Part shown: in pieces, positions 1 to 64,000 of the stretch | Layout of the letters: every line of letters begins with the position of its first letter | How positions within the stretch are numbered: position 1 is the first letter of the stretch | NCBI GenBank assembly: GCA_046314755.1 | Contig: JBKDBG010000017.1 | Coordinates: 7,626 to 71,625, forward strand | Source: Bacteroidota bacterium | Lineage (GTDB): Bacteria; Bacteroidota; Bacteroidia; UKL13-3 | DNA length: 64,000 bases | Direction: 5' to 3' | The notes under the pieces: generated by a model | The model's database searches: none | Told to the model about the DNA's origin: nothing | Seen by the model: only the letters and a program-made list of their open reading frames with translations | Program-made: the position numbers and the translations under genes

Positions 1-798
1 CCTCCTAATTCAAGCAAGGTTTTTCCTAAACGAGCGCCAACTGCTTGGGCAACAATTTTTCCCATTCGAATAGAACCTGTTGCTGAAATTAAGGGCACTC
101 TTTCATCCATTGTCATCCACTCACCAACTTTATAATCACCATTAATTAAGCTGAAAACACCTTCCGGTAAATCATTTTGTTTTAACACTTGAGCCATTAG
201 GTTTTGACAAGCAATGGCGCTAAGCGGAGTTTTTTCTGATGGTTTCCACACACAAACATCCCCACAAACTGCAGCAATCATGCTATTCCAACTCCATACG
301 GCTACCGGAAAGTTAAAGGCAGATATAATTCCTACCACACCAATCGGGTGCCATTGCTCATACATGCGATGATCAGGGCGTTCGCTATGCATGGTTAAGC
401 CATACAGTTGACGCGACAAACCCACAGCAAAATCACAGATATCAATCATTTCTTGCACTTCACCCAAACCCTCTTGCAAACTTTTACCCATTTCATAACT
501 CACCAATTTGCCCAGAGGCTCTTTGTATTCGCGCAATAAATTTCCGTATTGGCGCACAATTTCACCTCGCTTTGGGGCAGGCAGTTTTCTCCAAGATACG
601 AATGCCGCTTGAGCAGCTTTTATTACGCGCTCATATTCACCTTGGGTGGTATATTTTACTTTGCCAATCAGCGCACCGTCAACGGGTGAATAAACTTCTT
701 TTACCGTAGCGTTATCTGTACTGAAATGTTGTTGTCCCGTTGAGGTGCCATGATTAATGGCGTTGAGTTGCAATTGTTCAAGAATCTGTTGAATCATA
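1..798 (-). CDS. ALDH7-family aldehyde dehydrogenase (alpha-aminoadipic semialdehyde / piperideine-6-carboxylate dehydrogenase-like). Only the N-terminal part is in the window; the gene continues past position 1.
   Basis: Reverse-complement translation from the ATG at 796-798 gives MIQQILEQLQLNAINHGTSTGQQ...LPAPKRGEIVRQYGNLLREYKEPLGKLVSYEMGKSLQEGLGEVQEMIDICDFAVGLSRQL...FNFPVAVWSWN...VCVWKPSEKTP. This matches the antiquitin/ALDH7 N-terminus as I remember it (IPAPKRGEIVRQ, EMGK, GEVQE, DICDYAVGLSR). It is not in the ORF track because no stop codon falls inside the window. Confidence 0.8.
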
Positions 799-876
799 AA
801 TGGTTGAAATATTATGCAACAAAGGTAGGTATTTGGGTGAAAGTGTAGCTTATTCAGTACGCATATTTATTTTATT

Positions 877-3366
877 ATGTTCGATACTTATTTGGTTTTC
901 ATTACAATTTGTATATTTAACCAAAAATTAAACCACTTGAAAAACCCTTGCCTAAAATTATTGACAACAATTTTGTTGTTGTTTAGTACGCACATTGCGC
1001 TATCGCAAGATGTTGACATTGACTCATTAAACAGCGCATTACTGAATCATATCAATACCCAACGACAAACCGGTGGTGTTGAAGAAGTATTGAGCACACA
1101 AGTGTTAGAAAATGCCGCTCAAGACCAAGCCAATTATTGTGCAGAATTAAAAGCAGAAACCAACACCCAAAAAGAATTAAAGAAGAGCAATGCTTCGCTT
1201 CGTGTTACTTTTTATGGAGGAATAAAAGATGGTGTACCACAGGAAATTATTTTCGGTGAATCGATTAAAAACTCAAAGGGAATAGAATTGAGCACGGGAG
1301 ATTTATTGACCAAACTGATTAAAAAGCTGGATAAAACTGCCTTCAAAAAAATATATACCCGTCCCGATTTGTATTATGCAGGAATTCGAGGGTCATTTGA
1401 CCCAATTAGTGGAAAGGTTTATTTCTGTATTTTGTTTGGCGACATTAATATCATTAACAACACAGCTGCACACAGTAAAGAGTTAGATAAAAATTACACG
1501 GTAAAAACACATGCATTTCATTGGTGGCTTAGAAGAACCGGGTGTAAAATAAACTGTATTTTCGGAAAGTGTGATGAAGGAACTGTTTGTAATGCCTATG
1601 ATGATTTAAAAGAACTGTACAGCAAGGTTGATTTAGACAAGGGGTTTTACATAAAAGACAAAAAATTATTCTTGCGTGAGGAGTATAAAAAGTACTTTAT
1701 CAGTGAGGATCGAAATACCACCAAGTTAATTGCAGATAAAAACGACCGCTTGTTGATTTACATTATTGAAAAATCACAATTCCCATGCAACACTTCTTAC
1801 AATATTTCTGTAGGGGCAAGCACACAAGCCGGACTTGAAATTGGATTACGCCCCGTAACCCTAGCTCAATTAACAGCTAAAGGAGACTTAGCTGTTGACA
1901 AACTACCTGTAGGTTTTTCAGAGAATTTTGAAATTGGTATTAAAGTAGTGAAGTATTGTGATGAAAAAGTTAAATGCGAGGTTTATAATTTTTACGACAA
2001 ACTCAATCGACTAAAACCTTATTTCACACCGGTATCGTTTGAAACACTTCCATTGTTATTAGATACCCAAACAGCTAAAACACCGGAACCTTTTATTGAG
2101 GTAAAAACTTTAAACTGGACCATTCCGTTTGAGCGCAATAAATTTGATTACAAACAAGCAGATATTGCTCCTTTTATCGACAGCTTATCAGAACCAAAAT
2201 TTATTATCCAAGAAATTAAAATTACTGCCTATTCATCCATAGAAGGGGATTCGGTTAAAAATGCGGAACTTCAACAAAAACGTGCCTCAAGTATTGTTAA
2301 AGTATTGGAGCAACAGCAGGCAGGTACCAAAATTAAATACACGGTTAAACAAGGAAACGCTTGGGATATTTTTCGTAAACAAATTTTATTAACTAATTAT
2401 TATTACTTAGCCGACAGTAATCAAGCTTATGTTCGTCAACGATTAAACAGTGATACTTCTTTGCTTAAAAAGGTAGAGCACTTATTAGATCAAGAACGAT
2501 TTGCGACTATTGAAATGCGCGTTGCTTTTGATTTAAAAAAACTAAGTGAGGAAGATTACTGGATTTACAGAATACAAAAAGCGTTGGAAAAAAAAGACCT
2601 CAAACGTGCTTTAAACAATCAAACTGCTTTGATTAAACTATACGAACAAGGTAAAGTAAAATATGAAAAGTTGATGGCGCTGGAAATTCCGAACGACAAA
2701 AAATACATCGCCCTGCTCAACAACAAATATTATTACATTAAAGATATAAAAGAGCAGTTAAGCAAGTTTGAAGAGCTCAGAAATTTAGACCCGAACAACC
2801 CGATTATTAAGTATAATTATTTGGCCATCAAACTAAATGCCGTTAACAATTTAACTGCTGATGCACGAAGAGAGGAATTACAAATTCTGTCTTCCCTATT
2901 TGGGCAACTTACCGCAACAGCCATTCCGGTTAAATTGTATAACACCCTAAGATCAAGATTTCACCCGATTGTTAATGACAACAGAAAGTCGAAAAAAGCC
3001 GAGTCGTACAGCAATATCAAGGATTTATCAAAGAACAGCCCGGTATTGGAATCCATCTTTTTGGCTGATTATTATGCCGAGCAAAAACGATTTGATTTAG
3101 CAGCACAAATTTTATTTGATCATTACAACGAAATAAGCAATGATGATGCTGCCTTATGCAAAGAGTATTGTTTACGCATGTTATATTACGGAAAAGCAAG
3201 CAAGCTTGAGGCTTTTGACAAATTGTATTACAATGTGTTTAAGAAATTACAAGCAACAAACCCGGCTGTTTTTTGTGAGTTGTTTGATCAATCAAAAGTA
3301 TCGTTTAAGTTCTTTGAAAATTTACACATCAAAAAACTTTATTGTGATGCCTGCGGAAGCAAGTAG
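877..3366 (+). CDS. Hypothetical secreted multi-domain protein with an N-terminal CAP/SCP/PR1-like (YkwD-like) domain, a Cys-rich segment, a degenerate OmpA-like segment and a helical-repeat C-terminal region
   Basis: An 829-aa ORF. The signal-peptide-like stretch KLLTTILLLFSTHIALSQ has no Met just before it, so the real start may be the TTG at 937-939. LNSALLNHINTQRQTGGVEEVL...ENAAQDQANYCA follows the CAP-domain pattern. ITAYSSIEGDSVKNAELQQKRASSIVKVL resembles the OmpA-C-like motif. The function is unknown. Confidence 0.6.
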   Translation: MFDTYLVFITICIFNQKLNHLKNPCLKLLTTILLLFSTHIALSQDVDIDSLNSALLNHINTQRQTGGVEEVLSTQVLENAAQDQANYCAELKAETNTQKELKKSNASLRVTFYGGIKDGVPQEIIFGESIKNSKGIELSTGDLLTKLIKKLDKTAFKKIYTRPDLYYAGIRGSFDPISGKVYFCILFGDINIINNTAAHSKELDKNYTVKTHAFHWWLRRTGCKINCIFGKCDEGTVCNAYDDLKELYSKVDLDKGFYIKDKKLFLREEYKKYFISEDRNTTKLIADKNDRLLIYIIEKSQFPCNTSYNISVGASTQAGLEIGLRPVTLAQLTAKGDLAVDKLPVGFSENFEIGIKVVKYCDEKVKCEVYNFYDKLNRLKPYFTPVSFETLPLLLDTQTAKTPEPFIEVKTLNWTIPFERNKFDYKQADIAPFIDSLSEPKFIIQEIKITAYSSIEGDSVKNAELQQKRASSIVKVLEQQQAGTKIKYTVKQGNAWDIFRKQILLTNYYYLADSNQAYVRQRLNSDTSLLKKVEHLLDQERFATIEMRVAFDLKKLSEEDYWIYRIQKALEKKDLKRALNNQTALIKLYEQGKVKYEKLMALEIPNDKKYIALLNNKYYYIKDIKEQLSKFEELRNLDPNNPIIKYNYLAIKLNAVNNLTADARREELQILSSLFGQLTATAIPVKLYNTLRSRFHPIVNDNRKSKKAESYSNIKDLSKNSPVLESIFLADYYAEQKRFDLAAQILFDHYNEISNDDAALCKEYCLRMLYYGKASKLEAFDKLYYNVFKKLQATNPAVFCELFDQSKVSFKFFENLHIKKLYCDACGSK

Positions 3367-3367
3367 T

Positions 3368-6300
3368 TTAGTTACCAAGTGACCTGGCTAACTTAATTGG
3401 GTTCAAATTATTTAGCCTTAAGGTAAAAGTTATTCTTTGCAAATAACTGTTATGAAAAACATCCCAATTATTGGTTGTAAGTTGATCGGCAAATAGCGGA
3501 AAGTTCACTTGAAAAACATCATCAATCGCCCAAATGCTTAAACCTGTTACATAATAAATGGTTGCTTCATAAATTGTAACACTTGTTCCTGTATTGGCAT
3601 TGGTTTGGGTTGTTTTGCTGTTAACCGCAGCAGCATCAACAAATACACGTATAGGTAATATACCCGGAATTGATGAGGTAAAGTTAGCCGTTAACAACCA
3701 ACTATCAGTTGCGGCCAAGCTTTGCGCATAAGCCCTAAAACCTGAAGTACCCGGCATAATTTGCTGGGTAAATAAGTTGCTTACATTTCCCCTTCCAAAT
3801 TGCGATTCATCATACAAATAATCGTAATAACCATTGTTTTCTGCCAAACGGAACAACACACGCTCATCCTTACCCGACTCCGGTTTGGTTAAAAACGTTC
3901 CCCCGAATACACGAACATTTAACCCTTTGTTTCTTTCACCATAATCAATAGCAGTATTATATTCTGCCCATATCTTTTGAAAAGAACTTTGCGCTTGTCC
4001 GTATTGATAATGAACACTCCAACTTGTGGGATTTAACTTTCGCTTTTGGGTTGAAGTAAAACGAATATCGGTATAGGCAAATGCTTTATCAAAATCACTC
4101 AACAAGGCGCGTGTAAACCTGTTTTCTTGCACCAATACATAACGAATATCCAATTGGTTTTTAGCATCGGTACGTGGTTGTTTTTGATTGAAAATAAAGG
4201 TTATGCGTGGTGCAACTTTCTCATAAGATTTCAAACGATTATCTAAGTCAATGCCACTTCCTGTATATACTCCGTTGCTGTCAAAAAAGTCTTTTGCAAT
4301 ATCACCTTGTAAAGCAAAACGCGCACCCTCTATACCTACTTGTATCTCTCTAAAATAGGCTTGAGGAAAAAAGCGATGCTGTAAGCTAAACGATCCGGTT
4401 AAATCTTTTGTGCCAAAAGCAAACATTGGTGCGACCCAAAATTCAGTATTTTTTCGAGGAAGCATACTGTTATAGAACGCAACACCCAACATGGTTTTGT
4501 TGTACATGTTTGCCCCAATAATAGGGCTGTAGAATATTTGGGTTTTATTCGGCTTTTCGAGATTAACAACAGGAGAAAACTCAAGCGGCATAAGCGTTTT
4601 AAACAATCCCTTAGTTCGTGCATAGTTGTTTCCTCGGTAAACATCCAACGATTGTTCAAGGGCATCTATTCGAATATTCGAGATGTTTTTACCGTAAAAA
4701 CTTATAGATTGTTCTTTTTTAAATCCTGCCAATTTTTGCTCTGCAACCAAAGAGGAATCCGCAAATGCTTGTACATAAACCGGAGCCAAAACACCGCCCT
4801 TATTTTTTAATTTTACATGAACACTATCTCCGCTTTTTTGAACCTTACAAATGGCTACGTCAGGTATTTTTGACGAACCCATCAAATCATCAAAAAACCA
4901 ACTTAAATCTTCTCCGGTAAATGTTTTTGCATGATCCATAAAATCTCCGGGAAGCGGATGTTTAAATTTCCATCTTTCGTAATAGCTTTTCATCATCGCA
5001 TCAAATCTTTCGGTGCCTAAATGTTGTTGCAATTGTAAAAATGCCAATGAAGCCTTACTATAAATGATGGTACCATAGTTTAATGAAGTAAATGCTTCCG
5101 AATTTAACAATGAAGGTTGATCGGTTCGATTACGTGCACTTACCAAGTATTGCAACTGTAACAAACCGAATGATGATTCCGTTAACTGTTCAATAGAAAA
5201 TGATTTTGTTTTTTTGAGATTTGCTAGGCCCGGATGCTTGGTAAATAAAGGCTTGTAGGTGCTTCTTGCTTCATAATAGGTGTTGATACTTTCATCCATC
5301 CATGGATAACTACGCTCGTTGCTGCCTAAAATACCATAAAACCAATTGTGTCCAAGTTCATGTACAATTACTTGCCTTGACACTTCTGTAATATTGGTGA
5401 TAGTTGGGTATTCCATACCTCCACCAGCTTTTAAAGGAGTAACCACAACTGTAGCATGCGCATAAGGATAATTGCCTACATTTTTACTGTAAAATTGAAC
5501 AGCAGAATCTACCCAATGCACAACAGATTCTTTCGGACAAACTTGATAGACCCATGTCATCACTTTATGCCCATTATCCAATTGCACCTCATGGCGTTCT
5601 ATTTGAAATCTTTTATCGGCAAACCAGGCGAAATCATGCACACTGTCTTGCACAAAATGTAAAGTTTTTGTGTTGGAAGAAGAGGCAGGAAATTGAGTGT
5701 TGCAACTAGGGACATTTTCAAAATTTTTGTTGCTCAATTCAAACAGTTTATTCCATTCATCCTCGTTTTGCAGGTTACCTGTTGCTGCCACTAAATAATT
5801 TTCAGGTAATGTAATATTCACCTCAAATCGGCCAAACTCGCTGTAAAACTCACCTTGGTCCAAATAAGGCATAGGGTTCCATCCATTCACATCATAAACA
5901 GCAGGCTTTGGGTACCATTGGGTAATGCAATATTGTTGACCATTGTGGCCCAGTCGTGAAAACACTTCCGGAATTTTAACCCTAAAACTGGTAGTAATCA
6001 TTATTTGTTCACCGGGGTTTAGTGGTTTGTTTAATGTAAGTTTTATGATTTCATAACCATTCACAAAGGCGGTTTTTACTTTTTCGCCATTTATCTTGAA
6101 GTTTAAAGAATCAATTCGACCTCTTTGATCATCCTTAGCATAATAAAAATCCATGTTGCCGTTTTCTACTTGTTGTTTCGCAAATGGGGTTTCATTGTTT
6201 AAGTAGGCGTTAGGCCAAAGGTGAAAGAAAATTTCTTTAAGTGTATCCGGTGAATTGTTATAATAACGTAAGTCTTCAAAACCATGCAATACATGTTTGA

Positions 6301-6424
6301 TATCATCCAACCGAACATCTATAGTGTAATCAACCCTTTGTTGCCAAGGGGCTTGACGAATGAGTTGAGCCTGAGCAGCGATAAAACCTACACAAAACAA
6401 TAAAACACCAAGTATTTTTCTCAT
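3368..6424 (-). CDS. M1-family zinc metallopeptidase (aminopeptidase N-like) with a signal peptide and a long C-terminal extension
   Basis: A 1018-aa ORF. The N-terminal signal peptide is MRKILGVLLFCVGFIAAQAQ. The gluzincin motif is VHELGHNWFYGILGSNERSYPWMDESINTYYE (HEXXH followed by a downstream E). The roughly 450-aa C-terminal region has no recognisable family. Confidence 0.85.
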   Translation of the reverse strand: MRKILGVLLFCVGFIAAQAQLIRQAPWQQRVDYTIDVRLDDIKHVLHGFEDLRYYNNSPDTLKEIFFHLWPNAYLNNETPFAKQQVENGNMDFYYAKDDQRGRIDSLNFKINGEKVKTAFVNGYEIIKLTLNKPLNPGEQIMITTSFRVKIPEVFSRLGHNGQQYCITQWYPKPAVYDVNGWNPMPYLDQGEFYSEFGRFEVNITLPENYLVAATGNLQNEDEWNKLFELSNKNFENVPSCNTQFPASSSNTKTLHFVQDSVHDFAWFADKRFQIERHEVQLDNGHKVMTWVYQVCPKESVVHWVDSAVQFYSKNVGNYPYAHATVVVTPLKAGGGMEYPTITNITEVSRQVIVHELGHNWFYGILGSNERSYPWMDESINTYYEARSTYKPLFTKHPGLANLKKTKSFSIEQLTESSFGLLQLQYLVSARNRTDQPSLLNSEAFTSLNYGTIIYSKASLAFLQLQQHLGTERFDAMMKSYYERWKFKHPLPGDFMDHAKTFTGEDLSWFFDDLMGSSKIPDVAICKVQKSGDSVHVKLKNKGGVLAPVYVQAFADSSLVAEQKLAGFKKEQSISFYGKNISNIRIDALEQSLDVYRGNNYARTKGLFKTLMPLEFSPVVNLEKPNKTQIFYSPIIGANMYNKTMLGVAFYNSMLPRKNTEFWVAPMFAFGTKDLTGSFSLQHRFFPQAYFREIQVGIEGARFALQGDIAKDFFDSNGVYTGSGIDLDNRLKSYEKVAPRITFIFNQKQPRTDAKNQLDIRYVLVQENRFTRALLSDFDKAFAYTDIRFTSTQKRKLNPTSWSVHYQYGQAQSSFQKIWAEYNTAIDYGERNKGLNVRVFGGTFLTKPESGKDERVLFRLAENNGYYDYLYDESQFGRGNVSNLFTQQIMPGTSGFRAYAQSLAATDSWLLTANFTSSIPGILPIRVFVDAAAVNSKTTQTNANTGTSVTIYEATIYYVTGLSIWAIDDVFQVNFPLFADQLTTNNWDVFHNSYLQRITFTLRLNNLNPIKLARSLGN

Positions 6425-6521
6425 GTGCGCAATATACTTTAAAAGCCATTTTTTAAATATGGTTTTTAATAAACGGTGGTTTTACGAGGTTGTTGTGTTG
6501 AACGGAGGGTTAGGGAATGTG

Positions 6522-9500
6522 TTACCTTCTGTTTTTAAGTTGCTCAGCCTCTTGCAGCGTAACCCTGCGTCCGTTGTAGTAAGCACTAATAAAGGCATCA
6601 TTAAAGCCGAGCGAGCTTAATAAACGTAAGGTAGCGATACAATCGGCTTCGTTATTAAACTGACCACTTAAAACCCGCACAAAATCATTGTCAATAATTT
6701 CGTACATAATATCCGGTATTCCTCTAAACGCCTCTGGGTTTAGCGGTTTTCTAAATGCGCCTAGCTGAACGGTATACACCAATTCGCGAACATTGTTTAC
6801 GTCAATTTTATCTTTTAAGAAATTATCAAGGGCCTTATCGGTAATCACCGGCCTTGCCCTTCTTACAATAATTGGTTCATCTGGAATTACAACAGGTGGT
6901 GTATTAGTATTGGGTTGAAGGTTGCTCTGAGTGGCCGATTTATTGAGAGATGAAGCCGTATCTATAATTGCCCCGGATGAAGAGAACCTTTTAACACTCA
7001 CTTTTCTCCTCTTTTCAACAATGTTAAATGTCACAAAAATGCTTTCTACATCTTTATCTATTTTTACCTGAATATTGTTTTGCAATAAGGTATATCGATT
7101 ACCCAAAACCTTTTCATCAAAAATAATTTTGTAATCACCATAAGGAGCATAAAAAACAAATGACCCATCGTTCTCTGTAAGCGTATGAATTTCTTTTCCG
7201 TTCTGCGCAGTAATTTTTATCCCACCCAATTCGGGCAGAAACGAAATTTTCTCCGAAAGCACATCTTTATCAACGTGCACCTTGCCATAAATTTTCACCC
7301 CCTTTACAAAAGGCACTGCTACATATTCCTTGTCTAAATAATTTTTAGCCACCAAAATGGTATCCGCAACATTCGGAAAATACCCATTTAACTCTTCCAA
7401 ACTAAACGCTCCAAATTCGTACAAACCACCCGGCATATTTATCAATTTTGCTCTTCCTTTCTCATTGGTAAGCACGTCCCATCCGTTTACTCTTATCACA
7501 ATATTTTCAAGCAAATACTCATCATTATCTTTTACATGATTTCCATTCACATCAACAAAGGCAATAAAATTAGCGGTATAATATCTGCTATTTGAAAACG
7601 GATTTTTTATGCCAAATACTTTTCGAATACCAACATTTGCCATAACATTTTGTGAACTTGTTACGCCTGATTCCTCAGAAACGCCAGTAAGGCCCGACTG
7701 ATTAAAAAACACTACGTTGTTGTTGTTCTTCGTAAAATAGTATCCGAGTTGTAACCTAAAGCGCCAATTATTATCAGTGTAATAATTTAACTCCGGCATA
7801 TAGCTAAACGTTTGGCGCTCATTTTGGCTATAATAAGTGTAGCCTACAAACTGTTGCAAGATAAAATGTGTGTTTCTAAATTGGTATTGGTGATTTAGTG
7901 CGGCAGAAAAAATTTGTGGAGTAACAATAACCGGAGTATTGCCAAGACTAACTGTTCCAATATTGCCATATGCATATCTAATATTAGCCGAGTAAGTTCT
8001 ATATCTGGCCATGCTAAAAAACTGTACAAAGAAATAATCTCTTTGCGGAGTAAGAAACAGCGGACGGTTATATCCTGCCAGCAATGATGCTGAAACCAGC
8101 TGGTTCTTTTCGTAATCAAAACTACCCACATTAAAACTAACCCCTCTGGAATGAACCTCTTTTAAATTCACACTTGAGATGTTATAAAATCCGCCCGTAG
8201 AGAAGAAGGCTTGGCCAACATTTTTATTTACCGATACCTGATTATTGACATTTAAATAGCGATTGGTTGGAAGAAACACATTTCCTGTAAAGATATCGCT
8301 GCGTTGATTGTAGTTATGAATAAGCGTAATGGTTGTTTTCTCATTGTATTTGAAATAAATATTGGCATTTCCTATGTAGGTTTCTCCATCGTTTTGAAAA
8401 GATGATTTAGGAGAGAAATAAGAAAAGGAAAGATTAGATGTTAAGTTGTTTTTTCTTAAAAAAGTACCGGAGTGATTTACTCGAGCCAAATAGCCGGAGT
8501 TAGATGGCCCTGCAGAAGGGATATGATTTGCAATAATGATTCCAAATGAAATACTTTGCGTAGAGCCAAACCCTTGACTCATACTTAATCCATAGTAATC
8601 AGTTATAAAATTCGCACTCAACTGATTTGATCTGGTAAATCCGGAACTGATTTGTGTTCGTTTTAATCGAATGTTGTGAGATACACCATAGCCTTCTGAA
8701 GAATATCCTAATACGTTAGGGCCACCAAAAAGTAGTAATGGATTTTTGGTATAAAAACCACCAATACTTTGTGTTTTTGATATTCGATACATGCCACCTA
8801 TACCTCTTCCGGGAACGGCAAAAGTAGCATTGCTTTCGGGCGCACCACCAATATCTCCTGTAATAATGGAGTACTTTTTATCATACAATCCAACAAAAAA
8901 GCTCGAGTACCTTAAGTAATTATCTGTGTAATAATTCGTGCTGAAATTGGTTTGGAATTGATACATTAAATTAGCACCGTTATCCAACATGGTATTGCCT
9001 CTTAATAACACATTCACAAGAGGAGATCCGGTTGCCAAACTGTTAATATTTGCGTCTAAAATAAGTGGAAAATAAGCATAACCGAATGGTGTTATTTTTA
9101 CTTCGTTCCCCAACCGAACAAAGTCAACCTTTTTGCTTTTTTGTAAAGCACGGCTTCCAAGAGCCTTCGACTCACTTGTTTTTATATAAATAGAGTAGGT
9201 TTTAGTTTCGTCTTCAGTTATTGGGCGATGTGATTCTGTATCAATAAAACGCAAATTTCTTACACCTTCTACCGTACTAACCATATAATGAAACATCGTA
9301 TCGCCTCCAACGCCTAAATTAATATCTTTAAATGTGTTGGAAACAATTTTTCCTGAAGTATCGGTTACAGAAAGTTGTGCCCTATAATTTTCTACAGAAA
9401 CGGAAAGCGGCTGTTCTTCATTTCCTAAGTTGAACACGCCAAAGCTTAAGTCTGTGGTGGTTTGTTTGTTTTTGAAATATATTTTTCCGGGATTGAGCAA

Positions 9501-9983
9501 GTTAATATCCCAATTCCCTATTCGTTTACGATAGGCGAAGAAACTGGATGTTCCAATTACATTACCCGATTCCTCACTTACGTATATGGTGATTAGATAT
9601 TTAGTGTTTCCTTTGATTTTTCCTTGGGGAATTATGTTAACCGGAAGGTATAATTCTTCTTGTGGGCCAATGGTATAAGTTCTTTCAGAAAAGGCGGTTC
9701 TTTTCCACTCGGGAGGAGCTGAAACAGATATTTTAATTCTTCGTTCAGTCCCTTCTAGGTTTAATAATATGATGGTTTTAGAAATGGGTTCTCCAGGTAT
9801 AATTTGTTCCGTGGTATCATCCATAAAAAAAGCTACCAATGTGGTGCTTGACTGTTTAAATAATTTATTATTGATAAGGGTATCACTTGTTTGAGCGCTT
9901 ACCGTATGGTAAACAAACAAACAACTGCACCAAATGATGAGTTGTAAAAGAAGATTGCGATATGAGGTTAGGGGGTGGGTCAA
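6522..9983 (-). CDS. Large outer-membrane protein with usher-like architecture: signal peptide, an N-terminal beta-sandwich region, a roughly 650-aa Y/F/G-rich beta-barrel-like core, two carboxypeptidase-regulatory-like Ig domains, an S/T/N/P linker and a C-terminal SPOR domain
   Basis: A 1153-aa ORF with signal peptide ...FVYHTVSAQ. The middle region is dominated by alternating aromatic/small-residue beta-strand patterns (for example FSYFSPKSSFQNDGETYIGNANIYFKYNE). IKITAQNGKEIHTLTENDGSFVFYAPYGDYKIIF fits the CarboxypepD_reg-like pattern. The C-terminus VYTVQLGAFRKPLNPEAFRGIPDIMYEIIDNDFVRVLSGQFNNEADCIATLRLL fits a SPOR repeat. The usher assignment is an inference from domain order and not from recognised sequence identity. 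Confidence 0.65.
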   Translation of the reverse strand: MTHPLTSYRNLLLQLIIWCSCLFVYHTVSAQTSDTLINNKLFKQSSTTLVAFFMDDTTEQIIPGEPISKTIILLNLEGTERRIKISVSAPPEWKRTAFSERTYTIGPQEELYLPVNIIPQGKIKGNTKYLITIYVSEESGNVIGTSSFFAYRKRIGNWDINLLNPGKIYFKNKQTTTDLSFGVFNLGNEEQPLSVSVENYRAQLSVTDTSGKIVSNTFKDINLGVGGDTMFHYMVSTVEGVRNLRFIDTESHRPITEDETKTYSIYIKTSESKALGSRALQKSKKVDFVRLGNEVKITPFGYAYFPLILDANINSLATGSPLVNVLLRGNTMLDNGANLMYQFQTNFSTNYYTDNYLRYSSFFVGLYDKKYSIITGDIGGAPESNATFAVPGRGIGGMYRISKTQSIGGFYTKNPLLLFGGPNVLGYSSEGYGVSHNIRLKRTQISSGFTRSNQLSANFITDYYGLSMSQGFGSTQSISFGIIIANHIPSAGPSNSGYLARVNHSGTFLRKNNLTSNLSFSYFSPKSSFQNDGETYIGNANIYFKYNEKTTITLIHNYNQRSDIFTGNVFLPTNRYLNVNNQVSVNKNVGQAFFSTGGFYNISSVNLKEVHSRGVSFNVGSFDYEKNQLVSASLLAGYNRPLFLTPQRDYFFVQFFSMARYRTYSANIRYAYGNIGTVSLGNTPVIVTPQIFSAALNHQYQFRNTHFILQQFVGYTYYSQNERQTFSYMPELNYYTDNNWRFRLQLGYYFTKNNNNVVFFNQSGLTGVSEESGVTSSQNVMANVGIRKVFGIKNPFSNSRYYTANFIAFVDVNGNHVKDNDEYLLENIVIRVNGWDVLTNEKGRAKLINMPGGLYEFGAFSLEELNGYFPNVADTILVAKNYLDKEYVAVPFVKGVKIYGKVHVDKDVLSEKISFLPELGGIKITAQNGKEIHTLTENDGSFVFYAPYGDYKIIFDEKVLGNRYTLLQNNIQVKIDKDVESIFVTFNIVEKRRKVSVKRFSSSGAIIDTASSLNKSATQSNLQPNTNTPPVVIPDEPIIVRRARPVITDKALDNFLKDKIDVNNVRELVYTVQLGAFRKPLNPEAFRGIPDIMYEIIDNDFVRVLSGQFNNEADCIATLRLLSSLGFNDAFISAYYNGRRVTLQEAEQLKNRR

Positions 9984-9986
9984 ATA

Positions 9987-10631
9987 TTACAATCCTTCTC
10001 GAAGACAAAATTTCACATTAAGCAAGTAAACTCCCGGCTGTAAGTTTAAAGTAGGACGAATGCGGTAATCAACAGTAAAACTATACTCGCCATAATTAGT
10101 TATGTGCGAACCCGGTCTATTCACATTCGTTCCCGTACAAGTTCCACCGGCATTACTAACTCCGGGGCTATTTACGATGGGAATGTTTGTTGCAGTTGAT
10201 GGTAATGAAACGTAATTTGTACCTGTTAGTGAGGTATTACATGTATTGCGAAAACGCATTTCCAATAAACTCACTTGTGGCATTGGTGATGAAGTAGTGC
10301 CATACATCATAATGTTTTCCCACTCTGTTGCAGGAGATGCATTATTATCTAAATGTACACTTAAAAACCAACGGCAATCAGAAGGAGGAGCTGCATTTTC
10401 AGCAACAATAATTTTATACACCGATTGGCCGAATAGATTTACGCCTCGCAAATAATCGCCAAAAGAATAAAAAGTGAAGTTTATTACAGGCTCCCCTGTA
10501 AGTTCAATTTGAGATCCGGCACCGATACCACTGCAATTAGCTGTAGTAATGGGGGTACAAGAGGTTTGTGCTTTTATGCATAATGTGCTACTTAGTAAAC
10601 ACAATATGCCAATGAATATCTTGCCGTTCAT
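9987..10631 (-). CDS. Small secreted T/S/N/G-rich protein, a candidate fibre subunit and paralog of the next gene
   Basis: A 214-aa ORF with signal peptide MNGKIFIGILCLLSSTLCIKAQ. The C-terminal motif EYSFTVDYRIRPTLNLQPGVYLLNVKF is shared with the 290-aa neighbour (SDYRYVIDYRILPNLP...PGVYTMYVKY). It lies 3 bp upstream of the 1153-aa gene. Confidence 0.6.
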   Translation of the reverse strand: MNGKIFIGILCLLSSTLCIKAQTSCTPITTANCSGIGAGSQIELTGEPVINFTFYSFGDYLRGVNLFGQSVYKIIVAENAAPPSDCRWFLSVHLDNNASPATEWENIMMYGTTSSPMPQVSLLEMRFRNTCNTSLTGTNYVSLPSTATNIPIVNSPGVSNAGGTCTGTNVNRPGSHITNYGEYSFTVDYRIRPTLNLQPGVYLLNVKFCLREGL

Positions 10632-10685
10632 AAGTAAATTTTAAAAGCGGGCACTTAATGTGCCCGCTTTAATTTTGCTTTTTGA

Positions 10686-11558
10686 CTATTGGTCTTGAGC
10701 TAAAATATATTTTACATACATGGTGTATACACCAGGCTGAGCGTAAGTTGCGCCATCACCGGTTAATGTAGTTGCACCATCAGCAGCAATCATATATGGA
10801 GCTGTTGCATTGGTAGCGTTAACAGGGTTTGGAGCTACACGCATGTGGGCAGGAAAAGTTACCGGTAAGTTTGGTAAAATACGGTAATCAATTACATAAC
10901 GATAGTCTGACGTGTTTGCGTTAGAGTTTAGGATGTAACTACCACCTGCAATACTACATCCGGCACCTGTTCCTGTTCCACCTGCAATATACTTCTCAGA
11001 AGTACCTGCAGCGTTGGTTGAGGTAGGTGAAGTGTAAGGAGTAGTTGGGTTCGGGCAGTAAATATTGTTGTTACCCGGAGTCATGGTAGAGGTAGCTGCG
11101 GTTGTGATTGGTTGGAATACCGTAGAATAATCACTAGAAGCGGCAACTGTAGTTAAACAAGTTCCGATTGATGGATTACCGGGGAACTGTCTTAATTCAA
11201 GTGCAGTTAGTGGAATATCATCAGTTGCTCCGGTTGCTGAAGCGTACTCAACCGGATTATCCCATAAGAAGTTACCTTCTTGTCCTTGTGATAAACCTGC
11301 TGCCCATAAGTCGAAACTTACAGTAGCACTTACCTTAAGTATTGTAGCACCATACTTTACAATACCGGCATAGTACTCGTTAATTTCGTCAAATGTAAAG
11401 TCAAGTTGATCCGGACCTTCCATTTTTAATTGAAGAATAGGCTGTAAATCCATTGTAATGGTTACATTCTTCTCATCTTGCAACTGAGCAAAAGCTCCGT
11501 TAGTAAGCACCACAGCTCCCAGAGCCATGAATACTTTTCTGAGTTTAGTTGTTTTCAT
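10686..11558 (-). CDS. Small secreted T/S/N/G-rich protein, a candidate fibre subunit and paralog of the 214-aa protein
   Basis: A 290-aa ORF with signal peptide MKTTKLRKVFMALGAVVLTNGAFAQ. After the signal peptide there is an alternating hydrophobic stretch, VTITMDLQPILQLKM. The C-terminal DYRILP...PGVY motif is shared with the 214-aa protein. Confidence 0.6.
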   Translation of the reverse strand: MKTTKLRKVFMALGAVVLTNGAFAQLQDEKNVTITMDLQPILQLKMEGPDQLDFTFDEINEYYAGIVKYGATILKVSATVSFDLWAAGLSQGQEGNFLWDNPVEYASATGATDDIPLTALELRQFPGNPSIGTCLTTVAASSDYSTVFQPITTAATSTMTPGNNNIYCPNPTTPYTSPTSTNAAGTSEKYIAGGTGTGAGCSIAGGSYILNSNANTSDYRYVIDYRILPNLPVTFPAHMRVAPNPVNATNATAPYMIAADGATTLTGDGATYAQPGVYTMYVKYILAQDQ

Positions 11559-11578
11559 AAATTTTTAATTATGAGTTG

Positions 11579-12484
11579 TTATTTTTTGGGTTTTTGTTGT
11601 TTAGTTAAATTGCCAATTTCAAATTCAAGTTCTGCCGCTTCCAAAGTTTCGTCACTTCCAAAATCAAGAATTACTGAGGCTATATATTTTCCGGGGGGCA
11701 ATTCACCGGGTAAGGTAAAATCAAAGTTTCTTTCCTTTTTAGGGAATATGGTAAATTGCTTTGATGACAGTTTTGTTTTATATCCATTGTTAATATTCGT
11801 AAGTTCAATAAACATACGTGAAAAGCCTAAACCATCACCGGTATTAAAGGCCGTTGCATAAATTACACCTTTACTGTTTTGTGTGGTATCAGCAGAACCA
11901 ACAAATTTCAACTTGGTAAGTTCTAACTTATTTACTTTTACGTTTGGCGGATTTTGGAACATGTACACAGCAAAACCAAATGTTGGAATAATACCCATGG
12001 CAATGGCTTTTCCATCGGCATTTTTGGGTGCAATGGCTTGTCGCTCCTTCATCTGATCAATCATTAGCATGGTCCAGCCGGCTCGGTAACAATTTGCCGA
12101 ATCAGGCACAGCCAGGGTAATGGCAATCTTTTTGGCTTCACCCGGCTTCAACTCAACAAATGATGGTGAAATAGAAATCCACTTAGAAATGCCGTACTCG
12201 TGTTGCACATTGGCAGGCAGTTGTGTCACGGCCCCCCTATCACTCATGTCATAATCAGTTACACTAATCTTAAACTTTTCAGGATTTTTAGTATCATTAG
12301 TAATGGTTACATATTTTGTATCTGAATAACCCGGTATGGTAGTAAATTTTACCATAGAAGGCGCTACAGCCACGCCTAAATTGGTTATTGAATCTTTCAA
12401 TAATGGTTGTTGTGACTGCTGCGCAAACGCAATTAAAAATGAAAAAACGCTTACTGTTAATACAAGGAGTTTCCTAATGAACAT
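11579..12484 (-). CDS. Periplasmic two-beta-sandwich-domain protein, a candidate PapD-like pilus chaperone
   Basis: A 301-aa ORF with signal peptide ...FLIAFAQQ. The first domain, GVAVAPSMVKFTTIPGYSDTKYVTITNDTKNPEKFKISV...PSFVELKPGEAKKIAITLAVPD, follows the PapD/MSP-like strand pattern (vfPp..p.eq.ltv.N....p..f...v...P.f..L.Pge...i.i). The second domain, FTIFPKKERNFDFTLPGELPPGKYIASVILDF, is also beta-rich. It is the first gene of the four-gene operon, with a 20-bp gap to the next gene. The chaperone call is an inference. Confidence 0.45.
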   Translation of the reverse strand: MFIRKLLVLTVSVFSFLIAFAQQSQQPLLKDSITNLGVAVAPSMVKFTTIPGYSDTKYVTITNDTKNPEKFKISVTDYDMSDRGAVTQLPANVQHEYGISKWISISPSFVELKPGEAKKIAITLAVPDSANCYRAGWTMLMIDQMKERQAIAPKNADGKAIAMGIIPTFGFAVYMFQNPPNVKVNKLELTKLKFVGSADTTQNSKGVIYATAFNTGDGLGFSRMFIELTNINNGYKTKLSSKQFTIFPKKERNFDFTLPGELPPGKYIASVILDFGSDETLEAAELEFEIGNLTKQQKPKK

Positions 12485-12794
12485 GTTATTTTTTTATTTG
12501 AATAGCTTTTTATCAATATTAGATAAATATACAAGGGACTCAAATTAAAATAATTTAATACACCGCGGCTTTTCTTATTTTTCGGCACAAAAAGGCTAAA
12601 ACCGTATAATTAAGTGTACAAAATGACGGTTAACTCAATGACATTTGACAATAATTAACTTAAATTTTCTAAAAAATTAATCCCCTTCAGAGGCATCAGC
12701 TTGTCTTGTCAATTACAATTATTGATTAATCATAAACATTTTGCATTGATAATTACCGTATTTATTAAGGCGCGGTGCGTTATTTGTGCCTAAG

Positions 12795-12829
12795 TTTTAG
12801 CAATGGAGCACTTTTTGACGTTATATTTG
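12795..12829 (+). promoter_or_regulatory. Candidate Bacteroidetes sigma-A-type promoter (-7 element TAtaTTTG) for the TPR gene
   Basis: TATATTTG at 12822-12829 matches the Bacteroidetes -7 consensus TAnnTTTG, 25 nt upstream of the ATG at 12854. A T-rich stretch (AGTTTTAG) lies about 22 nt further upstream, but the -33 TTG is not clean. Confidence 0.3.
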
Positions 12830-12853
12830 TTTATCATATAATTATTAAAGGTT

Positions 12854-14266
12854 ATGGATGGTGATGATTTTTTGGATGAAGAAGTGCAACCGGTACTTCA
12901 GCGTTATGAAAAGATGCTGAAAAATAAAACGAAGGAATTTTTTGAAGCTGAAGAGCTTGAAGACATATGTGATTATTATCTGCGGAAAGATAAATTAAAG
13001 AAGGCCCTTGAGGTGGTTTATTTTGCAGAGGAGTTCTATCCATTATATGTAGGCTTTATGATTCAAAAGGCCGAAATATTTGCAGGGCTAGGTAAATTAG
13101 ATGATGCCATAGAGGTATTAGACAAAGCAGAACTGTATGAACCCAACAACGAAGACTTATTCCTAATTCGCGGAGAGGTGTTTCTGTTTAAAAACCAAAT
13201 TGATTTTGCCGAAGAATGTTTTGAGCGAGCACTTGATTTAGCCTCAGACAAGGTAACCATGTTGTTTGATATTGCTTACGCTTACGAGGAAGAAGACAAG
13301 CAAGATTTTGCACACAAATATTTTAAAATGGTGTTGGAAGAGGAAGAAGAAAATGAAGAAGCACACTTTGCTATTGCACAATTGTTTGATGAACAAGGCG
13401 AATTTGACAAGGCGGTTGAATACTTAAATAAACTTATTGATGTGGATCCTTACAACAACACAGCATGGTTTAATCTTGGTGTTACCTACAGCAAAATGAG
13501 CCTGTTTGAAAAAGCTGTTGAAGCCTTCGACTTTTGTATTACCATTGATGAAGAATTTGATGGTGCACATTTTCACAAGGCTAATGCATTGGTGGAACTA
13601 GATGAATACGAAAAAGCCATTGAGGTGTATTTGGAATGCGTTAAACATTTTGGCCCTGATGCCATAACGTATTGCAACTTGGCCAGTTGTTACGAACAAA
13701 ACAACGAACATTTAAAGGCCAGAGAATATTACAAAATGGCCACCAAAATCAATCCAAACATTGCCGAAGCATGGTTTGGAATTGGATTAACCTATGACAA
13801 AGAAGATGCGGTTAAACAAGCCATTCCATACTTTAAACGCGCAATATTACTTGATGCAGAAAACACAGATTTTTTATTCGCACTTGCAGAAGCAGAATAT
13901 AAAATTGGTAAGGTTGATGAAGCGGTTACCATCTATGAAGAAATTTTAGAAATCAACCCCTATTTATACGAGGCTTGGCTCGATTGGTCGTATGTGCTGT
14001 TTGTTGAACAACGCACACAAGAGGCGATTGCGCTACTTTTTAACGCCTTAAAACATTTTCCAGAACAACATCAAATTTACTATCGTTTATGTTGTTATTT
14101 ATTTGATACGGGGAAAACAAAATCAGCATTGGAGTATCTGGAAAAAGCACTTAGCATAAATGCAGATGATAGTTTTTTGATTTACGAAATCATGCCAGAA
14201 TTACAACACGTTACTGACATTACAAATACCATAGCAGCATATAAAAACAACAATGAAAAACTTTAA
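12854..14266 (+). CDS. Tetratricopeptide (TPR) repeat protein
   Basis: A 470-aa ORF with multiple 34-residue TPR-like repeats (EEAHFAIAQLFDEQGEFDKAVEYLNKLIDVDPYNNTAWFNLGVTYSKMSLFEKAVEAFDFCITIDEE... and AEAWFGIGLTYDKEDAVKQAIPYFKRAILLDAEN). It is acidic and has no signal peptide. Confidence 0.85.
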   Translation: MDGDDFLDEEVQPVLQRYEKMLKNKTKEFFEAEELEDICDYYLRKDKLKKALEVVYFAEEFYPLYVGFMIQKAEIFAGLGKLDDAIEVLDKAELYEPNNEDLFLIRGEVFLFKNQIDFAEECFERALDLASDKVTMLFDIAYAYEEEDKQDFAHKYFKMVLEEEEENEEAHFAIAQLFDEQGEFDKAVEYLNKLIDVDPYNNTAWFNLGVTYSKMSLFEKAVEAFDFCITIDEEFDGAHFHKANALVELDEYEKAIEVYLECVKHFGPDAITYCNLASCYEQNNEHLKAREYYKMATKINPNIAEAWFGIGLTYDKEDAVKQAIPYFKRAILLDAENTDFLFALAEAEYKIGKVDEAVTIYEEILEINPYLYEAWLDWSYVLFVEQRTQEAIALLFNALKHFPEQHQIYYRLCCYLFDTGKTKSALEYLEKALSINADDSFLIYEIMPELQHVTDITNTIAAYKNNNEKL

Positions 14267-15044
14267 ACTCAAACAAATTCCTGAAAGAACAATCAAGCCA
14301 CGTAAAAATGGGATTACCATGGTTATGGATAAAGGTTTAAGCGTAAGTGAAGTGGCCAATTTTATTGAGGCAAACAGCGATTATGTTGATTTGGTTAAGT
14401 TCGGTTTTGGCACATCCATGGTTACACCGCGACTTGACGAAAAAATTAAGCTTTATAAAGAGGCCGGCATTGGTGTTTACTTTGGCGGAACATTATTTGA
14501 AGCTTTTATTGTACGCAATCAGTACGATGATTTTTTATCGCTAATTGACAAGTACCAACTTGAGTATGTTGAAGTATCGGACGGTTCCATTGAAATGCCA
14601 CATGAGATCAAATTGGAATACATCAATAAACTCAGCAAACATGCAATAGTATTAAGTGAAGTTGGAAGTAAAGATGTAGAAAAAATTATTCCTCCATACC
14701 AATGGATTGAATTAATGAAAGCAGAGCTAAAAGCCGGAGCGTGGAAAGTAATTGCTGAAGCGCGTGAGGCAGGTAATGTGGGTGTTTACCGAAGCAGTGG
14801 TGAGGTACGCGAAGGGTTGGTACAAGAGATTTTAACAAAAATTGATGGTGAAAAAATTATTTGGGAAGCACCACAAAAAGCACAACAAACCTACTTTATC
14901 AAGTTGGTTGATACAAACGTAAACTTAGGAAATATCGCCCCGAATGATGTTATTCCTTTAGAAACCTTACGTTTAGGATTAAGAAGTGATACTTTTAATT
15001 TCTTCTTGAACAAAAGCGCTAAATTCATTCCAAAAAAGAAGTAA
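14253..15044 (+). CDS. ComA-like (2R)-phospho-3-sulfolactate synthase family protein (PF02679-type)
   Basis: A 263-aa ORF. MVMDKGL...DYVDLVKFGFGTS...GIGVYFGGTLFE...EYVEVSDGS matches the conserved blocks of ComA/YitD as I recall them. The start overlaps the TPR gene stop by 14 nt. Confidence 0.7.
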   Translation: MKNFKLKQIPERTIKPRKNGITMVMDKGLSVSEVANFIEANSDYVDLVKFGFGTSMVTPRLDEKIKLYKEAGIGVYFGGTLFEAFIVRNQYDDFLSLIDKYQLEYVEVSDGSIEMPHEIKLEYINKLSKHAIVLSEVGSKDVEKIIPPYQWIELMKAELKAGAWKVIAEAREAGNVGVYRSSGEVREGLVQEILTKIDGEKIIWEAPQKAQQTYFIKLVDTNVNLGNIAPNDVIPLETLRLGLRSDTFNFFLNKSAKFIPKKK

Positions 15045-15105
15045 AAACGCTGTTCAATTGTATAAGCATATTTCTTATTTTCGTACGAATTATTAGCATT
15101 ACATC

Positions 15106-15558
15106 ATGAGTTTACAACAACAAGTTAATTCAGATATTATTACAGCCATGAAGGCAAAAGACGAAGCCTCGTTGCGTGCATTGCGTGCAATTAAGTCGGC
15201 TTTGTTATTGGCAGCTACAGCTGAGGGTGCAAAAGGTGATACGGTTAGTGATGAAGAGGCCGTTAAATTGCTTCAAAAACTTGCGAAACAACGGAAGGAA
15301 AGTATGGATATTTACGAAAAAAACGGAAGAACAGACTTGGCTAAAACCGAAAAAGAAGAGTTAGATGTAATTGAACGTTACTTGCCTAAACAAATGAGCG
15401 AAGAAGAAATCAAAGCCATACTAGGCAATTTAATTAAAGAAGTTGGCGCCACCGGCAGTGGCGACTTTGGAAAAGTAATGCCTTTAGCTATGAAAGCACT
15501 GGCAGGAAAAGCAGACGGAAAAGTAATTTCAGCTGTACTCAAAGAATTATTAGGATAA
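15106..15558 (+). CDS. GatB/YqeY domain-containing protein
   Basis: A 150-aa ORF. MSLQQQVNSDIITAMKAKDEASLRALRAIKSALLLA...ERYLPKQMSEEEIKAIL...GDFGKVMPLAMKALAGKADGKVISAVLKELLG is the typical YqeY sequence. Confidence 0.85.
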   Translation: MSLQQQVNSDIITAMKAKDEASLRALRAIKSALLLAATAEGAKGDTVSDEEAVKLLQKLAKQRKESMDIYEKNGRTDLAKTEKEELDVIERYLPKQMSEEEIKAILGNLIKEVGATGSGDFGKVMPLAMKALAGKADGKVISAVLKELLG

Positions 15559-15582
15559 TCGAATTTATTGATATTTTGCATG

Positions 15583-15616
15583 AAGGGGCGTACTTGTGCG
15601 CCCCTTATGTATGTTT
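15583..15616 (+). terminator. Rho-independent terminator after the GatB/YqeY gene
   Basis: Stem AAGGGGCG (15583-15590) pairs with CGCCCCTT (15599-15606), with an 8-nt loop, followed by the T-rich ATGTATGTTT. It lies 25 nt after the stop codon. Confidence 0.5.
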
Positions 15617-15630
15617 AAAAAACCAAATTT

Positions 15631-16338
15631 ATGACAGACGAAGAGAGAATTAAAAGAGCATTTGAAAAAAAACACTGGCCTGAAATTAAAGTAACCGATA
15701 GCTGGGCTACGTTTAAAATCATGGCAGAATTTGTTGAGGGGTTTGAAAAAATGAGTAGAATTGGTCCATGTGTTTCCATATTCGGTTCAGCTCGTACCAA
15801 AGAAAACAACAAATATTATTTATTGGCAGAAGAAATTGCACGTAAATTGGTTAATGCCGGTTTTGGTGTAATTACGGGTGGTGGACCGGGCATTATGGAG
15901 GCCGGAAACAAAGGCGCCTACGAAGCAGGAGGCAAATCGGTTGGACTTGGTATTGAATTGCCTTTTGAGCAATTTGTAAACCGTTTTGTCGACCGCGATA
16001 AGATGATTAACTTCGATTACTTTTTCGTGAGAAAAGTAATGTTTATGAAATATGCACAAGGGTTTGTTGCCATGCCGGGGGGGTTTGGAACCATGGACGA
16101 ATTATTTGAAGCTCTAACCTTGATTCAAACACATAAAGTAGCACGTTTTCCGGTGGTGTTGGTAGGCAGTGAATATTGGAGCGGATTACTGGCTTGGCTC
16201 AAAACAACCATGTGCGATGCAGAACGCAACATCAATCCTGAAGATATGGATTTATTCAAAGTGGTTGATAGTGCCGATGATGCCGTAAACTATATTTTAG
16301 ATTACTATGCTGAGATGTCAATCAGCCCGAATTTTTAA
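15631..16338 (+). CDS. LOG-family protein (TIGR00730 Rossmann-fold nucleotide-binding / cytokinin riboside 5'-monophosphate phosphoribohydrolase-like)
   Basis: A 235-aa ORF. IFGSARTKENNKYY...GFGVITGGGPGIMEAGNKGA...GGKSVGLGIELPFEQ...PGGFGTMDELFEALTLIQTHK shows the LOG-family signature blocks (GGGxGxME, PGGxGTxxE). Confidence 0.9.
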   Translation: MTDEERIKRAFEKKHWPEIKVTDSWATFKIMAEFVEGFEKMSRIGPCVSIFGSARTKENNKYYLLAEEIARKLVNAGFGVITGGGPGIMEAGNKGAYEAGGKSVGLGIELPFEQFVNRFVDRDKMINFDYFFVRKVMFMKYAQGFVAMPGGFGTMDELFEALTLIQTHKVARFPVVLVGSEYWSGLLAWLKTTMCDAERNINPEDMDLFKVVDSADDAVNYILDYYAEMSISPNF

Positions 16339-16362
16339 TTAAAAAGCCAACGATAAGAAACA

Positions 16363-18624
16363 ATGAGTTCATTAAAAGAAGATGCACTAAAATACCACAG
16401 CAAAGGAAGACCGGGTAAAATTGAAGTTGTGCCCACAAAGCCAACCAATACCAAACGCGATTTAAGTTTGGCCTATTCACCCGGTGTTGCTGAACCCTGC
16501 ATAGCTATTGCCGAAAACAAAGAAGATGTATACAAATACACCGCTAAAGGAAACTTGGTAGCTGTTATCAGCAATGGAACAGCCGTTTTGGGTTTGGGGG
16601 ATATTGGCCCTGAAGCCTCAAAACCGGTGATGGAAGGAAAAGGCGTGTTATTCAAAATCTTTGCAGACATTGATGTATTTGATATTGAAATCAACACCAA
16701 AGACACCGAAGAATTTATTAAGACAGTTAAAGCCATTAGCCCAACTTTTGGTGGCATTAACCTTGAAGATATTAAAGCGCCCGAGTGTTTTGAAATTGAA
16801 CGCAGGTTGAAAGAAGAATTGGATATTCCAATTATGCATGACGACCAACACGGCACGGCCATTATTACCGGTGCAGGTTTGCTAAATGCACTGGAACTTG
16901 TAAAAAAAGATATTGGTAAAGTAAAGGTGGTGTTTAACGGGGCTGGCGCATCAGCCATGAGTTGTGCTAAAATCTTCTTAAGCCTAGGTGTGAAAAAAGA
17001 AAACCTCATCATGTGCGACAGCAAAGGCGTGATTAGAACAGACAGCCCAAATCTTGATGAATCAAAGGTGTTTTTTGCCACTTCACACCCGGTAAAAACT
17101 TTAGCAGAAGCGATGGTTGGTGCAGATGTTTTTGTTGGTTTAAGCAAAGGAAATGTAGTAAATCAAGATATGGTACGCAGCATGGCAAATGACCCGATTG
17201 TATTTGCACTTGCTAATCCCGATCCTGAAATTTCTTATCAAGAAGCATTGGCTTCAAGGCCTGATGTTATTATTGCCACAGGGAGAAGCGATCATCCAAA
17301 TCAAGTGAATAATGTATTGGGGTTCCCGTACATTTTTAGAGGCGCATTAGATGTGCGTGCCACTAAAATAAATGAGGAAATGAAACTTGCGGCAGTACAT
17401 GCACTTGCGCAACTCACCAAAGAGCCTGTTCCTGAAATTGTGAACATGGCTTACAATGAAAAAAATATTTCATTTGGTCGCACGTATATCATACCAAAGC
17501 CGCTTGACCCGCGATTAATTACTACTGTTTCTCCTGCAGTAGCTAAGGCTGCCATGGAAAGCGGTGTAGCCAAAGGTAGTATTACCGATTGGGAAGCTTA
17601 CCATAATGAGTTGTTAAACCGTTTAGGAAAAGAAAGTAATTTCATCCGTGTAATTGGCAGTAAGGCACGTAAAAACCCAAAACGTGTGGTTTTTGCCGAA
17701 GCCGATAATTATAAAATTTTACGTGCCGCACAAATTGTAAAAGATGAAGGCATGGCCATTCCAATTTTGTTGGGAGACAAAAACAAGATTGAAGCCATCA
17801 TCAAAGAAAACCACATAAAGCTGGAAGATGTGCAAATCATCAATCCACTTGAAGAACATGACAAACGTGCACAATATGCCGAGTTGTTTTATGCCAAACG
17901 CCAGCGCAAAGGTATCACATTGTATGAGGCAAATAAATTAATGCGCGACCGTAATCACTTCGCACCAATGATGGTTGAAATCGGTGAAGCAGATGCAATG
18001 ATTTCGGGACTTACCAAAAACTATCCAAGCACCATTCGTCCGGCTTTACAAATTCTTGGTAAAGAAGAAGGCATAAGCAAAGTGGCCGGCATGTATGTAA
18101 TGCTTACCAATCAAGGAACTTTGTTTTTCTCTGACACCACCGTTAATAAAGATCCAAGCGTAAATGATATTGTTGACATTACCAAGCTTACTTATGATGC
18201 TGTTAAAAAGTTTAACATCAACCCAAGCATAGCCTTGTTATCTTACAGTAATTTTGGAAGCGCTGACGGAAAAACACCAAGCAAGATGAGTGAAGCCAGA
18301 GAGATATTAAAACAGCGTTATCCATACATGGTGGTTGATGGTGATATTCAAGCAAACGTTGCCTTGAGCCAAAAAATGCTAAAGGAGAATTTTCCTTTTA
18401 GTGAGTTGTGTGACAATCCGGTAAACACCTTAATATTCCCGAACCTATCGGCAGGTAATATTGCTTACAAACTCTTGCAACAAGCCGGTAGTGCAGAGGC
18501 TATTGGACCTGTATTGTTAGGGTTAAAAAAATCGGCACATGTATTACAACTTGGAAGCAGCGTGCGTGAAATTGTAAACATGGTGATTATTGCCGTGGTT
18601 GATGCACAAAGTAAAGAAGTGTAA
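16363..18624 (+). CDS. maeB: NADP-dependent malic enzyme, a malic enzyme fused to a phosphotransacetylase-like C-terminal domain
   Basis: A 753-aa ORF. The N-terminus [19 protein letters not shown]...[14 protein letters not shown]...[15 protein letters not shown]...VFNGAGASA is the standard bacterial MaeB pattern. Its length fits the two-domain form. Confidence 0.9.
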
Positions 18625-18646
18625 TATTATTTAATTACTCCTCATA

Positions 18647-18685
18647 ACACTCCGATGCAACTTTTTGTGTCGGAGTGTTTTTGTT
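18647..18685 (+). terminator. Rho-independent terminator after maeB
   Basis: Stem ACACTCCGA (18647-18655) pairs with TCGGAGTGT (18670-18678), followed by TTTTGTT. The loop is long, at 14 nt. Confidence 0.45.
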
Positions 18686-18711
18686 ATAGCTTAGCAATAA
18701 AATAATTATTC

Positions 18712-19554
18712 ATGTTCCTGTTTAAGAATAGAACACTCCTCATCGCAACCAAACATAAAAAAGAACAAGTGCTCGCTCCATTATTGGAACGGACGCTTGC
18801 TGTTCATTGTATTCCATTAACCCAATTTGATACCGACTCGTTGGGAACTTTTAGTGGTGAAGTAGAAAGAGAAAACAATCCATTAACAACGCTTAGAAAC
18901 AAATGCGCCTTTGCGGCTAAAGCACATGGTGTTGATTTGGTGGTTGGCACCGAAGGTTCATTTGGCCCTCATCCGGTTTATGGCTGGTTACCCGCCCATG
19001 ATGAATTGGTAATGTTACTTGATCTTAAAAATAATATTGAAATTTTTGCACGTGAAATGTCCACCCAAACCAACTATGGTGGTACAACAGTAAGCACTTA
19101 TGATGAACTGTTTGCATTTGCAAAAGGCAAAGGATTTCCTGAACACGCTTTGATTATTAAAGATAAAACACAAGAGTTTTCGCAATGCATTAAAGGCATA
19201 CAACAAGAAAACGAATTACTTGCTGCATTTGAGAAAACAAAAAAATACCATCAAAATGTTTGGGTAGAAACGGATATGCGTGCACATCTAAACCCTACGC
19301 GAATGAAAGTGATTGAGCAGGCGGCCGGTAAGCTCATCAACCATATTCAAAGCGAATGCCCGCAGTGCAAAAGGCCGGGATTTGTGGTAAAAAAGGTAAT
19401 TGCCGGATTACCTTGTTCAGTTTGCGGAACTCCTACGGAAAGTATCAAAAGCGAACTTAAAGTTTGTGACGGATGCCGCTACGAAGAAGAACTGATCTAT
19501 CCTAAAAATAAAACCACAGAAGACCCCATGTATTGTTTGGTGTGTAATCCGTAG
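18712..19554 (+). CDS. Hypothetical protein with a C-terminal four-cysteine zinc-ribbon
   Basis: A 280-aa ORF. The C-terminus is CPQCKRPGF...LPCSVCGTPTE...CDGCRYEE...YCLVCNP (CxxC x4). The N-terminal roughly 200 aa have no recognised family. Confidence 0.55.
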   Translation: MFLFKNRTLLIATKHKKEQVLAPLLERTLAVHCIPLTQFDTDSLGTFSGEVERENNPLTTLRNKCAFAAKAHGVDLVVGTEGSFGPHPVYGWLPAHDELVMLLDLKNNIEIFAREMSTQTNYGGTTVSTYDELFAFAKGKGFPEHALIIKDKTQEFSQCIKGIQQENELLAAFEKTKKYHQNVWVETDMRAHLNPTRMKVIEQAAGKLINHIQSECPQCKRPGFVVKKVIAGLPCSVCGTPTESIKSELKVCDGCRYEEELIYPKNKTTEDPMYCLVCNP

Positions 19555-19622
19555 TGAAAACAATATTGCGTTTTTATACTCATCTAATCGCCCCAAAGCA
19601 TAAAAGAGAAATAAAAATACAA

Positions 19623-22600
19623 TTATTTATGCAATACAATTTTGGTTAAAACCATTTCACCATTAACCATTGATTGTAACACATACATGCCCTGTTCGAA
19701 ATCGTTCATGTTCAATTTAATTTCACCGGCATCAACCCACGAATTTGAATGCCATTTTTTCAATAACTTTCCTTGTAAATCAAACAAACAGATTTCATCA
19801 ACCTTTGCCTCTTTACTGGTTTCAATCAACAAATAATCTTGTGCGGGATTAGGATAAATACGTACAGGTAATGAAAGTGTTTTTTGAACAACGCGTACAC
19901 CCAGATAAGCGTATTCCCCATTCATGTCTTCTTGGATGAGTCGATAATAAATAAGTTGGTGTTGAAGCGTTGCACCTACATCATCATACGAATATTGTTT
20001 TGCTGCGTAACTGTTTCCGTTGGCTTTAATAAACGTAAGTGGAGTAAAGTTAATTCCATCCAAAGACTTTTCAATTAGAAAACCTTTGTTGTTTATTTCT
20101 TGGGCAGTTGCCCAACGAATTACTGCATCATCCTCTCGCAACTTCACGTCAAATGAAATTAGTTTTACCGGTAAAGGATTACTGATGGCCTCATCACAGC
20201 CCATATATGGTTTAATCAATGGGCGAGTATGATTATCGATATCCGTTTGAATATTTGCAAGCCGAATTCCTGCTAAAAGGGTATCACCTAAAGAAGCTCC
20301 TGCTAACCTTAAACGCCAAGCACTTTGAAAGGTTACAACCTTACTTTGCGATTGAAAGTTTGTTGCGGTTGCAGTTGAAAATGCAGATAAGGTGGCATAA
20401 TCAATTGCATTAGCATTTCCTAAAATGGTATTGGTTCCATTCACATATAAAAGGTTATGATTCATCACAGGATTGCCGCCCAACCAAAAAAACACAGCAT
20501 AATGTTTACCTCCGGATGCACTTGTGTTACTGCGTTCGTTGATAAAAATATTATTGAACACCGAGTCTTGTGCATCTCCTATTCCTGAATAAAAAGCTGT
20601 TGAGTTATTTGATCCCGATGAGCTTACATTCTGTCCTGATATTCTTACCGTATTGTAAAATATTTTATTGGCAGCTCCGGATTTTTGTATGCCAATGTAT
20701 GCAATTGATCCTGTGTTCGCATTTGAAAGACTATCTGTTCCTAATGCGATTTCATTGTTGTGTACAAATATACCGGGACCAAAAGTTGAAACGCCAATTG
20801 CTCTTGCTTCGGTGTTGTTGATTGGCCCGATGCCTAGAATGCTGTTTCTTGCCACTTCAATAAAATTAGTACTGCCTCCCGAAACTTGAATACCCGCAGC
20901 ATTTCCCGAAGGCGCCCCAATGGTATTTATTTGTGTTACAGTATTGTTAGTCACCAAACGTTGGCCACTTCCTGAGGCAGATAGAAAAATACCGTTTATA
21001 AAAGTAAAACTTGTGCTGATTAAAGCAGGGTTTGACGGGTTATGACTCAATTGTGTGATGCGGTTATTTCGGATTATTGCAGGGGCATTTCCTGAAACAA
21101 ATATTCCATACAATGTTTTAGATTGATGTAAAGCATACCGTAAGTTTCTAATGGTATTATTTTCAATGGTTACATGTTGCCCATTGTTCACCGTAAACTC
21201 AATGCCACATAAATCACCGTTACATAGTTGGTTAATACTAGCCGCAGTTTGATTTGAACCAATAATATTATTAGTAACACTAAATACACCTGAGCTGGCC
21301 GAAAACCTTATACCATAAAAAGAAAGCAAGCCACCTCCGGAAACCTGTATCGCTCCGATTTTATTTTGATTGATGAGAATGGAGTCAAGCGCTGTACCTA
21401 GAGATGCACCAATATTAATTCCGCTAAATGCTGCAACACCAACATTGTTTACATAATTAAATTGAATACTTGCTACTCCGGTATCAGCACCTATTGTGTT
21501 TCCGGTTAATTCTGCCTTGCCGTTTAAAACAGCAATAAAAGCATGGTTGCCGTTGTTGAACATGGTAGAAAAACTTATACGCCTAAACGTATTATTACGA
21601 ACGGCCACACCGGCATTTGCTGTACTTAACTGAAGAAGTTGGTATGTAACCGTACCATCAAACGAAGTGTTTTGCGTACCACCACAATAGGCCGCACTGC
21701 CTCCAAAAAAGTTATTCGAGATATTAGCAAAGCCTGCAGAAGCATAGCTGATAAACGAAAAGTTGCTCGAATGGCTGTATGTGAGGTTTTTGTAAAAACT
21801 GTTTCCGGTAATGGCTAGATTGGCGTTGGTATTATCCACAAAAATTCCGCAGTTCAGTGGGCTCACAATTTCATTATTGGTAATCATATTTCCGGTTGAA
21901 AGCACGTTGGCCGGCCCCGTTGAACCTGATGCGGAAATACACGTTGCAGGTAAATTTGATGTATTGAGAGCACCAATGTAACAACTGTCGATTATGTTAT
22001 TGTTATTTCCTGTGCTTATTCTGTTGCCAAACTCTACAATTCCGTCATTATTAAATGTTGTGTTCCCATAAACAAAACAATTTTGTAATCGGTTAAATGA
22101 AGCGTCATTTGCAAACAACACCGCAGGGTCACTTGATGTATTTCTGATGGTGATTCTTCTGCCTGCCTGTGTAGTCGTATCCGCGCCATTAACAGAAATA
22201 TACCTTGAACCGTTAAAATAAATATTGGCTGGAGTTGCAGAGCCAATGACGGTTGCTGTAACACCATTTGCAGGACGAATTTGTATGTTGTTGACAGCAC
22301 TTACTCCTTGTATTAGTGATGAAAATGCTATAGGAAATGTTTCGGCAGGAGTGGTGTAAGTTGTTTGTGTTAATAACAACGTAACCGGACCGGAAACCCC
22401 TCTTTGGTTTACATCATTTACTGCTGCCGTTAACGTAGTATAATTTCCTCCTGCACCTACTCGATAAACACCCGACATTGGAGGGCCAACAATGGCAAAA
22501 CGAAACGGAGTGCTTGGAGGTGCCGTAAAACTATCCCAAGTGATGCTGCCAAAACCGGCAGAAGGAAGTGCCGCATAATTCCCCAAACTATCAGTTGCTG

Positions 22601-25600
22601 CAAAGAAGTAATAAATAGAATCTCCTATCACGGGCAATGAAGTAAGCAAAGCATAATTCAACGTAAATTCAAAAGGAGAAGCAGCACTGCTTGTCTCCAC
22701 AAATTTCCAACCGTTAAAACTGCTTTGGTTTGGACCAAAACCATTGCCTTCTGATTTTTTCTTAAAATAAACCCGGGGCTTTCTTCCGTTGGCCATGCTT
22801 ATACCGCTTAAGGTATCACTAATGATTAATGCAGGTAGCGTACGAAGCGGAGTTGAACCACTATTAACAGCATTTTGATACGCACCAAATTGTGGAGGGA
22901 AAATATCGTAATCGGTTTCATAACAACCAAGTCTAGTGAATGGTGTTGTGCGTATCGAATCAATCAAATCTCTATTGATACCCGATAATACTACTCCCAC
23001 TTTTGTGGTTGCGCCTTTAATGGGCCTCAAATCACTGTTGCTAATTAATCGCGGATTTGTTGAAACAGAATTGGCATTTCCTCCTAACCTACCTACTAAA
23101 CCAGCTAAATCATTATAATTTGATGAGCCATCATACAACAAAAATCCGTTAGCCGGATCAACATAATAGTTGTTATTGTTAATGGTTGCTCCTACAATTG
23201 GCAATGTGGTTGATGCCCAAAATGCAGTATGCCTTGAGCTGCCTAAGCCATTAAACCTAATGTTGCTGAAAACATTATTACGAATATCAAGCCCGGTAAA
23301 CGGACCATTGCCAAAAATTTGAAAAGCACTTGAACCACTAACGCCCGAGCCAAAAAATGACCCACCTGAAAAGTGCACTGTATTGTAATATATTTTTAGG
23401 TTGGTTCCTCCATTAATTTTTATTCCAAACGAGTTAAACATGATTCCTATGGAGCTGCTACTGTTTGATGCCAATATTCTTGAAATGCTGTTGTTATAAA
23501 TGGAATCATTATTGACCCCAACTCCCGTTGAAACAAAAACACCATAACACCCTGTTGAATTGGCGTTACCAGACTCCACAGAATGGATGATATTATTTTT
23601 AATGCAAGAGTTATTTACGTTTTCACCCAAATGCACCCCAGTTAAAATAACGCCAGTACCGGAATAGATATTAATGATTTGATTTTTATTTATCACCGCA
23701 TTGTTTGCACCTTCCAAATAAACACCTGTTGTGCCAAGCACTAAATTAGAAGAGTCGCTGCTGAATCGGTTGTTTTCAATAAGCAAATTGGTAATAGGAG
23801 AACTTACCGAACCTAAAGCCATTATACCTGCAACACCAACATATAAATTACAATTGCGAACCGTAATTCTATCTGCACCTTCAGCCTTTGTTATGGCTTG
23901 GGCTCCAATACCTGTTCTTCCGCCTATAATAACAATTTGCGTGGTTGAAACATTGGATCCTTTCAAAATCACATTTCTAATTTCAACATTTTTTATGCCT
24001 CCGTTTTGGTTGGTTGATTGCATAAATAACACACTTTGTGCATTTACATGAGTGTTGGTTATTCTTAAGTTGCGTGAGGTTGTGTTGTTGTTCGAACCTT
24101 CAAGGGTAAAGTTATTTACACCATCACGTACAATAAATAAAGCAGAATCAAACGACCCTATGATTAATGGGTTTAATCCTGCGGCTGGCCTCATTAATAA
24201 TGTATTGTTGGCCGACATACCAACAGCCGGACGAAGCGAAAGCGGAAAAGTTTCTTGTCCGCCAAGCGCAGGTGTGGTATACATATTATTGGTTAACACA
24301 AACGTTACCGGACCGGTTTGTACACTTGCTGCATAACGATTAAAAGCCGCTGTAATTGAACTAAAGGATCCTCCATTGCCCACTGTAAATACCCCGGAAA
24401 GGGTATCAAAAACAGGGAAAAACGGAATACTTCCGCTAACCGGAAAATTAGAGGAGAGCAAGGTGGTTGAATTTACTACTCCATTAATATTTACCGCACC
24501 CGAACCAATTGTGCCGTTACTGTCCTCAACAGCTGCAAAAAACTCAATGGTATCTCCTACCGCAATTCCACCTTGTAATAAAGCAAAATCAACCTGAAAC
24601 AAAAAAGGAGAGGCGGCACTTGATGTTTGCACAAACTTCCATCCACTGCTTTGGTTGGTATTATTTACAAATGCATTTGGAGCTGTTTTTTTCTTGTAAT
24701 ACAACCTTGGGCGGTTAGTTACCGATCCTTTTATGCCAAATCTATCACTGGCAATAACCGTAATTTGAGGGGCAGTTTGAAATGGCGAAACACCACTTAC
24801 TTGCCCATAACTTACTTGTGGTTTTTGAAAATCAGCAGGAACAAAAGCGCCTTCATAACAACCCAAATCAGGGTAACGAAGTGAGCGAAGATTTCCGTTT
24901 AAATCATTCAACACCATCATTGGGGTATCAATATAATTTGCTCCGGATTCAATTTGTGAAGGTACACCTGTTGCCGGTTGTAAATCAAAAGGAGTAACAA
25001 CTGTTTGTTGAAACTGCACATCTTCAAAGTAACTTTCGCTTTCTCTCGGGGCTACTCTTTGTCTTATTTGTGCTAAAGTAGTATCACGGTTTGCTCCGTC
25101 ATAATACGCTGCAAACCTACCCGGTGAACCGGATGAGAAAAACAAATTCTGATTTGAACCAAGTCGGTACGTATCCAAGTTTGAGCTTTCTCTGTAATAA
25201 GCTGCATTCATTCCAAATGGTACAGCCAGAGATTTATTCACCAATACATTATTGCGCAACTCAACTTGCGAAAAGACACTTGCCCTTACACAATACGAAA
25301 GTAAATTTCCGGAGTTTGGCGCATTAAAATAAATGGTGTTGTAATAAATTCGACTGACATTGGTTGGGCCGTGCGTATTGATAAAAATACCAAATATACT
25401 GCTTTCAATACTGCTGGTGTAGGTTTCAAAATCATAAATAAGGTTATTGGTAATAACCGCGTTGATGTGATTTGGACCTATTTCAATTCCGGTTAAAGTA
25501 GCATTGATGGAGTCGGAACTAAAACCATAGATTTGATTGCGTAAAATATTTACTTGTGCATTGGTGTTATTGTATTCAATGGCTTTTACTACGCCTAGCT

Positions 25601-27116
25601 TGGTTCTGAAGTTATAAAACCTATTGCCTTGAATCACCTTAACACCGGAAAAAACATAGCCTGTAACCGGTTTTAAATACCCAATTACGCTTCCATTAAC
25701 CGTATTGATTAATCCATAAAATTCATTGCTAACTACACTATCGGCAAGGCTTGAGTTGTGGTTATTCATAATGCCAACATTCGCGCCATTCACACAAGTA
25801 TCATTATAAATCTTGTTCTCATAAATGCGGGTAATTCCAAGGGAGCCTAAAATATTTATTCCATAAAAACTGGTAGTACTTCTATTGCCGTAGATTTCGT
25901 TTTTTTGCATGAGCACATATCTGTTATTCGCCAACGTAATAAATAATCCTGCAAACAGTTGTGATGCTGTACCCCAATAAGAATTATTATTAATATGATT
26001 TAGATTAATGATTAAGGTATCGCATGCAATGGCATTAATCCCATTAAAAGTACCGGTTGCGGTTCGGCAATTCCGAATAAAATTACTTTCCACATACAAC
26101 CGGCCCGTATTGCTGTTATTAATTAACAAGCCGTTGTTTGTGCCGGATGAAACGGTGTCGGTAATTATGTTATTTTTTATAAAGGCGCGAGCAATGAATT
26201 TTAAATCAATTCCGTTGAGCGTGTTTGTAAAACTTAATCCGCCTCCTGAAATGGTATTACCGTCAACCTCTAAGTTGTTTTGATAATACATGGCAATACC
26301 CGAAGCAACGGAACCGTTATTTGGCCCAAAACCAACTATATTATTTCCTTGATTGGGAGACCCAATTTTATTCGACTGATCATATAGCGTAGTTGATGCA
26401 GACGTTATATTTATTCCGCTAAAATATACTCCAAATTGTGCATTGGTTATGGTGTTGTTTTCTATGGTATTAAAGGAGTGTGCATCATTCACCGATGTGT
26501 AGGTGATATTTGACGTATTGATTGCAGTATGATTTGCAGCATAAATGGCCGCTTGTGTCATAAACGTATTCCGCCTAAACCTTATGTTACAATTGCGAAT
26601 GGTATTGTATTGGCAACCATCAACGGGAGCTGCAGCATTACGTTTCACCAACATGATGCCGTATTCATATTGTGTAAAGGAAAAAGTATTGGTATTAGCC
26701 TCTATGAAATCCAGCCCGTCAAAAGTTACATAATCAACGCCCAAAAGCTTAACCATAGCATCTATTCCGCCAATGCCCGAACCGGAAGTAAACACAGGGT
26801 TGTTTCCCGGCAAAAAACTTTTACGAATAACCAAAGGATTATTGGCGTTTAGCGTTCCGTTTAATGTGGCCGAGCCAAGACTTATACCTGCATTGGGCAA
26901 GGTTTCGGTATGTCCGGAAGCAATTTCAATAATTGCACCACCGGCTGCAACTCCATTTGTATTTAGTGCAGTAAAAGCAGCATTGAGAGATACATAATCA
27001 CAACCTGAAGTACAAACTGTTTTGGTTCCTGAGATAGGTTGACTAAAAACCGGAAAAACGAAGAATATAAAAAGCACCGCAATGAATGATTTGCTTTGAT
27101 GCAGATTTAAATACAT
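19623..27116 (-). CDS. Giant secreted T9SS cargo protein with multiple right-handed parallel beta-helix (pectin-lyase-fold) regions and a Por/T9SS C-terminal sorting domain; a putative adhesin
   Basis: A 2497-aa ORF with signal peptide MYLNLHQSKSFIAVLFIFFVFPVFSQ. It has pervasive N/S/T/G-rich short repeats (IxNNxI, NNN). There are several beta-helix N-cap-like motifs of the pattern G(V/T)(F/Y)xVGxGGx(F/Y)xx(I/L)TAA, for example GVFTVGNGGSFSSITAAF and GVYRVGAGGNYTTLTAAV. The C-terminus IYPNPAQDYLLIE...GMYVLQSMVNGEMVLTKIVLHK fits the T9SS CTD (TIGR04183-like). Confidence 0.85.
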   Translation of the reverse strand: MYLNLHQSKSFIAVLFIFFVFPVFSQPISGTKTVCTSGCDYVSLNAAFTALNTNGVAAGGAIIEIASGHTETLPNAGISLGSATLNGTLNANNPLVIRKSFLPGNNPVFTSGSGIGGIDAMVKLLGVDYVTFDGLDFIEANTNTFSFTQYEYGIMLVKRNAAAPVDGCQYNTIRNCNIRFRRNTFMTQAAIYAANHTAINTSNITYTSVNDAHSFNTIENNTITNAQFGVYFSGINITSASTTLYDQSNKIGSPNQGNNIVGFGPNNGSVASGIAMYYQNNLEVDGNTISGGGLSFTNTLNGIDLKFIARAFIKNNIITDTVSSGTNNGLLINNSNTGRLYVESNFIRNCRTATGTFNGINAIACDTLIINLNHINNNSYWGTASQLFAGLFITLANNRYVLMQKNEIYGNRSTTSFYGINILGSLGITRIYENKIYNDTCVNGANVGIMNNHNSSLADSVVSNEFYGLINTVNGSVIGYLKPVTGYVFSGVKVIQGNRFYNFRTKLGVVKAIEYNNTNAQVNILRNQIYGFSSDSINATLTGIEIGPNHINAVITNNLIYDFETYTSSIESSIFGIFINTHGPTNVSRIYYNTIYFNAPNSGNLLSYCVRASVFSQVELRNNVLVNKSLAVPFGMNAAYYRESSNLDTYRLGSNQNLFFSSGSPGRFAAYYDGANRDTTLAQIRQRVAPRESESYFEDVQFQQTVVTPFDLQPATGVPSQIESGANYIDTPMMVLNDLNGNLRSLRYPDLGCYEGAFVPADFQKPQVSYGQVSGVSPFQTAPQITVIASDRFGIKGSVTNRPRLYYKKKTAPNAFVNNTNQSSGWKFVQTSSAASPFLFQVDFALLQGGIAVGDTIEFFAAVEDSNGTIGSGAVNINGVVNSTTLLSSNFPVSGSIPFFPVFDTLSGVFTVGNGGSFSSITAAFNRYAASVQTGPVTFVLTNNMYTTPALGGQETFPLSLRPAVGMSANNTLLMRPAAGLNPLIIGSFDSALFIVRDGVNNFTLEGSNNNTTSRNLRITNTHVNAQSVLFMQSTNQNGGIKNVEIRNVILKGSNVSTTQIVIIGGRTGIGAQAITKAEGADRITVRNCNLYVGVAGIMALGSVSSPITNLLIENNRFSSDSSNLVLGTTGVYLEGANNAVINKNQIINIYSGTGVILTGVHLGENVNNSCIKNNIIHSVESGNANSTGCYGVFVSTGVGVNNDSIYNNSISRILASNSSSSIGIMFNSFGIKINGGTNLKIYYNTVHFSGGSFFGSGVSGSSAFQIFGNGPFTGLDIRNNVFSNIRFNGLGSSRHTAFWASTTLPIVGATINNNNYYVDPANGFLLYDGSSNYNDLAGLVGRLGGNANSVSTNPRLISNSDLRPIKGATTKVGVVLSGINRDLIDSIRTTPFTRLGCYETDYDIFPPQFGAYQNAVNSGSTPLRTLPALIISDTLSGISMANGRKPRVYFKKKSEGNGFGPNQSSFNGWKFVETSSAASPFEFTLNYALLTSLPVIGDSIYYFFAATDSLGNYAALPSAGFGSITWDSFTAPPSTPFRFAIVGPPMSGVYRVGAGGNYTTLTAAVNDVNQRGVSGPVTLLLTQTTYTTPAETFPIAFSSLIQGVSAVNNIQIRPANGVTATVIGSATPANIYFNGSRYISVNGADTTTQAGRRITIRNTSSDPAVLFANDASFNRLQNCFVYGNTTFNNDGIVEFGNRISTGNNNNIIDSCYIGALNTSNLPATCISASGSTGPANVLSTGNMITNNEIVSPLNCGIFVDNTNANLAITGNSFYKNLTYSHSSNFSFISYASAGFANISNNFFGGSAAYCGGTQNTSFDGTVTYQLLQLSTANAGVAVRNNTFRRISFSTMFNNGNHAFIAVLNGKAELTGNTIGADTGVASIQFNYVNNVGVAAFSGINIGASLGTALDSILINQNKIGAIQVSGGGLLSFYGIRFSASSGVFSVTNNIIGSNQTAASINQLCNGDLCGIEFTVNNGQHVTIENNTIRNLRYALHQSKTLYGIFVSGNAPAIIRNNRITQLSHNPSNPALISTSFTFINGIFLSASGSGQRLVTNNTVTQINTIGAPSGNAAGIQVSGGSTNFIEVARNSILGIGPINNTEARAIGVSTFGPGIFVHNNEIALGTDSLSNANTGSIAYIGIQKSGAANKIFYNTVRISGQNVSSSGSNNSTAFYSGIGDAQDSVFNNIFINERSNTSASGGKHYAVFFWLGGNPVMNHNLLYVNGTNTILGNANAIDYATLSAFSTATATNFQSQSKVVTFQSAWRLRLAGASLGDTLLAGIRLANIQTDIDNHTRPLIKPYMGCDEAISNPLPVKLISFDVKLREDDAVIRWATAQEINNKGFLIEKSLDGINFTPLTFIKANGNSYAAKQYSYDDVGATLQHQLIYYRLIQEDMNGEYAYLGVRVVQKTLSLPVRIYPNPAQDYLLIETSKEAKVDEICLFDLQGKLLKKWHSNSWVDAGEIKLNMNDFEQGMYVLQSMVNGEMVLTKIVLHK

Positions 27117-27316
27117 GGGCTATTGAGTTTTTCTTTTCAAATTAAGACAATTTTTTAATTTATTCATAAAAAACGGTTGTTGCTGGGATTCTAAAAACAC
27201 AGGTTCTCCTCAGGCTCAGTAACAAGTTAAATTATACCACGAAAATTACCGGTTACATGATGAGTTGACAATGCGAATATTAAATCCTCACTAAAAAAGA
27301 TTAACAGTTAGGTTAC

Positions 27317-27349
27317 AAAAAAAGCGTCCGCCTCAAAGAGGCGGACGCT
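27317..27349 (-). terminator. Rho-independent terminator of the 3464-aa gene (perfect 11-bp stem)
   Basis: GCGTCCGCCTC (27324-27334), loop AAAG, then GAGGCGGACGC (27339-27349). An A7 run at 27317-27323 on the plus strand becomes a U-run after the hairpin on the minus-strand transcript. It lies 23 nt downstream of the stop at 27372. Confidence 0.7.
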
Positions 27350-27371
27350 TCCCGTCATTTAACATAGAAAA

Positions 27372-30300
27372 TTATTTCAGCCTTACTACCTTTTGTACTT
27401 GTACAAATGAGGCTTGCTTCACTTCAACGAAGTATATTCCTCCATCACTGTTAACTAACTCATCCATATTAACTACGTTAATTCCGCTTTGCAAGGTGGT
27501 GGTTTTACTAAACACAAGTTTTCCGTTTAAGTCGAACACGGTTATTTGTGCGCTACCCTCTTGCGGGGTATTCACTTTTAAGTTCAATGCACTTAAGAAC
27601 GGATTTGGATATGGGGTAACCGCAAATGTTTCCAATTGCATTTTATTTAATTCAATGGTATTGCTGTATTCATATCCGCCATTTACATCAATTTGCTTTA
27701 AGCGATAATAAACGATACTTGATTGATTAAATACGTTCGCATCTACAAACTGATAATTGCGTTTAACGTTGCTGTTTCCGGCTCCTTTTACAAAACCAAC
27801 ATACTCAAAAGTTCTGCCGTCTGATGATCGTTCAATCTCAAACCCTAAGTTGTTTCTTTCTGAAGCTGTAATCCATGTAAGTTTCGCATCATCATTCATC
27901 ACTTCTCCATTAAAGGTTAACATTTGAACAGGTAATGGCGCAGAAGCATCCGTTCCGGTAATGATTCCAAATGCATTACTTGGTGTTGATGTAGCGATGG
28001 TTTGTGAAGAAGTATTCGCACCAGAAGCTGCATCAAAACTCCATGATGTTCCAAAACGAGCCCAGCGCAATGCGGTTTCGCTCAGAACATTTCCTAACAA
28101 AGCAGGATCATAGTTAAAAGTTGCTTGGTAAGAGTAACCTGTTCCTCCTGCCGCGGATACTTGTAAATATGCATTCATAAAACGTGTACCCACATTGGTT
28201 GATGGAGGGTTTGTTCCGCTGTAATAGTTGGCCGATAAGCTGCTTGGTACCGTACCTGTAGCACCCCAGTTAATTGTTGCAAGTGTGCGTCCGGCAAATG
28301 TAATGGTTGTTGTTCCATTCAAAGCGGGAGTTCCTGTAATAGTAGCTGCAGGTGGTGTTGATGTAGACACAAACTCATGTGCCCCAATATCTGTTCCGAA
28401 GCCTACAGTTGTTCCTCTGCTGTTTCCGGCAAAATCAGCATTGATATTGCCTGACAAAGGACCGGCAATACCTTTTCCATTTAGATACCAGTTTTGAGCT
28501 GCTGATGACACGACATTTAAGTTTCCATTTGTAACATTAGCAAATAAGACAGCAGGGTTAACCAACGTGCTTATTTCCGACCAAGAGTTTCTATCAGCAT
28601 TGCTGGTTGTTCTCCAGTTGCTGATATTTAAATCCCCGGTACCCCATAAACCAAGTGTGTTGGCATTTGATGATGATAACAAGTTGTAGTTTACCACGGC
28701 CCATCCTGCTCCGGTTGGTGTTCCCGAAACCTCATTGGCAATTGCATAATTCTTGGTTGCACCTCCAGCACGGTTGTTAATGAACGCATTGTTTACCAAG
28801 CGAGTTCCGGATGTAACCTCAAATGTAGAGTTTGGACCTTTGTGATAAGCATAAGAAGCTAATGAACCCGATGATGAGTTACCTGTTATAAGTACCGTGT
28901 TGTAATAAGCATTCACATCAAAACCTCCGCTTGATTGTTGCCAAATACCATTGTACTGTATGTTATTGGTTTGACCATCACCTAAAGTAATTTGATTGTT
29001 GGTAACGTCTAGTGCATTCACCACATTGAACACCAAAATTCCGGTAGCTGTAGCCATTGGATTTGCGGCATTAGAGGTGCTCAAGTTTCTGATATCATAA
29101 ACCCTGTTTCCAGTTACTCTTGCAGCATTAGCACTTTGAATCATAATGCCGGCAGCATTGGTCGTTGAAGCACTGGTACTATTTGCAGAAATGTTGTATA
29201 TAAGGTTGTTGTTTACCATCGGACCGGCATTGGTTGATCCGGCTAAGCTGATTCCAAATACACTTAAAAAGGTTGATGAAAGACTGGTATTGGTTGAAAG
29301 CGTACTTAAATTGAAGATTCTATTATTGCTGATGTTGGCAACTGTAGAACCTGACATTTGAATGCCGCCTAATGTTACACTCGTTTGTGTTCCATTTGCA
29401 TTGATATTGGCAATGGTGTTTCCGGTTATTTGTACAGCAGGGTCAATGTTCACCGCAGTTGTTACATTAATAGCCCTTGTTGTACCATTAGCATTATTCG
29501 TAATACTGTTTACCGTATTGGTAGTACCAATAACATTATTGTTAATTGAAGTAATACCTCCGGATACCAATATCCCATTAAAAGAGACGCTATTGCCCGC
29601 ACTGTTGATGGCAATACCTGCAATTCTATTATTTTCAACCAATGTAGGAACAGTAACAGTTGCGTTTACAGCAATACCGGAGTGGGTAGTTGGAGGAGCC
29701 AATTCTATCGAGCCGGCAACCGTTGAATCCCCAATCATGTTACCTGTAATATTTGTTCTTCCGGCAGTAACCAAAATACCATTCCATTGCACACCGCTTG
29801 CCGTTTGAATGAAGCGCATGTTTCTAATGGTGTTGGATGAAATTTGGGTGGTTAAATTATTGCCCACCGCAATTTGAATACAGTTCCAAGCCGCAAGAAC
29901 ACTGCTGTTCCAGGCAGATCCTCCTGCATTTGGAGCAGATCCTCCAATAATGTTGTTTGAAATCGTATGCCCTTCAGAAATGGCACCGCCATTAAAACGA
30001 ATTGGTAACGCATTCGCAGTGATTAAGACGAGTGTGTTGTAGAAATTATTTCCATTCACTACCCAATTATTACCTGAACCACCATCCACATTTACATAGA
30101 CTGAAGATGCATTTAACAAATTGTTTCCGCTGATTACGTTTGATGAGTTTAACACAAATCCGGAGTGGAAACTGCTGATTAATGCGGCAGGAATTCCGCT
30201 TGGGAATGCTACACCAAGATCATTTCTAATCGTACAATTGATAATCGAATCTTGGCTGTTACCAACAGTGGTGTTTGTACCTGCGAATGAAACCGCACCG

Positions 30301-33300
30301 CCATTTATTAATAATGGAGACGTGTTGTTAGCAGACTCAATTGTTAAATTACTAAGTCTGTTTTTTGTCGCACCATTTACAAACAACACAGCAGGTCCGG
30401 CCGTTGAAGAGTTTCTGATGGTTAATAAGTTTAAATTATTATTTGAACTTAAATCAGGAACACCGGATATTTTTATGCGATCAACTCCATTCAACCTGAG
30501 CAACCCAAGGTTGGTGTTACCCGAAACTATTCTTGATGCGGTTGTTGATGAATCAGGACGAATAGTAATGGTAAAAGAACCTGCACCTACACCATCTTCT
30601 CCTAGTTGATTTAACGCTACGGTTCCCGGTTCGTTAATGTTTGAAGTAATTACAGCTGTGATTGAACCACCAAGCGTATTGTTATTTAAAAATTCAAACA
30701 ATCCCCCAACACCGGTAAGTGTTGTATAGGTTTGACCTGCGCCAACATAAAACTTGCTGTTGGCCGGTATTGTAGGTAAAATCACATAAAAATCAACGGC
30801 TGCAGGTTCGTTGGTAATGTTATTTACATTCGTTCCTAATGCTAAAGGTCTTTGCGAAGTGAGATTAGAAGCAACACTGTCCTCCGCCACTACGTAGTAG
30901 AAAATGGTATCACCGGTTGTAACACCGGCTACCGGACCATAAAATATTTCGAACGAATAGTTTGCTTGTGTTGGCGTACCTGTTGCAATTGAAGCCGCAC
31001 TACTCACCCACAAACCTCCTATTCCTTTTTTGTAATAAATTCTTGGTGCATTTAAACCTCCACCAAGAGGCACCCCTTGATTATCTCTTACAATAACATT
31101 TGAAAGTTGTACCGGACCCGTAATACTTCCTTGGTTGCTCACCGCAGTATAGGTCATACTAGGCGGAAAAATATCGGTACTGCTGGTAAAAGCATCAGCA
31201 TCGGCACCTACATCTAATCCGGCCAATCCTGTTCTGGCATTGCCATCAAAGTCAACCGTTACCACACCCATTAAGGCTTGGTCTCCACTGGCCTCTGCCG
31301 GATTACTTGATTGCAAGTGTAAATCTACCGTGTTCGCATCACCTGTAGCATTTACAAATAATGGATTTCCACTTCCGCTTTGTAAATCATACAACGTGTT
31401 ACGCGCCCATCCGCTGAGACCGCCTAATGTTATATAATCTAAAAGATTAGTACCGCCAATAATACCTCCCGTTCCGGTTGTTTGAAGAATATTGTAGTTT
31501 GAAATAAGTGAGGTAGCATTTACAGGGAATCCGGCTAATCGAATAGCAAAATGTTTACCTGTTGATGTTCCTGTATTTGATGTTGCGTTTACAAAAATAT
31601 TGTTGCGTAAATCATTCACATTCGTTCCGGTAGGTGTTCCATTTAATCTGATACAAGCCGTAACAGAAGCACCCGCTGCAGGAGCGCCCGCTAAAAACAC
31701 CGAGTTGTGGTAGTACTCGAAGTTGCCTGAAACGTCATTTAAGAAACCATATACCTCATAGTTGTTTCCATTTAAGGTTCCTGCCGAATCAATACCTAAA
31801 CGAATCATGTTATTGGCATAACGCGTGAATGACCCTGAGTTTTGTTGAATACCAATTAAGCGAGCAATCCCGGTTGTTGACGATTTAAAACTATGAACAA
31901 AGTTTCTGCTCACACTGTTCAACACATTGGTTGTTGTGCCTTGATATAAAATACCTACAATATTGTTCGCCCCGGTTAATCCAATTGTTTCAAGTGCATA
32001 CACCCTGTTTTGGTTGATGTTAATTTGACTTCCGGAACCATTGTGCATTAAACCAATAATAGATGATGCAGTACTGGTATTTGAAGACGATGAATTCGAT
32101 CTTAAATTATGAACTATATTTTCATTTAAGGTATGTCCGCTTCCGCTCGATTGCATAATGCCAATGAGTTGAGTCGAATTGGGTGTTGTGGTAACGTAGT
32201 TCAAGTATCTTACCACATTATTATTGATGATTTGTCCCGGATTCGATGAGCCCACCCATATACCAATCAATCCTGAACTGGTTGTGGTTGATGTGTTTTG
32301 TACGTTTGTTGTTATTCCTTCTACTATGTTATTGGTTACAGTTGCCAAACCGGAGGTTGACAAAATACCCAACGTTTGGCAAAATGAAACTACACCAATA
32401 TTTGCATTAAGCAAGTTACTCACCCGGTTGTTGTTGATTTGAATACTTGTGGTACTGCTAGAAACGTTTATGCCTACTAATGGTGCTGAAGTTGATGTTC
32501 CTCCTAATGACGAAGAATCTCTTAAGTTGCTCACAATATTATTATTGATTTGCAGCGATCCTGTTTGGTTCCAGGCCCTTATTCCATTAACTGTAACCGA
32601 TGTAATCGTTGTTGCCGAAGAGAATATACCGGATACAATATTGTTATTGATAATCGTGTTAGAACCTGTTTGACAGTTAATACCAAGTGATGTGGTATTT
32701 CCTCTATTAATGATAGATTGAACATTGTTGGTATCTCCAATATAGTTGTTTAATAGTGTTGCAACACCACCGCCATTGTTAACCTGAATCCCAACGAAGG
32801 ATGCTGCACTTACATTGTTCATCACAATATTGGTTATTCTGTTATCGGCAATGTGCGTTCCGGTATTAGCACCTGCACTCACGTTAATTCCGGTAAAGCC
32901 TAAACCATTAATCACATTCCAATTGTTCATCAGTACATACCAATTGCCACCAATCACATTTCCACTAATAGTATCGTTATTTGATAAGGTACCCGGAGTA
33001 AAATTAATTACAGTTGGAGAGGCGGTGTGATGATTTAAGGTGTCTTGGAAAAACACATTGTTTTTGATTCTGTAATTATTCCCGGTTCCTGAACTAATAT
33101 TAATAGCATTAAAATTAAAACCATAAAACACACTGTTTTCAATGAGTAAGTTATCGTTTTCTCTATTAACACCGGTTGTGCCCGATGCTACAAAAAGAAT
33201 TCCAGGCAACCCTCCCGCACCCGGAGCTCTTCTAAAGTAACAGTTACCCACATACACATTGTCATTCCCTGTTACAGCCGATGTTTGGCTTATTCTTACT

Positions 33301-36300
33301 GCACCTCCACTAAATGTTGAAGTACTGGTGTTATTGGTTTCAAAAATTACACCTTGAATAAATATATCACTAGCGTCATTTAATAATGTAAGAGCCGGTT
33401 GTGAGGTTGCTGTGTTTCGAATAACAAGGTTCGTGTCTGTAACTAATCCGTTTGCGGCATAACCCAATAGTTGAACTCTGTCTGCGCCATTAAGCTTGAT
33501 AATACCATCAGTAAATGCAACATTTCCTGTTATGATGGTTTGTGTTGGCCCGGCAGGTCGAATGGTAAGCGTATAACCAAAATTGCCTACACTAGTACCA
33601 TTCGTTTCCAACCATTGATTTAATGAAACACTTCCTGTTTCGGTGATGGTTGCACCATTTTCGAGCGTTACAACTGTATTGCCTTGTAATAAGCTGTTAT
33701 TTATTGCATTAAACAATCCGGTTGGTCCGGTTAGGGTTGTGTATGTGCCTGTAGGTCCAACAGTAACTGCTGTTGGTATTGGTGTAGAAATTTGATATTG
33801 GTTTGGTGTTTGAGGAGGAAAAGTAATATTAGCGATATCAATTCCAACACCAAAAGCAGGTTGTGTACTGTAATTTATTGCACTATCCTGAGCGGCTATG
33901 TAATATCTAATAATATCATTAGGAACTACACCGCCAACAAGCGAATAATCAATGGTAAAATCCCAGCTACCGTTACGGCTGTTGCCAGTTGTTAAGGCTC
34001 CCAAAACGTTGGCCCATGTGCCGTTGTTTTTGTTAAAGTATAATCTTGGGGTAAACGTACCGAAATCAACTCCCGAATTTCTATCAATAATCGTTGCGGA
34101 AATCGTTCTGTTTAATACACTTGCCGTATTCGTTAGCGGAGTAAAAATAATTTCCGGAGCAACAGAGTCAAAACTTAACGTATTCGTTGCTGAGCCAAAT
34201 GCTCCGATATCAACCGGGGTTAAGGCGCTTCTTTGGTTGCCATTAAAATCACTTGAGGAGAAGGCAACCAACGTTGGATCGCCTGCTCCCTCTCCCGGAT
34301 TAGAAGAAGCAACATTCAAGTTAATTGAGCCTGCCGCAGCAGCCGGTGCAATTAAATTTGGATTCGCGTGGATACTGTTTATATCTCTTTGTGAGATTCT
34401 TTTCCAGCCTCCTGTCCCAGTCATAAATGCGGCATTTCCAGGACCACCTCCAATAAAGTTGTTGGTTAGCCCACTTCCTGCCCATAAAATATTGTAATTG
34501 CATACAAACTGTGGAACAGATGCTATACTGCCATAATTTATTGCATAATTAAATCCGGTACCCCCATTGTTTTGAACCACATTTACAAAAATGTTATTTC
34601 TGATGTCGCTCCATGATATAAAACCAATTGAAGCCCTGTATGCAGCGGTAATTGATGTGCCTGAAGTTGGCGCTCCACCAATATAAACCGTGTTGTGTAA
34701 AATACGATTGATAAAAGTACTTGATGAATGGTTATTGTTAATTCCACTTACTACAAAAGGACCGGTATACGCATTACCTGCTGTATCAATACCCAAACGA
34801 ATTAAGTTATTCGCAACAGTTCCGTGCATGGTTTGCAAATCAATTCCCAATAGGTTCGTTGCTGAGGTTCCTGCACTTGCAAAACTGTGTATGAAGTTGC
34901 GGTTACAGAACGATTCGTTTCCTGTTGTAGCGCTTGAAGCTGAATAACGAATACCAATAATACTTCCGGTTGTAGCCGTATGTAAATTATATAACCCCCA
35001 AATCACGTTGCTGTCACACTCTTGGTTTACTACCCCTGAAATATATTGAATACCGCAAATGCCCGGTGAACTGGTTGTGAAACGGTTGTAAATTGACTTG
35101 ATTTGGTTTCCATAAACCCTGTTTCCGGTGGTTCCGAAAATAACCATTCCATTTACTTGTGTAGATGATGCCGTTGGTGTATTCAAGGCCAACGAATCAA
35201 TATAGTTATTCAACACCAAGGCTCTGCCCGAAGAACCAAAGTTAATACCATTTAATGCGGCAGAAGTAGAGGTTGATGTGTTTGAACTTCTTGAAAATAA
35301 ACCATAAACAATATTGTTACTTATGGTTGTGAAACCGCTACTTGCATAACAAATACCATTAATTTGAGTTGATTGGGTGGCTAGTGTTGAACGTTGATAT
35401 AAATGGCGAACAGTGTTGTTTCTAATAATTTGTCCGGCCGAACCAGAAAAATTCAAAATACCATTAATGGCGGCACTTGTTGTAGTTCCTGTACTTGTAC
35501 AACCGGTACTATCCATAAATAACCCATCAATAATATTATTTTCAATTACTGATATTCCGGATGTGCTCAAAATGCCAATGATTCTAACAGCAGAAGTTGT
35601 GGTATTATTATTAGTAAGCGGCTCTGCAAAAGTACCGATTAGGTTTCCGCTAATAGTAACGGAGTTGCTTGATGATTGGGATGAAATACCCATTAGTGAA
35701 GCAGCGGTGGTTGACCCGATATTGCCTGAATTGGTTCTTAAGCCCTTAACGATGTTGTTGTTGATATTAACAACTTGACCAGAACTTGTAGTAATTGCCC
35801 TAATTGCACCAGTAGTTCCGGTATTGTATAAGGAAACATTTGAAACGATGTTTCTTGTGATATCATAATTTGATGCAGGAACTGCATTTATCGCTACAAA
35901 AACAGCGTTGTTCAAGGACAACACATCGCCAATATAGTTACTGTCAATATTGGCCACACCACCGCTTAATTGTATACCAGTAAACTGGCCTGTTGCTGCA
36001 GTACCGGCCAATGTCCAATTTTTAATTTGGTTTCCATAAACCCTGGTTGGTGTTCCATTAGCCACCGTTACTTGAATGGGTACACGGATATTAGAACCGA
36101 TATTTACGAATGGCCCTGCCAATGCTAATGGGGCATCGCCACCAATAATATTATTTAATATTTGATTATTAACAGACCCACTACCTGTGCCGGGCACAAA
36201 ATTGATTGCCGACCATGTAGATGTTTGTAATGTATTGGCCGCTGTATCATAGAAATTGTTATTAGCAATTAACCAATTTGAACCATTTCCATTATTGGTG

Positions 36301-37766
36301 CCTGTTATTGATATCCCGTTAAATCCAAAACTATTAAAATCGTTTCCTATTATTGAGTTGTTATTGTTTTGAATGATATTTGATTGACCTGTTGAAATAA
36401 TACCAACAGCAAAAACACCCGTTGATGAACGTCCAAAATAATTGTTTTGAATGGTATTATTATCATTACCCGTAAAACCCGTAGAGCCTAGTATGGCAAT
36501 TGCACCAGAAGCCGTTCCGGTATTTGCCGAAAGCAAATTCATGTTTCGAAGGGTGTTGTTATTAGCATCATTAACTAATGTAAAAATAACTCCAGCGGTG
36601 TTATAGTTTTTTATTGTTAAATCCCTCGTATTTCCTGCACCATTGCTTCCATCAAAAACAACAAAACTGCTTCCGTTTAAGTTAAACATATTTGATGTGG
36701 ATGCTTCAACTAGGCTACTTACGCCAGTGGCCGGTTTGAAGGTTATCGTGTTAGTGGCCGAAATCCCTGAAACGTTCGCAAAATTAATCGGAAAGGATTC
36801 TCCTGTTGAAGTATTATACAGGGTATCAATTAAACTAAAAACTACCGGACCTGTCACACCAAATGCACTTGCAGCTGTGGCTGCTTCAGATATGGTTCTA
36901 AAGTCACCTGTGGCCCCCACTGTAAAAGTTCCTGTTAATGGTGAACGATATATCCTCGTTAGAGTATCATCAATATTTACAGTATCAAATGCACTATTAG
37001 GCATTGAGGTGTATACTTTAACACGATACAAAATTCCTGCTGCCATAGTAAAGTTACCCAATTGTACGCTTTGAGAATTACTTCCCAAACCACCAAGTGT
37101 ATCTAATAGGCCTGTAAAGGCTACAGGGGTTTGTACAACTCCGTTAACCTCCCAATTTACGTTAACACTAGTAATTTGATTTACTCCAGCATTTCTTATT
37201 CTAGCAGTAAAAAGATTACTGCCTAAATTAAATCCAATAGGAGTATCTATAGCGAACACAGAGGCGTTGTGTGTACCTGATGATAATTGTAATACTTGTA
37301 TTTCTCTGAAATTTGGGTTCGTTCCTTGCACATTATTAAACCTAACCCGAGTTGTTGTAATTGGAACGATAAATGAAATTGAATCTACTTGAGGCGCAGC
37401 ACTTACAAATGGGTTTGGTGCCAATGGCACATATGCGCTCCCATTCCAAATTTCAATAATCATTGAGGTAAAAGGCCTGTTGTCTTTATAAAAAACAATC
37501 CTGCTAAAGGAAATAGGATTTGACCAAACATATTCAATGAATTGACCTGTGTTAATCCACCCCCATCCGCAAGGAGTAGGAGCACAATTAAATGGTGGAA
37601 TGATTCCATCATTGTAGTTTGTTGCACCAAAACCCAATGCAGGATTTCCGCCTGTACCTTGTGTGGCTGTTGCCGTTAAAGCATGATTTGTTTGGGCCTT
37701 CAACTCTTTTAAGAGCAAGAGCACCAAAATTAATAATGCTGTTTTAAGTAGTTGTTGTTTTTTCAT
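27372..37766 (-). CDS. Giant secreted T9SS cargo protein with multiple beta-helix regions and a Por/T9SS C-terminal sorting domain; a putative adhesin
   Basis: A 3464-aa ORF with signal peptide MKKQQLLKTALLILVLLLLKELKAQ. The N/S/T/G-rich beta-helix repeat composition continues throughout. The C-terminus YPNPFLSALNLKV...GIYFVEVKQASFVQVQKVVRLK is a T9SS CTD. It is paralogous in module content to the 2497-aa and 1922-aa proteins. Confidence 0.85.
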   Translation of the reverse strand: MKKQQLLKTALLILVLLLLKELKAQTNHALTATATQGTGGNPALGFGATNYNDGIIPPFNCAPTPCGWGWINTGQFIEYVWSNPISFSRIVFYKDNRPFTSMIIEIWNGSAYVPLAPNPFVSAAPQVDSISFIVPITTTRVRFNNVQGTNPNFREIQVLQLSSGTHNASVFAIDTPIGFNLGSNLFTARIRNAGVNQITSVNVNWEVNGVVQTPVAFTGLLDTLGGLGSNSQSVQLGNFTMAAGILYRVKVYTSMPNSAFDTVNIDDTLTRIYRSPLTGTFTVGATGDFRTISEAATAASAFGVTGPVVFSLIDTLYNTSTGESFPINFANVSGISATNTITFKPATGVSSLVEASTSNMFNLNGSSFVVFDGSNGAGNTRDLTIKNYNTAGVIFTLVNDANNNTLRNMNLLSANTGTASGAIAILGSTGFTGNDNNTIQNNYFGRSSTGVFAVGIISTGQSNIIQNNNNSIIGNDFNSFGFNGISITGTNNGNGSNWLIANNNFYDTAANTLQTSTWSAINFVPGTGSGSVNNQILNNIIGGDAPLALAGPFVNIGSNIRVPIQVTVANGTPTRVYGNQIKNWTLAGTAATGQFTGIQLSGGVANIDSNYIGDVLSLNNAVFVAINAVPASNYDITRNIVSNVSLYNTGTTGAIRAITTSSGQVVNINNNIVKGLRTNSGNIGSTTAASLMGISSQSSSNSVTISGNLIGTFAEPLTNNNTTTSAVRIIGILSTSGISVIENNIIDGLFMDSTGCTSTGTTTSAAINGILNFSGSAGQIIRNNTVRHLYQRSTLATQSTQINGICYASSGFTTISNNIVYGLFSRSSNTSTSTSAALNGINFGSSGRALVLNNYIDSLALNTPTASSTQVNGMVIFGTTGNRVYGNQIKSIYNRFTTSSPGICGIQYISGVVNQECDSNVIWGLYNLHTATTGSIIGIRYSASSATTGNESFCNRNFIHSFASAGTSATNLLGIDLQTMHGTVANNLIRLGIDTAGNAYTGPFVVSGINNNHSSSTFINRILHNTVYIGGAPTSGTSITAAYRASIGFISWSDIRNNIFVNVVQNNGGTGFNYAINYGSIASVPQFVCNYNILWAGSGLTNNFIGGGPGNAAFMTGTGGWKRISQRDINSIHANPNLIAPAAAAGSINLNVASSNPGEGAGDPTLVAFSSSDFNGNQRSALTPVDIGAFGSATNTLSFDSVAPEIIFTPLTNTASVLNRTISATIIDRNSGVDFGTFTPRLYFNKNNGTWANVLGALTTGNSRNGSWDFTIDYSLVGGVVPNDIIRYYIAAQDSAINYSTQPAFGVGIDIANITFPPQTPNQYQISTPIPTAVTVGPTGTYTTLTGPTGLFNAINNSLLQGNTVVTLENGATITETGSVSLNQWLETNGTSVGNFGYTLTIRPAGPTQTIITGNVAFTDGIIKLNGADRVQLLGYAANGLVTDTNLVIRNTATSQPALTLLNDASDIFIQGVIFETNNTSTSTFSGGAVRISQTSAVTGNDNVYVGNCYFRRAPGAGGLPGILFVASGTTGVNRENDNLLIENSVFYGFNFNAINISSGTGNNYRIKNNVFFQDTLNHHTASPTVINFTPGTLSNNDTISGNVIGGNWYVLMNNWNVINGLGFTGINVSAGANTGTHIADNRITNIVMNNVSAASFVGIQVNNGGGVATLLNNYIGDTNNVQSIINRGNTTSLGINCQTGSNTIINNNIVSGIFSSATTITSVTVNGIRAWNQTGSLQINNNIVSNLRDSSSLGGTSTSAPLVGINVSSSTTSIQINNNRVSNLLNANIGVVSFCQTLGILSTSGLATVTNNIVEGITTNVQNTSTTTSSGLIGIWVGSSNPGQIINNNVVRYLNYVTTTPNSTQLIGIMQSSGSGHTLNENIVHNLRSNSSSSNTSTASSIIGLMHNGSGSQININQNRVYALETIGLTGANNIVGILYQGTTTNVLNSVSRNFVHSFKSSTTGIARLIGIQQNSGSFTRYANNMIRLGIDSAGTLNGNNYEVYGFLNDVSGNFEYYHNSVFLAGAPAAGASVTACIRLNGTPTGTNVNDLRNNIFVNATSNTGTSTGKHFAIRLAGFPVNATSLISNYNILQTTGTGGIIGGTNLLDYITLGGLSGWARNTLYDLQSGSGNPLFVNATGDANTVDLHLQSSNPAEASGDQALMGVVTVDFDGNARTGLAGLDVGADADAFTSSTDIFPPSMTYTAVSNQGSITGPVQLSNVIVRDNQGVPLGGGLNAPRIYYKKGIGGLWVSSAASIATGTPTQANYSFEIFYGPVAGVTTGDTIFYYVVAEDSVASNLTSQRPLALGTNVNNITNEPAAVDFYVILPTIPANSKFYVGAGQTYTTLTGVGGLFEFLNNNTLGGSITAVITSNINEPGTVALNQLGEDGVGAGSFTITIRPDSSTTASRIVSGNTNLGLLRLNGVDRIKISGVPDLSSNNNLNLLTIRNSSTAGPAVLFVNGATKNRLSNLTIESANNTSPLLINGGAVSFAGTNTTVGNSQDSIINCTIRNDLGVAFPSGIPAALISSFHSGFVLNSSNVISGNNLLNASSVYVNVDGGSGNNWVVNGNNFYNTLVLITANALPIRFNGGAISEGHTISNNIIGGSAPNAGGSAWNSSVLAAWNCIQIAVGNNLTTQISSNTIRNMRFIQTASGVQWNGILVTAGRTNITGNMIGDSTVAGSIELAPPTTHSGIAVNATVTVPTLVENNRIAGIAINSAGNSVSFNGILVSGGITSINNNVIGTTNTVNSITNNANGTTRAINVTTAVNIDPAVQITGNTIANINANGTQTSVTLGGIQMSGSTVANISNNRIFNLSTLSTNTSLSSTFLSVFGISLAGSTNAGPMVNNNLIYNISANSTSASTTNAAGIMIQSANAARVTGNRVYDIRNLSTSNAANPMATATGILVFNVVNALDVTNNQITLGDGQTNNIQYNGIWQQSSGGFDVNAYYNTVLITGNSSSGSLASYAYHKGPNSTFEVTSGTRLVNNAFINNRAGGATKNYAIANEVSGTPTGAGWAVVNYNLLSSSNANTLGLWGTGDLNISNWRTTSNADRNSWSEISTLVNPAVLFANVTNGNLNVVSSAAQNWYLNGKGIAGPLSGNINADFAGNSRGTTVGFGTDIGAHEFVSTSTPPAATITGTPALNGTTTITFAGRTLATINWGATGTVPSSLSANYYSGTNPPSTNVGTRFMNAYLQVSAAGGTGYSYQATFNYDPALLGNVLSETALRWARFGTSWSFDAASGANTSSQTIATSTPSNAFGIITGTDASAPLPVQMLTFNGEVMNDDAKLTWITASERNNLGFEIERSSDGRTFEYVGFVKGAGNSNVKRNYQFVDANVFNQSSIVYYRLKQIDVNGGYEYSNTIELNKMQLETFAVTPYPNPFLSALNLKVNTPQEGSAQITVFDLNGKLVFSKTTTLQSGINVVNMDELVNSDGGIYFVEVKQASFVQVQKVVRLK

Positions 37767-38180
37767 AAGTATTATTTTTTTATTTTGTCTCTTTCAAACC
37801 ATCGTTAATAACTTGATAGCACAGGCAGCTAAGCTTTAAAATGGGCAAAAATTTATTTGCTTATTAATTTTGAATTATTAATGAAGTTATAAATTATTCA
37901 AACAAAGCAATTCATCCCGGGGACATTTAATCTCATTTTAATCTTATTGTTTGGTTTATTGGGCGAAAAACAAAATAACTAGCCACAAATAGGTATAAGT
38001 AGAAAATGTTGGAATATTGATTAATTCAATATATGGCTTAATCGTAATTCTTTTGTGTAGTGTATCATTTACAATTAAGAACTTAATTGCTGTGGAAAAC
38101 TAGCCTTGACTTTTCCAATTAATTACCATGATTGGTTGAAAACAGGGGAATGAAATGCCCTAAGGCAAAATTAGGAAACA

Positions 38181-38209
38181 AAAAAGCCACACAAAACGCG
38201 TGGCTTTTA
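38181..38209 (-). terminator. Rho-independent (bidirectional-type) terminator after the 1126-aa gene
   Basis: AAAAGCCAC (38182-38190) pairs with GTGGCTTTT (38200-38208) around a 9-nt loop. The A-run and T-run flanks sit immediately downstream of the stop at 38232 on the minus strand. Confidence 0.55.
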
Positions 38210-38231
38210 TATGACAAATTTTACTTATTGC

Positions 38232-41200
38232 CTACTCCACCAAGAGTTTCTTTTGAATAGAAGAGTTTATGGTATTAATTTCTACAAAATATAACCCCGG
38301 TTCCAAAGCAGATATATCAATGGTTTTTTGAAGCGCTACAACACATTTCACCCTACCATCAGTTTGTCTCATCGTAACGGTTCCTTGATCCTCCTCTTGT
38401 AAGCCGTCAATATGAATAAATCCTTTTGCCGGATTAGGGTAAATACTTAATGCATGCATTGGGTCTCCATTGTCAACACGCACCACATGGCTGTATTCGC
38501 TTTGGTTAAATTCAATCTTGTTTAATCGATAATACCCTTCTACTAATCTATTGTCATCAAAAACGTATTGTGTTTGGGTGGCTCTGTTTTTTGATTGAAT
38601 ATATCCAATCGTTTCAAATGCTAATCCATCGGCTGAATATTGTACTTCATAGCCTTTCATGTTTTTTTCTTGAGCCGTTGTCCATGATATTACGTTGCCG
38701 AATTCTTTTCGTCTAGCAGAAAAAGAAACTAGCTTTACGGGAAGTGCTTGCGCATTTCCGATTACTAATCTGAAGCGATTGCCTCCGGTTGCAGCATTTG
38801 AATTTTGAATTTGAAAAGTATATTTTGAATGCAACCTCACGTTGGTGATGTTGTTATTAAAAAGGTCAATCAAATACACATCCTTATTGGCTGGAATAGT
38901 ATTGCCCAAATCAAGCTCAATGGTATAACTTCCATTGGATACTGCATTTGTGCTTATCACAAATGTATCTGCTGTACTGTTGTTTAATGCTTGAACCACA
39001 TTGCGTTGAACAAGTTGATGATCAGAAGTAACAAATCCCATGTTGATGTTGCTGTTTAATAACTTCATGGCATCTTCATTAAACACATATGATAAAGAGG
39101 AATTGGGTTTAAAATGAAGCCAGGCGATATCATACTTTGTACTGTCTTGGTACATTTTAATGGATAAGGGATTTTCTTCTGTCTTAAAATATGCAGTTGG
39201 GTTGGTAGAAACCTTGCCGGACTCATTAAAGGTAACACTTGCCCCGGAAGAAGCAGCTTGTACGAAAAAGCCTTGGCCAATAGCAATATGTTGTGAAGAA
39301 GTTCTATTCACGTACATTCCGGTTGAGGCATCCCACACCCAATAGGAGTTTGATACCGACCCCGAAATGCTTAAGGCTGCATAATTAATTTCGCATGGGT
39401 ATGGGTTACCCAATAAATTCCAACCATCATTCGAGGCAGATCCGGTTGATGTATAAGATAAATTAACCGCAACAGCACCTTGGTTAATGTTGCCGAAATA
39501 ATCCATTACCGTATCATTCGGCACAATAGATGCATTTGTTAAGCTATTCGTTTGTGAACGACTTCCTCGGTAAAAAACCAACATGCCCAATCCTTGTCCA
39601 AGAGCATTGTTGGTATGGGTTATGTTCTTCCACCCTCTCCCTCCGGAAGTGTTTTCTTGATAAGTTACAATAGAAGAATTTGGTGTGGCGGCATCAAAGC
39701 CGTTTGAACCACCTCCCGGACCTGTGATCAAAATGTCTTCTTGCAATTGATTAAATGTAAAACCATTAATCGGGCTTGTCACCATTCTCCAGCCCCTTCT
39801 TCCTGAGCCGCCTTGTACAAATCGTTGCACATTTATATTGCCGCTAATGGCTGCACCTGATTGTATCTGAGCAATTCGTCCCGTTGCGGAAGCTGTTGAT
39901 ATCAATACCAAATTTCCATTTGCGTTTAATGTTCCTGCTGTTGGCGTAACTGTTCCTGTTACTTGTACTTCGTTTCCTAATGTTATCGTACTTGATGCGC
40001 GATTTACCGTAAGGTTAACAAGCCTATTGGTTGATCCGAAAGTTGTTTGATCGAAAAACAAAGAAATATTGCCTGTGCTTCCTCCAACATTTATTGATCC
40101 TCCGTTACTGCGTATAAAACCGGAAGTACGAGAAACAGCCCCATTCACCGATAACGTATTTGAACCAATATCAAGTGTAGCCGAACCAATAGTTAACGTA
40201 CCGGAAACCGTAAGGTTATTGCTTAAACTGCTTGTTCCCGAAGGCATGGTATAGTTTTGAAGTTCTGTTGGCAATGTGAAGTTAGAAATGCTTCCACCGT
40301 TAAAAATTAACGACCCGGTGTTGCCAAGCGTTAAGTTGTTTGATGCGTTAAACGCCCCATTTAGCGTAAGCGTACCGTTAATGGTTCGCGATGCATGCAG
40401 CACAGCCCCTGAAGCTCCAACAGAAACATTGTTTGGACCAGAGGAAGATGGCCACTCCATATTATTTGTTGTTTGCACAGAAACACCGGAATATACCAAC
40501 GTGCTATTATTTCCATAAGCAATTGAACCTGCACCGATGATGGTGCCCGAATGCGTTAAAGCTCCATTAATTGTCAACGTAACTCCTGCGTCTACTGTGA
40601 GTGTACCACCTGTATTTATTGTTAGTTCATCAAGGGTCTGGTTGCTGCTTACTCGAAGCGTTCCGCCATTATTAACAGTTACATCATTGGTTGCGGGTAA
40701 GGTTGAGCCCCCACTTCTGTTTAACTGTAAAGTTCCTGCATTAACGGTCGTTAATCCGGTAAATGTATTTTGCGCTGTTAATGTAACCGTGCCTAAACCA
40801 TTTTTATTCACATCATTAATGGTTGACTCATTGTTGGAAATCACACCAGTTACATTGAACGACTCGCTCGTGTTTGCGGTTAAATTTATTGGTATGTTGG
40901 AAACCTCTAACAATGTAAATAAAGCATCCATATTTGCTCCTGAGTTCCTTACATGAATTAATGCGGGAGAAACTCCAGTAGAGCCCGTAAATCTTCTAAT
41001 ATTGTTTCTGTTTGATCCAATAACCAGATTAAACTCTCGGTCAGAAACCACTTCAATATCATAGGTTGTTCCTGATTTGAAATCGGTAAAGTTAGGCATA
41101 TTCGTAGTGGAGAAACCTGCGCCATCACTAAATCGCGCTGTTGATTGTCCGCCTAGAAATTCTATTTTTAATATCGAGTTATTGTCATACCTACCAGCTA

Positions 41201-41612
41201 AAGAGGAGCCCCCATCAAAAATTCCACCGCCAGACTTTATTGAAACACCAATGATGCCATCGTTTACAATTCCCGTTCGCCCGCCACCGTCTTGTCCTGC
41301 AATTCGAATTCTGATTCTTTGTCCGGGCTTTACCGTACGTTGCGTTCCATTCAGTGTGCCGTCTGTTGTGAAAAACCGACCATCAAGTTGTCCTTGTACA
41401 GTACTTCCAAATGAAAATTGAGCAACGCCATTAGTAACAGAAAAGCTACCACTGTTTTCGCTCCACACGTTAGTCCAATTAGAATTCCCTGTGGTATAGT
41501 TTTGGGCAGAAGAATAGTTGTTTGAAATGATAAAAATATAAACCACTAAAGGGATCTTATATTTTAACAAATCGAATCGGTTCTTCACATTGTAAGAAAA
41601 AATCTGGCTCAT
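38232..41612 (-). CDS. T9SS cargo protein with autotransporter-like beta-strand repeats (xGTLTxxxG) and a Por/T9SS C-terminal sorting domain
   Basis: A 1126-aa ORF. The repeat block GTLTVDAGVTLTINGALTHSGTIIGAGS...NGTLTLNGAFNASNNLTLGNTGSLIFNGGSIS resembles passenger-domain (PATR-like) repeats. The C-terminus has the pre-CTD module LPVKLVSFSARRKEFGNVISWTTAQEKNMKGYEV... followed by IYPNPAKGFIHIDGL...GLYFVEINTINSSIQKKLLVE. Confidence 0.8.
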   Translation of the reverse strand: MSQIFSYNVKNRFDLLKYKIPLVVYIFIISNNYSSAQNYTTGNSNWTNVWSENSGSFSVTNGVAQFSFGSTVQGQLDGRFFTTDGTLNGTQRTVKPGQRIRIRIAGQDGGGRTGIVNDGIIGVSIKSGGGIFDGGSSLAGRYDNNSILKIEFLGGQSTARFSDGAGFSTTNMPNFTDFKSGTTYDIEVVSDREFNLVIGSNRNNIRRFTGSTGVSPALIHVRNSGANMDALFTLLEVSNIPINLTANTSESFNVTGVISNNESTINDVNKNGLGTVTLTAQNTFTGLTTVNAGTLQLNRSGGSTLPATNDVTVNNGGTLRVSSNQTLDELTINTGGTLTVDAGVTLTINGALTHSGTIIGAGSIAYGNNSTLVYSGVSVQTTNNMEWPSSSGPNNVSVGASGAVLHASRTINGTLTLNGAFNASNNLTLGNTGSLIFNGGSISNFTLPTELQNYTMPSGTSSLSNNLTVSGTLTIGSATLDIGSNTLSVNGAVSRTSGFIRSNGGSINVGGSTGNISLFFDQTTFGSTNRLVNLTVNRASSTITLGNEVQVTGTVTPTAGTLNANGNLVLISTASATGRIAQIQSGAAISGNINVQRFVQGGSGRRGWRMVTSPINGFTFNQLQEDILITGPGGGSNGFDAATPNSSIVTYQENTSGGRGWKNITHTNNALGQGLGMLVFYRGSRSQTNSLTNASIVPNDTVMDYFGNINQGAVAVNLSYTSTGSASNDGWNLLGNPYPCEINYAALSISGSVSNSYWVWDASTGMYVNRTSSQHIAIGQGFFVQAASSGASVTFNESGKVSTNPTAYFKTEENPLSIKMYQDSTKYDIAWLHFKPNSSLSYVFNEDAMKLLNSNINMGFVTSDHQLVQRNVVQALNNSTADTFVISTNAVSNGSYTIELDLGNTIPANKDVYLIDLFNNNITNVRLHSKYTFQIQNSNAATGGNRFRLVIGNAQALPVKLVSFSARRKEFGNVISWTTAQEKNMKGYEVQYSADGLAFETIGYIQSKNRATQTQYVFDDNRLVEGYYRLNKIEFNQSEYSHVVRVDNGDPMHALSIYPNPAKGFIHIDGLQEEDQGTVTMRQTDGRVKCVVALQKTIDISALEPGLYFVEINTINSSIQKKLLVE

Positions 41613-41685
41613 GCTTTTATAACTTTATTATTAAAATAACAGGCACCTATTAATCTTTTTTTCTAACCTTAATTTAAATCCTATT

Positions 41686-43800
41686 TCATTTCAAAAGTTT
41701 AATTGTTCTCTTTTCACCGTTATTATTTATCGTTAAATAATAAACACCTTCACTCAGTCCCTCTAAATTGCTTAGCACAAGTTTGCGGTCATGGGTCATT
41801 GACCGGCCTTCCTTCATCAACATGCCTTGCACATTATAAATTTCCCAAGCCAATGTGGTTGCCTCGCCTTGAATTCCGCTTATGATAATTTGATCATTAA
41901 ACGGTACCGGATATGCATTCAAATCTTTCCACAACAACTCTTGTTCAACACTTACTGTTTCAGAAAAAGAAACTGCTCCATCATAATCCACTTGTTTGAT
42001 TCGATAATAGGCCGCACCATCCAACACCTCATCAATAAACTGATAGGTGTTGCTTGTTTTGCTGTTACCGGCTCCACGAACAAAGGCAAGGTCTTCAAAG
42101 TATCTACCGTCAATTGACCTTTGAACAACAAACCCTTTGTTATTACTTTCTGAAGCAGTGGTCCATTCTACCAACACGGCACCATTTTTTACTTTAGCGC
42201 CTACGTTTACAAACACAACAGGTAAAGCAACATTGCACGTATTAAATACTGAACCTAACAAAACAGCGGTTGTGTTTATTCTGGTATATGTACGATTAAA
42301 TCCGCCCACACCATTGCTCACTGTGCAAGAGCGTTGGGCGGGATTCGGAAAGGATTCATGATTCGCAGCAACAGAGCTGTCTCCGTTAATGTATTTGTAC
42401 TCAAACGTAGTAGGACAAACATTGTTTACAATGGCTTGGTAGTGATTTGGTGTATTCGGAATCGGAGTCATTCTAATGGCGCCTCCCACCCAAGTTGGTG
42501 TAGTAAAACTTCCCATCACATACACTCTGCCTTGCGGGTCCGGTGTTTGTCCGGTAAGGTCAACCACAAACGTAATGGTGGATGGTGCCGGAGTTGGCGG
42601 ACAAGCGGTTGTCATGCCAAAACATGGTGTTGCTAATGTGCTATCTTTAATCACTACCAACTCTCTGTTTGAAGACGTTGTTGTAAACGAGCTCTCCCAA
42701 TTGGTTACCCCATTACGATGAAAACGAAACTTGTATTGTAGAGCAACTCCGGAATCAATGGTGATTATGCGGCTATATACATTTGTTGTTCCCAAACGAT
42801 TTAATAAAACACCATTTGACCAATTGGTTAGTGCTGCATCAGAACCTGCAACCGTAATGGAATCAATACCTCCGCAAATGTTATTGGTTACATCAACCGA
42901 AAAGGTAAGGTTGAATTTAGCCGTAAATGAAGCAACGTAATTATTTCCCGAATTATCATTTACCTGCAAGCAGCATAAACTTCTGTCGGCTTCTGTTAAT
43001 TGATTCAGTTTGCTTAATGTGAGTGTTGATGTAAACGCATAATACCTGATGCTGGTTCCGCTCGGTTGTGCCGGAATAATTACTTGCCAGTTGGTATTGG
43101 TTGGCGCATTCGTTGATGTGGCTTCTAAAATGGTAGTGCTGTTCGTTGATGCAAAACCGCTTGCAGAAGTATAACGAACAAATACCCTTTCTCCTGTTGA
43201 TGGAGCAGCTGAAGTAGTGACATTAACCACAACACTGTTGTTGGCTTGTATACTTTGGGTAACTGTGTTTAGCGTAACAGGGTTATTTGCAGTGTATCCT
43301 ACATAATACCGTGCATTTGTATTGGTGTAGCCGCAATCGTTAAACACAAAGGTATATCTGCCGGCAGTGCTCATGTTTAAGCCCATGTCGTTTCCGGAGT
43401 TGTATGCTCCTGCTATGTTCACCGAATCTATTCTGGCTTGCGCTACCGAAGTAAATACCCATTTATTTTGAAAGCGATTGGCGGGGGGGCCGGAAATAAA
43501 TAAAAATCCGTTACCACCTCCACCGGCCATGTTACTATTGGTAACATCGCCTCCCGTTGGTTGTGCATTATACGTTTTTACCCATTGCCCACGCCCATCA
43601 GTTGGGTTACCCGAAGTAGTTGTAATTCTTCGGTAAACCGAATTCGCTGATGAAGCTGTGCTGTATCCGTTCATGCTTCCGGTTACTTGAACGGGCTCTC
43701 CCGAAAAGATATTTTGACTATATGTCATCGGAGCTAACACCATACAAAACAACATTGCAATTGTTGCTTTCAACGGTTTTAATTGTAGTATGTTTTTCAT
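41686..43800 (-). CDS. Starch-binding T9SS cargo protein: unknown N-terminal domain, CBM20 plus CBM20-like second domain, pre-CTD module and T9SS CTD
   Basis: A 704-aa ORF. ITVAGSDAALTNWSNGVLLNRLGTTNVYSRIITIDSGVALQYKFRFHRNGVTNWESSFTTTSSNRELVV matches the CBM20 starch-binding pattern (W...G.V.YKF......WE...NR). The second domain, VYVMGSFTTPTWVGGAIRM...EYKYINGDSSVAANHESFPNPAQRSCTVSNGVGGFNRTY, is CBM20-like. The first roughly 170 aa are about 80% identical to the 1326-aa neighbour. The T9SS CTD is at the C-terminus. Confidence 0.8.
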   Translation of the reverse strand: MKNILQLKPLKATIAMLFCMVLAPMTYSQNIFSGEPVQVTGSMNGYSTASSANSVYRRITTTSGNPTDGRGQWVKTYNAQPTGGDVTNSNMAGGGGNGFLFISGPPANRFQNKWVFTSVAQARIDSVNIAGAYNSGNDMGLNMSTAGRYTFVFNDCGYTNTNARYYVGYTANNPVTLNTVTQSIQANNSVVVNVTTSAAPSTGERVFVRYTSASGFASTNSTTILEATSTNAPTNTNWQVIIPAQPSGTSIRYYAFTSTLTLSKLNQLTEADRSLCCLQVNDNSGNNYVASFTAKFNLTFSVDVTNNICGGIDSITVAGSDAALTNWSNGVLLNRLGTTNVYSRIITIDSGVALQYKFRFHRNGVTNWESSFTTTSSNRELVVIKDSTLATPCFGMTTACPPTPAPSTITFVVDLTGQTPDPQGRVYVMGSFTTPTWVGGAIRMTPIPNTPNHYQAIVNNVCPTTFEYKYINGDSSVAANHESFPNPAQRSCTVSNGVGGFNRTYTRINTTAVLLGSVFNTCNVALPVVFVNVGAKVKNGAVLVEWTTASESNNKGFVVQRSIDGRYFEDLAFVRGAGNSKTSNTYQFIDEVLDGAAYYRIKQVDYDGAVSFSETVSVEQELLWKDLNAYPVPFNDQIIISGIQGEATTLAWEIYNVQGMLMKEGRSMTHDRKLVLSNLEGLSEGVYYLTINNNGEKRTIKLLK

Positions 43801-43818
43801 ATGTATTACTAATTATAA

Positions 43819-46800
43819 TTACTGCTTACAAACTTTTATCATTTTTACTCCAAACTCATTTTTCACACGGAGATAATACACGCCTGATGGCAACTCCTCG
43901 GTTGAAATCTGCGCGGATGTTTGTTCTTCGGTATGATAAACCACCACACCAGTAACATTGGTAATGGTAATTGATGTTTGTTCTAATAGTCCTTCAATCA
44001 AAAGTTGGTTGTTGAACGGATTAGGATAAATATTCACTCCGTTTTCATTCACTTTGTTCAAACCTGTACCACTTAAACTTGTATTATACAATGCAGTATC
44101 TGCGCACGGAACATTAGCAATTACGCGTATGGTTCCCAATAAGCCGCTTTCCCATACTACTGTAATTTGTGAAGTTCCTAATCCGCTGATGATTTTTCCG
44201 TTTGAGCTAATCTCCCAAGCATATCCACTGAATGATGAATTTGTTGTTTGGTATAAAACGGTATCGCCTAGCTTAGCTTCTGTAGGGCCAATTACCGGAC
44301 CAACGTTTATCGGCTCACACACGTTTACATTCAATACAGTTTGGTTGCTGCAGGTATCATTTGCTTTCACCTTGATGTTGTTTGTTCCGGCACTTACCCA
44401 TTTTACTGTTATCGTGTTTGTTCCGGCACCACTTTCAATGGTTCCGCCTGTTACTTCCCAAATGGCAGTTGATCCTTGCGGTAAGGAGGTTTGATAGGCT
44501 TGTGTTTCATTTAAGCGTGCAGTGGTTGTTCCCGTAATCGGACCAACCTCAACAGCAATTCGCCTGTTCACTTCAACTGTAGTGCTTACGATACCCCCTC
44601 CAACAGAAACCAAACGAACCAAATAGTTACCCACTACTGTTGGGGCCGGAATAATTAAATTGGTTTGTCCGGATGCATTAAACAATTGAACGGTTCCCGT
44701 ATTAATCGGCTGAGCGAAACTTCCATTCGCATCAGAAATTTCAACACGGAATAATGAATCCGTATACGCTGAATTTCTTAGTGTGTATTGAACTGTTGTA
44801 ATTCCGTTACCACAAACAACAGCAGGAGATGGATTTGAAAGTTGAAGCTCTTCTTGTTTGCTGCATTTGTTAAATAAAAATTCAACTTGTGTTAATGCCG
44901 CAATATTTCTAATGAGTTGTCGATTAAACCCACCTAAGCCATTGCTAACCACACAGCCTCTTTCATTCGCATTTGGAAAAGTTTCCGCATTATTCACCAC
45001 ACTGCTATCTCCATTAATAAATTTATATAACACGGTATCTACGCAAACCTGTGTGGTGATTTCAAACAATCCGGGTTGACCAGAAACCTGCTGCATTCGC
45101 ATAGGTCCGCCCATCCATTGCGGTTGTGTGAAATTTCCCATTACATACACTCTTCCTTGTGCGTCAGGAATTACTTGCGATACATCAACCCTAAAGCGAA
45201 CAAGCGAAGGAGGATTACTCGGAGCACAATTCCCTGTTTCGCCAAAACATACCGGACCAATTGTGGCAGATGAGGTGATGGTAAACTCTCTGTTTTTGCT
45301 TGTAGTTGCAAAATCGCTTTCCCAAACTGTTGTTCCCGAGCGATGTGTTCTAAATTTATATTGAAGCGCCAATCCGGAATCCAGCAACAGTGTATCTGTA
45401 TAAATATTGGTTCCTGTTATTTGGTGCAGTCTTCTACTGCCTGCCCAATTACCTAATATCACATTGTTGCCGGTGATGGTTACTGAATCAGGAAGCGCAC
45501 ATTTTTGCTTTTCAAGATTCACCTGAAATACCACTTGGTATTTAGGAATAATTGGAGCAGGAGAGCAACTATCGAACATAAATTCTAATACAACAGGTAA
45601 GCTGTCGTTGCGAAGGAGTCTTCTGTTAAACCCTCCGCCCGATGCCGGTACTACACAAGTTCTTTGAGAAGCGGAAGGAAACGTTTCTGCATTTACAATA
45701 ACACTGCTATCTCCATTTATAAATTTGTACAATACCGTATCGGCACAAACAGAAACCATTCTTTCAAAAACACCCGGACGACCTGCTACAGGAAATAATC
45801 GTAATGCACCTTGTTGCCATTGTGGTGTGGTGAAATTTCCCATCACATAAATTCTTCCTTGGGCATTTGGAACACCTCTGCTTAAATCAACCCTAAACGT
45901 AATGTTTGATGGTGCCGGAAGAGGAGAACAATTGTTTAGTTGATTAAAACAAACTACCTCAAGTGTGGTGTCGGTGTTAACCGTAAGTTGTCGGTTTCCA
46001 CTTGTTGATGTAAAATTAGATTCCCATGTTATTGCTCCGTTTGTATGCCAACGAAATTTATACTGAATGGCTAAGGCCGAATCAAAACTGATGGTGTCAC
46101 TGTAAATATTGCTTATTCCTTCTTGTTTAAGTCGCACCGAATTCGACCAATTGCCTAACATGACGTGATTGCCTGTAATGGTTACCGAATCAAATCCGGC
46201 ACACGCCAATCGCTCCATGTTTACCCTAAATCGAACTGTTTTTTTACTGATTACAGGAGCAACCATACAACTGTCAAATAAGTACTCTAATGTTTGTGCT
46301 TGCGTACCGTTTCTTACAAAAATTCGGTTAAACCCTCCGGTTCCATTTGATACCGTGCATGAACGTTGCGAAGGAGAAGGAAATGTTTCTGCATTTGCTG
46401 CCACACTGCTGTCTCCATTCATAAATTTATAAATCACCGTGTCGGCACAAACAGAAACCGTTCTTTCAAAAACACCCGGACGACCTGCTACAGGAAATAA
46501 TCGTAATGCCCCTTGTTGCCATTGTGGTGTGGTGAAATTTCCCATCACATAAATTCTTCCTTGGGCATTTGGAACACCTCTGCTTAAATCAACCCTAAAC
46601 GTAACTTGTGATGGTGGCGGAAATGAGGGGCAAGTTTGTTGTTGACCAAAACAAAAAGCAAGAAGTGACGTATCTTTTTGAATGGTAATTTCTCGGTTGC
46701 CACTTACGGTTGAAAAGTTTGCTTCCCATTGTGTTGTTCCATTTCGGTGATACCTGAATTTAAATTGAACCGCAGCACCTGAATCAAGCAACAAGGTATC

Positions 46801-47799
46801 CGAGTGAATGGTGCCGTTGCTATTCATCCTACGCCATCCCGACCAGTTGCCCAATACCATTTGATTACCAACTAAAGTCACCGAGTCAAAAGGCACACAA
46901 GCAAATGCGGCCATATCAACATTAAACACCACATTGTATTTTGGAACAAAACTGTGTTGATAGTTTAGTCCGTTGTTGTCTAAAACTTGTAAAGCACATA
47001 AAGATTTTCCGGTTTCGTTTAGTGCATTTAACTGTGTTTGTATTAGGGTTGAAGTAAAGAAATAATACGTAACTGTACTGCCGGCATTCATAGCAGGTAA
47101 TGTGGCTTGCCATAAAGTATCGGTAGGATTATTTAAAGAGGAACATGCCAAAACCGTACTGCTTGATGTTGCTCCAAAATTTGAATTCAATGTGTATCTT
47201 ACAAACACCCTTTCATTAGGTGACGGAGTAGTGTTTGTTCTCAACTGCAATTGAAGAGTGTTGTTGGCCAACACTTGCATGCTTGCATTACTTACTTGCA
47301 CCGGCTGATTTGGGGTATAACCCACATAAAACTGGGCATTGGTTGCTGTGTAACCACAGTCGTTAAACACAAACGTATACCTTCCGGCAGTGCTCATGTT
47401 TAAGCCCATATCTTGACCGGAATTATATGCTGAAATTCCGTTGATAGAATCTAAGCGTGCTTGTCCGATTCCCGCAAAAACCCATTTGTTTTGAAAGCGA
47501 CTAGCAGAAGGTCCGGATATAAATAAAAATCCGTTACCTCCTCCACCGGCCATGTTTGTGTTTGTTACATCACCACCACTTGGTTGTGCATTATAGGTTT
47601 TTACCCATTGGCCTCTGCCATCGGTTGGGTTACCCGCATTTACCGACACCCTTCTGTAGGTGGTGTTAAATGCACTTCCCGTATTATAGTTATTCATGGA
47701 GCCAACCACTTGAACCGGCTCTCCGGAAAAAATATTCTGGGCATTTGTGCCTGTGGCAAAAAGACCCAAGAACACTCCACAAAGGATGCTTTTTTTCAT
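43819..47799 (-). CDS. Starch-binding T9SS cargo protein with four tandem (CBM20 + CBM20-like) units, two Ig-like domains and a T9SS CTD
   Basis: A 1326-aa ORF. There are four roughly 234-aa repeats, each containing a CBM20 (for example VTLVGNQMVLGNWSGWRRMNSNGTIHSDTLLLDSGAAVQFKFRYHRNGTTQWEANFSTVSGNREITI) and a second module (FRVDLSRGVPNAQGRIYVMGNFTTPQWQQGALRL...YKFMNGDSS...FPSPSQRSCTVSNGTGGFNR). The C-terminus YPNPFNNQLLIEGL...GVYYLRVKNEFGVKMIKVCKQ is a T9SS CTD. The gene starts 5 bp after the stop of the 932-aa amylase gene. Confidence 0.8.
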   Translation of the reverse strand: MKKSILCGVFLGLFATGTNAQNIFSGEPVQVVGSMNNYNTGSAFNTTYRRVSVNAGNPTDGRGQWVKTYNAQPSGGDVTNTNMAGGGGNGFLFISGPSASRFQNKWVFAGIGQARLDSINGISAYNSGQDMGLNMSTAGRYTFVFNDCGYTATNAQFYVGYTPNQPVQVSNASMQVLANNTLQLQLRTNTTPSPNERVFVRYTLNSNFGATSSSTVLACSSLNNPTDTLWQATLPAMNAGSTVTYYFFTSTLIQTQLNALNETGKSLCALQVLDNNGLNYQHSFVPKYNVVFNVDMAAFACVPFDSVTLVGNQMVLGNWSGWRRMNSNGTIHSDTLLLDSGAAVQFKFRYHRNGTTQWEANFSTVSGNREITIQKDTSLLAFCFGQQQTCPSFPPPSQVTFRVDLSRGVPNAQGRIYVMGNFTTPQWQQGALRLFPVAGRPGVFERTVSVCADTVIYKFMNGDSSVAANAETFPSPSQRSCTVSNGTGGFNRIFVRNGTQAQTLEYLFDSCMVAPVISKKTVRFRVNMERLACAGFDSVTITGNHVMLGNWSNSVRLKQEGISNIYSDTISFDSALAIQYKFRWHTNGAITWESNFTSTSGNRQLTVNTDTTLEVVCFNQLNNCSPLPAPSNITFRVDLSRGVPNAQGRIYVMGNFTTPQWQQGALRLFPVAGRPGVFERMVSVCADTVLYKFINGDSSVIVNAETFPSASQRTCVVPASGGGFNRRLLRNDSLPVVLEFMFDSCSPAPIIPKYQVVFQVNLEKQKCALPDSVTITGNNVILGNWAGSRRLHQITGTNIYTDTLLLDSGLALQYKFRTHRSGTTVWESDFATTSKNREFTITSSATIGPVCFGETGNCAPSNPPSLVRFRVDVSQVIPDAQGRVYVMGNFTQPQWMGGPMRMQQVSGQPGLFEITTQVCVDTVLYKFINGDSSVVNNAETFPNANERGCVVSNGLGGFNRQLIRNIAALTQVEFLFNKCSKQEELQLSNPSPAVVCGNGITTVQYTLRNSAYTDSLFRVEISDANGSFAQPINTGTVQLFNASGQTNLIIPAPTVVGNYLVRLVSVGGGIVSTTVEVNRRIAVEVGPITGTTTARLNETQAYQTSLPQGSTAIWEVTGGTIESGAGTNTITVKWVSAGTNNIKVKANDTCSNQTVLNVNVCEPINVGPVIGPTEAKLGDTVLYQTTNSSFSGYAWEISSNGKIISGLGTSQITVVWESGLLGTIRVIANVPCADTALYNTSLSGTGLNKVNENGVNIYPNPFNNQLLIEGLLEQTSITITNVTGVVVYHTEEQTSAQISTEELPSGVYYLRVKNEFGVKMIKVCKQ
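45737..45903. repeat. Near-identical roughly 165-bp direct repeat, copy A (copy B at 46438-46605), inside the 1326-aa gene
   Basis: CGGCACAAACAGAAACC(A/G)TTCTTTCAAAAACACCCGGACGACCTGCTACAGGAAATAATCGTAATGC(A/C)CCTTGTTGCCATTGTGGTGTGGTGAAATTTCCCATCACATAAATTCTTCCTTGGGCATTTGGAACACCTCTGCTTAAATCAACCCTAAACGTAA occurs twice, about 702 bp apart, with only about 2 mismatches. The flanks are similar at roughly 85% identity. Confidence 0.85.
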
Positions 47800-47804
47800 A
47801 CGTG

Positions 47805-50603
47805 TTAATGTTTTACCAATACTTTCTTCACTTCACTTGCGTGCGTATATTCAATTCTTAATAAATACATTCCATTGGTTACTTCACTTACATTGATATC
47901 GGCTATGTTATTATCAATTTCAGTTGATATGATTTCTTTTCCTGATAAATCAAGAAGGCTGATTTTTTTGATAGGCTGTTTGAGTGATTCAATAATTATT
48001 TTTTCATTGGCCGGGTTTGGAAACACATTGCTCATTCCGGTCATTGGCATTTCGGTTAAACCCACACTGCCGCTTGGTTTTGTGGTAAGTTTCACATCAG
48101 TAAACACCACATAATCTCCCGGTTGTAAGCTAATAGTTTGCCCCACATTGGTTACATTAATTGAATCACCGGTAATGTAATTATACCACCATCCGGTATG
48201 CTGAAAACCCGGAGTTAAATTAAGAGGAACCACATCAAAATTTCCTGCAATTACGGTATTCATGCTGTCGTGATTCACCTTAAGTACTTTACCTGTTCCG
48301 GCTACATCGTAGATGTAGTTATCCGATGAAAAAGAAACGTGTTGTTTCAACTTGGCAATCATACCAACTTGAGTAAGGGCAGCAACACGATCGGCATTGT
48401 TTAAGTAATCCCAGCGAAAGGGTTTATTGCCGGTTCTTCCATTGGTGTTAATAGAAACTTCGTATCCCAACTCTCCTCCTTGCCATAACATTTTTGGGCC
48501 TTTTAATGGTAACAACAATGCATGATAAGCAGCCACACGTTTTAAGGCATTGCTTAAGTTTTTTGTGCTATATCCGCCACTTGCATTGCCATAGGTTAAA
48601 GTAGAAAACATGATACGTTCTTCATCATGGCTTTCGGCATAGGTAATTAAGTTTGGAAAATTCCAGCCTCTGGCTTTGTAATTACCCCAACTTAAATTTG
48701 CTTTTGAATTGTTATAACCCATTGTTGCTTCTGCGTAAGCTTCAGTCATTTTACCCCACAACATAAAACCCATGTTTGCCAATACGGTTTCTTCCGAGTT
48801 ATCACCCAAATGCTCCAATATTAAATACGCATCAGGCGCATACTTAATAATTTCATTGCGTATTCTATTCCAAATATCTACTCGAGACTGATCGTAGGCA
48901 CTCCAGGCCCCAATATCACCAAGGGTGTTTTTTTGTGTGAATCCTTTTGATAAATCAAAACGATAACCATCAACTTTATACTCCGTCAACCAAAATTTAA
49001 TCACACGATCCGTAAATTCTTTTACTACTTGTGCTTCGTGGTTGTAGTCATAACCCACACCAAAAGGATGTTTATCTACTTGATTAAACCAAGGGTTTTG
49101 TGCCGTTGGCTGTCCGTACTGACCTGCCGTTGGATCAAAGTACATTCTTACCTGAGGATTTTGGCCAAACGAATGGTTTAATGCAATATCTAAAACAACC
49201 GCTATTCCGTTGGCATGACACTCATCTACGAACGCTTTAAAATCATTTTTTGTTCCGTAGTATTTGTCAATTGCGAAATAAAACATTGGATTGTAGCCCC
49301 AACTTTCATTCCCTTCAAACTCCATAATAGGCATAATTTTTACGCAGTTGGCACCAACTCTTTTTAAATAACTGATGGTGTCTTTTAGGGTTTTAAAATC
49401 ATGTTTGCCAATAAAATCACGAACCAATAATTCATAAATTACCAGTTTATCATTTAATGGCTTTACAAAGTTGTTTGTTTTCCAAGTATAAGCAGGTTCA
49501 CCTATTTGCAGTACCGAAACAACTTCAGTTGTTTTTCCAACCGGATACGGTTTTAAATTCGGATATGTTTCAGGAGTAATCCAACCATCATTCCAAGGAT
49601 CAAGAACTTTTTCGGCATATACATCAGCCACTTTTAATTGCACATCATCAATTGAATATTGAAAAGCATATTCTACTCCTTTTGTTAATCCTGATATGGT
49701 AATCCAATATCGGCTTCCGTCAGGAGTACGCTTCATTAAATAGTTGGGATGAAATTCCCAATTATTAAAATCACCAATTACATAAACAAAGTTTTTAAAC
49801 GGAGCAAAAAGCTGTAAGGTTACGGAAGAATCATTAATATAATTTATTCCATCAATAACACCTGATGGTGATGTTGCAATAGCAGGGTTTAATCTTGGCA
49901 TGATGTAAGACGTATCATATGATTTTGTGCCATTTAAATTTCCTTCCAACACCAAATTAACGCGCGTATTTCCAAAACCCAACGCAGTGTTTTTATACGT
50001 TAATGAGGTGGAATTATTCGCTTGTGCAACTTGCACCCCATTGGCAAACAAGGTTAATGTTGAAGGGGCAGAAGCTCCGGCAGAAACAGTGAACGAATCG
50101 GTTGGGTTAAAAAAACTGCCTTTTTGTGGGACGTTTATTTTCGCTTGATAAGTACCTTGGTTAATGTCTACAAAAATATCTCCGCCACCACTTGTTTTTC
50201 CTGTTTTGCTTCCATCGGCATTTCTGAACACAAACGCTAATCTTAACACGGTTTCATTGGCAGGAATTCCATAAAACGAGCGAATATTTCCAATTGTTAA
50301 AGTATATCTGTTGGTGTTACCTATTCGTGTTAGTAAAGCTTTAGGCAAATTGGTTGTCCATGGCGCAATTACATACCTCCAATCTGAACCGGAAGTGCTG
50401 GCAGAGGTAATTACTCCCGAATGTGCATAAATGGTACTCTGACCCAATAAAGCAGCGTTGCCTAATGAGGCATCAAAAGTAATAACAACATTATTATCAT
50501 TGGCCGTTGCAAACGCAGGGCTAATAGAAATAAGTTGTGCAGAAACACGGTAAGTAACCGAAAAAAATAATACAAAGGCTATTAATTTATTTTTCATATG
50601 CAT
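47805..50603 (-). CDS. GH13 alpha-amylase family enzyme with an N-terminal CBM48-like domain and a T9SS C-terminal sorting domain
   Basis: A 932-aa ORF. All four GH13 conserved regions are present: VVLDIALNHS (I), VDGYRFDLSKGF (II), LILEHLGD (III) and YAESHDEERI (IV). FVYVIGDFNNWEF...RYWITISGLTKGVEYAFQYSID fits the CBM48/E-set pattern. The C-terminus VFPNPANEKIIIESL...GMYLLRIEYTHASEVKKVLVKH is a T9SS CTD. Confidence 0.9.
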   Translation of the reverse strand: MHMKNKLIAFVLFFSVTYRVSAQLISISPAFATANDNNVVITFDASLGNAALLGQSTIYAHSGVITSASTSGSDWRYVIAPWTTNLPKALLTRIGNTNRYTLTIGNIRSFYGIPANETVLRLAFVFRNADGSKTGKTSGGGDIFVDINQGTYQAKINVPQKGSFFNPTDSFTVSAGASAPSTLTLFANGVQVAQANNSTSLTYKNTALGFGNTRVNLVLEGNLNGTKSYDTSYIMPRLNPAIATSPSGVIDGINYINDSSVTLQLFAPFKNFVYVIGDFNNWEFHPNYLMKRTPDGSRYWITISGLTKGVEYAFQYSIDDVQLKVADVYAEKVLDPWNDGWITPETYPNLKPYPVGKTTEVVSVLQIGEPAYTWKTNNFVKPLNDKLVIYELLVRDFIGKHDFKTLKDTISYLKRVGANCVKIMPIMEFEGNESWGYNPMFYFAIDKYYGTKNDFKAFVDECHANGIAVVLDIALNHSFGQNPQVRMYFDPTAGQYGQPTAQNPWFNQVDKHPFGVGYDYNHEAQVVKEFTDRVIKFWLTEYKVDGYRFDLSKGFTQKNTLGDIGAWSAYDQSRVDIWNRIRNEIIKYAPDAYLILEHLGDNSEETVLANMGFMLWGKMTEAYAEATMGYNNSKANLSWGNYKARGWNFPNLITYAESHDEERIMFSTLTYGNASGGYSTKNLSNALKRVAAYHALLLPLKGPKMLWQGGELGYEVSINTNGRTGNKPFRWDYLNNADRVAALTQVGMIAKLKQHVSFSSDNYIYDVAGTGKVLKVNHDSMNTVIAGNFDVVPLNLTPGFQHTGWWYNYITGDSINVTNVGQTISLQPGDYVVFTDVKLTTKPSGSVGLTEMPMTGMSNVFPNPANEKIIIESLKQPIKKISLLDLSGKEIISTEIDNNIADINVSEVTNGMYLLRIEYTHASEVKKVLVKH

Positions 50604-50882
50604 GGTTTTGTTTACTGTTTTAAAAAAGCAGTAAGTGTAAAATTAACACTTATTCACAGAAACACAAACTTTTGTGATGATTTCATCAATAAATTATAAG
50701 GTCTTTTTGCTTGTTTTATAAAATGGCAATCACCCTTTTTGTTGAACACAGATTAAACAGCGGCTACAGAAAAGGGATTATTAGAATTTTGCTTGGTTCA
50801 AATGCTGGGCAACCATTCTTTATGAATAATTTCCATGAGGGATATCTGGTGATGATTGTCAACAACAAAGGACCTGCACTTA

Positions 50883-53588
50883 CTATTGTTTTTGTACCTT
50901 TTTACGGAAAATGGTTTTATTCTTGTACTCCAACTCCAACACATACAAACCGTCCGGCAAATGTTTTGTGTGAAGCAGATACCCGTCTCCGTTTTCTTGA
51001 ACATCAACGGTTACTAATTTGCCAACCATATTATACAGCCGCAATTTGGATGAAGGAGGAACATTCGCAATTTGCAGCGCATCACCAAACGGATGAGGGA
51101 AAAACAATACTTTATGATTTTCTTCTTCCAACAAACCGGTGCTATTGCTCACCACAAATCGCCATTGGTTTGACGAGTTAAATCCTGCAAAAGGGTTGTT
51201 AGCCAAATCTTTTACAGCCGCTTGATCAACGAGTACATATACTTCGACTCCCGGAGTAAACCCTGCATGGTTAATCGTAAGTACACTCCCTGAAACCAAT
51301 ACATTACTTGATGCAACCGGATAGGTATACTTTAATTCGTTATTTTCAAAAATTTGTATGTTACCCGTTCCTTTGATAATGTTTTCTGAAAAGGTAATGC
51401 TTAGCGCTGCAACACTCGAAACATTTAAAGCCGCATTTAAAGGACTTAAACTGCTTACCGTTGGCGCTTGCGTATCTGATTGGCCATTGCCCAACGCTGT
51501 TTTATAATCTTGGCTGCCATTATTATCCCACGTACCATTTCCATTGTGAAAGGCTGCACAAAAATTAACTCTTGCATTAGCAGGAACCATAACCGTTGTG
51601 GTCCAAACGTTGCCGGATTTTACCATGGCCTTATCTTGAACTCCGCCCACGGTCCAATTGTCCCAACTGTAATGCATCAACACTTGTGACTGGCTGGCCA
51701 AACTACCCGAATAAGTGATGGTTAAGTTTTGTGTGGGTGCCGGATTTTGAGGAACAAAAGTTACGGCTGAACTTCCTCCGCCACCACCCGAACTGCTGTT
51801 TTGAAAAAACCCTTCACCTAAAGCGCCAATCAACCCCGGGCCATTTAATAGGTATACTCCGGCACTTCCGGGTTGAACGACAAAGGATAAATTTCCGCTG
51901 CTTACTGTAATGGCGTGTCCGGTAACAGCATCTCGATAGGTACCATTGCTTAATCCCGAAAAATTAAACGTAACCGCACCATCTTTTGCTAAGCCAACAG
52001 CAACTTCGCTTGACCCAAATTTTCGCACAAAGCCCACTCCGTTTGAACTGTTTGTTCCATCCCAACGCCAAGACCCTTTTTGCAAAGCAGGAATCGCCTT
52101 TCTAATGGCATTCAGTTTTCTGATGTGTTTGTAAATTTGGTGATTGGGGGCATTGGCAATTTCGTTTCCAAAATAAGCTCGGCCGGTATTGTCAATGGAA
52201 AAATTGATGTCGTTAGAGGAATGAATATCAGCATAGGCTCCTTTTTTAAATTGCACTTCGGTGCCATAATATACACAAGGCAACCCTCTCCAAAAAAACA
52301 TAAAGTTTAATGCGGCTGCCAGGTTCTGCGCGTCACCATCATAACGTTTGTTCCAATCGTTATTCGGACCAAAATCATGGTTATCCAAAAACATCACATT
52401 GGTTGATGGGTCAGCATATAAATCATCATAAAGTGCCGCTGATTTTACGTTTGAAAACGCTTCGCCTTTACCAAACAAATGAAAGGTTCCCATGGCAAAA
52501 AAATCGAGAACAGCGATATTACTTGAAGGAGAGTTTTTAGTTTGTCCGCGCCAAGTATACCAATGTGGATTTATTTCTTCTATTTGATGTAACTCATGTC
52601 GCTTTTGTGCCACTTCAGCAAATACCATTAGGTTTGGATTAACTTGTCGAAAGCGATCAACAAAATACAATACATCTCTTTTAGGCATGTGTTTTACGGC
52701 ATCTAAACGCATACCATCAATTCCCATATCGATAAATGTTTTGTATGCATTAAACAAGTAATTACGAACACTGTCTCCACCCGTTAGTAAATCGGGAGTA
52801 TCTCCGGCTAATGCACGGTAATATAAATTGGTAGTATCATCATATCCTTGCGCAAACCCATTACCCGACTTGTTGTACCAAGCAGCATCGCTGGTGGTTA
52901 CATAACTTTCCATGCTTGGCCAGTTAAATGCGGCAAGGTTTTGGTTAAATGGAGGCGGCATTTTAGCCAGGTTAGATCTACTCCATATTTTACCATCCAT
53001 TGGGTTGGGCGTGAGCCCGTCATATTGCCACAATGGATTATCTTGCAATGGCTGACCCATTAAGTTTTTGCCCCATGGCTGGTTCGGGTCGGTGTTGTAT
53101 TTAATTTCTGCTTTGCCTTTAATGCCAAATCTTCCGGCATGGTTTAATACAACATCCAAAAACACCTTTATCCCCTTGGCGTGAGCTGAATCAATAAGAT
53201 TTTTAAACGTGTAGCCGGGTGATTCTAAACGCGGGTCTACTTTGGTAAAATCCCATGCATGATAACCATGGTAATCAAGCGGGCTTCTATTTTGTACAAT
53301 GGGCGTAATCCAAATGGCGGTAAAACCCATGTCTTTGATATAATCTAATTTTTGAACCAGCCCCTTAAAATCGCCTTTCCAAGTCACATCATTTACGCCT
53401 GCATAATTAGCATTATTAGGATTACCGGGGAAATAAGAACACCATTCGGTTGGACGGTTATTGGTTGGATCACCATCGAAAAAACGGGTGGTGAGTAAAA
53501 AGTAAATGGTTTCCTCTCTGATATCGGATTGAGGATACACAGAAAAAGATATTGTAAGCAAACAAAGCGCTGTAAATAATTTTCTCAT
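50883..53588 (-). CDS. GH13 alpha-amylase with a C-terminal CBM25/26-like starch-binding domain, an Ig-like domain and a T9SS C-terminal sorting domain
   Basis: A 901-aa ORF with signal peptide MRKLFTALCLLTISFSVYPQ. The GH13 regions are FLDVVLNHAG (I), GIDGMRLDAVKHMP (II), MVFAEVAQ (III) and FLDNHDFG (IV). LTITYSGSLASQSQVLMHYSWDNWT...GNGTWDNNGSQDYK resembles the Bacillus-type starch-binding modules. The C-terminus FFPHPFGDALQIANV...GLYVLELEYKNKTIFRKKVQKQ is a T9SS CTD. Confidence 0.9.
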   Translation of the reverse strand: MRKLFTALCLLTISFSVYPQSDIREETIYFLLTTRFFDGDPTNNRPTEWCSYFPGNPNNANYAGVNDVTWKGDFKGLVQKLDYIKDMGFTAIWITPIVQNRSPLDYHGYHAWDFTKVDPRLESPGYTFKNLIDSAHAKGIKVFLDVVLNHAGRFGIKGKAEIKYNTDPNQPWGKNLMGQPLQDNPLWQYDGLTPNPMDGKIWSRSNLAKMPPPFNQNLAAFNWPSMESYVTTSDAAWYNKSGNGFAQGYDDTTNLYYRALAGDTPDLLTGGDSVRNYLFNAYKTFIDMGIDGMRLDAVKHMPKRDVLYFVDRFRQVNPNLMVFAEVAQKRHELHQIEEINPHWYTWRGQTKNSPSSNIAVLDFFAMGTFHLFGKGEAFSNVKSAALYDDLYADPSTNVMFLDNHDFGPNNDWNKRYDGDAQNLAAALNFMFFWRGLPCVYYGTEVQFKKGAYADIHSSNDINFSIDNTGRAYFGNEIANAPNHQIYKHIRKLNAIRKAIPALQKGSWRWDGTNSSNGVGFVRKFGSSEVAVGLAKDGAVTFNFSGLSNGTYRDAVTGHAITVSSGNLSFVVQPGSAGVYLLNGPGLIGALGEGFFQNSSSGGGGGSSAVTFVPQNPAPTQNLTITYSGSLASQSQVLMHYSWDNWTVGGVQDKAMVKSGNVWTTTVMVPANARVNFCAAFHNGNGTWDNNGSQDYKTALGNGQSDTQAPTVSSLSPLNAALNVSSVAALSITFSENIIKGTGNIQIFENNELKYTYPVASSNVLVSGSVLTINHAGFTPGVEVYVLVDQAAVKDLANNPFAGFNSSNQWRFVVSNSTGLLEEENHKVLFFPHPFGDALQIANVPPSSKLRLYNMVGKLVTVDVQENGDGYLLHTKHLPDGLYVLELEYKNKTIFRKKVQKQ

Positions 53589-53860
53589 TACTCAAATATA
53601 TCATAACCGATTTTGAAAATTACAACAGTAATTGTAAAAAATACACTTAATAGACTAATTGGCGTTTATCGGAGGTCAATTTTGAATACATGATTGTTTT
53701 TTTAAAACAGATTACACTTCTGGGCTAATTAACTACACACATTGTTTTTAATTGAATAAAACAAACAATGACATTTTTTTATATAAAACACAATCACTAA
53801 AGCGCTACTTTTCCAAATAGGTCAGCACCCATTTCTTTAAACAACTAAAGCTCTCTCAAC

Positions 53861-53900
53861 AAAAAAGCTGCTTAATATATTAAACAGCTTTTTTGTTTTA
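53861..53900 (-). terminator. Strong bidirectional rho-independent terminator downstream of the 406-aa lipoprotein gene and upstream of the amylase gene
   Basis: AAAAAAGCTG (53861-53870) pairs with CAGCTTTTTT (53885-53894) as a perfect 10-bp stem. The loop CTTAATATATTAAA is itself palindromic. There is an A-run on one side and a T-run (TTTTTTGTTTT) on the other. Confidence 0.6.
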
Positions 53901-53995
53901 TGACCATGACTTCATTGCGTAACCGAAAATCTTGCCTAACCAACTTTACTTTGGCGTTTAGTTTTTCACCAAAAAGAAAACAGCAATAAAAAACA

Positions 53996-55216
53996 TTACG
54001 GGTTAAAAACCCCGGTTATAACCGGAAAATAATTGGTAAAGAGTATCTTTTTATTCGGTAATGGCTCAATATCAATAAAGCTAACCGGTGTTTTGTATTC
54101 AACATAGTTTACTGTGTTTAAATCGCTTGTTATGTAAATTGTTTTTTCAAACCTAAAAGCAAAATAAAAACCATTAACCGTTACGTATACATCGGGTATT
54201 GACCCGGAAGAATGTTTGGGTATTAAGCCAATTTTCACCCAGTTGTTTATGCCATTGATAGATGAATAGATATTTTGATTACCAACCAAATAGTGTTTGC
54301 CGTTTATTTTGGTTACAAACGTTGCCGGCTCCGGCAAACTAAATGTGTTATATGTGGTTGATGTATCAGTTGCAAAGGCATATCCATTACTCCCACCATA
54401 GGCAATAAAACCATTGGCTTGTTGTATAATGTTTGTTGCCCTTATGTTATAAAATAATTCTTCATTCCCATTGGGTAAAATACGTCCTATTGCAAACGCA
54501 TCATTGCTGTAAACCAATGTTTTTCTAAACAGTGCAAGTTTGGAAGCACCAAACTGAAGTGGAATAGTTTGTGCTTGGTTTGTGCTCGTATTCAACACAA
54601 TTGCCCTTGCTTGCGTTCTAATAAAAAGCAGTTCTCCCTCATCACTTATTCCATCTAAAAAGGCTCCCGTTCTTATGGCTGAATAATCTATGGGCTCAAG
54701 TTGATTGGTGTTTAAGTTGAATAAAAATCCGTTTGCTGAATAATACTTACCTGCATTAAAATCAAATACCGATGTAAGACCCAATGGACTTGCTATTAAA
54801 AAATCATACGTTACCGGTTTGCTTACCACATTAACCGTAAGATAAGCCGGCTTAGCTCTTTTTGTTCCGTTTAAAAATAATTGCACGGCTACTTTTATTG
54901 TGCCGGGTTTTTGTGGCGCAACAAACCGAATTGAAGGATGAATTCCTGCGAAAGAATAGGCAGAATCGTTGGTGTTATTTTCTACAACAGTTACTGTATA
55001 ATTGGTTTCGTAATCAAAGCCCGGATCAAAGGGTTGGTTATCTTTTAATATAGTTACATCTACTTCTGATTCTTCTCCGGCATTAACCGAAATCTCCGTT
55101 TGGCTCAGTTGAAGTTGAAACACATCAGGACCCTGCTTTTCCACCTCCTCCGTTTTTTTACATGAGGCAGCAATCAATAATAGGCTAAAAAATACAAAAT
55201 AATAATGGCGTTTCAT
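53996..55216 (-). CDS. Lipoprotein with an N-terminal Ig-like domain and a BNR/Ycf48-like beta-propeller region
   Basis: A 406-aa ORF. The N-terminus MKRHYYFVFFSLLLIAASCKK is a lipoprotein signal with Cys. It carries S.NG..NW-type Asp-box-like motifs (YSSINGINNWVKI). It is paralogous in layout to the adjacent 434-aa protein. Confidence 0.7.
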   Translation of the reverse strand: MKRHYYFVFFSLLLIAASCKKTEEVEKQGPDVFQLQLSQTEISVNAGEESEVDVTILKDNQPFDPGFDYETNYTVTVVENNTNDSAYSFAGIHPSIRFVAPQKPGTIKVAVQLFLNGTKRAKPAYLTVNVVSKPVTYDFLIASPLGLTSVFDFNAGKYYSANGFLFNLNTNQLEPIDYSAIRTGAFLDGISDEGELLFIRTQARAIVLNTSTNQAQTIPLQFGASKLALFRKTLVYSNDAFAIGRILPNGNEELFYNIRATNIIQQANGFIAYGGSNGYAFATDTSTTYNTFSLPEPATFVTKINGKHYLVGNQNIYSSINGINNWVKIGLIPKHSSGSIPDVYVTVNGFYFAFRFEKTIYITSDLNTVNYVEYKTPVSFIDIEPLPNKKILFTNYFPVITGVFNP

Positions 55217-55221
55217 GTTGT

Positions 55222-56526
55222 TTATGGTTTTTTAAATGATACATATCCCGACTCGTTTTTTATGCACAAATAATTATTGATGCACGACCAATTTTTGGTT
55301 AATCCAAGGGGGTCAATATCCGGTTTAAACTCGGATAAGGTTAGTTCGGTTAAGCTTGTTCCTATGTACATATTAACCCGCCTATAGAAACGGCTGTTTG
55401 TGGCAGCAAACACATAGTACATGTTGTTTTGCTTGATTACATCAAACACTTGAAATTCATTTGGCAATGGCACATTACCAATCAATGATAATGTTCCATT
55501 TTCAAAGCGATATATTTCTTTTTTACCAAATGAATAAATGGTGTTCCCTTCTTTATATAAATAATCCGCAAACACATTCAGGTTTTGTTTAACCAAAACG
55601 GTATCGTTTACAGATGAAGAACTGTACAACAAACCATCAAAAGTGTGTACATACAATTTGTTATTATTGTCTACCACAAGTCCGGTAGCGCCTTTAACGG
55701 TGGACCATAGCGAATAGGAATATGTGCCATTATTATTAACAACAAGTTTGATAATACCAAAGTCGTTTGATAATAAAAATTCATTTTCAGAAAGCTGCCC
55801 AACATAACTCCAAATATTAACAACCGTTTTCCAGTTTGCGCCTTGGTCGTTAGAAATATTAATGGTGTTTCCTTTGGTGTAAAAAATACTGCCGGAGGGT
55901 TTATGATAAAAATTAAATGGTTTATTCATTAAGCTTAAACTTAGATTAGTGCCGTCTTCGTTAGGCGAGTATGGAGAAAAATACTCCCACGTTAATCCAA
56001 GGTTGGTTGTTTTATACACGCCCCCATATCCCACAAACAAACAGGTTTGGTCTTCTAGGTGCAAAATGTTTCCATACGCATTAAAACAATTTGGCTCAAA
56101 GCCTTCCGGATTTTGAATAACGTTTATTTCCGTTTCAACAGAAGTTATACGCTCTTTTGATTCAGCATCAATTAGCCAAATAGCAATACGCTGTTTGCCG
56201 ATTTTTTCTCCTGTATAACAAAACAAACTAAAGGATCCATCGGGGTTTTCGATTAACCTTACCGGAGCTTTTTCTTGATTAGGTAAATCTAATGTACAGT
56301 TGTTTGCAACAACTTCAAACAAAAAATTGGTGCTGCTCAGCGGGAGAGTTTCGCCTGCTTGCATTATTCTTACCACAATTGGTGTGGTGCTGTATTGTCC
56401 GTTAAATTCATTGGTGTTGTTCGGTTGAACAATTTCAAGCTTAACATTGGGAATAACGGTTTTGGTTTCTTTTTTACAGGATGCAATAACAACTATTGCA
56501 ACCATGGTGAAAAATGTTATACGCAT
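55222..56526 (-). CDS. Lipoprotein with BNR/Asp-box-like repeats (beta-propeller)
   Basis: A 434-aa ORF. The N-terminus MRITFFTMVAIVVIASCKK is a lipobox. It has Asp-box-like motifs TTNLGLTWE and SNDQGANWKTV (S/TxDxGxxW). Confidence 0.7.
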   Translation of the reverse strand: MRITFFTMVAIVVIASCKKETKTVIPNVKLEIVQPNNTNEFNGQYSTTPIVVRIMQAGETLPLSSTNFLFEVVANNCTLDLPNQEKAPVRLIENPDGSFSLFCYTGEKIGKQRIAIWLIDAESKERITSVETEINVIQNPEGFEPNCFNAYGNILHLEDQTCLFVGYGGVYKTTNLGLTWEYFSPYSPNEDGTNLSLSLMNKPFNFYHKPSGSIFYTKGNTINISNDQGANWKTVVNIWSYVGQLSENEFLLSNDFGIIKLVVNNNGTYSYSLWSTVKGATGLVVDNNNKLYVHTFDGLLYSSSSVNDTVLVKQNLNVFADYLYKEGNTIYSFGKKEIYRFENGTLSLIGNVPLPNEFQVFDVIKQNNMYYVFAATNSRFYRRVNMYIGTSLTELTLSEFKPDIDPLGLTKNWSCINNYLCIKNESGYVSFKKP

Positions 56527-56613
56527 GATTGCAATAAAAATAAATATTACAAATCGTACAAATTTTTGATGAAAAAGCTGTAATCATTTAAGCGTGAATA
56601 GTGGTTATATTCT

Positions 56614-56624
56614 CCCCCCCCCCC
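56614..56624. repeat. Homopolymeric poly-C (C11) tract in the divergent intergenic region between the 434-aa lipoprotein gene and the PQQ-dehydrogenase lipoprotein gene
   Basis: The sequence is TTCTCCCCCCCCCCCGCAAAT. There are 11 consecutive C (G on the other strand) at 56614-56624, about 88 nt upstream of the minus-strand start at 56526 and about 160 nt upstream of the plus-strand start at 56784. Confidence 0.9.
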
Positions 56625-56783
56625 GCAAATGGCAATGAAATATGTTTGTGACATAATGAACAAATAGAAAATAACAATAATGATGCTGTTAAATTCGAGC
56701 CAAGAACCTGTTTATTGCAATTTGAAAAACGACATTTGAATTCTTTTGTTGTTATTGTTGGATTACGCTTAACCAAATTTTAA

Positions 56784-57923
56784 ATGAAACGCCTTTCTAT
56801 TTTAACAATTAGCGCCTTTTGCATTGCCATAGGATTAACCTCATGCAATAAAGAAGAGCAAAATGAAAAACCCGCTCCAATTATTCCTGCGGACACCACT
56901 CCTGTATCACTTGTATTGGACACCCTTTTAACCAACCTGGATCAGCCATGGGGAATGGCTATTTTACCTGATGGGGGAATTATTACTTTAGAAAAAAGGG
57001 GGGTGATGAAACTTACACAAAATGGCAACACAAATCCTATTACAGGTCTTCCGGCTATAAGAAATGCGGGTCAAGGCGGATTAATGGATATTGCATTGCA
57101 TCCGGAATTTAACACCAACAAGTTCATCTATTTCACAGCAACAACCGACATGGGTTCGGGGTATAGCACGGCTTTATATAGAGCACAATTAGAGGGCACA
57201 TCATTGCTGTCTTTAGTTAAATTATTTCAAAGCACACAAATAAACACCTCAAGTGTGCACTTTGGCAGCCGCATTGTGTTTGATAAAGACGGTAAACTTT
57301 ATGTGTGTTTGGGCGAACGAAACGAAACAACACAATCACAAAACTTAAGCAGCCATGCCGGCAAGGTTATACGTTTGAATGATGATGGAAGCGTCCCAAC
57401 CGATAATCCATTTGTTAATCACCCAACCGCCTTAAAAGATGTTTTTTCATACGGACACAGAAATCCGCAAGGAATGGCTATGCATCCGGTAACAGGGCAA
57501 CTGTGGTTGCACGAACACGGACCAAGAGGCGGTGATGAAATAAATCTTTTACAAGCAGGTGCAAATTATGGATGGCCATTGGCATCCTTCGGTGTAAATT
57601 ACAATGGCACTCCAATATCAAAGGATACCGCGGTTGAGGGTACTTTACAGCCAATTTATTATTGGGTTCCGTCTATTGCTCCGTGTGGCATGGATTTTTA
57701 TCAATCTGATAGCATTCCGCAATGGAAAGGTAAATTATTTATTGGTGCGTTGGCAGGTCAACACCTAAACATAACAACCATTGAGAACAATAAGGTAATT
57801 AAAGAAGAAAGAATACTACAAGCATTTGGAAGATTTAGATGTGTTAAGGCCGGGCCTGACGGATACTTGTATTTTTTAACAGAATCTCCGGGGCTATTGT
57901 GCCGATTTAAACCAAAACGATAA
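56784..57923 (+). CDS. PQQ-dependent sugar dehydrogenase (soluble glucose/sorbosone dehydrogenase family, GSDH beta-propeller) lipoprotein
   Basis: A 379-aa ORF. The N-terminus MKRLSILTISAFCIAIGLTSCNK is a lipoprotein signal. LDQPWGMAILPDG, GQGGLMDIALHPEF, HFGSRIVFDKDGKLYV, FSYGHRNPQGMAMHPVTGQLW...HGPRGGDEINL and GANYGWP are the characteristic GSDH blocks. Confidence 0.85.
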   Translation: MKRLSILTISAFCIAIGLTSCNKEEQNEKPAPIIPADTTPVSLVLDTLLTNLDQPWGMAILPDGGIITLEKRGVMKLTQNGNTNPITGLPAIRNAGQGGLMDIALHPEFNTNKFIYFTATTDMGSGYSTALYRAQLEGTSLLSLVKLFQSTQINTSSVHFGSRIVFDKDGKLYVCLGERNETTQSQNLSSHAGKVIRLNDDGSVPTDNPFVNHPTALKDVFSYGHRNPQGMAMHPVTGQLWLHEHGPRGGDEINLLQAGANYGWPLASFGVNYNGTPISKDTAVEGTLQPIYYWVPSIAPCGMDFYQSDSIPQWKGKLFIGALAGQHLNITTIENNKVIKEERILQAFGRFRCVKAGPDGYLYFLTESPGLLCRFKPKR

Positions 57924-58166
57924 GGTTTTAGTTGTTAAAATTATAATGCAGAAAGGGCTTCGCTTTAGATAGCTCGAATGAGTATTGTATGTAGTTATCC
58001 TACGTGGTTGATTTTTGACCCCATTCCTAGTTTCAGATAAAATACACTTTCATGCACAAAAAAGAGCTGACTATGTAAAAATGATTATTTATTCCTTAAT
58101 CAGATTTACACAATCAGCTCCTGTTGTCTGTTTTGATAAAACTTCCTTTAGCTAGTGATTAGCTCT

Positions 58167-61100
58167 TTATTGTTTAATCAACTTTATGGTTTGAGTTTCA
58201 CCATTTACGGTAAGTCTTGCAAAGTAAATTCCAGGGGCAAGTTCTTCTGCTCCATTCACATTCACCTTGTTTAAGCCATTATTTGTTTCAAGCTGCTGAG
58301 TATAAATAGTCTTTCCATGCATATCAACAATTTGAATAGTAGCAATCGTGTTTCCTTTACTCATAAACTCAACAATAAACTGACTCACCACCGGATTTGG
58401 ATAGATTGATACCGAAGACAAATCAAGGTTGTTTTTGTTTACTACAGCCACATTAGAATAAGCGTACGCACCATCAAAATCAATTTGCTTTAAACGGTAA
58501 TACAACACATTTGATGCATCAAATGGATTTACATCAAGCATGGTATAGTTTGAAACTGTTGACGCATTTCCTTTTCCGGTTACAAAGTTGATGTCTTTAA
58601 ACTCAACACCATTTGTTGAGCGTTGAACCAAAAATCCTTTGTTATTTTTTTCTGTTGCAGTTTGCCAATTTAATACCACATCATCTGCTTCAACCTTAGC
58701 CATAAAATAGTTAAGCGAAACAGGAAGCGGAGTTAATGCAGAATCAGTAAAAGTAAACACACCGGTATTACTTACATTATTTGCTAAAACATATCCGTTG
58801 TTGCCCAATGCCGCACTATTGTTATAACGTAACCAATCGGTTGCTGTACCTAAATAGTTAGCAATTTGCATACGATTTACCGCTGCAATATTGCGATGTA
58901 TGGCAGAGTCTTGCATGAGGGTTAAATTAAATGTATAACCACTACCGCCCGTTGGTTGAACATTGTAATACGCATTAGCAAAAGAACTTCCGGAAATGGT
59001 GTTTGTTGGATTTACTCCAGAATAGTACTGCACGTTAACTGCTGTAGGTAAGTTTCCTGCACCCCAAACAGCCTTTGCCACCATACGTGAAGCAAAGAAA
59101 AACTGAGTACTATCATTTGCTGCAGGTGCTTTGTCTGCAAAAGCATTTGGTGGAGTTGACGTTGGCGTAAACTCAACCGAACCAATATCTGTTGCTCCGG
59201 ATACAATAGTTGTTGAGCGTACTCCTGTTGCATTATTAAAATCACCTGAAATGTTTGGTATTCTAATACCCTTTCCGTTTACATACCACGCAGCCGGAGA
59301 AGAAGTAACAATGCCTAAGTTGCCATTCAGTGTGTCAATGAAAAGATCTTGAGCAGAAACAACGCTTGTACGTTCGGCCCAATTGGTATTGTAGGTTGCC
59401 GGGTAAAAAGTATTTAATGCACTCCAGCTATTGCCCACACCCGCAGGTAATTCAGCAATACGAGCAGTATCGTTTACAATAAATGTATTGTAATTAATGT
59501 TTGCCCCGGATACACCCGTAGCCGAAGCCGATGATACACCATACCCAAAACCTGTTCCGTTGGTAGTACGTTTGTTATACACCAGGTTATTGCGGAAGTT
59601 TATGTTTGATGTGGGGGTAGATCGATGAAAACCGGTAGAGTTGTTCGGGCCAACATTTGTATTGCCAGTAATAAAAATACTGTTGTAAGCATAGGTGTTC
59701 GCTCCTGCTGTTGCATCAAAAATACCATATACACGCGATTCGTTCATTGCTGAATCACCAAGTGATATTTGGTTGTTGGCCACAATTGCATTAGAAGATA
59801 TTAATAAATGTATGCCAACTACCTCTGGAGCTGATGAGCCGGGACCCATTCCTATTGCTCCAATATTTCTGATTCTGTTTCTGATGATATTATACCCTCC
59901 GGAAGCACTCACCATAATTCCCACCGGGGAATAAGCCGCTGTTCCTGTGTTAATGCTTTGAATGTTGGAAACAGTGTTTCCTTCAATTGTGATGCCAGAT
60001 GGGGGCCCGGAAGTGATTAATATTCCACCTAATCGAGAAGAGGATGTTACTATTCCCGTATTTAATCCATAAATATTTCGAATTGTATTATTGCTAATGG
60101 TAATTGGCCCAGAGGTGGTGGTGGTGGCAGAAATACCGGCATTTCTTAATGTTGATGCATTAAAAAAGTTGATATGCGACACCAAGTTGTTGTTGATTAC
60201 AATTGAGGAGCCTGTGCCTCCTGAAAAATGAATTGCACTTGATGTACCATTGGTTGCTATTGTATCATAAGGCAACACGCCTCCACCAATAGTATTGTTA
60301 TTTAGCGTTACTATACCGCTTGATACCACAATTGGTTGAAACGCCACCGTAGTAGACCCAACATTTGAAATGACGTTGTTTGAAACGGTAACGGGGTTAT
60401 TTGCACCAACTGTTATACGAATCATAGTAGATCCGGTTGTTGATGTCATGGCTGCGCCACTTCTGTCTGCAGCCGCACCGCCTATACTGTTTCCCGTTAT
60501 CAAATAATTTGTTCCTCCATCAATTTGGTATACAACCATGCCAACATTTCTTGCCATGGTTTGGTAAGATTTATTATTGGAAATGGTCCAAAACGATCCC
60601 GCTGTAGCACCCATATTAATGGAACTAAAACCAATATTTACAAACTCGTTGTTATCAATAGTATTGAAGTCGTTGCTAAAGGTTGTTTGTGAAAAAATAC
60701 CTGTATTAGGCATTGCGGTTGAAATAATATTTCCAAGCGTATCTCTAATTAAACAACCAATCACCGCGTTAGAGTCATTTCCGGTACCGCCAACTTTTGT
60801 TGATGTCCAGAAATTAATCATTGCAACCGTATTGTTGGTTCCCTCAATAATACAATTAGCCAATGTATCGTTGTCTGCATCCTGCTGGAAAGCAAATGTT
60901 GCTCCGGCTGCAGCGCGGTTCATGAATCTTAAAAACCTACCGGAACCGGCAAAGCTACCATCAACCCTCACTCGGTCTGCTCCGTTTAATCTAATCATCG
61001 ATTCAAAAGTAACGGCATAATTACCTACAACATTTCGCACCACAGCCGCATTTGGTTCAATGCGTATGCTATAATTTCCTGTTCCTGTTTCAACGGTTTC

Positions 61101-64000
61101 GTTTAAACCGTTTAAGCCGGTTTCTTCAAGGTCGCTTGTTATTTGTATCGTAATATTTCCTCCTACAACACTTGAGTTAATATAGCTGAATATACCATTA
61201 GCACCTGTTAGGCTGGTAAACGATTGTCCTGTTCCTACATTAAAAACACCGCTTATTACGGCCTGTATTCTATATGCATTTAATGAAGGGAAAACAGTAA
61301 TGTTATTTACACTTGTTCCTTCTGCCCCTCCCGGTGAAGAACCCAAATTGCTTGTGGGTGTTGAATCTTGCGCAACAACAAAATAATAAACTGAATCATC
61401 ACCAACCACTCCACCAATAAGAGCGTTATTAATGGTAAATGTCCATGTTCCATTCGCAGCATTTCCTGAAGTAAGTACACCTGCAGTTGATTGGTACGCT
61501 CCTGAAGCAGCCTTTTTGAAATAGATTCGTGGCATCAATACTCCTGTGGTGTAAACTCCTGAAGCATCGGTTATGGTTGCTACAATGGTTCTGTTTGTTG
61601 TTGCGATGGTATTTGTTAATGCGGTATAATTAATTACAGGTGATGCTAAATCTTGTGCAATAAAGTTACCTGCATCTGCACCCAAATCAACCGGTGTTAA
61701 GTTTGTTCGCGTTTGTCCGTCAAAATCCTCATCCGTTCCAAATCCGGCTACAGCAATTCCTGTTCCCTCTATGGGTGTTGGATTGGCCGGGTTAATTCTT
61801 AAACTCAATGTGTTTATACCACCTGTAGGATTTAACAATCCCGGATTACCATAAATAGAGTTTGCGTCTTCAACTGCACCTGCTTTCCAATTGGCAATAC
61901 TTGCAAATGTGGTTGTACCCACACGCCCTATGGTATCGGCAAATAATAAATTATAGTTGCTGTTTAGGGTTGTATTGTTGTTGATTTGAATGGCATAATG
62001 GCCCGGACCACCCGCAGAAACATTTGTACGTTGGTTCACAATAATATTATTCAACACATCATCTGTTCCTGCTCCTGTGCGTTGAAAAGCGAAGGTGTTG
62101 CTGCTTGAATTATTTACGTTGTTTCCGCCTATGTAAATGGTATTAAAATAAAAGTTACTGTTTCCTGAGTTTTTTGAAATTCCGCGCAAGGTGGCTCCTG
62201 TAACTATTGCATTACCCAACGTGTCAATACCCATTCTAATGAGGTTGTTGTTGATGTTATTATTACCTGCAGCAACATCAAAACCGGTTAAAACAGCAAG
62301 CGGGTTGTTGTCCCAAACCATTTGTGTGTGGACCTCATTACGAATTAAATTATGAGTTGCGTTTGCATTGGTAGAAAAGAAAATTCCTGTGCTTTGAATT
62401 GCGTCTGTTGTTGTGGTTGCTGTTAAGTGTAAACTTCTGATGGTATTTTGCCTTACATCAAAAGTTCCTACAGTTCCTGAAACAACCAAACCGCCAATAA
62501 CAGTGTTTATTCCGGTTGCGTTTGTTCTGCCGGCAGAATAAAGGTTGGTGATAAGGTTATTTGTTACTGTATATGTTCCGGCAATAGTTGGATTCACCAA
62601 AACACCTCTCGTTGCCGTAATGTGTGTTCCGGTTACTGAGTGGAAGTTAAAAATATTTGCAATGGTGTTATTAAAAATTGCATGCACCGGTGTTCCTGAT
62701 GACGGGTTGTTAAAAATACCCGATACGCGTTGTTGTGTTGTTCCGCTTGTTGCTACCGAAAAAATGCGAATACTTCCCGTTAGCGATGAGGTATCGCCAA
62801 TTAGATTATTAAACACGTTTACGTTTGTTCCTGTAAACACATTAATTCCAAAAAACTCAGGAGTAGTAGTTGCGGTAGTGCCATAAACATCAATACCGCT
62901 AACAAAATTGTTCGCAATATTAAATGTATTACCCGTTCCTCCGCCAGTGCGTATGCCAATAAATCCGGTTGACGTTGTTGAACTTGTGTTTACGGTAATT
63001 GCTCCGTTAGTTGTACGCGATCCAATGGTGTTTCCTTGCAATGTGCCAAAATTAACATTGCCATTAACCATGTTTATACCAAGAAATGCCGTTGAAGATG
63101 TGTTGTTTGTAGTGTAGTTAATGTTTGTGATGGTGTTTCCTTGTATTGAGGTTGCAGCACCCAAGCCCACCGATATATCAAACACATTTAATGAGTGGGC
63201 GAAGTTTCCATTCATTTCATAATTACCGGTTCCTGCCGTATTGTTACCTCCAATAAAGTTGTTGTTTATAACAAAACCACTTGCGCTGGTTAGGTTCGCA
63301 ACGTTAGGTGTAATCCAAAATACCCTATGAACCGGGGCTGCCGTAAACGAGCGAGCAGCTGTTTGATAAAATCTATTTCCGCGTATTTGCCAAGCGCTAT
63401 TGTTTGCTCCAACATAAATAGCCGCGCTGTTTACCGTTGGGCTAAAAAAGTTATAAATATTACAGCTGTCAACAATGTTGTTGTCATTGTTAGCCGCAAT
63501 CGTTGTAGCGCTACCAATCGATGAAATGGCAGCTACCGGAAATCCCGATCCCTCTTCTCTAATATCACAAAACTTAATGGTGTTAAAATCATTTCCATTG
63601 GCAAATGTGGTGGTACCAAAATTTATCACACCGGCACCTGCGCTACCAAGTGCGGTTGTGTTTGATGAACGTAAATCAGTATATAAAATCTGATTGCTAT
63701 CTGCATCATTAATAAAACGAACAGCAGGAGCCGTTGCGCTTGAAGTGCGAATAATTAAATTATTTCCACTAACAAAGCCGCCTGCTCCACCCGGACGACC
63801 ATCTATATAAACATGTGAAGCATTGTTTAAATCAATCGTGGCTATATTGCTGTTCCCGTTGATTGAAGAAGCAACACCAACATCAGGGCGTATGGTAACA
63901 CTGTTTGTTGGAGATGCGTTGGTATATGGGCCCAATACAATTGGAAAAACCTCACCGGTTGTATTATCATAAACAGCATCTTTTAATATAAATGTAACCG
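58167..64000 (-). CDS. Giant beta-helix T9SS cargo protein, 5'-truncated by the window edge (more than 1940 aa)
   Basis: The track ORF of 1922 aa begins at a TTG at 63933-63935, but the frame stays open to 64000 (...VTFILKDAVYDNTTGEVFPIVLGPYTN...). The N-terminus is therefore outside the window. It has the same N/S/T/G beta-helix repeat style and a module (PRIYFKKAASGAYQ...) shared with the other giants. The C-terminus has the pre-CTD module LPVSLNYFMAKVEADDVVLNWQTATEKNNKGFLVQRS... followed by IYPNPVVSQFIVE...GIYFARLTVNGETQTIKLIKQ. Confidence 0.85.
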   Translation of the reverse strand, partial: VTFILKDAVYDNTTGEVFPIVLGPYTNASPTNSVTIRPDVGVASSINGNSNIATIDLNNASHVYIDGRPGGAGGFVSGNNLIIRTSSATAPAVRFINDADSNQILYTDLRSSNTTALGSAGAGVINFGTTTFANGNDFNTIKFCDIREEGSGFPVAAISSIGSATTIAANNDNNIVDSCNIYNFFSPTVNSAAIYVGANNSAWQIRGNRFYQTAARSFTAAPVHRVFWITPNVANLTSASGFVINNNFIGGNNTAGTGNYEMNGNFAHSLNVFDISVGLGAATSIQGNTITNINYTTNNTSSTAFLGINMVNGNVNFGTLQGNTIGSRTTNGAITVNTSSTTSTGFIGIRTGGGTGNTFNIANNFVSGIDVYGTTATTTPEFFGINVFTGTNVNVFNNLIGDTSSLTGSIRIFSVATSGTTQQRVSGIFNNPSSGTPVHAIFNNTIANIFNFHSVTGTHITATRGVLVNPTIAGTYTVTNNLITNLYSAGRTNATGINTVIGGLVVSGTVGTFDVRQNTIRSLHLTATTTTDAIQSTGIFFSTNANATHNLIRNEVHTQMVWDNNPLAVLTGFDVAAGNNNINNNLIRMGIDTLGNAIVTGATLRGISKNSGNSNFYFNTIYIGGNNVNNSSSNTFAFQRTGAGTDDVLNNIIVNQRTNVSAGGPGHYAIQINNNTTLNSNYNLLFADTIGRVGTTTFASIANWKAGAVEDANSIYGNPGLLNPTGGINTLSLRINPANPTPIEGTGIAVAGFGTDEDFDGQTRTNLTPVDLGADAGNFIAQDLASPVINYTALTNTIATTNRTIVATITDASGVYTTGVLMPRIYFKKAASGAYQSTAGVLTSGNAANGTWTFTINNALIGGVVGDDSVYYFVVAQDSTPTSNLGSSPGGAEGTSVNNITVFPSLNAYRIQAVISGVFNVGTGQSFTSLTGANGIFSYINSSVVGGNITIQITSDLEETGLNGLNETVETGTGNYSIRIEPNAAVVRNVVGNYAVTFESMIRLNGADRVRVDGSFAGSGRFLRFMNRAAAGATFAFQQDADNDTLANCIIEGTNNTVAMINFWTSTKVGGTGNDSNAVIGCLIRDTLGNIISTAMPNTGIFSQTTFSNDFNTIDNNEFVNIGFSSINMGATAGSFWTISNNKSYQTMARNVGMVVYQIDGGTNYLITGNSIGGAAADRSGAAMTSTTGSTMIRITVGANNPVTVSNNVISNVGSTTVAFQPIVVSSGIVTLNNNTIGGGVLPYDTIATNGTSSAIHFSGGTGSSIVINNNLVSHINFFNASTLRNAGISATTTTSGPITISNNTIRNIYGLNTGIVTSSSRLGGILITSGPPSGITIEGNTVSNIQSINTGTAAYSPVGIMVSASGGYNIIRNRIRNIGAIGMGPGSSAPEVVGIHLLISSNAIVANNQISLGDSAMNESRVYGIFDATAGANTYAYNSIFITGNTNVGPNNSTGFHRSTPTSNINFRNNLVYNKRTTNGTGFGYGVSSASATGVSGANINYNTFIVNDTARIAELPAGVGNSWSALNTFYPATYNTNWAERTSVVSAQDLFIDTLNGNLGIVTSSPAAWYVNGKGIRIPNISGDFNNATGVRSTTIVSGATDIGSVEFTPTSTPPNAFADKAPAANDSTQFFFASRMVAKAVWGAGNLPTAVNVQYYSGVNPTNTISGSSFANAYYNVQPTGGSGYTFNLTLMQDSAIHRNIAAVNRMQIANYLGTATDWLRYNNSAALGNNGYVLANNVSNTGVFTFTDSALTPLPVSLNYFMAKVEADDVVLNWQTATEKNNKGFLVQRSTNGVEFKDINFVTGKGNASTVSNYTMLDVNPFDASNVLYYRLKQIDFDGAYAYSNVAVVNKNNLDLSSVSIYPNPVVSQFIVEFMSKGNTIATIQIVDMHGKTIYTQQLETNNGLNKVNVNGAEELAPGIYFARLTVNGETQTIKLIKQ

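Follow-up and report, generated by a model that had tools for sequence, protein, structure and literature searches.

The five consecutive genes described here, in a 64-kb stretch of bacterial DNA (the window, by which we mean the whole stretch that was analysed), probably constitute the extracellular front end of starch or alpha-glucan use, made entirely of T9SS cargo, with uptake provided by a separate SusC/SusD PUL. Each of the five proteins would cross the inner membrane by Sec via an SPI-type signal and would be taken through the outer membrane by T9SS via its type A C-terminal domain (CTD), thereafter staying on the cell surface or being released. The CBM20 arrays of the 1326- and 704-aa proteins, which are probably co-transcribed with the 932-aa GH13_47 amylase, would hold granules or particles of alpha-glucan (starch from algae or cyanobacteria, glycogen, necromass) by avidity, and the GH13 amylases would cut the held alpha-glucan to maltooligosaccharides. 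These would most probably be taken up by the SusC/SusD of a starch PUL that lies apart from this locus, on a different contig of the same genome, and that would also carry a third T9SS protein (X25/CBM48/CBM20), a GH31 alpha-glucosidase, and a regulator. With uptake left to that PUL, the T9SS cargo would fill the roles of SusE, SusF, and SusG, not those of SusC and SusD.

Locus layout and export signals

ORF calling places five minus-strand genes in a row at 38232-53588 (Table 1), with the same coordinates as in the first-pass annotation of this DNA, whose description of five consecutive T9SS-CTD genes agrees with both the ORF positions and the CTD matches. The host is an uncultured freshwater Bacteroidota bacterium. 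The gaps of 5, 18, and 73 bp among the 932-, 1326-, 704-, and 1126-aa genes follow directly from the ORF coordinates, as that annotation had stated, and its proposal of an operon also holds up: given the short gaps, the gene order kept in relatives, and the strong terminator-like hairpin after the 1126-aa gene, 932→1326→704→1126 appear to be transcribed as a single unit. Within 37700-54100 no other terminator-like site is as strong as this hairpin, which likely marks the end of the unit; the scan of that interval found no comparable site between the four genes. Since 279 bp separate the 901- and 932-aa genes, the 901-aa gene is probably a separate transcription unit with its own promoter.

Table 1. 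Features of the locus, numbered from the first letter of the window
Feature	Position	Strand	Details
901-aa GH13 alpha-amylase gene	50883..53588	(-)	ORF
901-aa protein, domains			SPI signal peptide; GH13 catalytic ~30-580; CBM53/CBM25-like ~620-700; Big_5 Ig-like 705-811; type A CTD 830-901
932-aa GH13 subfamily-47-type alpha-amylase gene	47805..50603	(-)	ORF; first gene of conserved cassette
932-aa protein, domains			signal peptide; DUF4961-like 21-133; CBM48 ~250-330; catalytic + C domain to ~836; type A CTD 860-932
1326-aa CBM20-array T9SS cargo gene	43819..47799	(-)	ORF
1326-aa protein, N-domain (preceded by signal peptide)	46948-47739	(-)	residues 21-284
1326-aa protein, three tandem A+B units	44845-46947	(-)	residues 285-985
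1326-aa protein, C-terminal part			unassigned ~90-aa domain; two PKD_6 (~1076-1240); type A CTD 1257-1326
704-aa CBM20-type T9SS cargo gene	41686..43800	(-)	ORF
704-aa protein, N-domain (preceded by signal peptide)	42919-43716	(-)	residues 29-294
704-aa protein, CBM20 A module	42586-42918	(-)	residues 295-405
704-aa protein, B module	42226-42585	(-)	residues 406-525
704-aa protein, C-terminal part			Fn3-like 526-629; type A CTD 630-704
1126-aa T9SS cargo gene, PATR repeat	38232..41612	(-)	ORF
1126-aa protein, domains			predicted beta-helix/adhesin-like region (one PATR repeat); Fn3-like domain; type A CTD
Intrinsic-terminator-like hairpin	38182..38208	(-)	12-bp stem + T tail, 24 nt past the 1126-aa stop codon

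All five proteins match Por_Secre_tail/TIGR04183 above the curated cut-offs (Pfam 32.8-47.7 bits, cut-off 27; NCBIfam 31.3-48.9 bits, cut-off 23), all five CTDs are type A, and PNP/PVP and G-x-Y motifs are present in the CTD tails. Inspection of the N-termini by eye found in all five a hydrophobic core and then A/S/P-Q, that is, an SPI-type Sec signal with Gln next, and in none a lipobox Cys. Judging by these signals, the proteins would be exported via T9SS, either to the cell surface or into the medium. Eight CTD-bearing proteins are encoded in the 64-kb window, and an active T9SS is therefore implied; the window itself yielded no gene for the T9SS machinery, and a GldL_N gene lies close to the cassette in one relative (L002).

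The 1126-aa protein had been annotated as an autotransporter-repeat protein. The repeat is present in a single copy (PATR, 32.1 bits; TIGR02601, autotrns_rpt, 36.5 bits), but the Pfam and NCBIfam searches found no C-terminal autotransporter beta-barrel, and with one PATR repeat and a T9SS CTD at its C-terminus the protein was ruled out as a type V autotransporter.

Amylases and CBM20 arrays

The domain matches, together with the CTDs, support the earlier view of a starch cluster made of T9SS cargo, including its two GH13 alpha-amylases, both of which have intact catalytic residues. The 932-aa protein matches Pfam Alpha-amylase (E = 1e-21) and, in phmmer searches against the PDB, the alpha-amylase 8xx9_A (E = 2e-171, residues 245-836) and BoGH13ASus (8dge/8dl2, E = 5e-100). 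The 655-aa alpha-amylase of 8XX9 is presumably the Rhodothermus marinus enzyme. The catalytic triad, aligned to structure, is kept in YRFDLSKGF (containing the nucleophile Asp), ILEHLG, and ESHDE, and the inactive mutant 8xxa has Ala where the 932-aa protein has the aligned nucleophile Asp. The N-terminal CBM48-like domain that had been proposed for this amylase scores 21.7 bits, just under the gathering score of 22.4, and its region is covered by the alignment to the GH13_47 structure 8xx9, which begins at residue 245. Similarity to characterised members over CBM48 and the catalytic domain points to a secreted GH13_47 endo-alpha-amylase. Characterised GH13_47 members tolerate alpha-1,6 branches.

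The 901-aa protein matches Pfam Alpha-amylase (E = 4e-42) and, by phmmer against the PDB, CGTases, neopullulanases, and Anoxybacillus amylases (best E = 1e-37). GH13 regions I (DVVLNH), II (GMRLDAVKH), III (FAEV), and IV (FLDNHD) are all present. The C-terminal module, previously described as CBM25/26-like, is corroborated by a CBM53 match that passes its cut-off (39.7 versus 27.6 bits), while the Pfam CBM25 match stays under threshold.

The 1326- and 704-aa proteins are built from a two-module unit in which a canonical CBM20 (A) is paired with a divergent module of CBM20 fold (B). The first-pass annotation described both as non-catalytic proteins of tandem CBM20 modules, which Pfam bears out for the A modules; the B modules are recognisable as CBM20 by fold only. 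Its count of one pair in the 704-aa protein is correct, but the four pairs given for the 1326-aa protein are three, as seen in module-against-module blastp (A modules 47-52% mutual identity, B modules 59-77%), in a DNA direct repeat in the gene (three copies at 702-nt spacing), and in the three stretches matched by Pfam CBM_20 (E = 5e-23; PKD_6 and Por_Secre_tail match as well). Scored singly, the A modules pass Pfam CBM_20 (PF00686) with 25.0-40.2 bits versus a gathering score of 23.3. Their profile aligns to the CBM20 of STBD1, Trichoderma reesei glucoamylase, and CGTases, and the site-1 tryptophans, the W of LGNW/LTNW and the W of (T)WES, are kept when aligned to solved CBM20s.

Because the B modules fall below the CBM_20 threshold (best 15.3 bits, E = 0.017, and otherwise just AMPK1_CBM at E = 0.03-0.07) and the profile search matched them to no solved CBM20 structure by sequence, we class them as CBM20-like, with a predicted CBM20 fold, rather than as CBM20 members. 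Their CBM20 beta-sandwich comes from a moderately confident AF2 model (pLDDT 79). W32 is invariant among the B modules, which also retain a Y-K motif and FNR; the equivalence of these to binding-site residues was judged by eye.

It is plausible, as had been proposed, that the 1326- and 704-aa proteins capture starch as analogs of SusE/F, either at the cell surface or in secreted form, with starch binding predicted from their modules. The likeness would be one of functional analogy only, as neither protein contains SusE or SusF Pfam domains and both have SPI signals, not lipoprotein signals. Cohesin and dockerin Pfam matches were absent from all five proteins.

Relatives, SusC/SusD, and the shared N-terminal domain

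We surveyed as relatives 80 species-representative genomes with a B-module protein. The core order GH13_47 → long array protein → ~700-aa protein is found again in no fewer than seven related MAG species (among species representatives, L006, L007, L009, L010, and L012, and partly L034) and on metagenome contigs. The three-gene core is kept in L002/L012, L003/L007, L005/L009, L006, and L010, with 932-aa orthologs of 70-80% identity in the same position, and a 901-aa ortholog (77-78% identity) lies upstream of the cassette in L006 and L010 only. The 1126-aa gene is a frequent, though not universal, fourth member of the cassette: L003/L007 have a homolog (1312 aa, 43% identity) after the ~700-aa gene, on its downstream side, L002/L012, L011, L013-L015, and L034 encode related T9SS proteins, and a gene of this type is absent from the cassette in L005/L009, L006, and L010. 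B-module proteins carry a CTD in 71/80 cases, and a B-module gene directly adjoins a GH13 gene in 45/80 genomes. Given this adjacency and the recurring core order, the gene arrangement is not due to chance.

Relatives are drawn from freshwater bloom-associated MAGs, among them UKL13-3, which came from an Aphanizomenon co-culture (PMC5248499). Such a setting would suit a particle-attached or epibiotic lifestyle in which the arrays and the 1126-aa protein tether the cell to alpha-glucan particles, algal or cyanobacterial cells, or detritus, with amylase feeding secondary. Multivalent CBM arrays, PKD/Fn3-like spacers, and a PATR/beta-helix neighbor are typical of adhesins, and the N-terminal domain of the array proteins (see below) also occurs in T9SS surface proteins with no starch connection. 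We nevertheless consider a primarily adhesive role unlikely: the tight conserved linkage to GH13_47 and the frequency of GH13 adjacency argue for catabolism, and attachment and substrate capture can coexist.

The first-pass annotation reported a locus with no SusC/SusD and proposed that the arrays replace SusD/E/F. The absence stands for the locus and for the window, where neither Pfam nor phmmer with bona fide SusC/SusD seeds found either protein in any large ORF; the 10 kb on either side of the cassette likewise contain no SusC/D in L002, L003, L005-L007, L009, L010, and L012. Beyond the window, it does not stand. In 12/80 genomes (L018-L020, L023-L026, L029, L030, L032, L033, and L035; L089-L091 are also SusC/D positive), a SusC/SusD pair is directly flanked by an orthologous T9SS GH13_47 and a T9SS CBM20/X25 protein. 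At these 12 loci SusC and SusD lie just downstream of the GH13_47-CTD gene and are divergent from a T9SS CBM48/X25/CBM20 protein, with GH31, cyclomaltodextrinase, and MFS transporter genes nearby; the L018 locus was confirmed by Pfam, and the PUL-linked relatives show weak SusF_SusE and X25 matches.

The MAG Prado075, the closest relative with data, combines a T9SS-only cassette like that of the window (L007) with a SusC/D starch PUL at a different locus (L020). Its GH13_47 ortholog is 79.7% identical to that of the window, and its SusC is 80% identical to a SusC cluster (P0136/P0267/P0268) one member of which, P0267, is encoded on contigs from Logan SRR31514730 and JGI 3300059473, both being samples that also hold the window cassette. 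The JGI sample also holds a second related species. A member of this cluster, MFN7313581.1, is 1,377 accession numbers away from the window proteins MFN7312204/206/210. The GC content of the SusC/D contigs is 38.1-38.6% versus 38.8% for the window, and their tetranucleotide correlation is 0.94-0.96 to the window versus 0.88-0.92 to other related species in the sample. From co-occurrence, composition, matching divergence, and accession proximity, rather than from physical linkage, we infer that the SusC/D contig belongs to the window's genome. Regarding the question raised at first pass of SusC/D elsewhere in the genome, a candidate locus thus co-occurs with the window in the same two samples.

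These results bear on the possibility of a starch system without any PUL, in which the T9SS-secreted amylases and CBM20 arrays would break starch down outside the cell, the products would enter by generic porins or non-Sus TonB-dependent transporters and the arrays would replace SusD along with SusE/F. The lack of SusC/D in the window and around the cassette in the relatives' loci named above would fit such a system, and T9SS polysaccharide degradation without a PUL is an accepted category in the account of McKee et al. 2021 given in PMC10792170. We regard it as highly improbable here, as Prado075 retains a SusC/D starch PUL alongside the same cassette, the orthologous SusC/D locus occurs in both window samples with fitting composition and accession block, and the orthologous T9SS genes are physically joined to SusC/D in 12 related genomes. 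For the same reasons, replacement of SusD (and SusC) by T9SS cargo is unlikely, and that part of the earlier proposal falls away; T9SS cargo in place of SusE/F/G, with uptake still Sus-like, is the better reading.

Both array proteins begin with a conserved ~265-aa N-domain that the first-pass annotation lacked and that accounts for about a third of the length of the 704-aa protein. It matched nothing in Pfam or NCBIfam, and Foldseek returned nothing at E ≤ 1e-3. It is ~50-60% identical across Chitinophagaceae, Flavobacterium, and other Bacteroidota, and Arg, Asp, Glu, and Trp are among its 27 invariant positions. T9SS cargo of diverse kinds carries it, nearly always at the start of the mature protein. 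Elsewhere it does not adjoin alpha-glucan genes and is common to many starch-unrelated T9SS surface proteins. As the domain has no assignable function and elsewhere lies away from alpha-glucan genes, the array proteins may do more than bind starch. That it is an unrecognised enzyme or a binder of another ligand, which the CBM20 pairs merely target to alpha-glucan, so that the 704- and 1326-aa proteins would not be "non-catalytic," is very doubtful in our judgment, though its unusual conservation, its position at the head of varied T9SS cargo, and its lack of a family model all fit.

Significance and comparison with known systems

The locus and its ~80 relatives suggest that in many uncultured freshwater and marine Bacteroidota the outward-facing Sus roles are filled by T9SS cargo bearing multivalent CBM20-type arrays, and they hint at how planktonic Bacteroidota take particulate storage glucans in blooms. 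In some lineages the T9SS starch genes are separated from the SusC/D core, and PUL predictors anchored on SusC/D would miss such genes. The B module and the N-domain are two candidate new modules for biochemistry. A bolder extension, possible but tentative, is that T9SS-delivered non-catalytic starch binders combining CBM20 with a divergent partner are an undescribed class widespread in environmental Bacteroidota. In the window lineage the N-domain at their front would then define a new family of T9SS cargo heads, and their genes, along with that of a T9SS GH13_47 amylase, would have left the starch PUL for an expandable operon (1-3 pairs per protein), giving an amylosome-like surface layer for insoluble alpha-glucan whose regulation is uncoupled from SusC/D; if true, the divergent B partner could merit its own CBM family.

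The Sus system, with its lipoprotein binders SusE/F and lipoprotein amylase SusG, is the textbook Bacteroidota glycan model. Like the Bacteroides thetaiotaomicron Sus, our proposed system would pair a surface GH13 endo-amylase with non-catalytic proteins of tandem beta-sandwich CBMs, and relatives (L018 and others) have a SusC-SusD core with alpha-glucosidase and neopullulanase-type enzymes downstream. It differs in that the binders and amylase are type A CTD cargo with SPI signals rather than lipoproteins, in having CBM20-type pairs and not only X25 modules, and in that the amylase/binder operon of the window lineage is unlinked from SusC/D. The Ruminococcus bromii amylosome (Sas6, Sas20, Sca5) is Gram-positive and relies on cohesin-dockerin and sortase assembly, whereas the window proteins lack cohesin and dockerin and their anchoring would be by T9SS/CTD. 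With BoGH13ASus of Bacteroides ovatus (8DL2; PMC11142093), the 932-aa protein shares an alignment over the CBM48, catalytic, and C domains, with catalytic residues kept, and a presumed role as extracellular starch cleaver of a Sus-like system (PMC11142093, PMC11239784); BoGH13ASus is a lipoprotein with CBM98, while the 932-aa protein has a DUF4961-like N-terminal domain and a T9SS CTD.

Further parallels come from T9SS-dependent systems. The ChiA chitin system of Flavobacterium johnsoniae is a "hybrid PUL," and the cellulases of Cytophaga hutchinsonii exemplify PUL-free T9SS degradation. T9SS-secreted amylases are routine in F. johnsoniae, in which T9SS function is by standard practice assayed through the secretion of amylase (PMC11885536; also PMC5127042). 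As with these amylases and ChiA, T9SS-exported glycoside hydrolases would here feed SusC/D-based uptake; unlike in F. johnsoniae, where the literature searched describes no dedicated non-catalytic CBM20-array cargo, binders outnumber enzymes in the window operon. In B. salyersiae, T9SS-targeted non-catalytic mannan-binding proteins occur within a SusC/D PUL (bioRxiv 10.1101/2022.07.15.500217). Like Bs04081 and Bs04072 of that species, the array proteins are large multi-modular CTD binders, predicted to be non-catalytic, that would partner SusC/D alongside T9SS glycoside hydrolases, but the B. salyersiae proteins act on alpha-mannan, have Big_2-type binding regions, and are encoded inside the PUL, while ours would act on alpha-glucan, have CBM20-type modules, and are encoded in a cassette outside it. 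McKee et al. 2021 (cited in PMC10792170) have names for two kinds of T9SS mechanism, "PUL-free" and "hybrid PUL." Like the former, the locus comprises T9SS CAZyme and CBM proteins alone and has no SusC/D next to it, but the evidence speaks for a SusC/D partner encoded at another place in the genome, and the whole system is therefore better described as a split hybrid PUL. In sum, our results refine the known concepts of hybrid PULs and T9SS-secreted CAZymes and do not constitute a new principle.

T9SS cargo and gene layout in the cluster

ORF calling recovered five consecutive minus-strand genes exactly where the first-pass annotation had placed them, and the ORF coordinates also bear out its gaps of 5, 18, and 73 bp between the 932-, 1326-, 704-, and 1126-aa genes; 279 bp separate the 901- and 932-aa genes. 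The stop codon of the 1126-aa gene is followed, 24 nt later, by a strong terminator-like hairpin, which agrees with a predicted single transcription unit 932→1326→704→1126.

Coordinates of the features in the window
Feature	Position	Strand	N-terminal end	Basis
901-aa gene	50883-53588	minus	53588	ORF calling
932-aa gene	47805-50603	minus	50603	ORF calling
1326-aa gene	43819-47799	minus	47799	ORF calling
704-aa gene	41686-43800	minus	43800	ORF calling
1126-aa gene	38232-41612	minus	41612	ORF calling
Seven consecutive genes with type A CTD (2497, 3464, 1126, 704, 1326, 932, 901 aa)	19623-53588	minus		
1922-aa ORF with type A T9SS CTD	58167-63935			
N-domain copies	42919-43716, 46948-47739	minus		
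Two adjoining lipoprotein ORFs (406, 434 aa), lipobox ...ASCKK	53996-55216, 55222-56526	minus		
Full-length ComA-type (2R)-phospho-3-sulfolactate synthase	14253-15044	plus		Pfam E 4e-90

As had been claimed, all five proteins end in a T9SS type A C-terminal sorting domain (CTD), scoring over the curated cut-offs for both Pfam PF18962 and NCBIfam TIGR04183. Inspection of the N-termini found a signal-peptidase-I-type start followed by Gln in each and a lipobox in none (predicted cleavage sites …SSA↓QN, …YS↓QN, …NA↓QN, …SA↓QL, and …YP↓QS). Secreted Bacteroidota proteins tend to begin with (pyro)glutamine, a tendency that this Gln fits. Because the sorting domain also occurs in two neighbors (3464 and 2497 aa) and in the 1922-aa ORF at the window's other end, T9SS cargo status is common in this region and not special by itself. 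The giant CTD proteins gave no Pfam match beyond the CTD; a ~190-aa C-terminal cassette, Fn3-like domain plus CTD, is common to them and the 704- and 1126-aa proteins (33-39% identity). P. gingivalis and F. johnsoniae provide known cases of type A CTD cargo both kept at the surface and released.

Two lipoprotein ORFs sit just upstream of the 901-aa amylase gene. They match no Pfam or NCBIfam family (a weak SusE match, E 0.017, and a BNR repeat hint were all that appeared), and homologs are absent from the ~90 related loci examined. Elsewhere in the window, the ComA-type gene stands beside genes for a TPR protein and YqeY and could have a part in sulfonate or sulfonolipid metabolism.

Amylases and putative binding arrays

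Both proteins annotated as GH13 amylases held up as such. Residues 245-836 of the 932-aa protein match a solved 655-aa alpha-amylase (8xx9, E 2e-171), and the protein also matches BoGH13ASus of Bacteroides ovatus (8dge/8dl2, E 5e-100). BoGH13ASus and a Rhodothermus marinus enzyme belong to GH13_47, whose amylases tolerate alpha-1,6 branches (PMC11239784, PMC11142093). The nucleophile Asp, acid/base Glu, and His-Asp motif are kept in the alignment to 8xx9, and the inactive-mutant entry 8xxa deviates exactly at the Asp aligned with the nucleophile. The alignment to 8xx9 covers the proposed CBM48 region, which falls just under threshold in Pfam alone. The N-terminal ~110 residues (21-133) match the C-terminal part of DUF4961. 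In PUL-type relatives, a free-standing protein of ~287 aa with the same weak match is encoded downstream of SusD, in the "SusE position" (L018, one related locus, 138-1001, minus); the DUF4961-like domain is possibly another uncharacterized alpha-glucan-binding module. The 901-aa protein has all four conserved GH13 regions, its nearest structures being CGTase, neopullulanase, and Anoxybacillus-type enzymes, and Pfam places a CBM53/25-type module after the catalytic part, followed by a Big_5 domain and the CTD.

The 704- and 1326-aa proteins share an N-terminal domain of ~265 residues (N-domain; 64% identity) followed by a 234-residue unit, present once in the former and three times in the latter. 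Since a 300-nt DNA repeat at 702-nt spacing shows the threefold repetition in the 1326-aa gene itself, the earlier count of four CBM20 pairs was wrong. Each unit comprises two modules, A and B. The CBM20 assignment is sound for A, which exceeds the Pfam CBM_20 threshold when scored alone and can be aligned to CBM20 domains from STBD1, T. reesei glucoamylase, and CGTases so that both site-1 tryptophans match; B is a CBM20-fold module and not a CBM20 member. One unassigned domain, two PKD_6 domains, and the CTD follow the units in the 1326-aa protein; an Fn3-like domain and the CTD follow in the 704-aa protein.

No Pfam or NCBIfam model matches the N-domain, which seems to be a domain family still to be named, with 253 clusters at 50% identity among the 1.8 billion proteins of the library searched. 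Its AF2 model has two beta-sandwiches (pLDDT 95.8). Copies ~50% identical to it sit at the mature N-terminus of over 100 further T9SS cargo proteins, from Chitinophagaceae, Flavobacterium, and others. Many of these are minimal (~470 aa; N-domain, Fn3-like domain, and CTD), and larger ones are fusions with MopE-like, SprB, or PKD regions. The neighborhoods of three other N-domain genes contained no alpha-glucan genes.

The 1126-aa "autotransporter-repeat protein" does carry a single PATR/autotransporter-type repeat, but its T9SS tail and lack of an autotransporter barrel led us to reject it as an autotransporter. Homologs lie downstream of the ~700-aa gene in several relatives, not all.

Conservation and the probable location of SusC/SusD

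The 704-aa protein is exactly NCBI MFN7312204.1, from a "Bacteroidota bacterium" MAG (75.8-kb contig). Cassettes orthologous to this one are found in Bacteroidetes bacterium B1(2017), MAG Prado075, a Lake Mendota MAG, and other freshwater MAGs; in them, GH13_47-CTD precedes an array protein (860-1326 aa, one to three pairs) and then a ~700-aa protein. Only two of these loci have the 901-aa amylase upstream. Array length varies among orthologs from one to three (or more) pairs (860, 872, 1092, and 1326 aa).

A module B scan taking one genome per species gave 80 loci, almost all from Bacteroidota MAGs (Bacteroidia, "Sphingobacteriales," Flavobacteriales, Cryomorphaceae), plus the complete genome UKL13-3 and Schleiferia thermophila. 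Of the 80, 71 have a T9SS tail on the B-module protein, 45 place its gene directly next to a GH13 gene, and 12 show the N-domain in it; Pfam found X25, CBM48/AMPK-CBM, and CBM20 modules plus Por_Secre_tail in examples. From these counts and domain matches, predicted noncatalytic, multimodule T9SS alpha-glucan binders beside GH13 genes are widespread; we found no description of them in the literature searched. Single MAGs hold two or more separate loci (L007/L020, L006/L021, L009/L016), including a 1056-aa A×2+B protein in L016 and a 979-aa protein in L021, so the family is multicopy per genome. Bacteroidota-type T9SS/GH13 loci also appear under the titles Vulcanococcus limneticus, Comamonas sp., Burkholderiales, Comamonadaceae, and "Chitinophaga pinensis" (L014, L031, L034, L051, L054, L055, and L023/L024/L030); these contigs were probably mis-binned, or the bulk MAG submissions used placeholder taxonomy.

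The reported absence of SusC/SusD holds for the 64-kb window and for ±10 kb around window-like cassettes in relatives, but probably not for the organism. Twelve of the 80 loci have a SusC/SusD block directly after the orthologous GH13_47-CTD gene: a TonB-dependent receptor of 1021 aa (Plug, CarbopepD_reg_2, barrel), a SusD-like lipoprotein of 469 aa, and a DUF4961-like protein, divergent from a ~570-aa T9SS CBM48/X25/CBM20 protein and near GH31, cyclomaltodextrinase-type GH13, and MFS transporter genes. Judged by gene content, this is a canonical starch PUL with putative T9SS cargo in the SusE/F/G positions. Prado075, among the closest relatives (GH13_47 79.7% identical), has a window-like cassette (L007) as well as a SusC/D PUL on a different contig (L020); that PUL encodes a T9SS binding protein and GH31 and lacks GH13_47. 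In this lineage the amylase seems to have moved out of the PUL to sit with the array proteins.

With the Prado075 SusC as query, we obtained a SusC cluster at 80% identity that includes MFN7313581.1, 1,377 accession numbers after the window proteins. Another member, P0267, lies on contigs (L089-L091) from exactly both window-cassette samples (Logan SRR31514730, IMG 3300059473). Their layout is a 574-aa T9SS X25/CBM48/CBM20 protein ⇄ SusC → SusD → two small genes, with an NrtR-like regulator and GH31; their GC content is 38.1-38.6% (window, 38.8%; Prado075, 35%), and their tetranucleotide correlation is 0.94-0.96 to the window and 0.88-0.92 to the other related species found in the same sample. 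Accession nearness, shared samples, layout, and composition, rather than physical linkage, make a separate SusC/D starch PUL in this organism probable.

A proposed split system and its known counterparts

The evidence best fits the model of a split hybrid system. As T9SS cargo, two amylases, two or three multivalent binders, and perhaps an adhesin would capture and cut extracellular alpha-glucan, and the products would be imported by a Sus-type transporter encoded elsewhere in the genome. The suggestion that the arrays are starch-capture proteins is reasonable by analogy with SusE/F. That they replace SusD, in a full departure from the Sus paradigm, is not supported, given the SusC/D PUL in relatives and probably here.

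Secretion of amylases by T9SS is a familiar finding in F. johnsoniae (PMC11885536), and T9SS mechanisms already have the category names "hybrid PUL" and "PUL-free" (McKee et al. 2021, as cited in PMC10792170). T9SS-targeted noncatalytic glycan-binding proteins have been shown experimentally for the B. salyersiae mannan PUL (bioRxiv 10.1101/2022.07.15.500217). What appears to be new here is the alpha-glucan version with its expandable arrays of CBM20 and CBM20-like pairs, the relocation of amylase and binders away from SusC/D, and two uncharacterized components, module B and the N-domain.

Follow-up and report, generated by a model that had tools for sequence, protein, structure and literature searches.

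The locus and its two CBM20-bearing proteins

The window, a 64,000-nucleotide stretch of a Bacteroidota genome, encodes two adjoining proteins of 704 and 1326 amino acids (aa) in which closely similar N-termini stand ahead of CBM20-type modules. The locus raises the question of what this common N-terminus is, what it might do, and how it came to be so similar in both proteins. The features are listed below by position.

41686-43800, minus strand: open reading frame of the 704-aa protein, N-domain segment at its 5′ end
41689-41913, minus strand: type A T9SS C-terminal sorting domain, 704-aa protein, residues 630-704 (PF18962 E 1.1e-9; TIGR04183 E 9.1e-9)
42229-42897, minus strand: CBM20 and a divergent CBM20-like unit, 704-aa protein, residues 302-524 (Pfam CBM_20 E 1.4e-8; local HMMs)
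42925-43269, minus strand: second domain, 704-aa protein, residues 178-292 (HMM E 5e-37)
43270-43716, minus strand: N-domain, 704-aa protein, residues 29-177 (HMM E 3.2e-68)
43717-43800, minus strand: signal peptide, 704-aa protein, residues 1-28, ending TYS before QNIF (from sequence)
43819-47799, minus strand: open reading frame of the 1326-aa protein, adjoining the 704-aa frame, N-domain segment at its 5′ end
43822-44031, minus strand: type A T9SS C-terminal sorting domain, 1326-aa protein, residues 1257-1326 (PF18962 E 4.6e-11; TIGR04183 E 4.7e-13)
44857-46920, minus strand: six CBM20-type modules, 1326-aa protein, residues 294-981 (Pfam CBM_20 E 4.8e-23, three stretches)
46924-47289, minus strand: second domain, 1326-aa protein, residues 171-292 (HMM E 6.3e-33)
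47290-47739, minus strand: N-domain, 1326-aa protein, residues 21-170, an orphan predicted beta-sandwich (local family HMM E 3.9e-70)
47740-47799, minus strand: signal peptide, 1326-aa protein, residues 1-20, ending TNA before QNIF (leader composition; family conservation starts at Gln21)
47805-53588, minus strand: two enzymes of the GH13 alpha-amylase family, of 932 aa and 901 aa, upstream of the 1326-aa gene

In the array of the 1326-aa protein, three Pfam CBM20 modules alternate with three divergent CBM20-like units, which match CBM20 at 99.7% (hhalign), and the DNA of the array has a 702-nt period. The two upstream enzymes match Pfam Alpha-amylase (E 1.3e-21 and 4.2e-42), and each carries carbohydrate-binding modules (CBM_48, CBM53/CBM_25) and a T9SS sorting domain (Por_Secre_tail).

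The leaders of the two CBM20-bearing proteins are basic and hydrophobic, end in TNA and TYS directly before a Gln, and are predicted Sec signal peptides; they are 30% identical to each other. Both sorting domains score above threshold, with 35.2 and 48.9 bits against TIGR04183 (cut-off 23) and 38.9 and 43.3 bits against PF18962 (cut-off 27), so that by signal peptide and C-terminal sorting domain both proteins have the sequence features of type A T9SS cargo. Because of these sorting domains, a surface-attachment role for the N-terminus, offered by an earlier sequence-only reading of this DNA, is unnecessary. PorV is the shuttle for type A sorting domains, and the Flavobacterium johnsoniae amylase AmyB and the lectin-domain adhesin RemA are type A cargo (PMC12618676). 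Such cargo can be released instead of anchored (PMC12618676), so surface display of both proteins is not assured.

The mature N-domains are identical at 115 of 150 residues (77%; 79% in a codon alignment), with an alignment score of 637 against -11 ± 13 for shuffled sequences. The sequence-only reading had put this identity near 80%, and an identity under 50%, which it had named as refuting, was not found. The peptide and DNA motifs that it quoted occur in both segments. Its figure of about 85% DNA identity was too high: the mature domain has about 71%, the quoted 510-nt segments have 65% when every column is counted, and the best 300 nt without gaps have 76%, with 83-90% reached only by single 60-nt windows. 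The extent of the common region also has to be redrawn. It had been given as residues 1-170, and the N-domain is indeed conserved; however, residues 1-20 of the 1326-aa protein and 1-28 of the 704-aa protein make up signal peptides that have diverged, sharing starts at Gln21 and Gln29, and colinearity runs well past residue 170, the two proteins being 56% identical along 519 colinear aa (BLASTP E = 0.0). Within this span the N-domain is the best-conserved part, the later domains being 44-55% and the second domains 46% identical. The earlier observation is real and in part overstated.

A two-domain module that matches no described family

Sequence comparison delimits the conserved unit as a module of two domains, about 275 aa long, and not as a 170-aa domain; the second domain directly follows the N-domain in 198 of 200 family members. 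We have moderate confidence that two stretches, residues 21-292 in the 1326-aa protein and residues 29-292 in the 704-aa protein, are copies of an undescribed module that pairs an orphan N-domain (~150 aa) with a CBM-like second domain (~115 aa). A description of the N-domain or the module was not found in the literature.

An AlphaFold2 model of residues 21-295 of the 1326-aa protein, built with 86 full-length members, has two all-beta domains, both beta-sandwiches (pLDDT 96.3, pTM 0.92); the N-domain alone with a 26-row fragment alignment gave a pLDDT of 39. The modelled N-domain has about 10 strands at pLDDT >92, and the second sandwich is followed by two short helices. So far as it is a predicted beta-sandwich, as in CBMs, this fold is consistent with the carbohydrate binding proposed earlier. 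Among 76 sequences, conservation reaches 90% or more at about 47 of the roughly 150 positions in the N-domain, and the near-invariant residues include D40, R42, Q44, W45, N84, K85, W86, D110, D127 and Y130.

That the N-domain cannot be assigned to a known family, as the sequence-only reading held, was borne out by profile searches. Pfam gave no match to the window copy even at E≤10 and none that was consistent across 76 members, NCBIfam gave none, and the best hmmsearch E values with PDB sequence profiles were 0.088 for the N-domain and 0.12 for the second domain. For the whole module, Foldseek found no PDB match at E≤1e-3 (TMq ≤0.30) and nothing significant in BFVD. The best PDB match was the Big_2-CBM56 structure 7quz (E 1.8e-3), and weak matches included CBM21 7qfa (TMt 0.50) and the GlgE N-domain, all of them matches of the module taken as a whole.

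Identity of the N-domain with CBM20, CBM48 or a GH13 N-domain, the last a known fold named beforehand as refuting, can be rejected. The hhalign probabilities were 2.1% for CBM20, 1.3% for the CBM48 (PF02922) of the neighbouring GH13 enzyme, 0.3% for the N-terminal region of that enzyme and 0.2% for CBM53, with no Pfam match to CBM20 (PF00686; E≤10) or CBM48. A CBM53 match within the N-domain appeared in one distant member only (P0160), below threshold at E 8e-5. BACON was likewise rejected, as the Pfam BACON models matched neither of the window proteins and none of 55 + 76 family sequences. A propeptide was rejected because most family members lack a catalytic domain.

The second domain weakly resembles CBM25/53/56 in sequence. 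Its Pfam CBM_56 matches reach 18.7-20.5 bits (E 5.8e-4 to 2e-3), below the cut-off of 27, and its alignment to the CBM53 of the neighbouring GH13 enzyme has an hhalign probability of 31.7% (E 5e-4). In a family scan 3 of 35 members matched CBM_56 and 3 of 35 CBM53, all below family thresholds. The 7quz match of the whole module is of the same kind, and the N-domain shows no such likeness.

A small family at the head of Bacteroidota T9SS proteins

An exhaustive HMMER search of 1.84 billion representative proteins found 142 family members (clusters), 73 of them at E≤1e-30, and nearly all matches begin at about residue 5-30. A genome scan gave 78 loci, 70 with Bacteroidota titles (a count of record names). 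On these searches the module family is small and almost confined to Bacteroidota, where it occurs in Chitinophagaceae, Flavobacterium, Saprospiraceae and Runella, among others. Flavobacterium dankookense DSM 25687, F. mekongense TBRC 19031 and Runella defluvii DSM 17976 are culturable bacteria that carry it.

The domain starts within the first 60 residues in 175 of 194 unique members. Conservation, which in the 1326-aa protein begins exactly at Gln21 after a variable hydrophobic leader, usually starts at the predicted signal-peptidase cleavage site (Gln at +1), Gln being first in 170 of 179 N-terminal copies. The module is internal in 15 of the 194 and occurs twice in three members, so the terminal position is not obligatory.

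What follows the module differs greatly between members: CBM20 arrays, PKD, fn3/Ig, SprB or MopE-type repeats, in proteins of up to 4460 aa, with a type A T9SS sorting domain at the end of most. Pfam on 55 members returned Por_Secre_tail in 39, the MopE motif in 12, PKD_6 in 9, CBM_20 in 5 and SprB in 2, and no catalytic family; distant members have fn3/Ig arrays and a sorting domain. The six shortest members with a sorting domain (458-475 aa) consist of the module, about 100 residues without assignment, and that domain. Since the module heads ~200 otherwise unrelated secreted Bacteroidota proteins, we regard it as a new family that is neither starch-specific nor a product of recent duplication.

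A putative ligand-recognition head

T9SS cargo secretion signals are C-terminal (PMC12618676). With the secretion and anchoring signal at that end, the module would occupy the distal end of a protein that is secreted or attached to the surface. Judged from architecture alone, it most likely acts as a head that recognizes a glycan or another conserved target, and we consider it about evenly balanced whether the module is such a ligand-recognition head, borne by secreted or surface proteins and joined at this locus to a starch-binding array. Carbohydrate binding by the predicted head is possible. Its unusual conservation suggests a single target common to several Bacteroidota lineages. More tentatively, and with rather low confidence, the module may define a new carbohydrate-binding or adhesin-head family on T9SS surface proteins of freshwater and soil Bacteroidota, directed at one conserved target such as an algal, cyanobacterial or particulate glycan.

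RemA offers an architectural parallel, combining a signal peptide and a type A sorting domain with a binding domain and a repetitive stalk, although its binding domain belongs to a recognized lectin family and the head in the window is unannotated. It can be surface-exposed and can also be released (PMC12618676).

At the window locus each protein carries the putative head together with two or six CBM20-type modules, and the two GH13 enzymes, predicted to be secreted by the T9SS, are encoded alongside. From this combination, the 704-aa and 1326-aa proteins would be non-catalytic alpha-glucan capture proteins to which the head may add a second binding specificity. SusE and SusF of Bacteroides are non-catalytic proteins encoded beside alpha-amylase genes, with an N-terminal Ig-like beta-sandwich and tandem starch-binding modules, and the window proteins resemble them in their predicted N-terminal beta-sandwich, tandem modules and nearby alpha-amylase genes. 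SusE/F are lipoproteins anchored by the N-terminus, whereas the T9SS sorting domain of the window proteins is at the C-terminus, which gives these the opposite topology; Pfam SusE has no match in them. The arrangement at the window locus resembles a T9SS-based version of starch capture of the SusE/F type.

A ligand-free role, as a structural cap or spacer or as an aid to folding or secretion of long T9SS cargo, is in our judgment unlikely. Adhesin binding tips are usually variable, and the unusual conservation of the module could instead point to a conserved on-cell partner or a structural role; contact with a conserved cellular component would suit it. The very heterogeneous host proteins, the inconsistent genomic context and the generic beta-sandwich fold also agree with a cap. 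However, spacers are usually poorly conserved, while about a third of the positions here are near-invariant, many of them polar or aromatic; the shortest members carry little passenger besides the module; and the secretion signals of T9SS cargo lie at the other terminus.

BACON (PF13004/PF19190; Bacteroidetes-Associated Carbohydrate-binding Often N-terminal), to our knowledge confined to Bacteroidota, is one of the closest known systems. It is a beta-sandwich that usually forms the mature N-terminus of multidomain proteins, secreted or on the surface, many of which are glycan-related; it was first proposed to bind carbohydrate from position alone and later to have a role comparable to the ligand-free one considered here. 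The module shares the predicted fold, the N-terminal position and the secreted Bacteroidota multidomain hosts. In contrast to BACON it is a domain pair, far more conserved, and lies on predicted T9SS cargo; BACON proteins are typically lipoproteins of polysaccharide utilization loci (PULs).

That the module, or the N-domain, is a new starch or alpha-glucan binding module extending the CBM20 array is improbable. It is fused to CBM20-type modules in 27 of 200 members, from close and distant subfamilies, and CBM20 is the only recognized glycan-binding partner family (Pfam on 55 members); the weak second-domain signals, the CBM53 match of P0160 and the starch-related beta-sandwiches among the best weak Foldseek matches (CBM21, GlgE) point the same way. 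Against this, the other 173 members have no CBM20-type module and 73 of 78 loci no GH13 neighbour, the N-domain has no profile similarity to CBM20, CBM48 or CBM53, every CBM signal is below curated thresholds, and no Foldseek match falls at or below E 1e-3. The five loci with a GH13 (amylase) neighbour are all orthologous to that of the window: its gene order recurs in L001, L003 and L004, L015 keeps both GH13 genes and the short paralogue only, and L002 has a GH13 neighbour. The starch link drawn by the sequence-only reading is therefore not general. No neighbour cluster occurs at more than 6 of the 78 loci, 111 flanking proteins fall into diverse Pfam families, and SusC/SusD-type families are absent from the commonest ones among them. 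With no neighbour conserved across the family, genomic context gives no functional support.

We regard a small undescribed enzyme, for example one active on polysaccharides by oxidative or lytic cleavage, as very unlikely. In AA13 starch-active lytic polysaccharide monooxygenases (LPMOs) a beta-sandwich comes first after the signal peptide and precedes CBM20, an order that the window proteins share; the N-domain also has invariant Asp, Arg, Asn and Tyr, and the MopE-type metal motif occurs in some members. However, the module also occurs internally or duplicated and resembles no catalytic family. An LPMO was rejected: unlike AA13 enzymes, the module has Gln in place of His at the mature N-terminus and no His in invariant or near-invariant columns, which excludes the copper histidine brace.

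Old paralogues under purifying selection

The sequence-only reading had taken the duplication to be recent or homogenized by gene conversion, and the divergence of the two copies speaks against both. The N-domain pair has dN 0.19 and dS 1.69 (dN/dS about 0.11), with synonymous sites near saturation, and the other domains have dN 0.45-0.64 and dS 2.7-3.1. Different codons are used at 51 of 112 identical N-domain residues, and the longest exact DNA run common to both copies is 26 nt. Both paralogues have separate orthologues, in kept gene order, in three other genomes. Outside the N-domain, paralogues are 43-48% and orthologues 56-89% identical. In trees, paralogues from one genome never pair, and the remainder of the protein gives a clean split into orthologous groups.

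Recent duplication or gene conversion as the source of the N-terminal similarity is thus largely refuted and has very little probability left, although the N-domain has the lower dS and a third-position identity of 50% against 37-40% in other domains, and that of the 1326-aa protein is equally similar to its paralogue (77%) and its orthologues (77-79%); that of the 704-aa protein is nearer its orthologues (81-85%) than the 1326-aa copy (77%), and dS, trees and identity matrices, orthologous loci included, gave no sign of conversion between the tandem genes. Judged by this divergence, the window genes are ancient tandem paralogues that have been separately maintained, their N-domains similar because of strong purifying selection.

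Implications

The finding is an uncharacterized domain, useful in annotation and unsurprising in kind. It clarifies the window locus as a pair of old paralogues, each with a head and two or six CBM20-type modules, beside two secreted GH13 enzymes. If the module binds a defined ligand, a new binding-module family would be added, and with it a way into about 140 sequence clusters of large surface proteins from Bacteroidota whose only name at present is "T9SS sorting domain-containing protein". If it is a new head family, the starch-capture proteins of the window locus would gain a second specificity.

A conserved N-terminal domain shared by adjacent proteins

Two adjoining genes each open with a peptide that a sequence-only reading had singled out:

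41686-43800, minus strand, 704-aa ORF (W704)
43819-47799, minus strand, 1326-aa ORF (W1326)

The DNA motif quoted with that peptide was also found in both N-terminal segments. By BLASTP the two proteins are colinear across 519 residues at 56% identity (E = 0.0). Within this alignment the mature N-terminal domain (N-domain; residues 29-177 of W704 and 21-170 of W1326) is 79% identical and the three domains that follow are 44-55% identical; identity between the signal peptides is 30%. Direct alignment of the mature N-domains gave 115 identical residues out of 150, with a score of 637 vs −11 ± 13 for shuffles, in agreement with the earlier estimate of about 80% protein identity. The accompanying estimate of about 85% DNA identity was too high: we measured 71% for the mature domain, 65% for the quoted 510-nt segments with all columns counted, and 76% in the best ungapped 300 nt (43277-43576 vs 47300-47599), with 83-90% reached only by single 60-nt windows.

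We conclude that the N-domain is an orphan, as the sequence-only reading had proposed. Pfam recognised CBM20, PKD_6 and T9SS sorting domains in W704/W1326; residues 21-170 stayed unmatched with the cut-off relaxed to E ≤ 10. Scanning 76 family N-domains one by one revealed no recurrent Pfam family, the type A sorting domain was the sole named NCBIfam match, and PDB sequence-profile searches returned nothing (the lowest E-values were 0.088 with the N-domain and 0.12 with the domain after it). Profile-profile probabilities for the N-domain were ≤2% against CBM20, a divergent CBM20-like unit, the second domain, CBM53 of the other GH13, and CBM48 or the N-terminal region of the adjacent GH13; identity with a GH13 N-domain is thereby rejected. 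HMMER, run exhaustively over 1.84 billion representatives, yielded a family of only 142 proteins, 73 at E ≤ 1e-30. A genome scan found 78 loci, 70 of them in Bacteroidota by our own count of the listed record titles, with Chitinophagaceae, Flavobacterium, Saprospiraceae, Segetibacter, Ferruginibacter and Runella among the carriers. Conservation reaches ≥90% at about 47 of the roughly 150 N-domain positions, D40, R42, Q44, W45, N84, K85, W86, D110, D127 and Y130 among them.

Age of the duplication

The pair had been thought to be recently duplicated or homogenised by gene conversion. Different codons are used at 51 of 112 identical N-domain residues, and Nei-Gojobori estimates are dN 0.19 and dS 1.69 (ratio about 0.11) for the N-domain and dN 0.45-0.64 and dS 2.7-3.1 for the other domains. 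The longest exact DNA run common to the two genes is 26 nt. The genome scan found the tandem pair in three other metagenome-assembled genomes, its order after a GH13 gene kept:

L001, 1092 + 703 aa
L003, 1326 + 702 aa
L004, 860 + 703 aa

Outside the N-domain, orthologues are 56-89% identical vs 43-48% for paralogues, and a tree of these regions splits cleanly by orthology. The N-domain of W704 is 81-85% identical to its orthologues vs 77% to its neighbour W1326, and same-genome paralogues never pair in the trees. The codon differences, dS, orthologous pairs and lack of pairing between paralogues show that the tandem duplication is ancient, and the likeness of the two N-domains reflects purifying selection. 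Recent duplication or gene conversion is largely ruled out by the dS of 1.69, the 26-nt longest run and the grouping by orthology.

The N-domain is part of a two-domain module

The real unit is two domains: when local HMMs were applied to the 200 members that reach 330 aa or more, 198 had another conserved domain, of about 105-115 aa, immediately after the N-domain. An AlphaFold2 model of residues 21-295, made with an alignment of 86 full-length members, had a pLDDT of 96.3 and a pTM of 0.92; it predicts about ten strands in the N-domain and a beta-sandwich ending in two short helices in the second domain. Foldseek found no neighbour at E ≤ 1e-3 in PDB and BFVD. The best weak matches, which come from a whole-module query and are not assignable to either domain individually, were generic tandem beta-sandwiches and small CBM- or fn3-like domains:

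Big_2-CBM56, 7quz, E 1.8e-3
CBM21, 7qfa, TMt 0.50
GlgE N-domain
Cytokine-receptor fibronectin pairs

Links of the second domain to CBM25/53/56 are weak and sub-threshold. The predicted fold is CBM-like.

Position and partners of the module

Of 194 unique members, 175 have a module that starts no later than residue 60; fifteen carry it internally and three have two copies. Its first residue is Gln in 170 of 179 N-terminal cases, which fits the Bacteroidetes Q-rule, whereby signal peptidase I substrates have Gln at +1 that is converted to pyroglutamate (PMC5837995). The first mature codon specifies Gln in both W1326 and W704 (47737-47739 and 43714-43716). The proteins of the family are 341 to 4460 aa long. 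A Pfam scan of 55 strong members detected a T9SS sorting domain in 39, a MopE-type motif in 12, PKD_6 in 9, CBM_20 in 5, SprB repeats in 2 and no catalytic family. Distant members carry fn3/Ig arrays plus a sorting domain, and the shortest with a sorting domain (458-475 aa) consist of the module, about 100 unassigned residues and that domain. No family-wide conserved neighbour gene was found.

Several genomes hold multiple module paralogues on very different stalks of about 700 to more than 3500 aa (for example L001 and L069 in CANGVA01, L010 and L036 in CAMBSD01, and L031 and L044 in JAYTDC01), suggesting that a single genome reuses one head on several kinds of stalk. Three loci (L022, L035 and L040) on contigs labelled Acidobacteriota, Pyrinomonadales and Blastocatellaceae encode short module proteins (380-445 aa) with modules 66-72% identical to the window N-domain, and in L035 (protein P0029) a CarboxypepD_reg-like domain follows the module in place of the sorting domain. 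These could represent cross-phylum transfer or mis-binning.

The window locus

Each Pfam-recognised CBM20 is followed by a unit of about 115 aa that has no Pfam match and is a divergent CBM20-type module (hhalign 99.7%). Because these units match CBM20, the CBM20-type modules of W1326 number six instead of three, and those of W704 two:

44857-46920, minus strand, CBM20-type array of W1326
42229-42897, minus strand, CBM20-type array of W704

One CBM20 plus one divergent unit makes up an intragenic 702-nt period in the 1326-aa gene (44962-46665, minus strand), where copies 45664-45963 and 46366-46665 share 87% DNA identity, above that of the N-domain pair. Orthologues of W1326 carry one (L004, 860 aa), two (L001, 1092 aa) or three (L003, 1326 aa) such pairs, and therefore array length changes over time.

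Five consecutive genes at 38232-53588 on the minus strand (1126, 704, 1326, 932 and 901 aa) all have a type A T9SS sorting domain at the C-terminus. NCBIfam found nothing in two ORFs of 406 and 434 aa that lie further upstream (53996-56526). Just before the sorting domain of W704, 41914-42228 (residues ~525-629) resembles by tblastn the C-terminal regions of many family members and of two window ORFs:

38232-41612, 1126-aa ORF
27372-37766, 3464-aa ORF

This similarity suggests a common pre-sorting-domain module, unnamed by Pfam. Three giant minus-strand ORFs (2497, 3464 and 1922 aa) lie within 19623-37766 and 58167-63935, and no N-terminal module was found in them.

Proposed role

Carried mostly at the N-terminus of type A T9SS cargo, the module is a passenger that is autonomous, under strong constraint and fused to interchangeable stalks. 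The original observation was essentially right and its unassigned domain and CBM-like fold survive; recency, gene conversion and starch specificity do not. A genuine new starch-binding module is a weakened reading, as CBM20-type modules occur in only 27 of 200 members (173 lack them) and GH13 neighbours only at the five orthologous loci. That the module is a ligand-free cap or secretion aid is likewise weakened, by its extreme conservation. An enzyme of the histidine-brace type, such as an LPMO, is excluded by the lack of His1 and of any conserved His.

BACON and the SusE/F N-terminal domains are accessory beta-sandwiches, N-terminal on glycan-related surface proteins of Bacteroidota. By analogy, the module may work most like these, and it also appears to resemble the lectin heads of T9SS adhesins such as RemA. 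No sequence-based membership test, of those run, placed it in a known system, and the most fitting label for it is a new domain family, so far unannotated, inside a familiar class.

Because T9SS cargo carries its signal for sorting and anchoring at the C-terminus (PMC12618676), the module would sit at the far end of a secreted or surface-exposed protein. Ligand recognition is its most plausible function. The module stands ahead of two CBM20-type modules in W704 and of six in W1326, and the genes of both proteins come after two T9SS-secreted GH13 enzymes. This arrangement fits a role for both proteins as non-catalytic alpha-glucan capture proteins that would bear an extra putative binding head.
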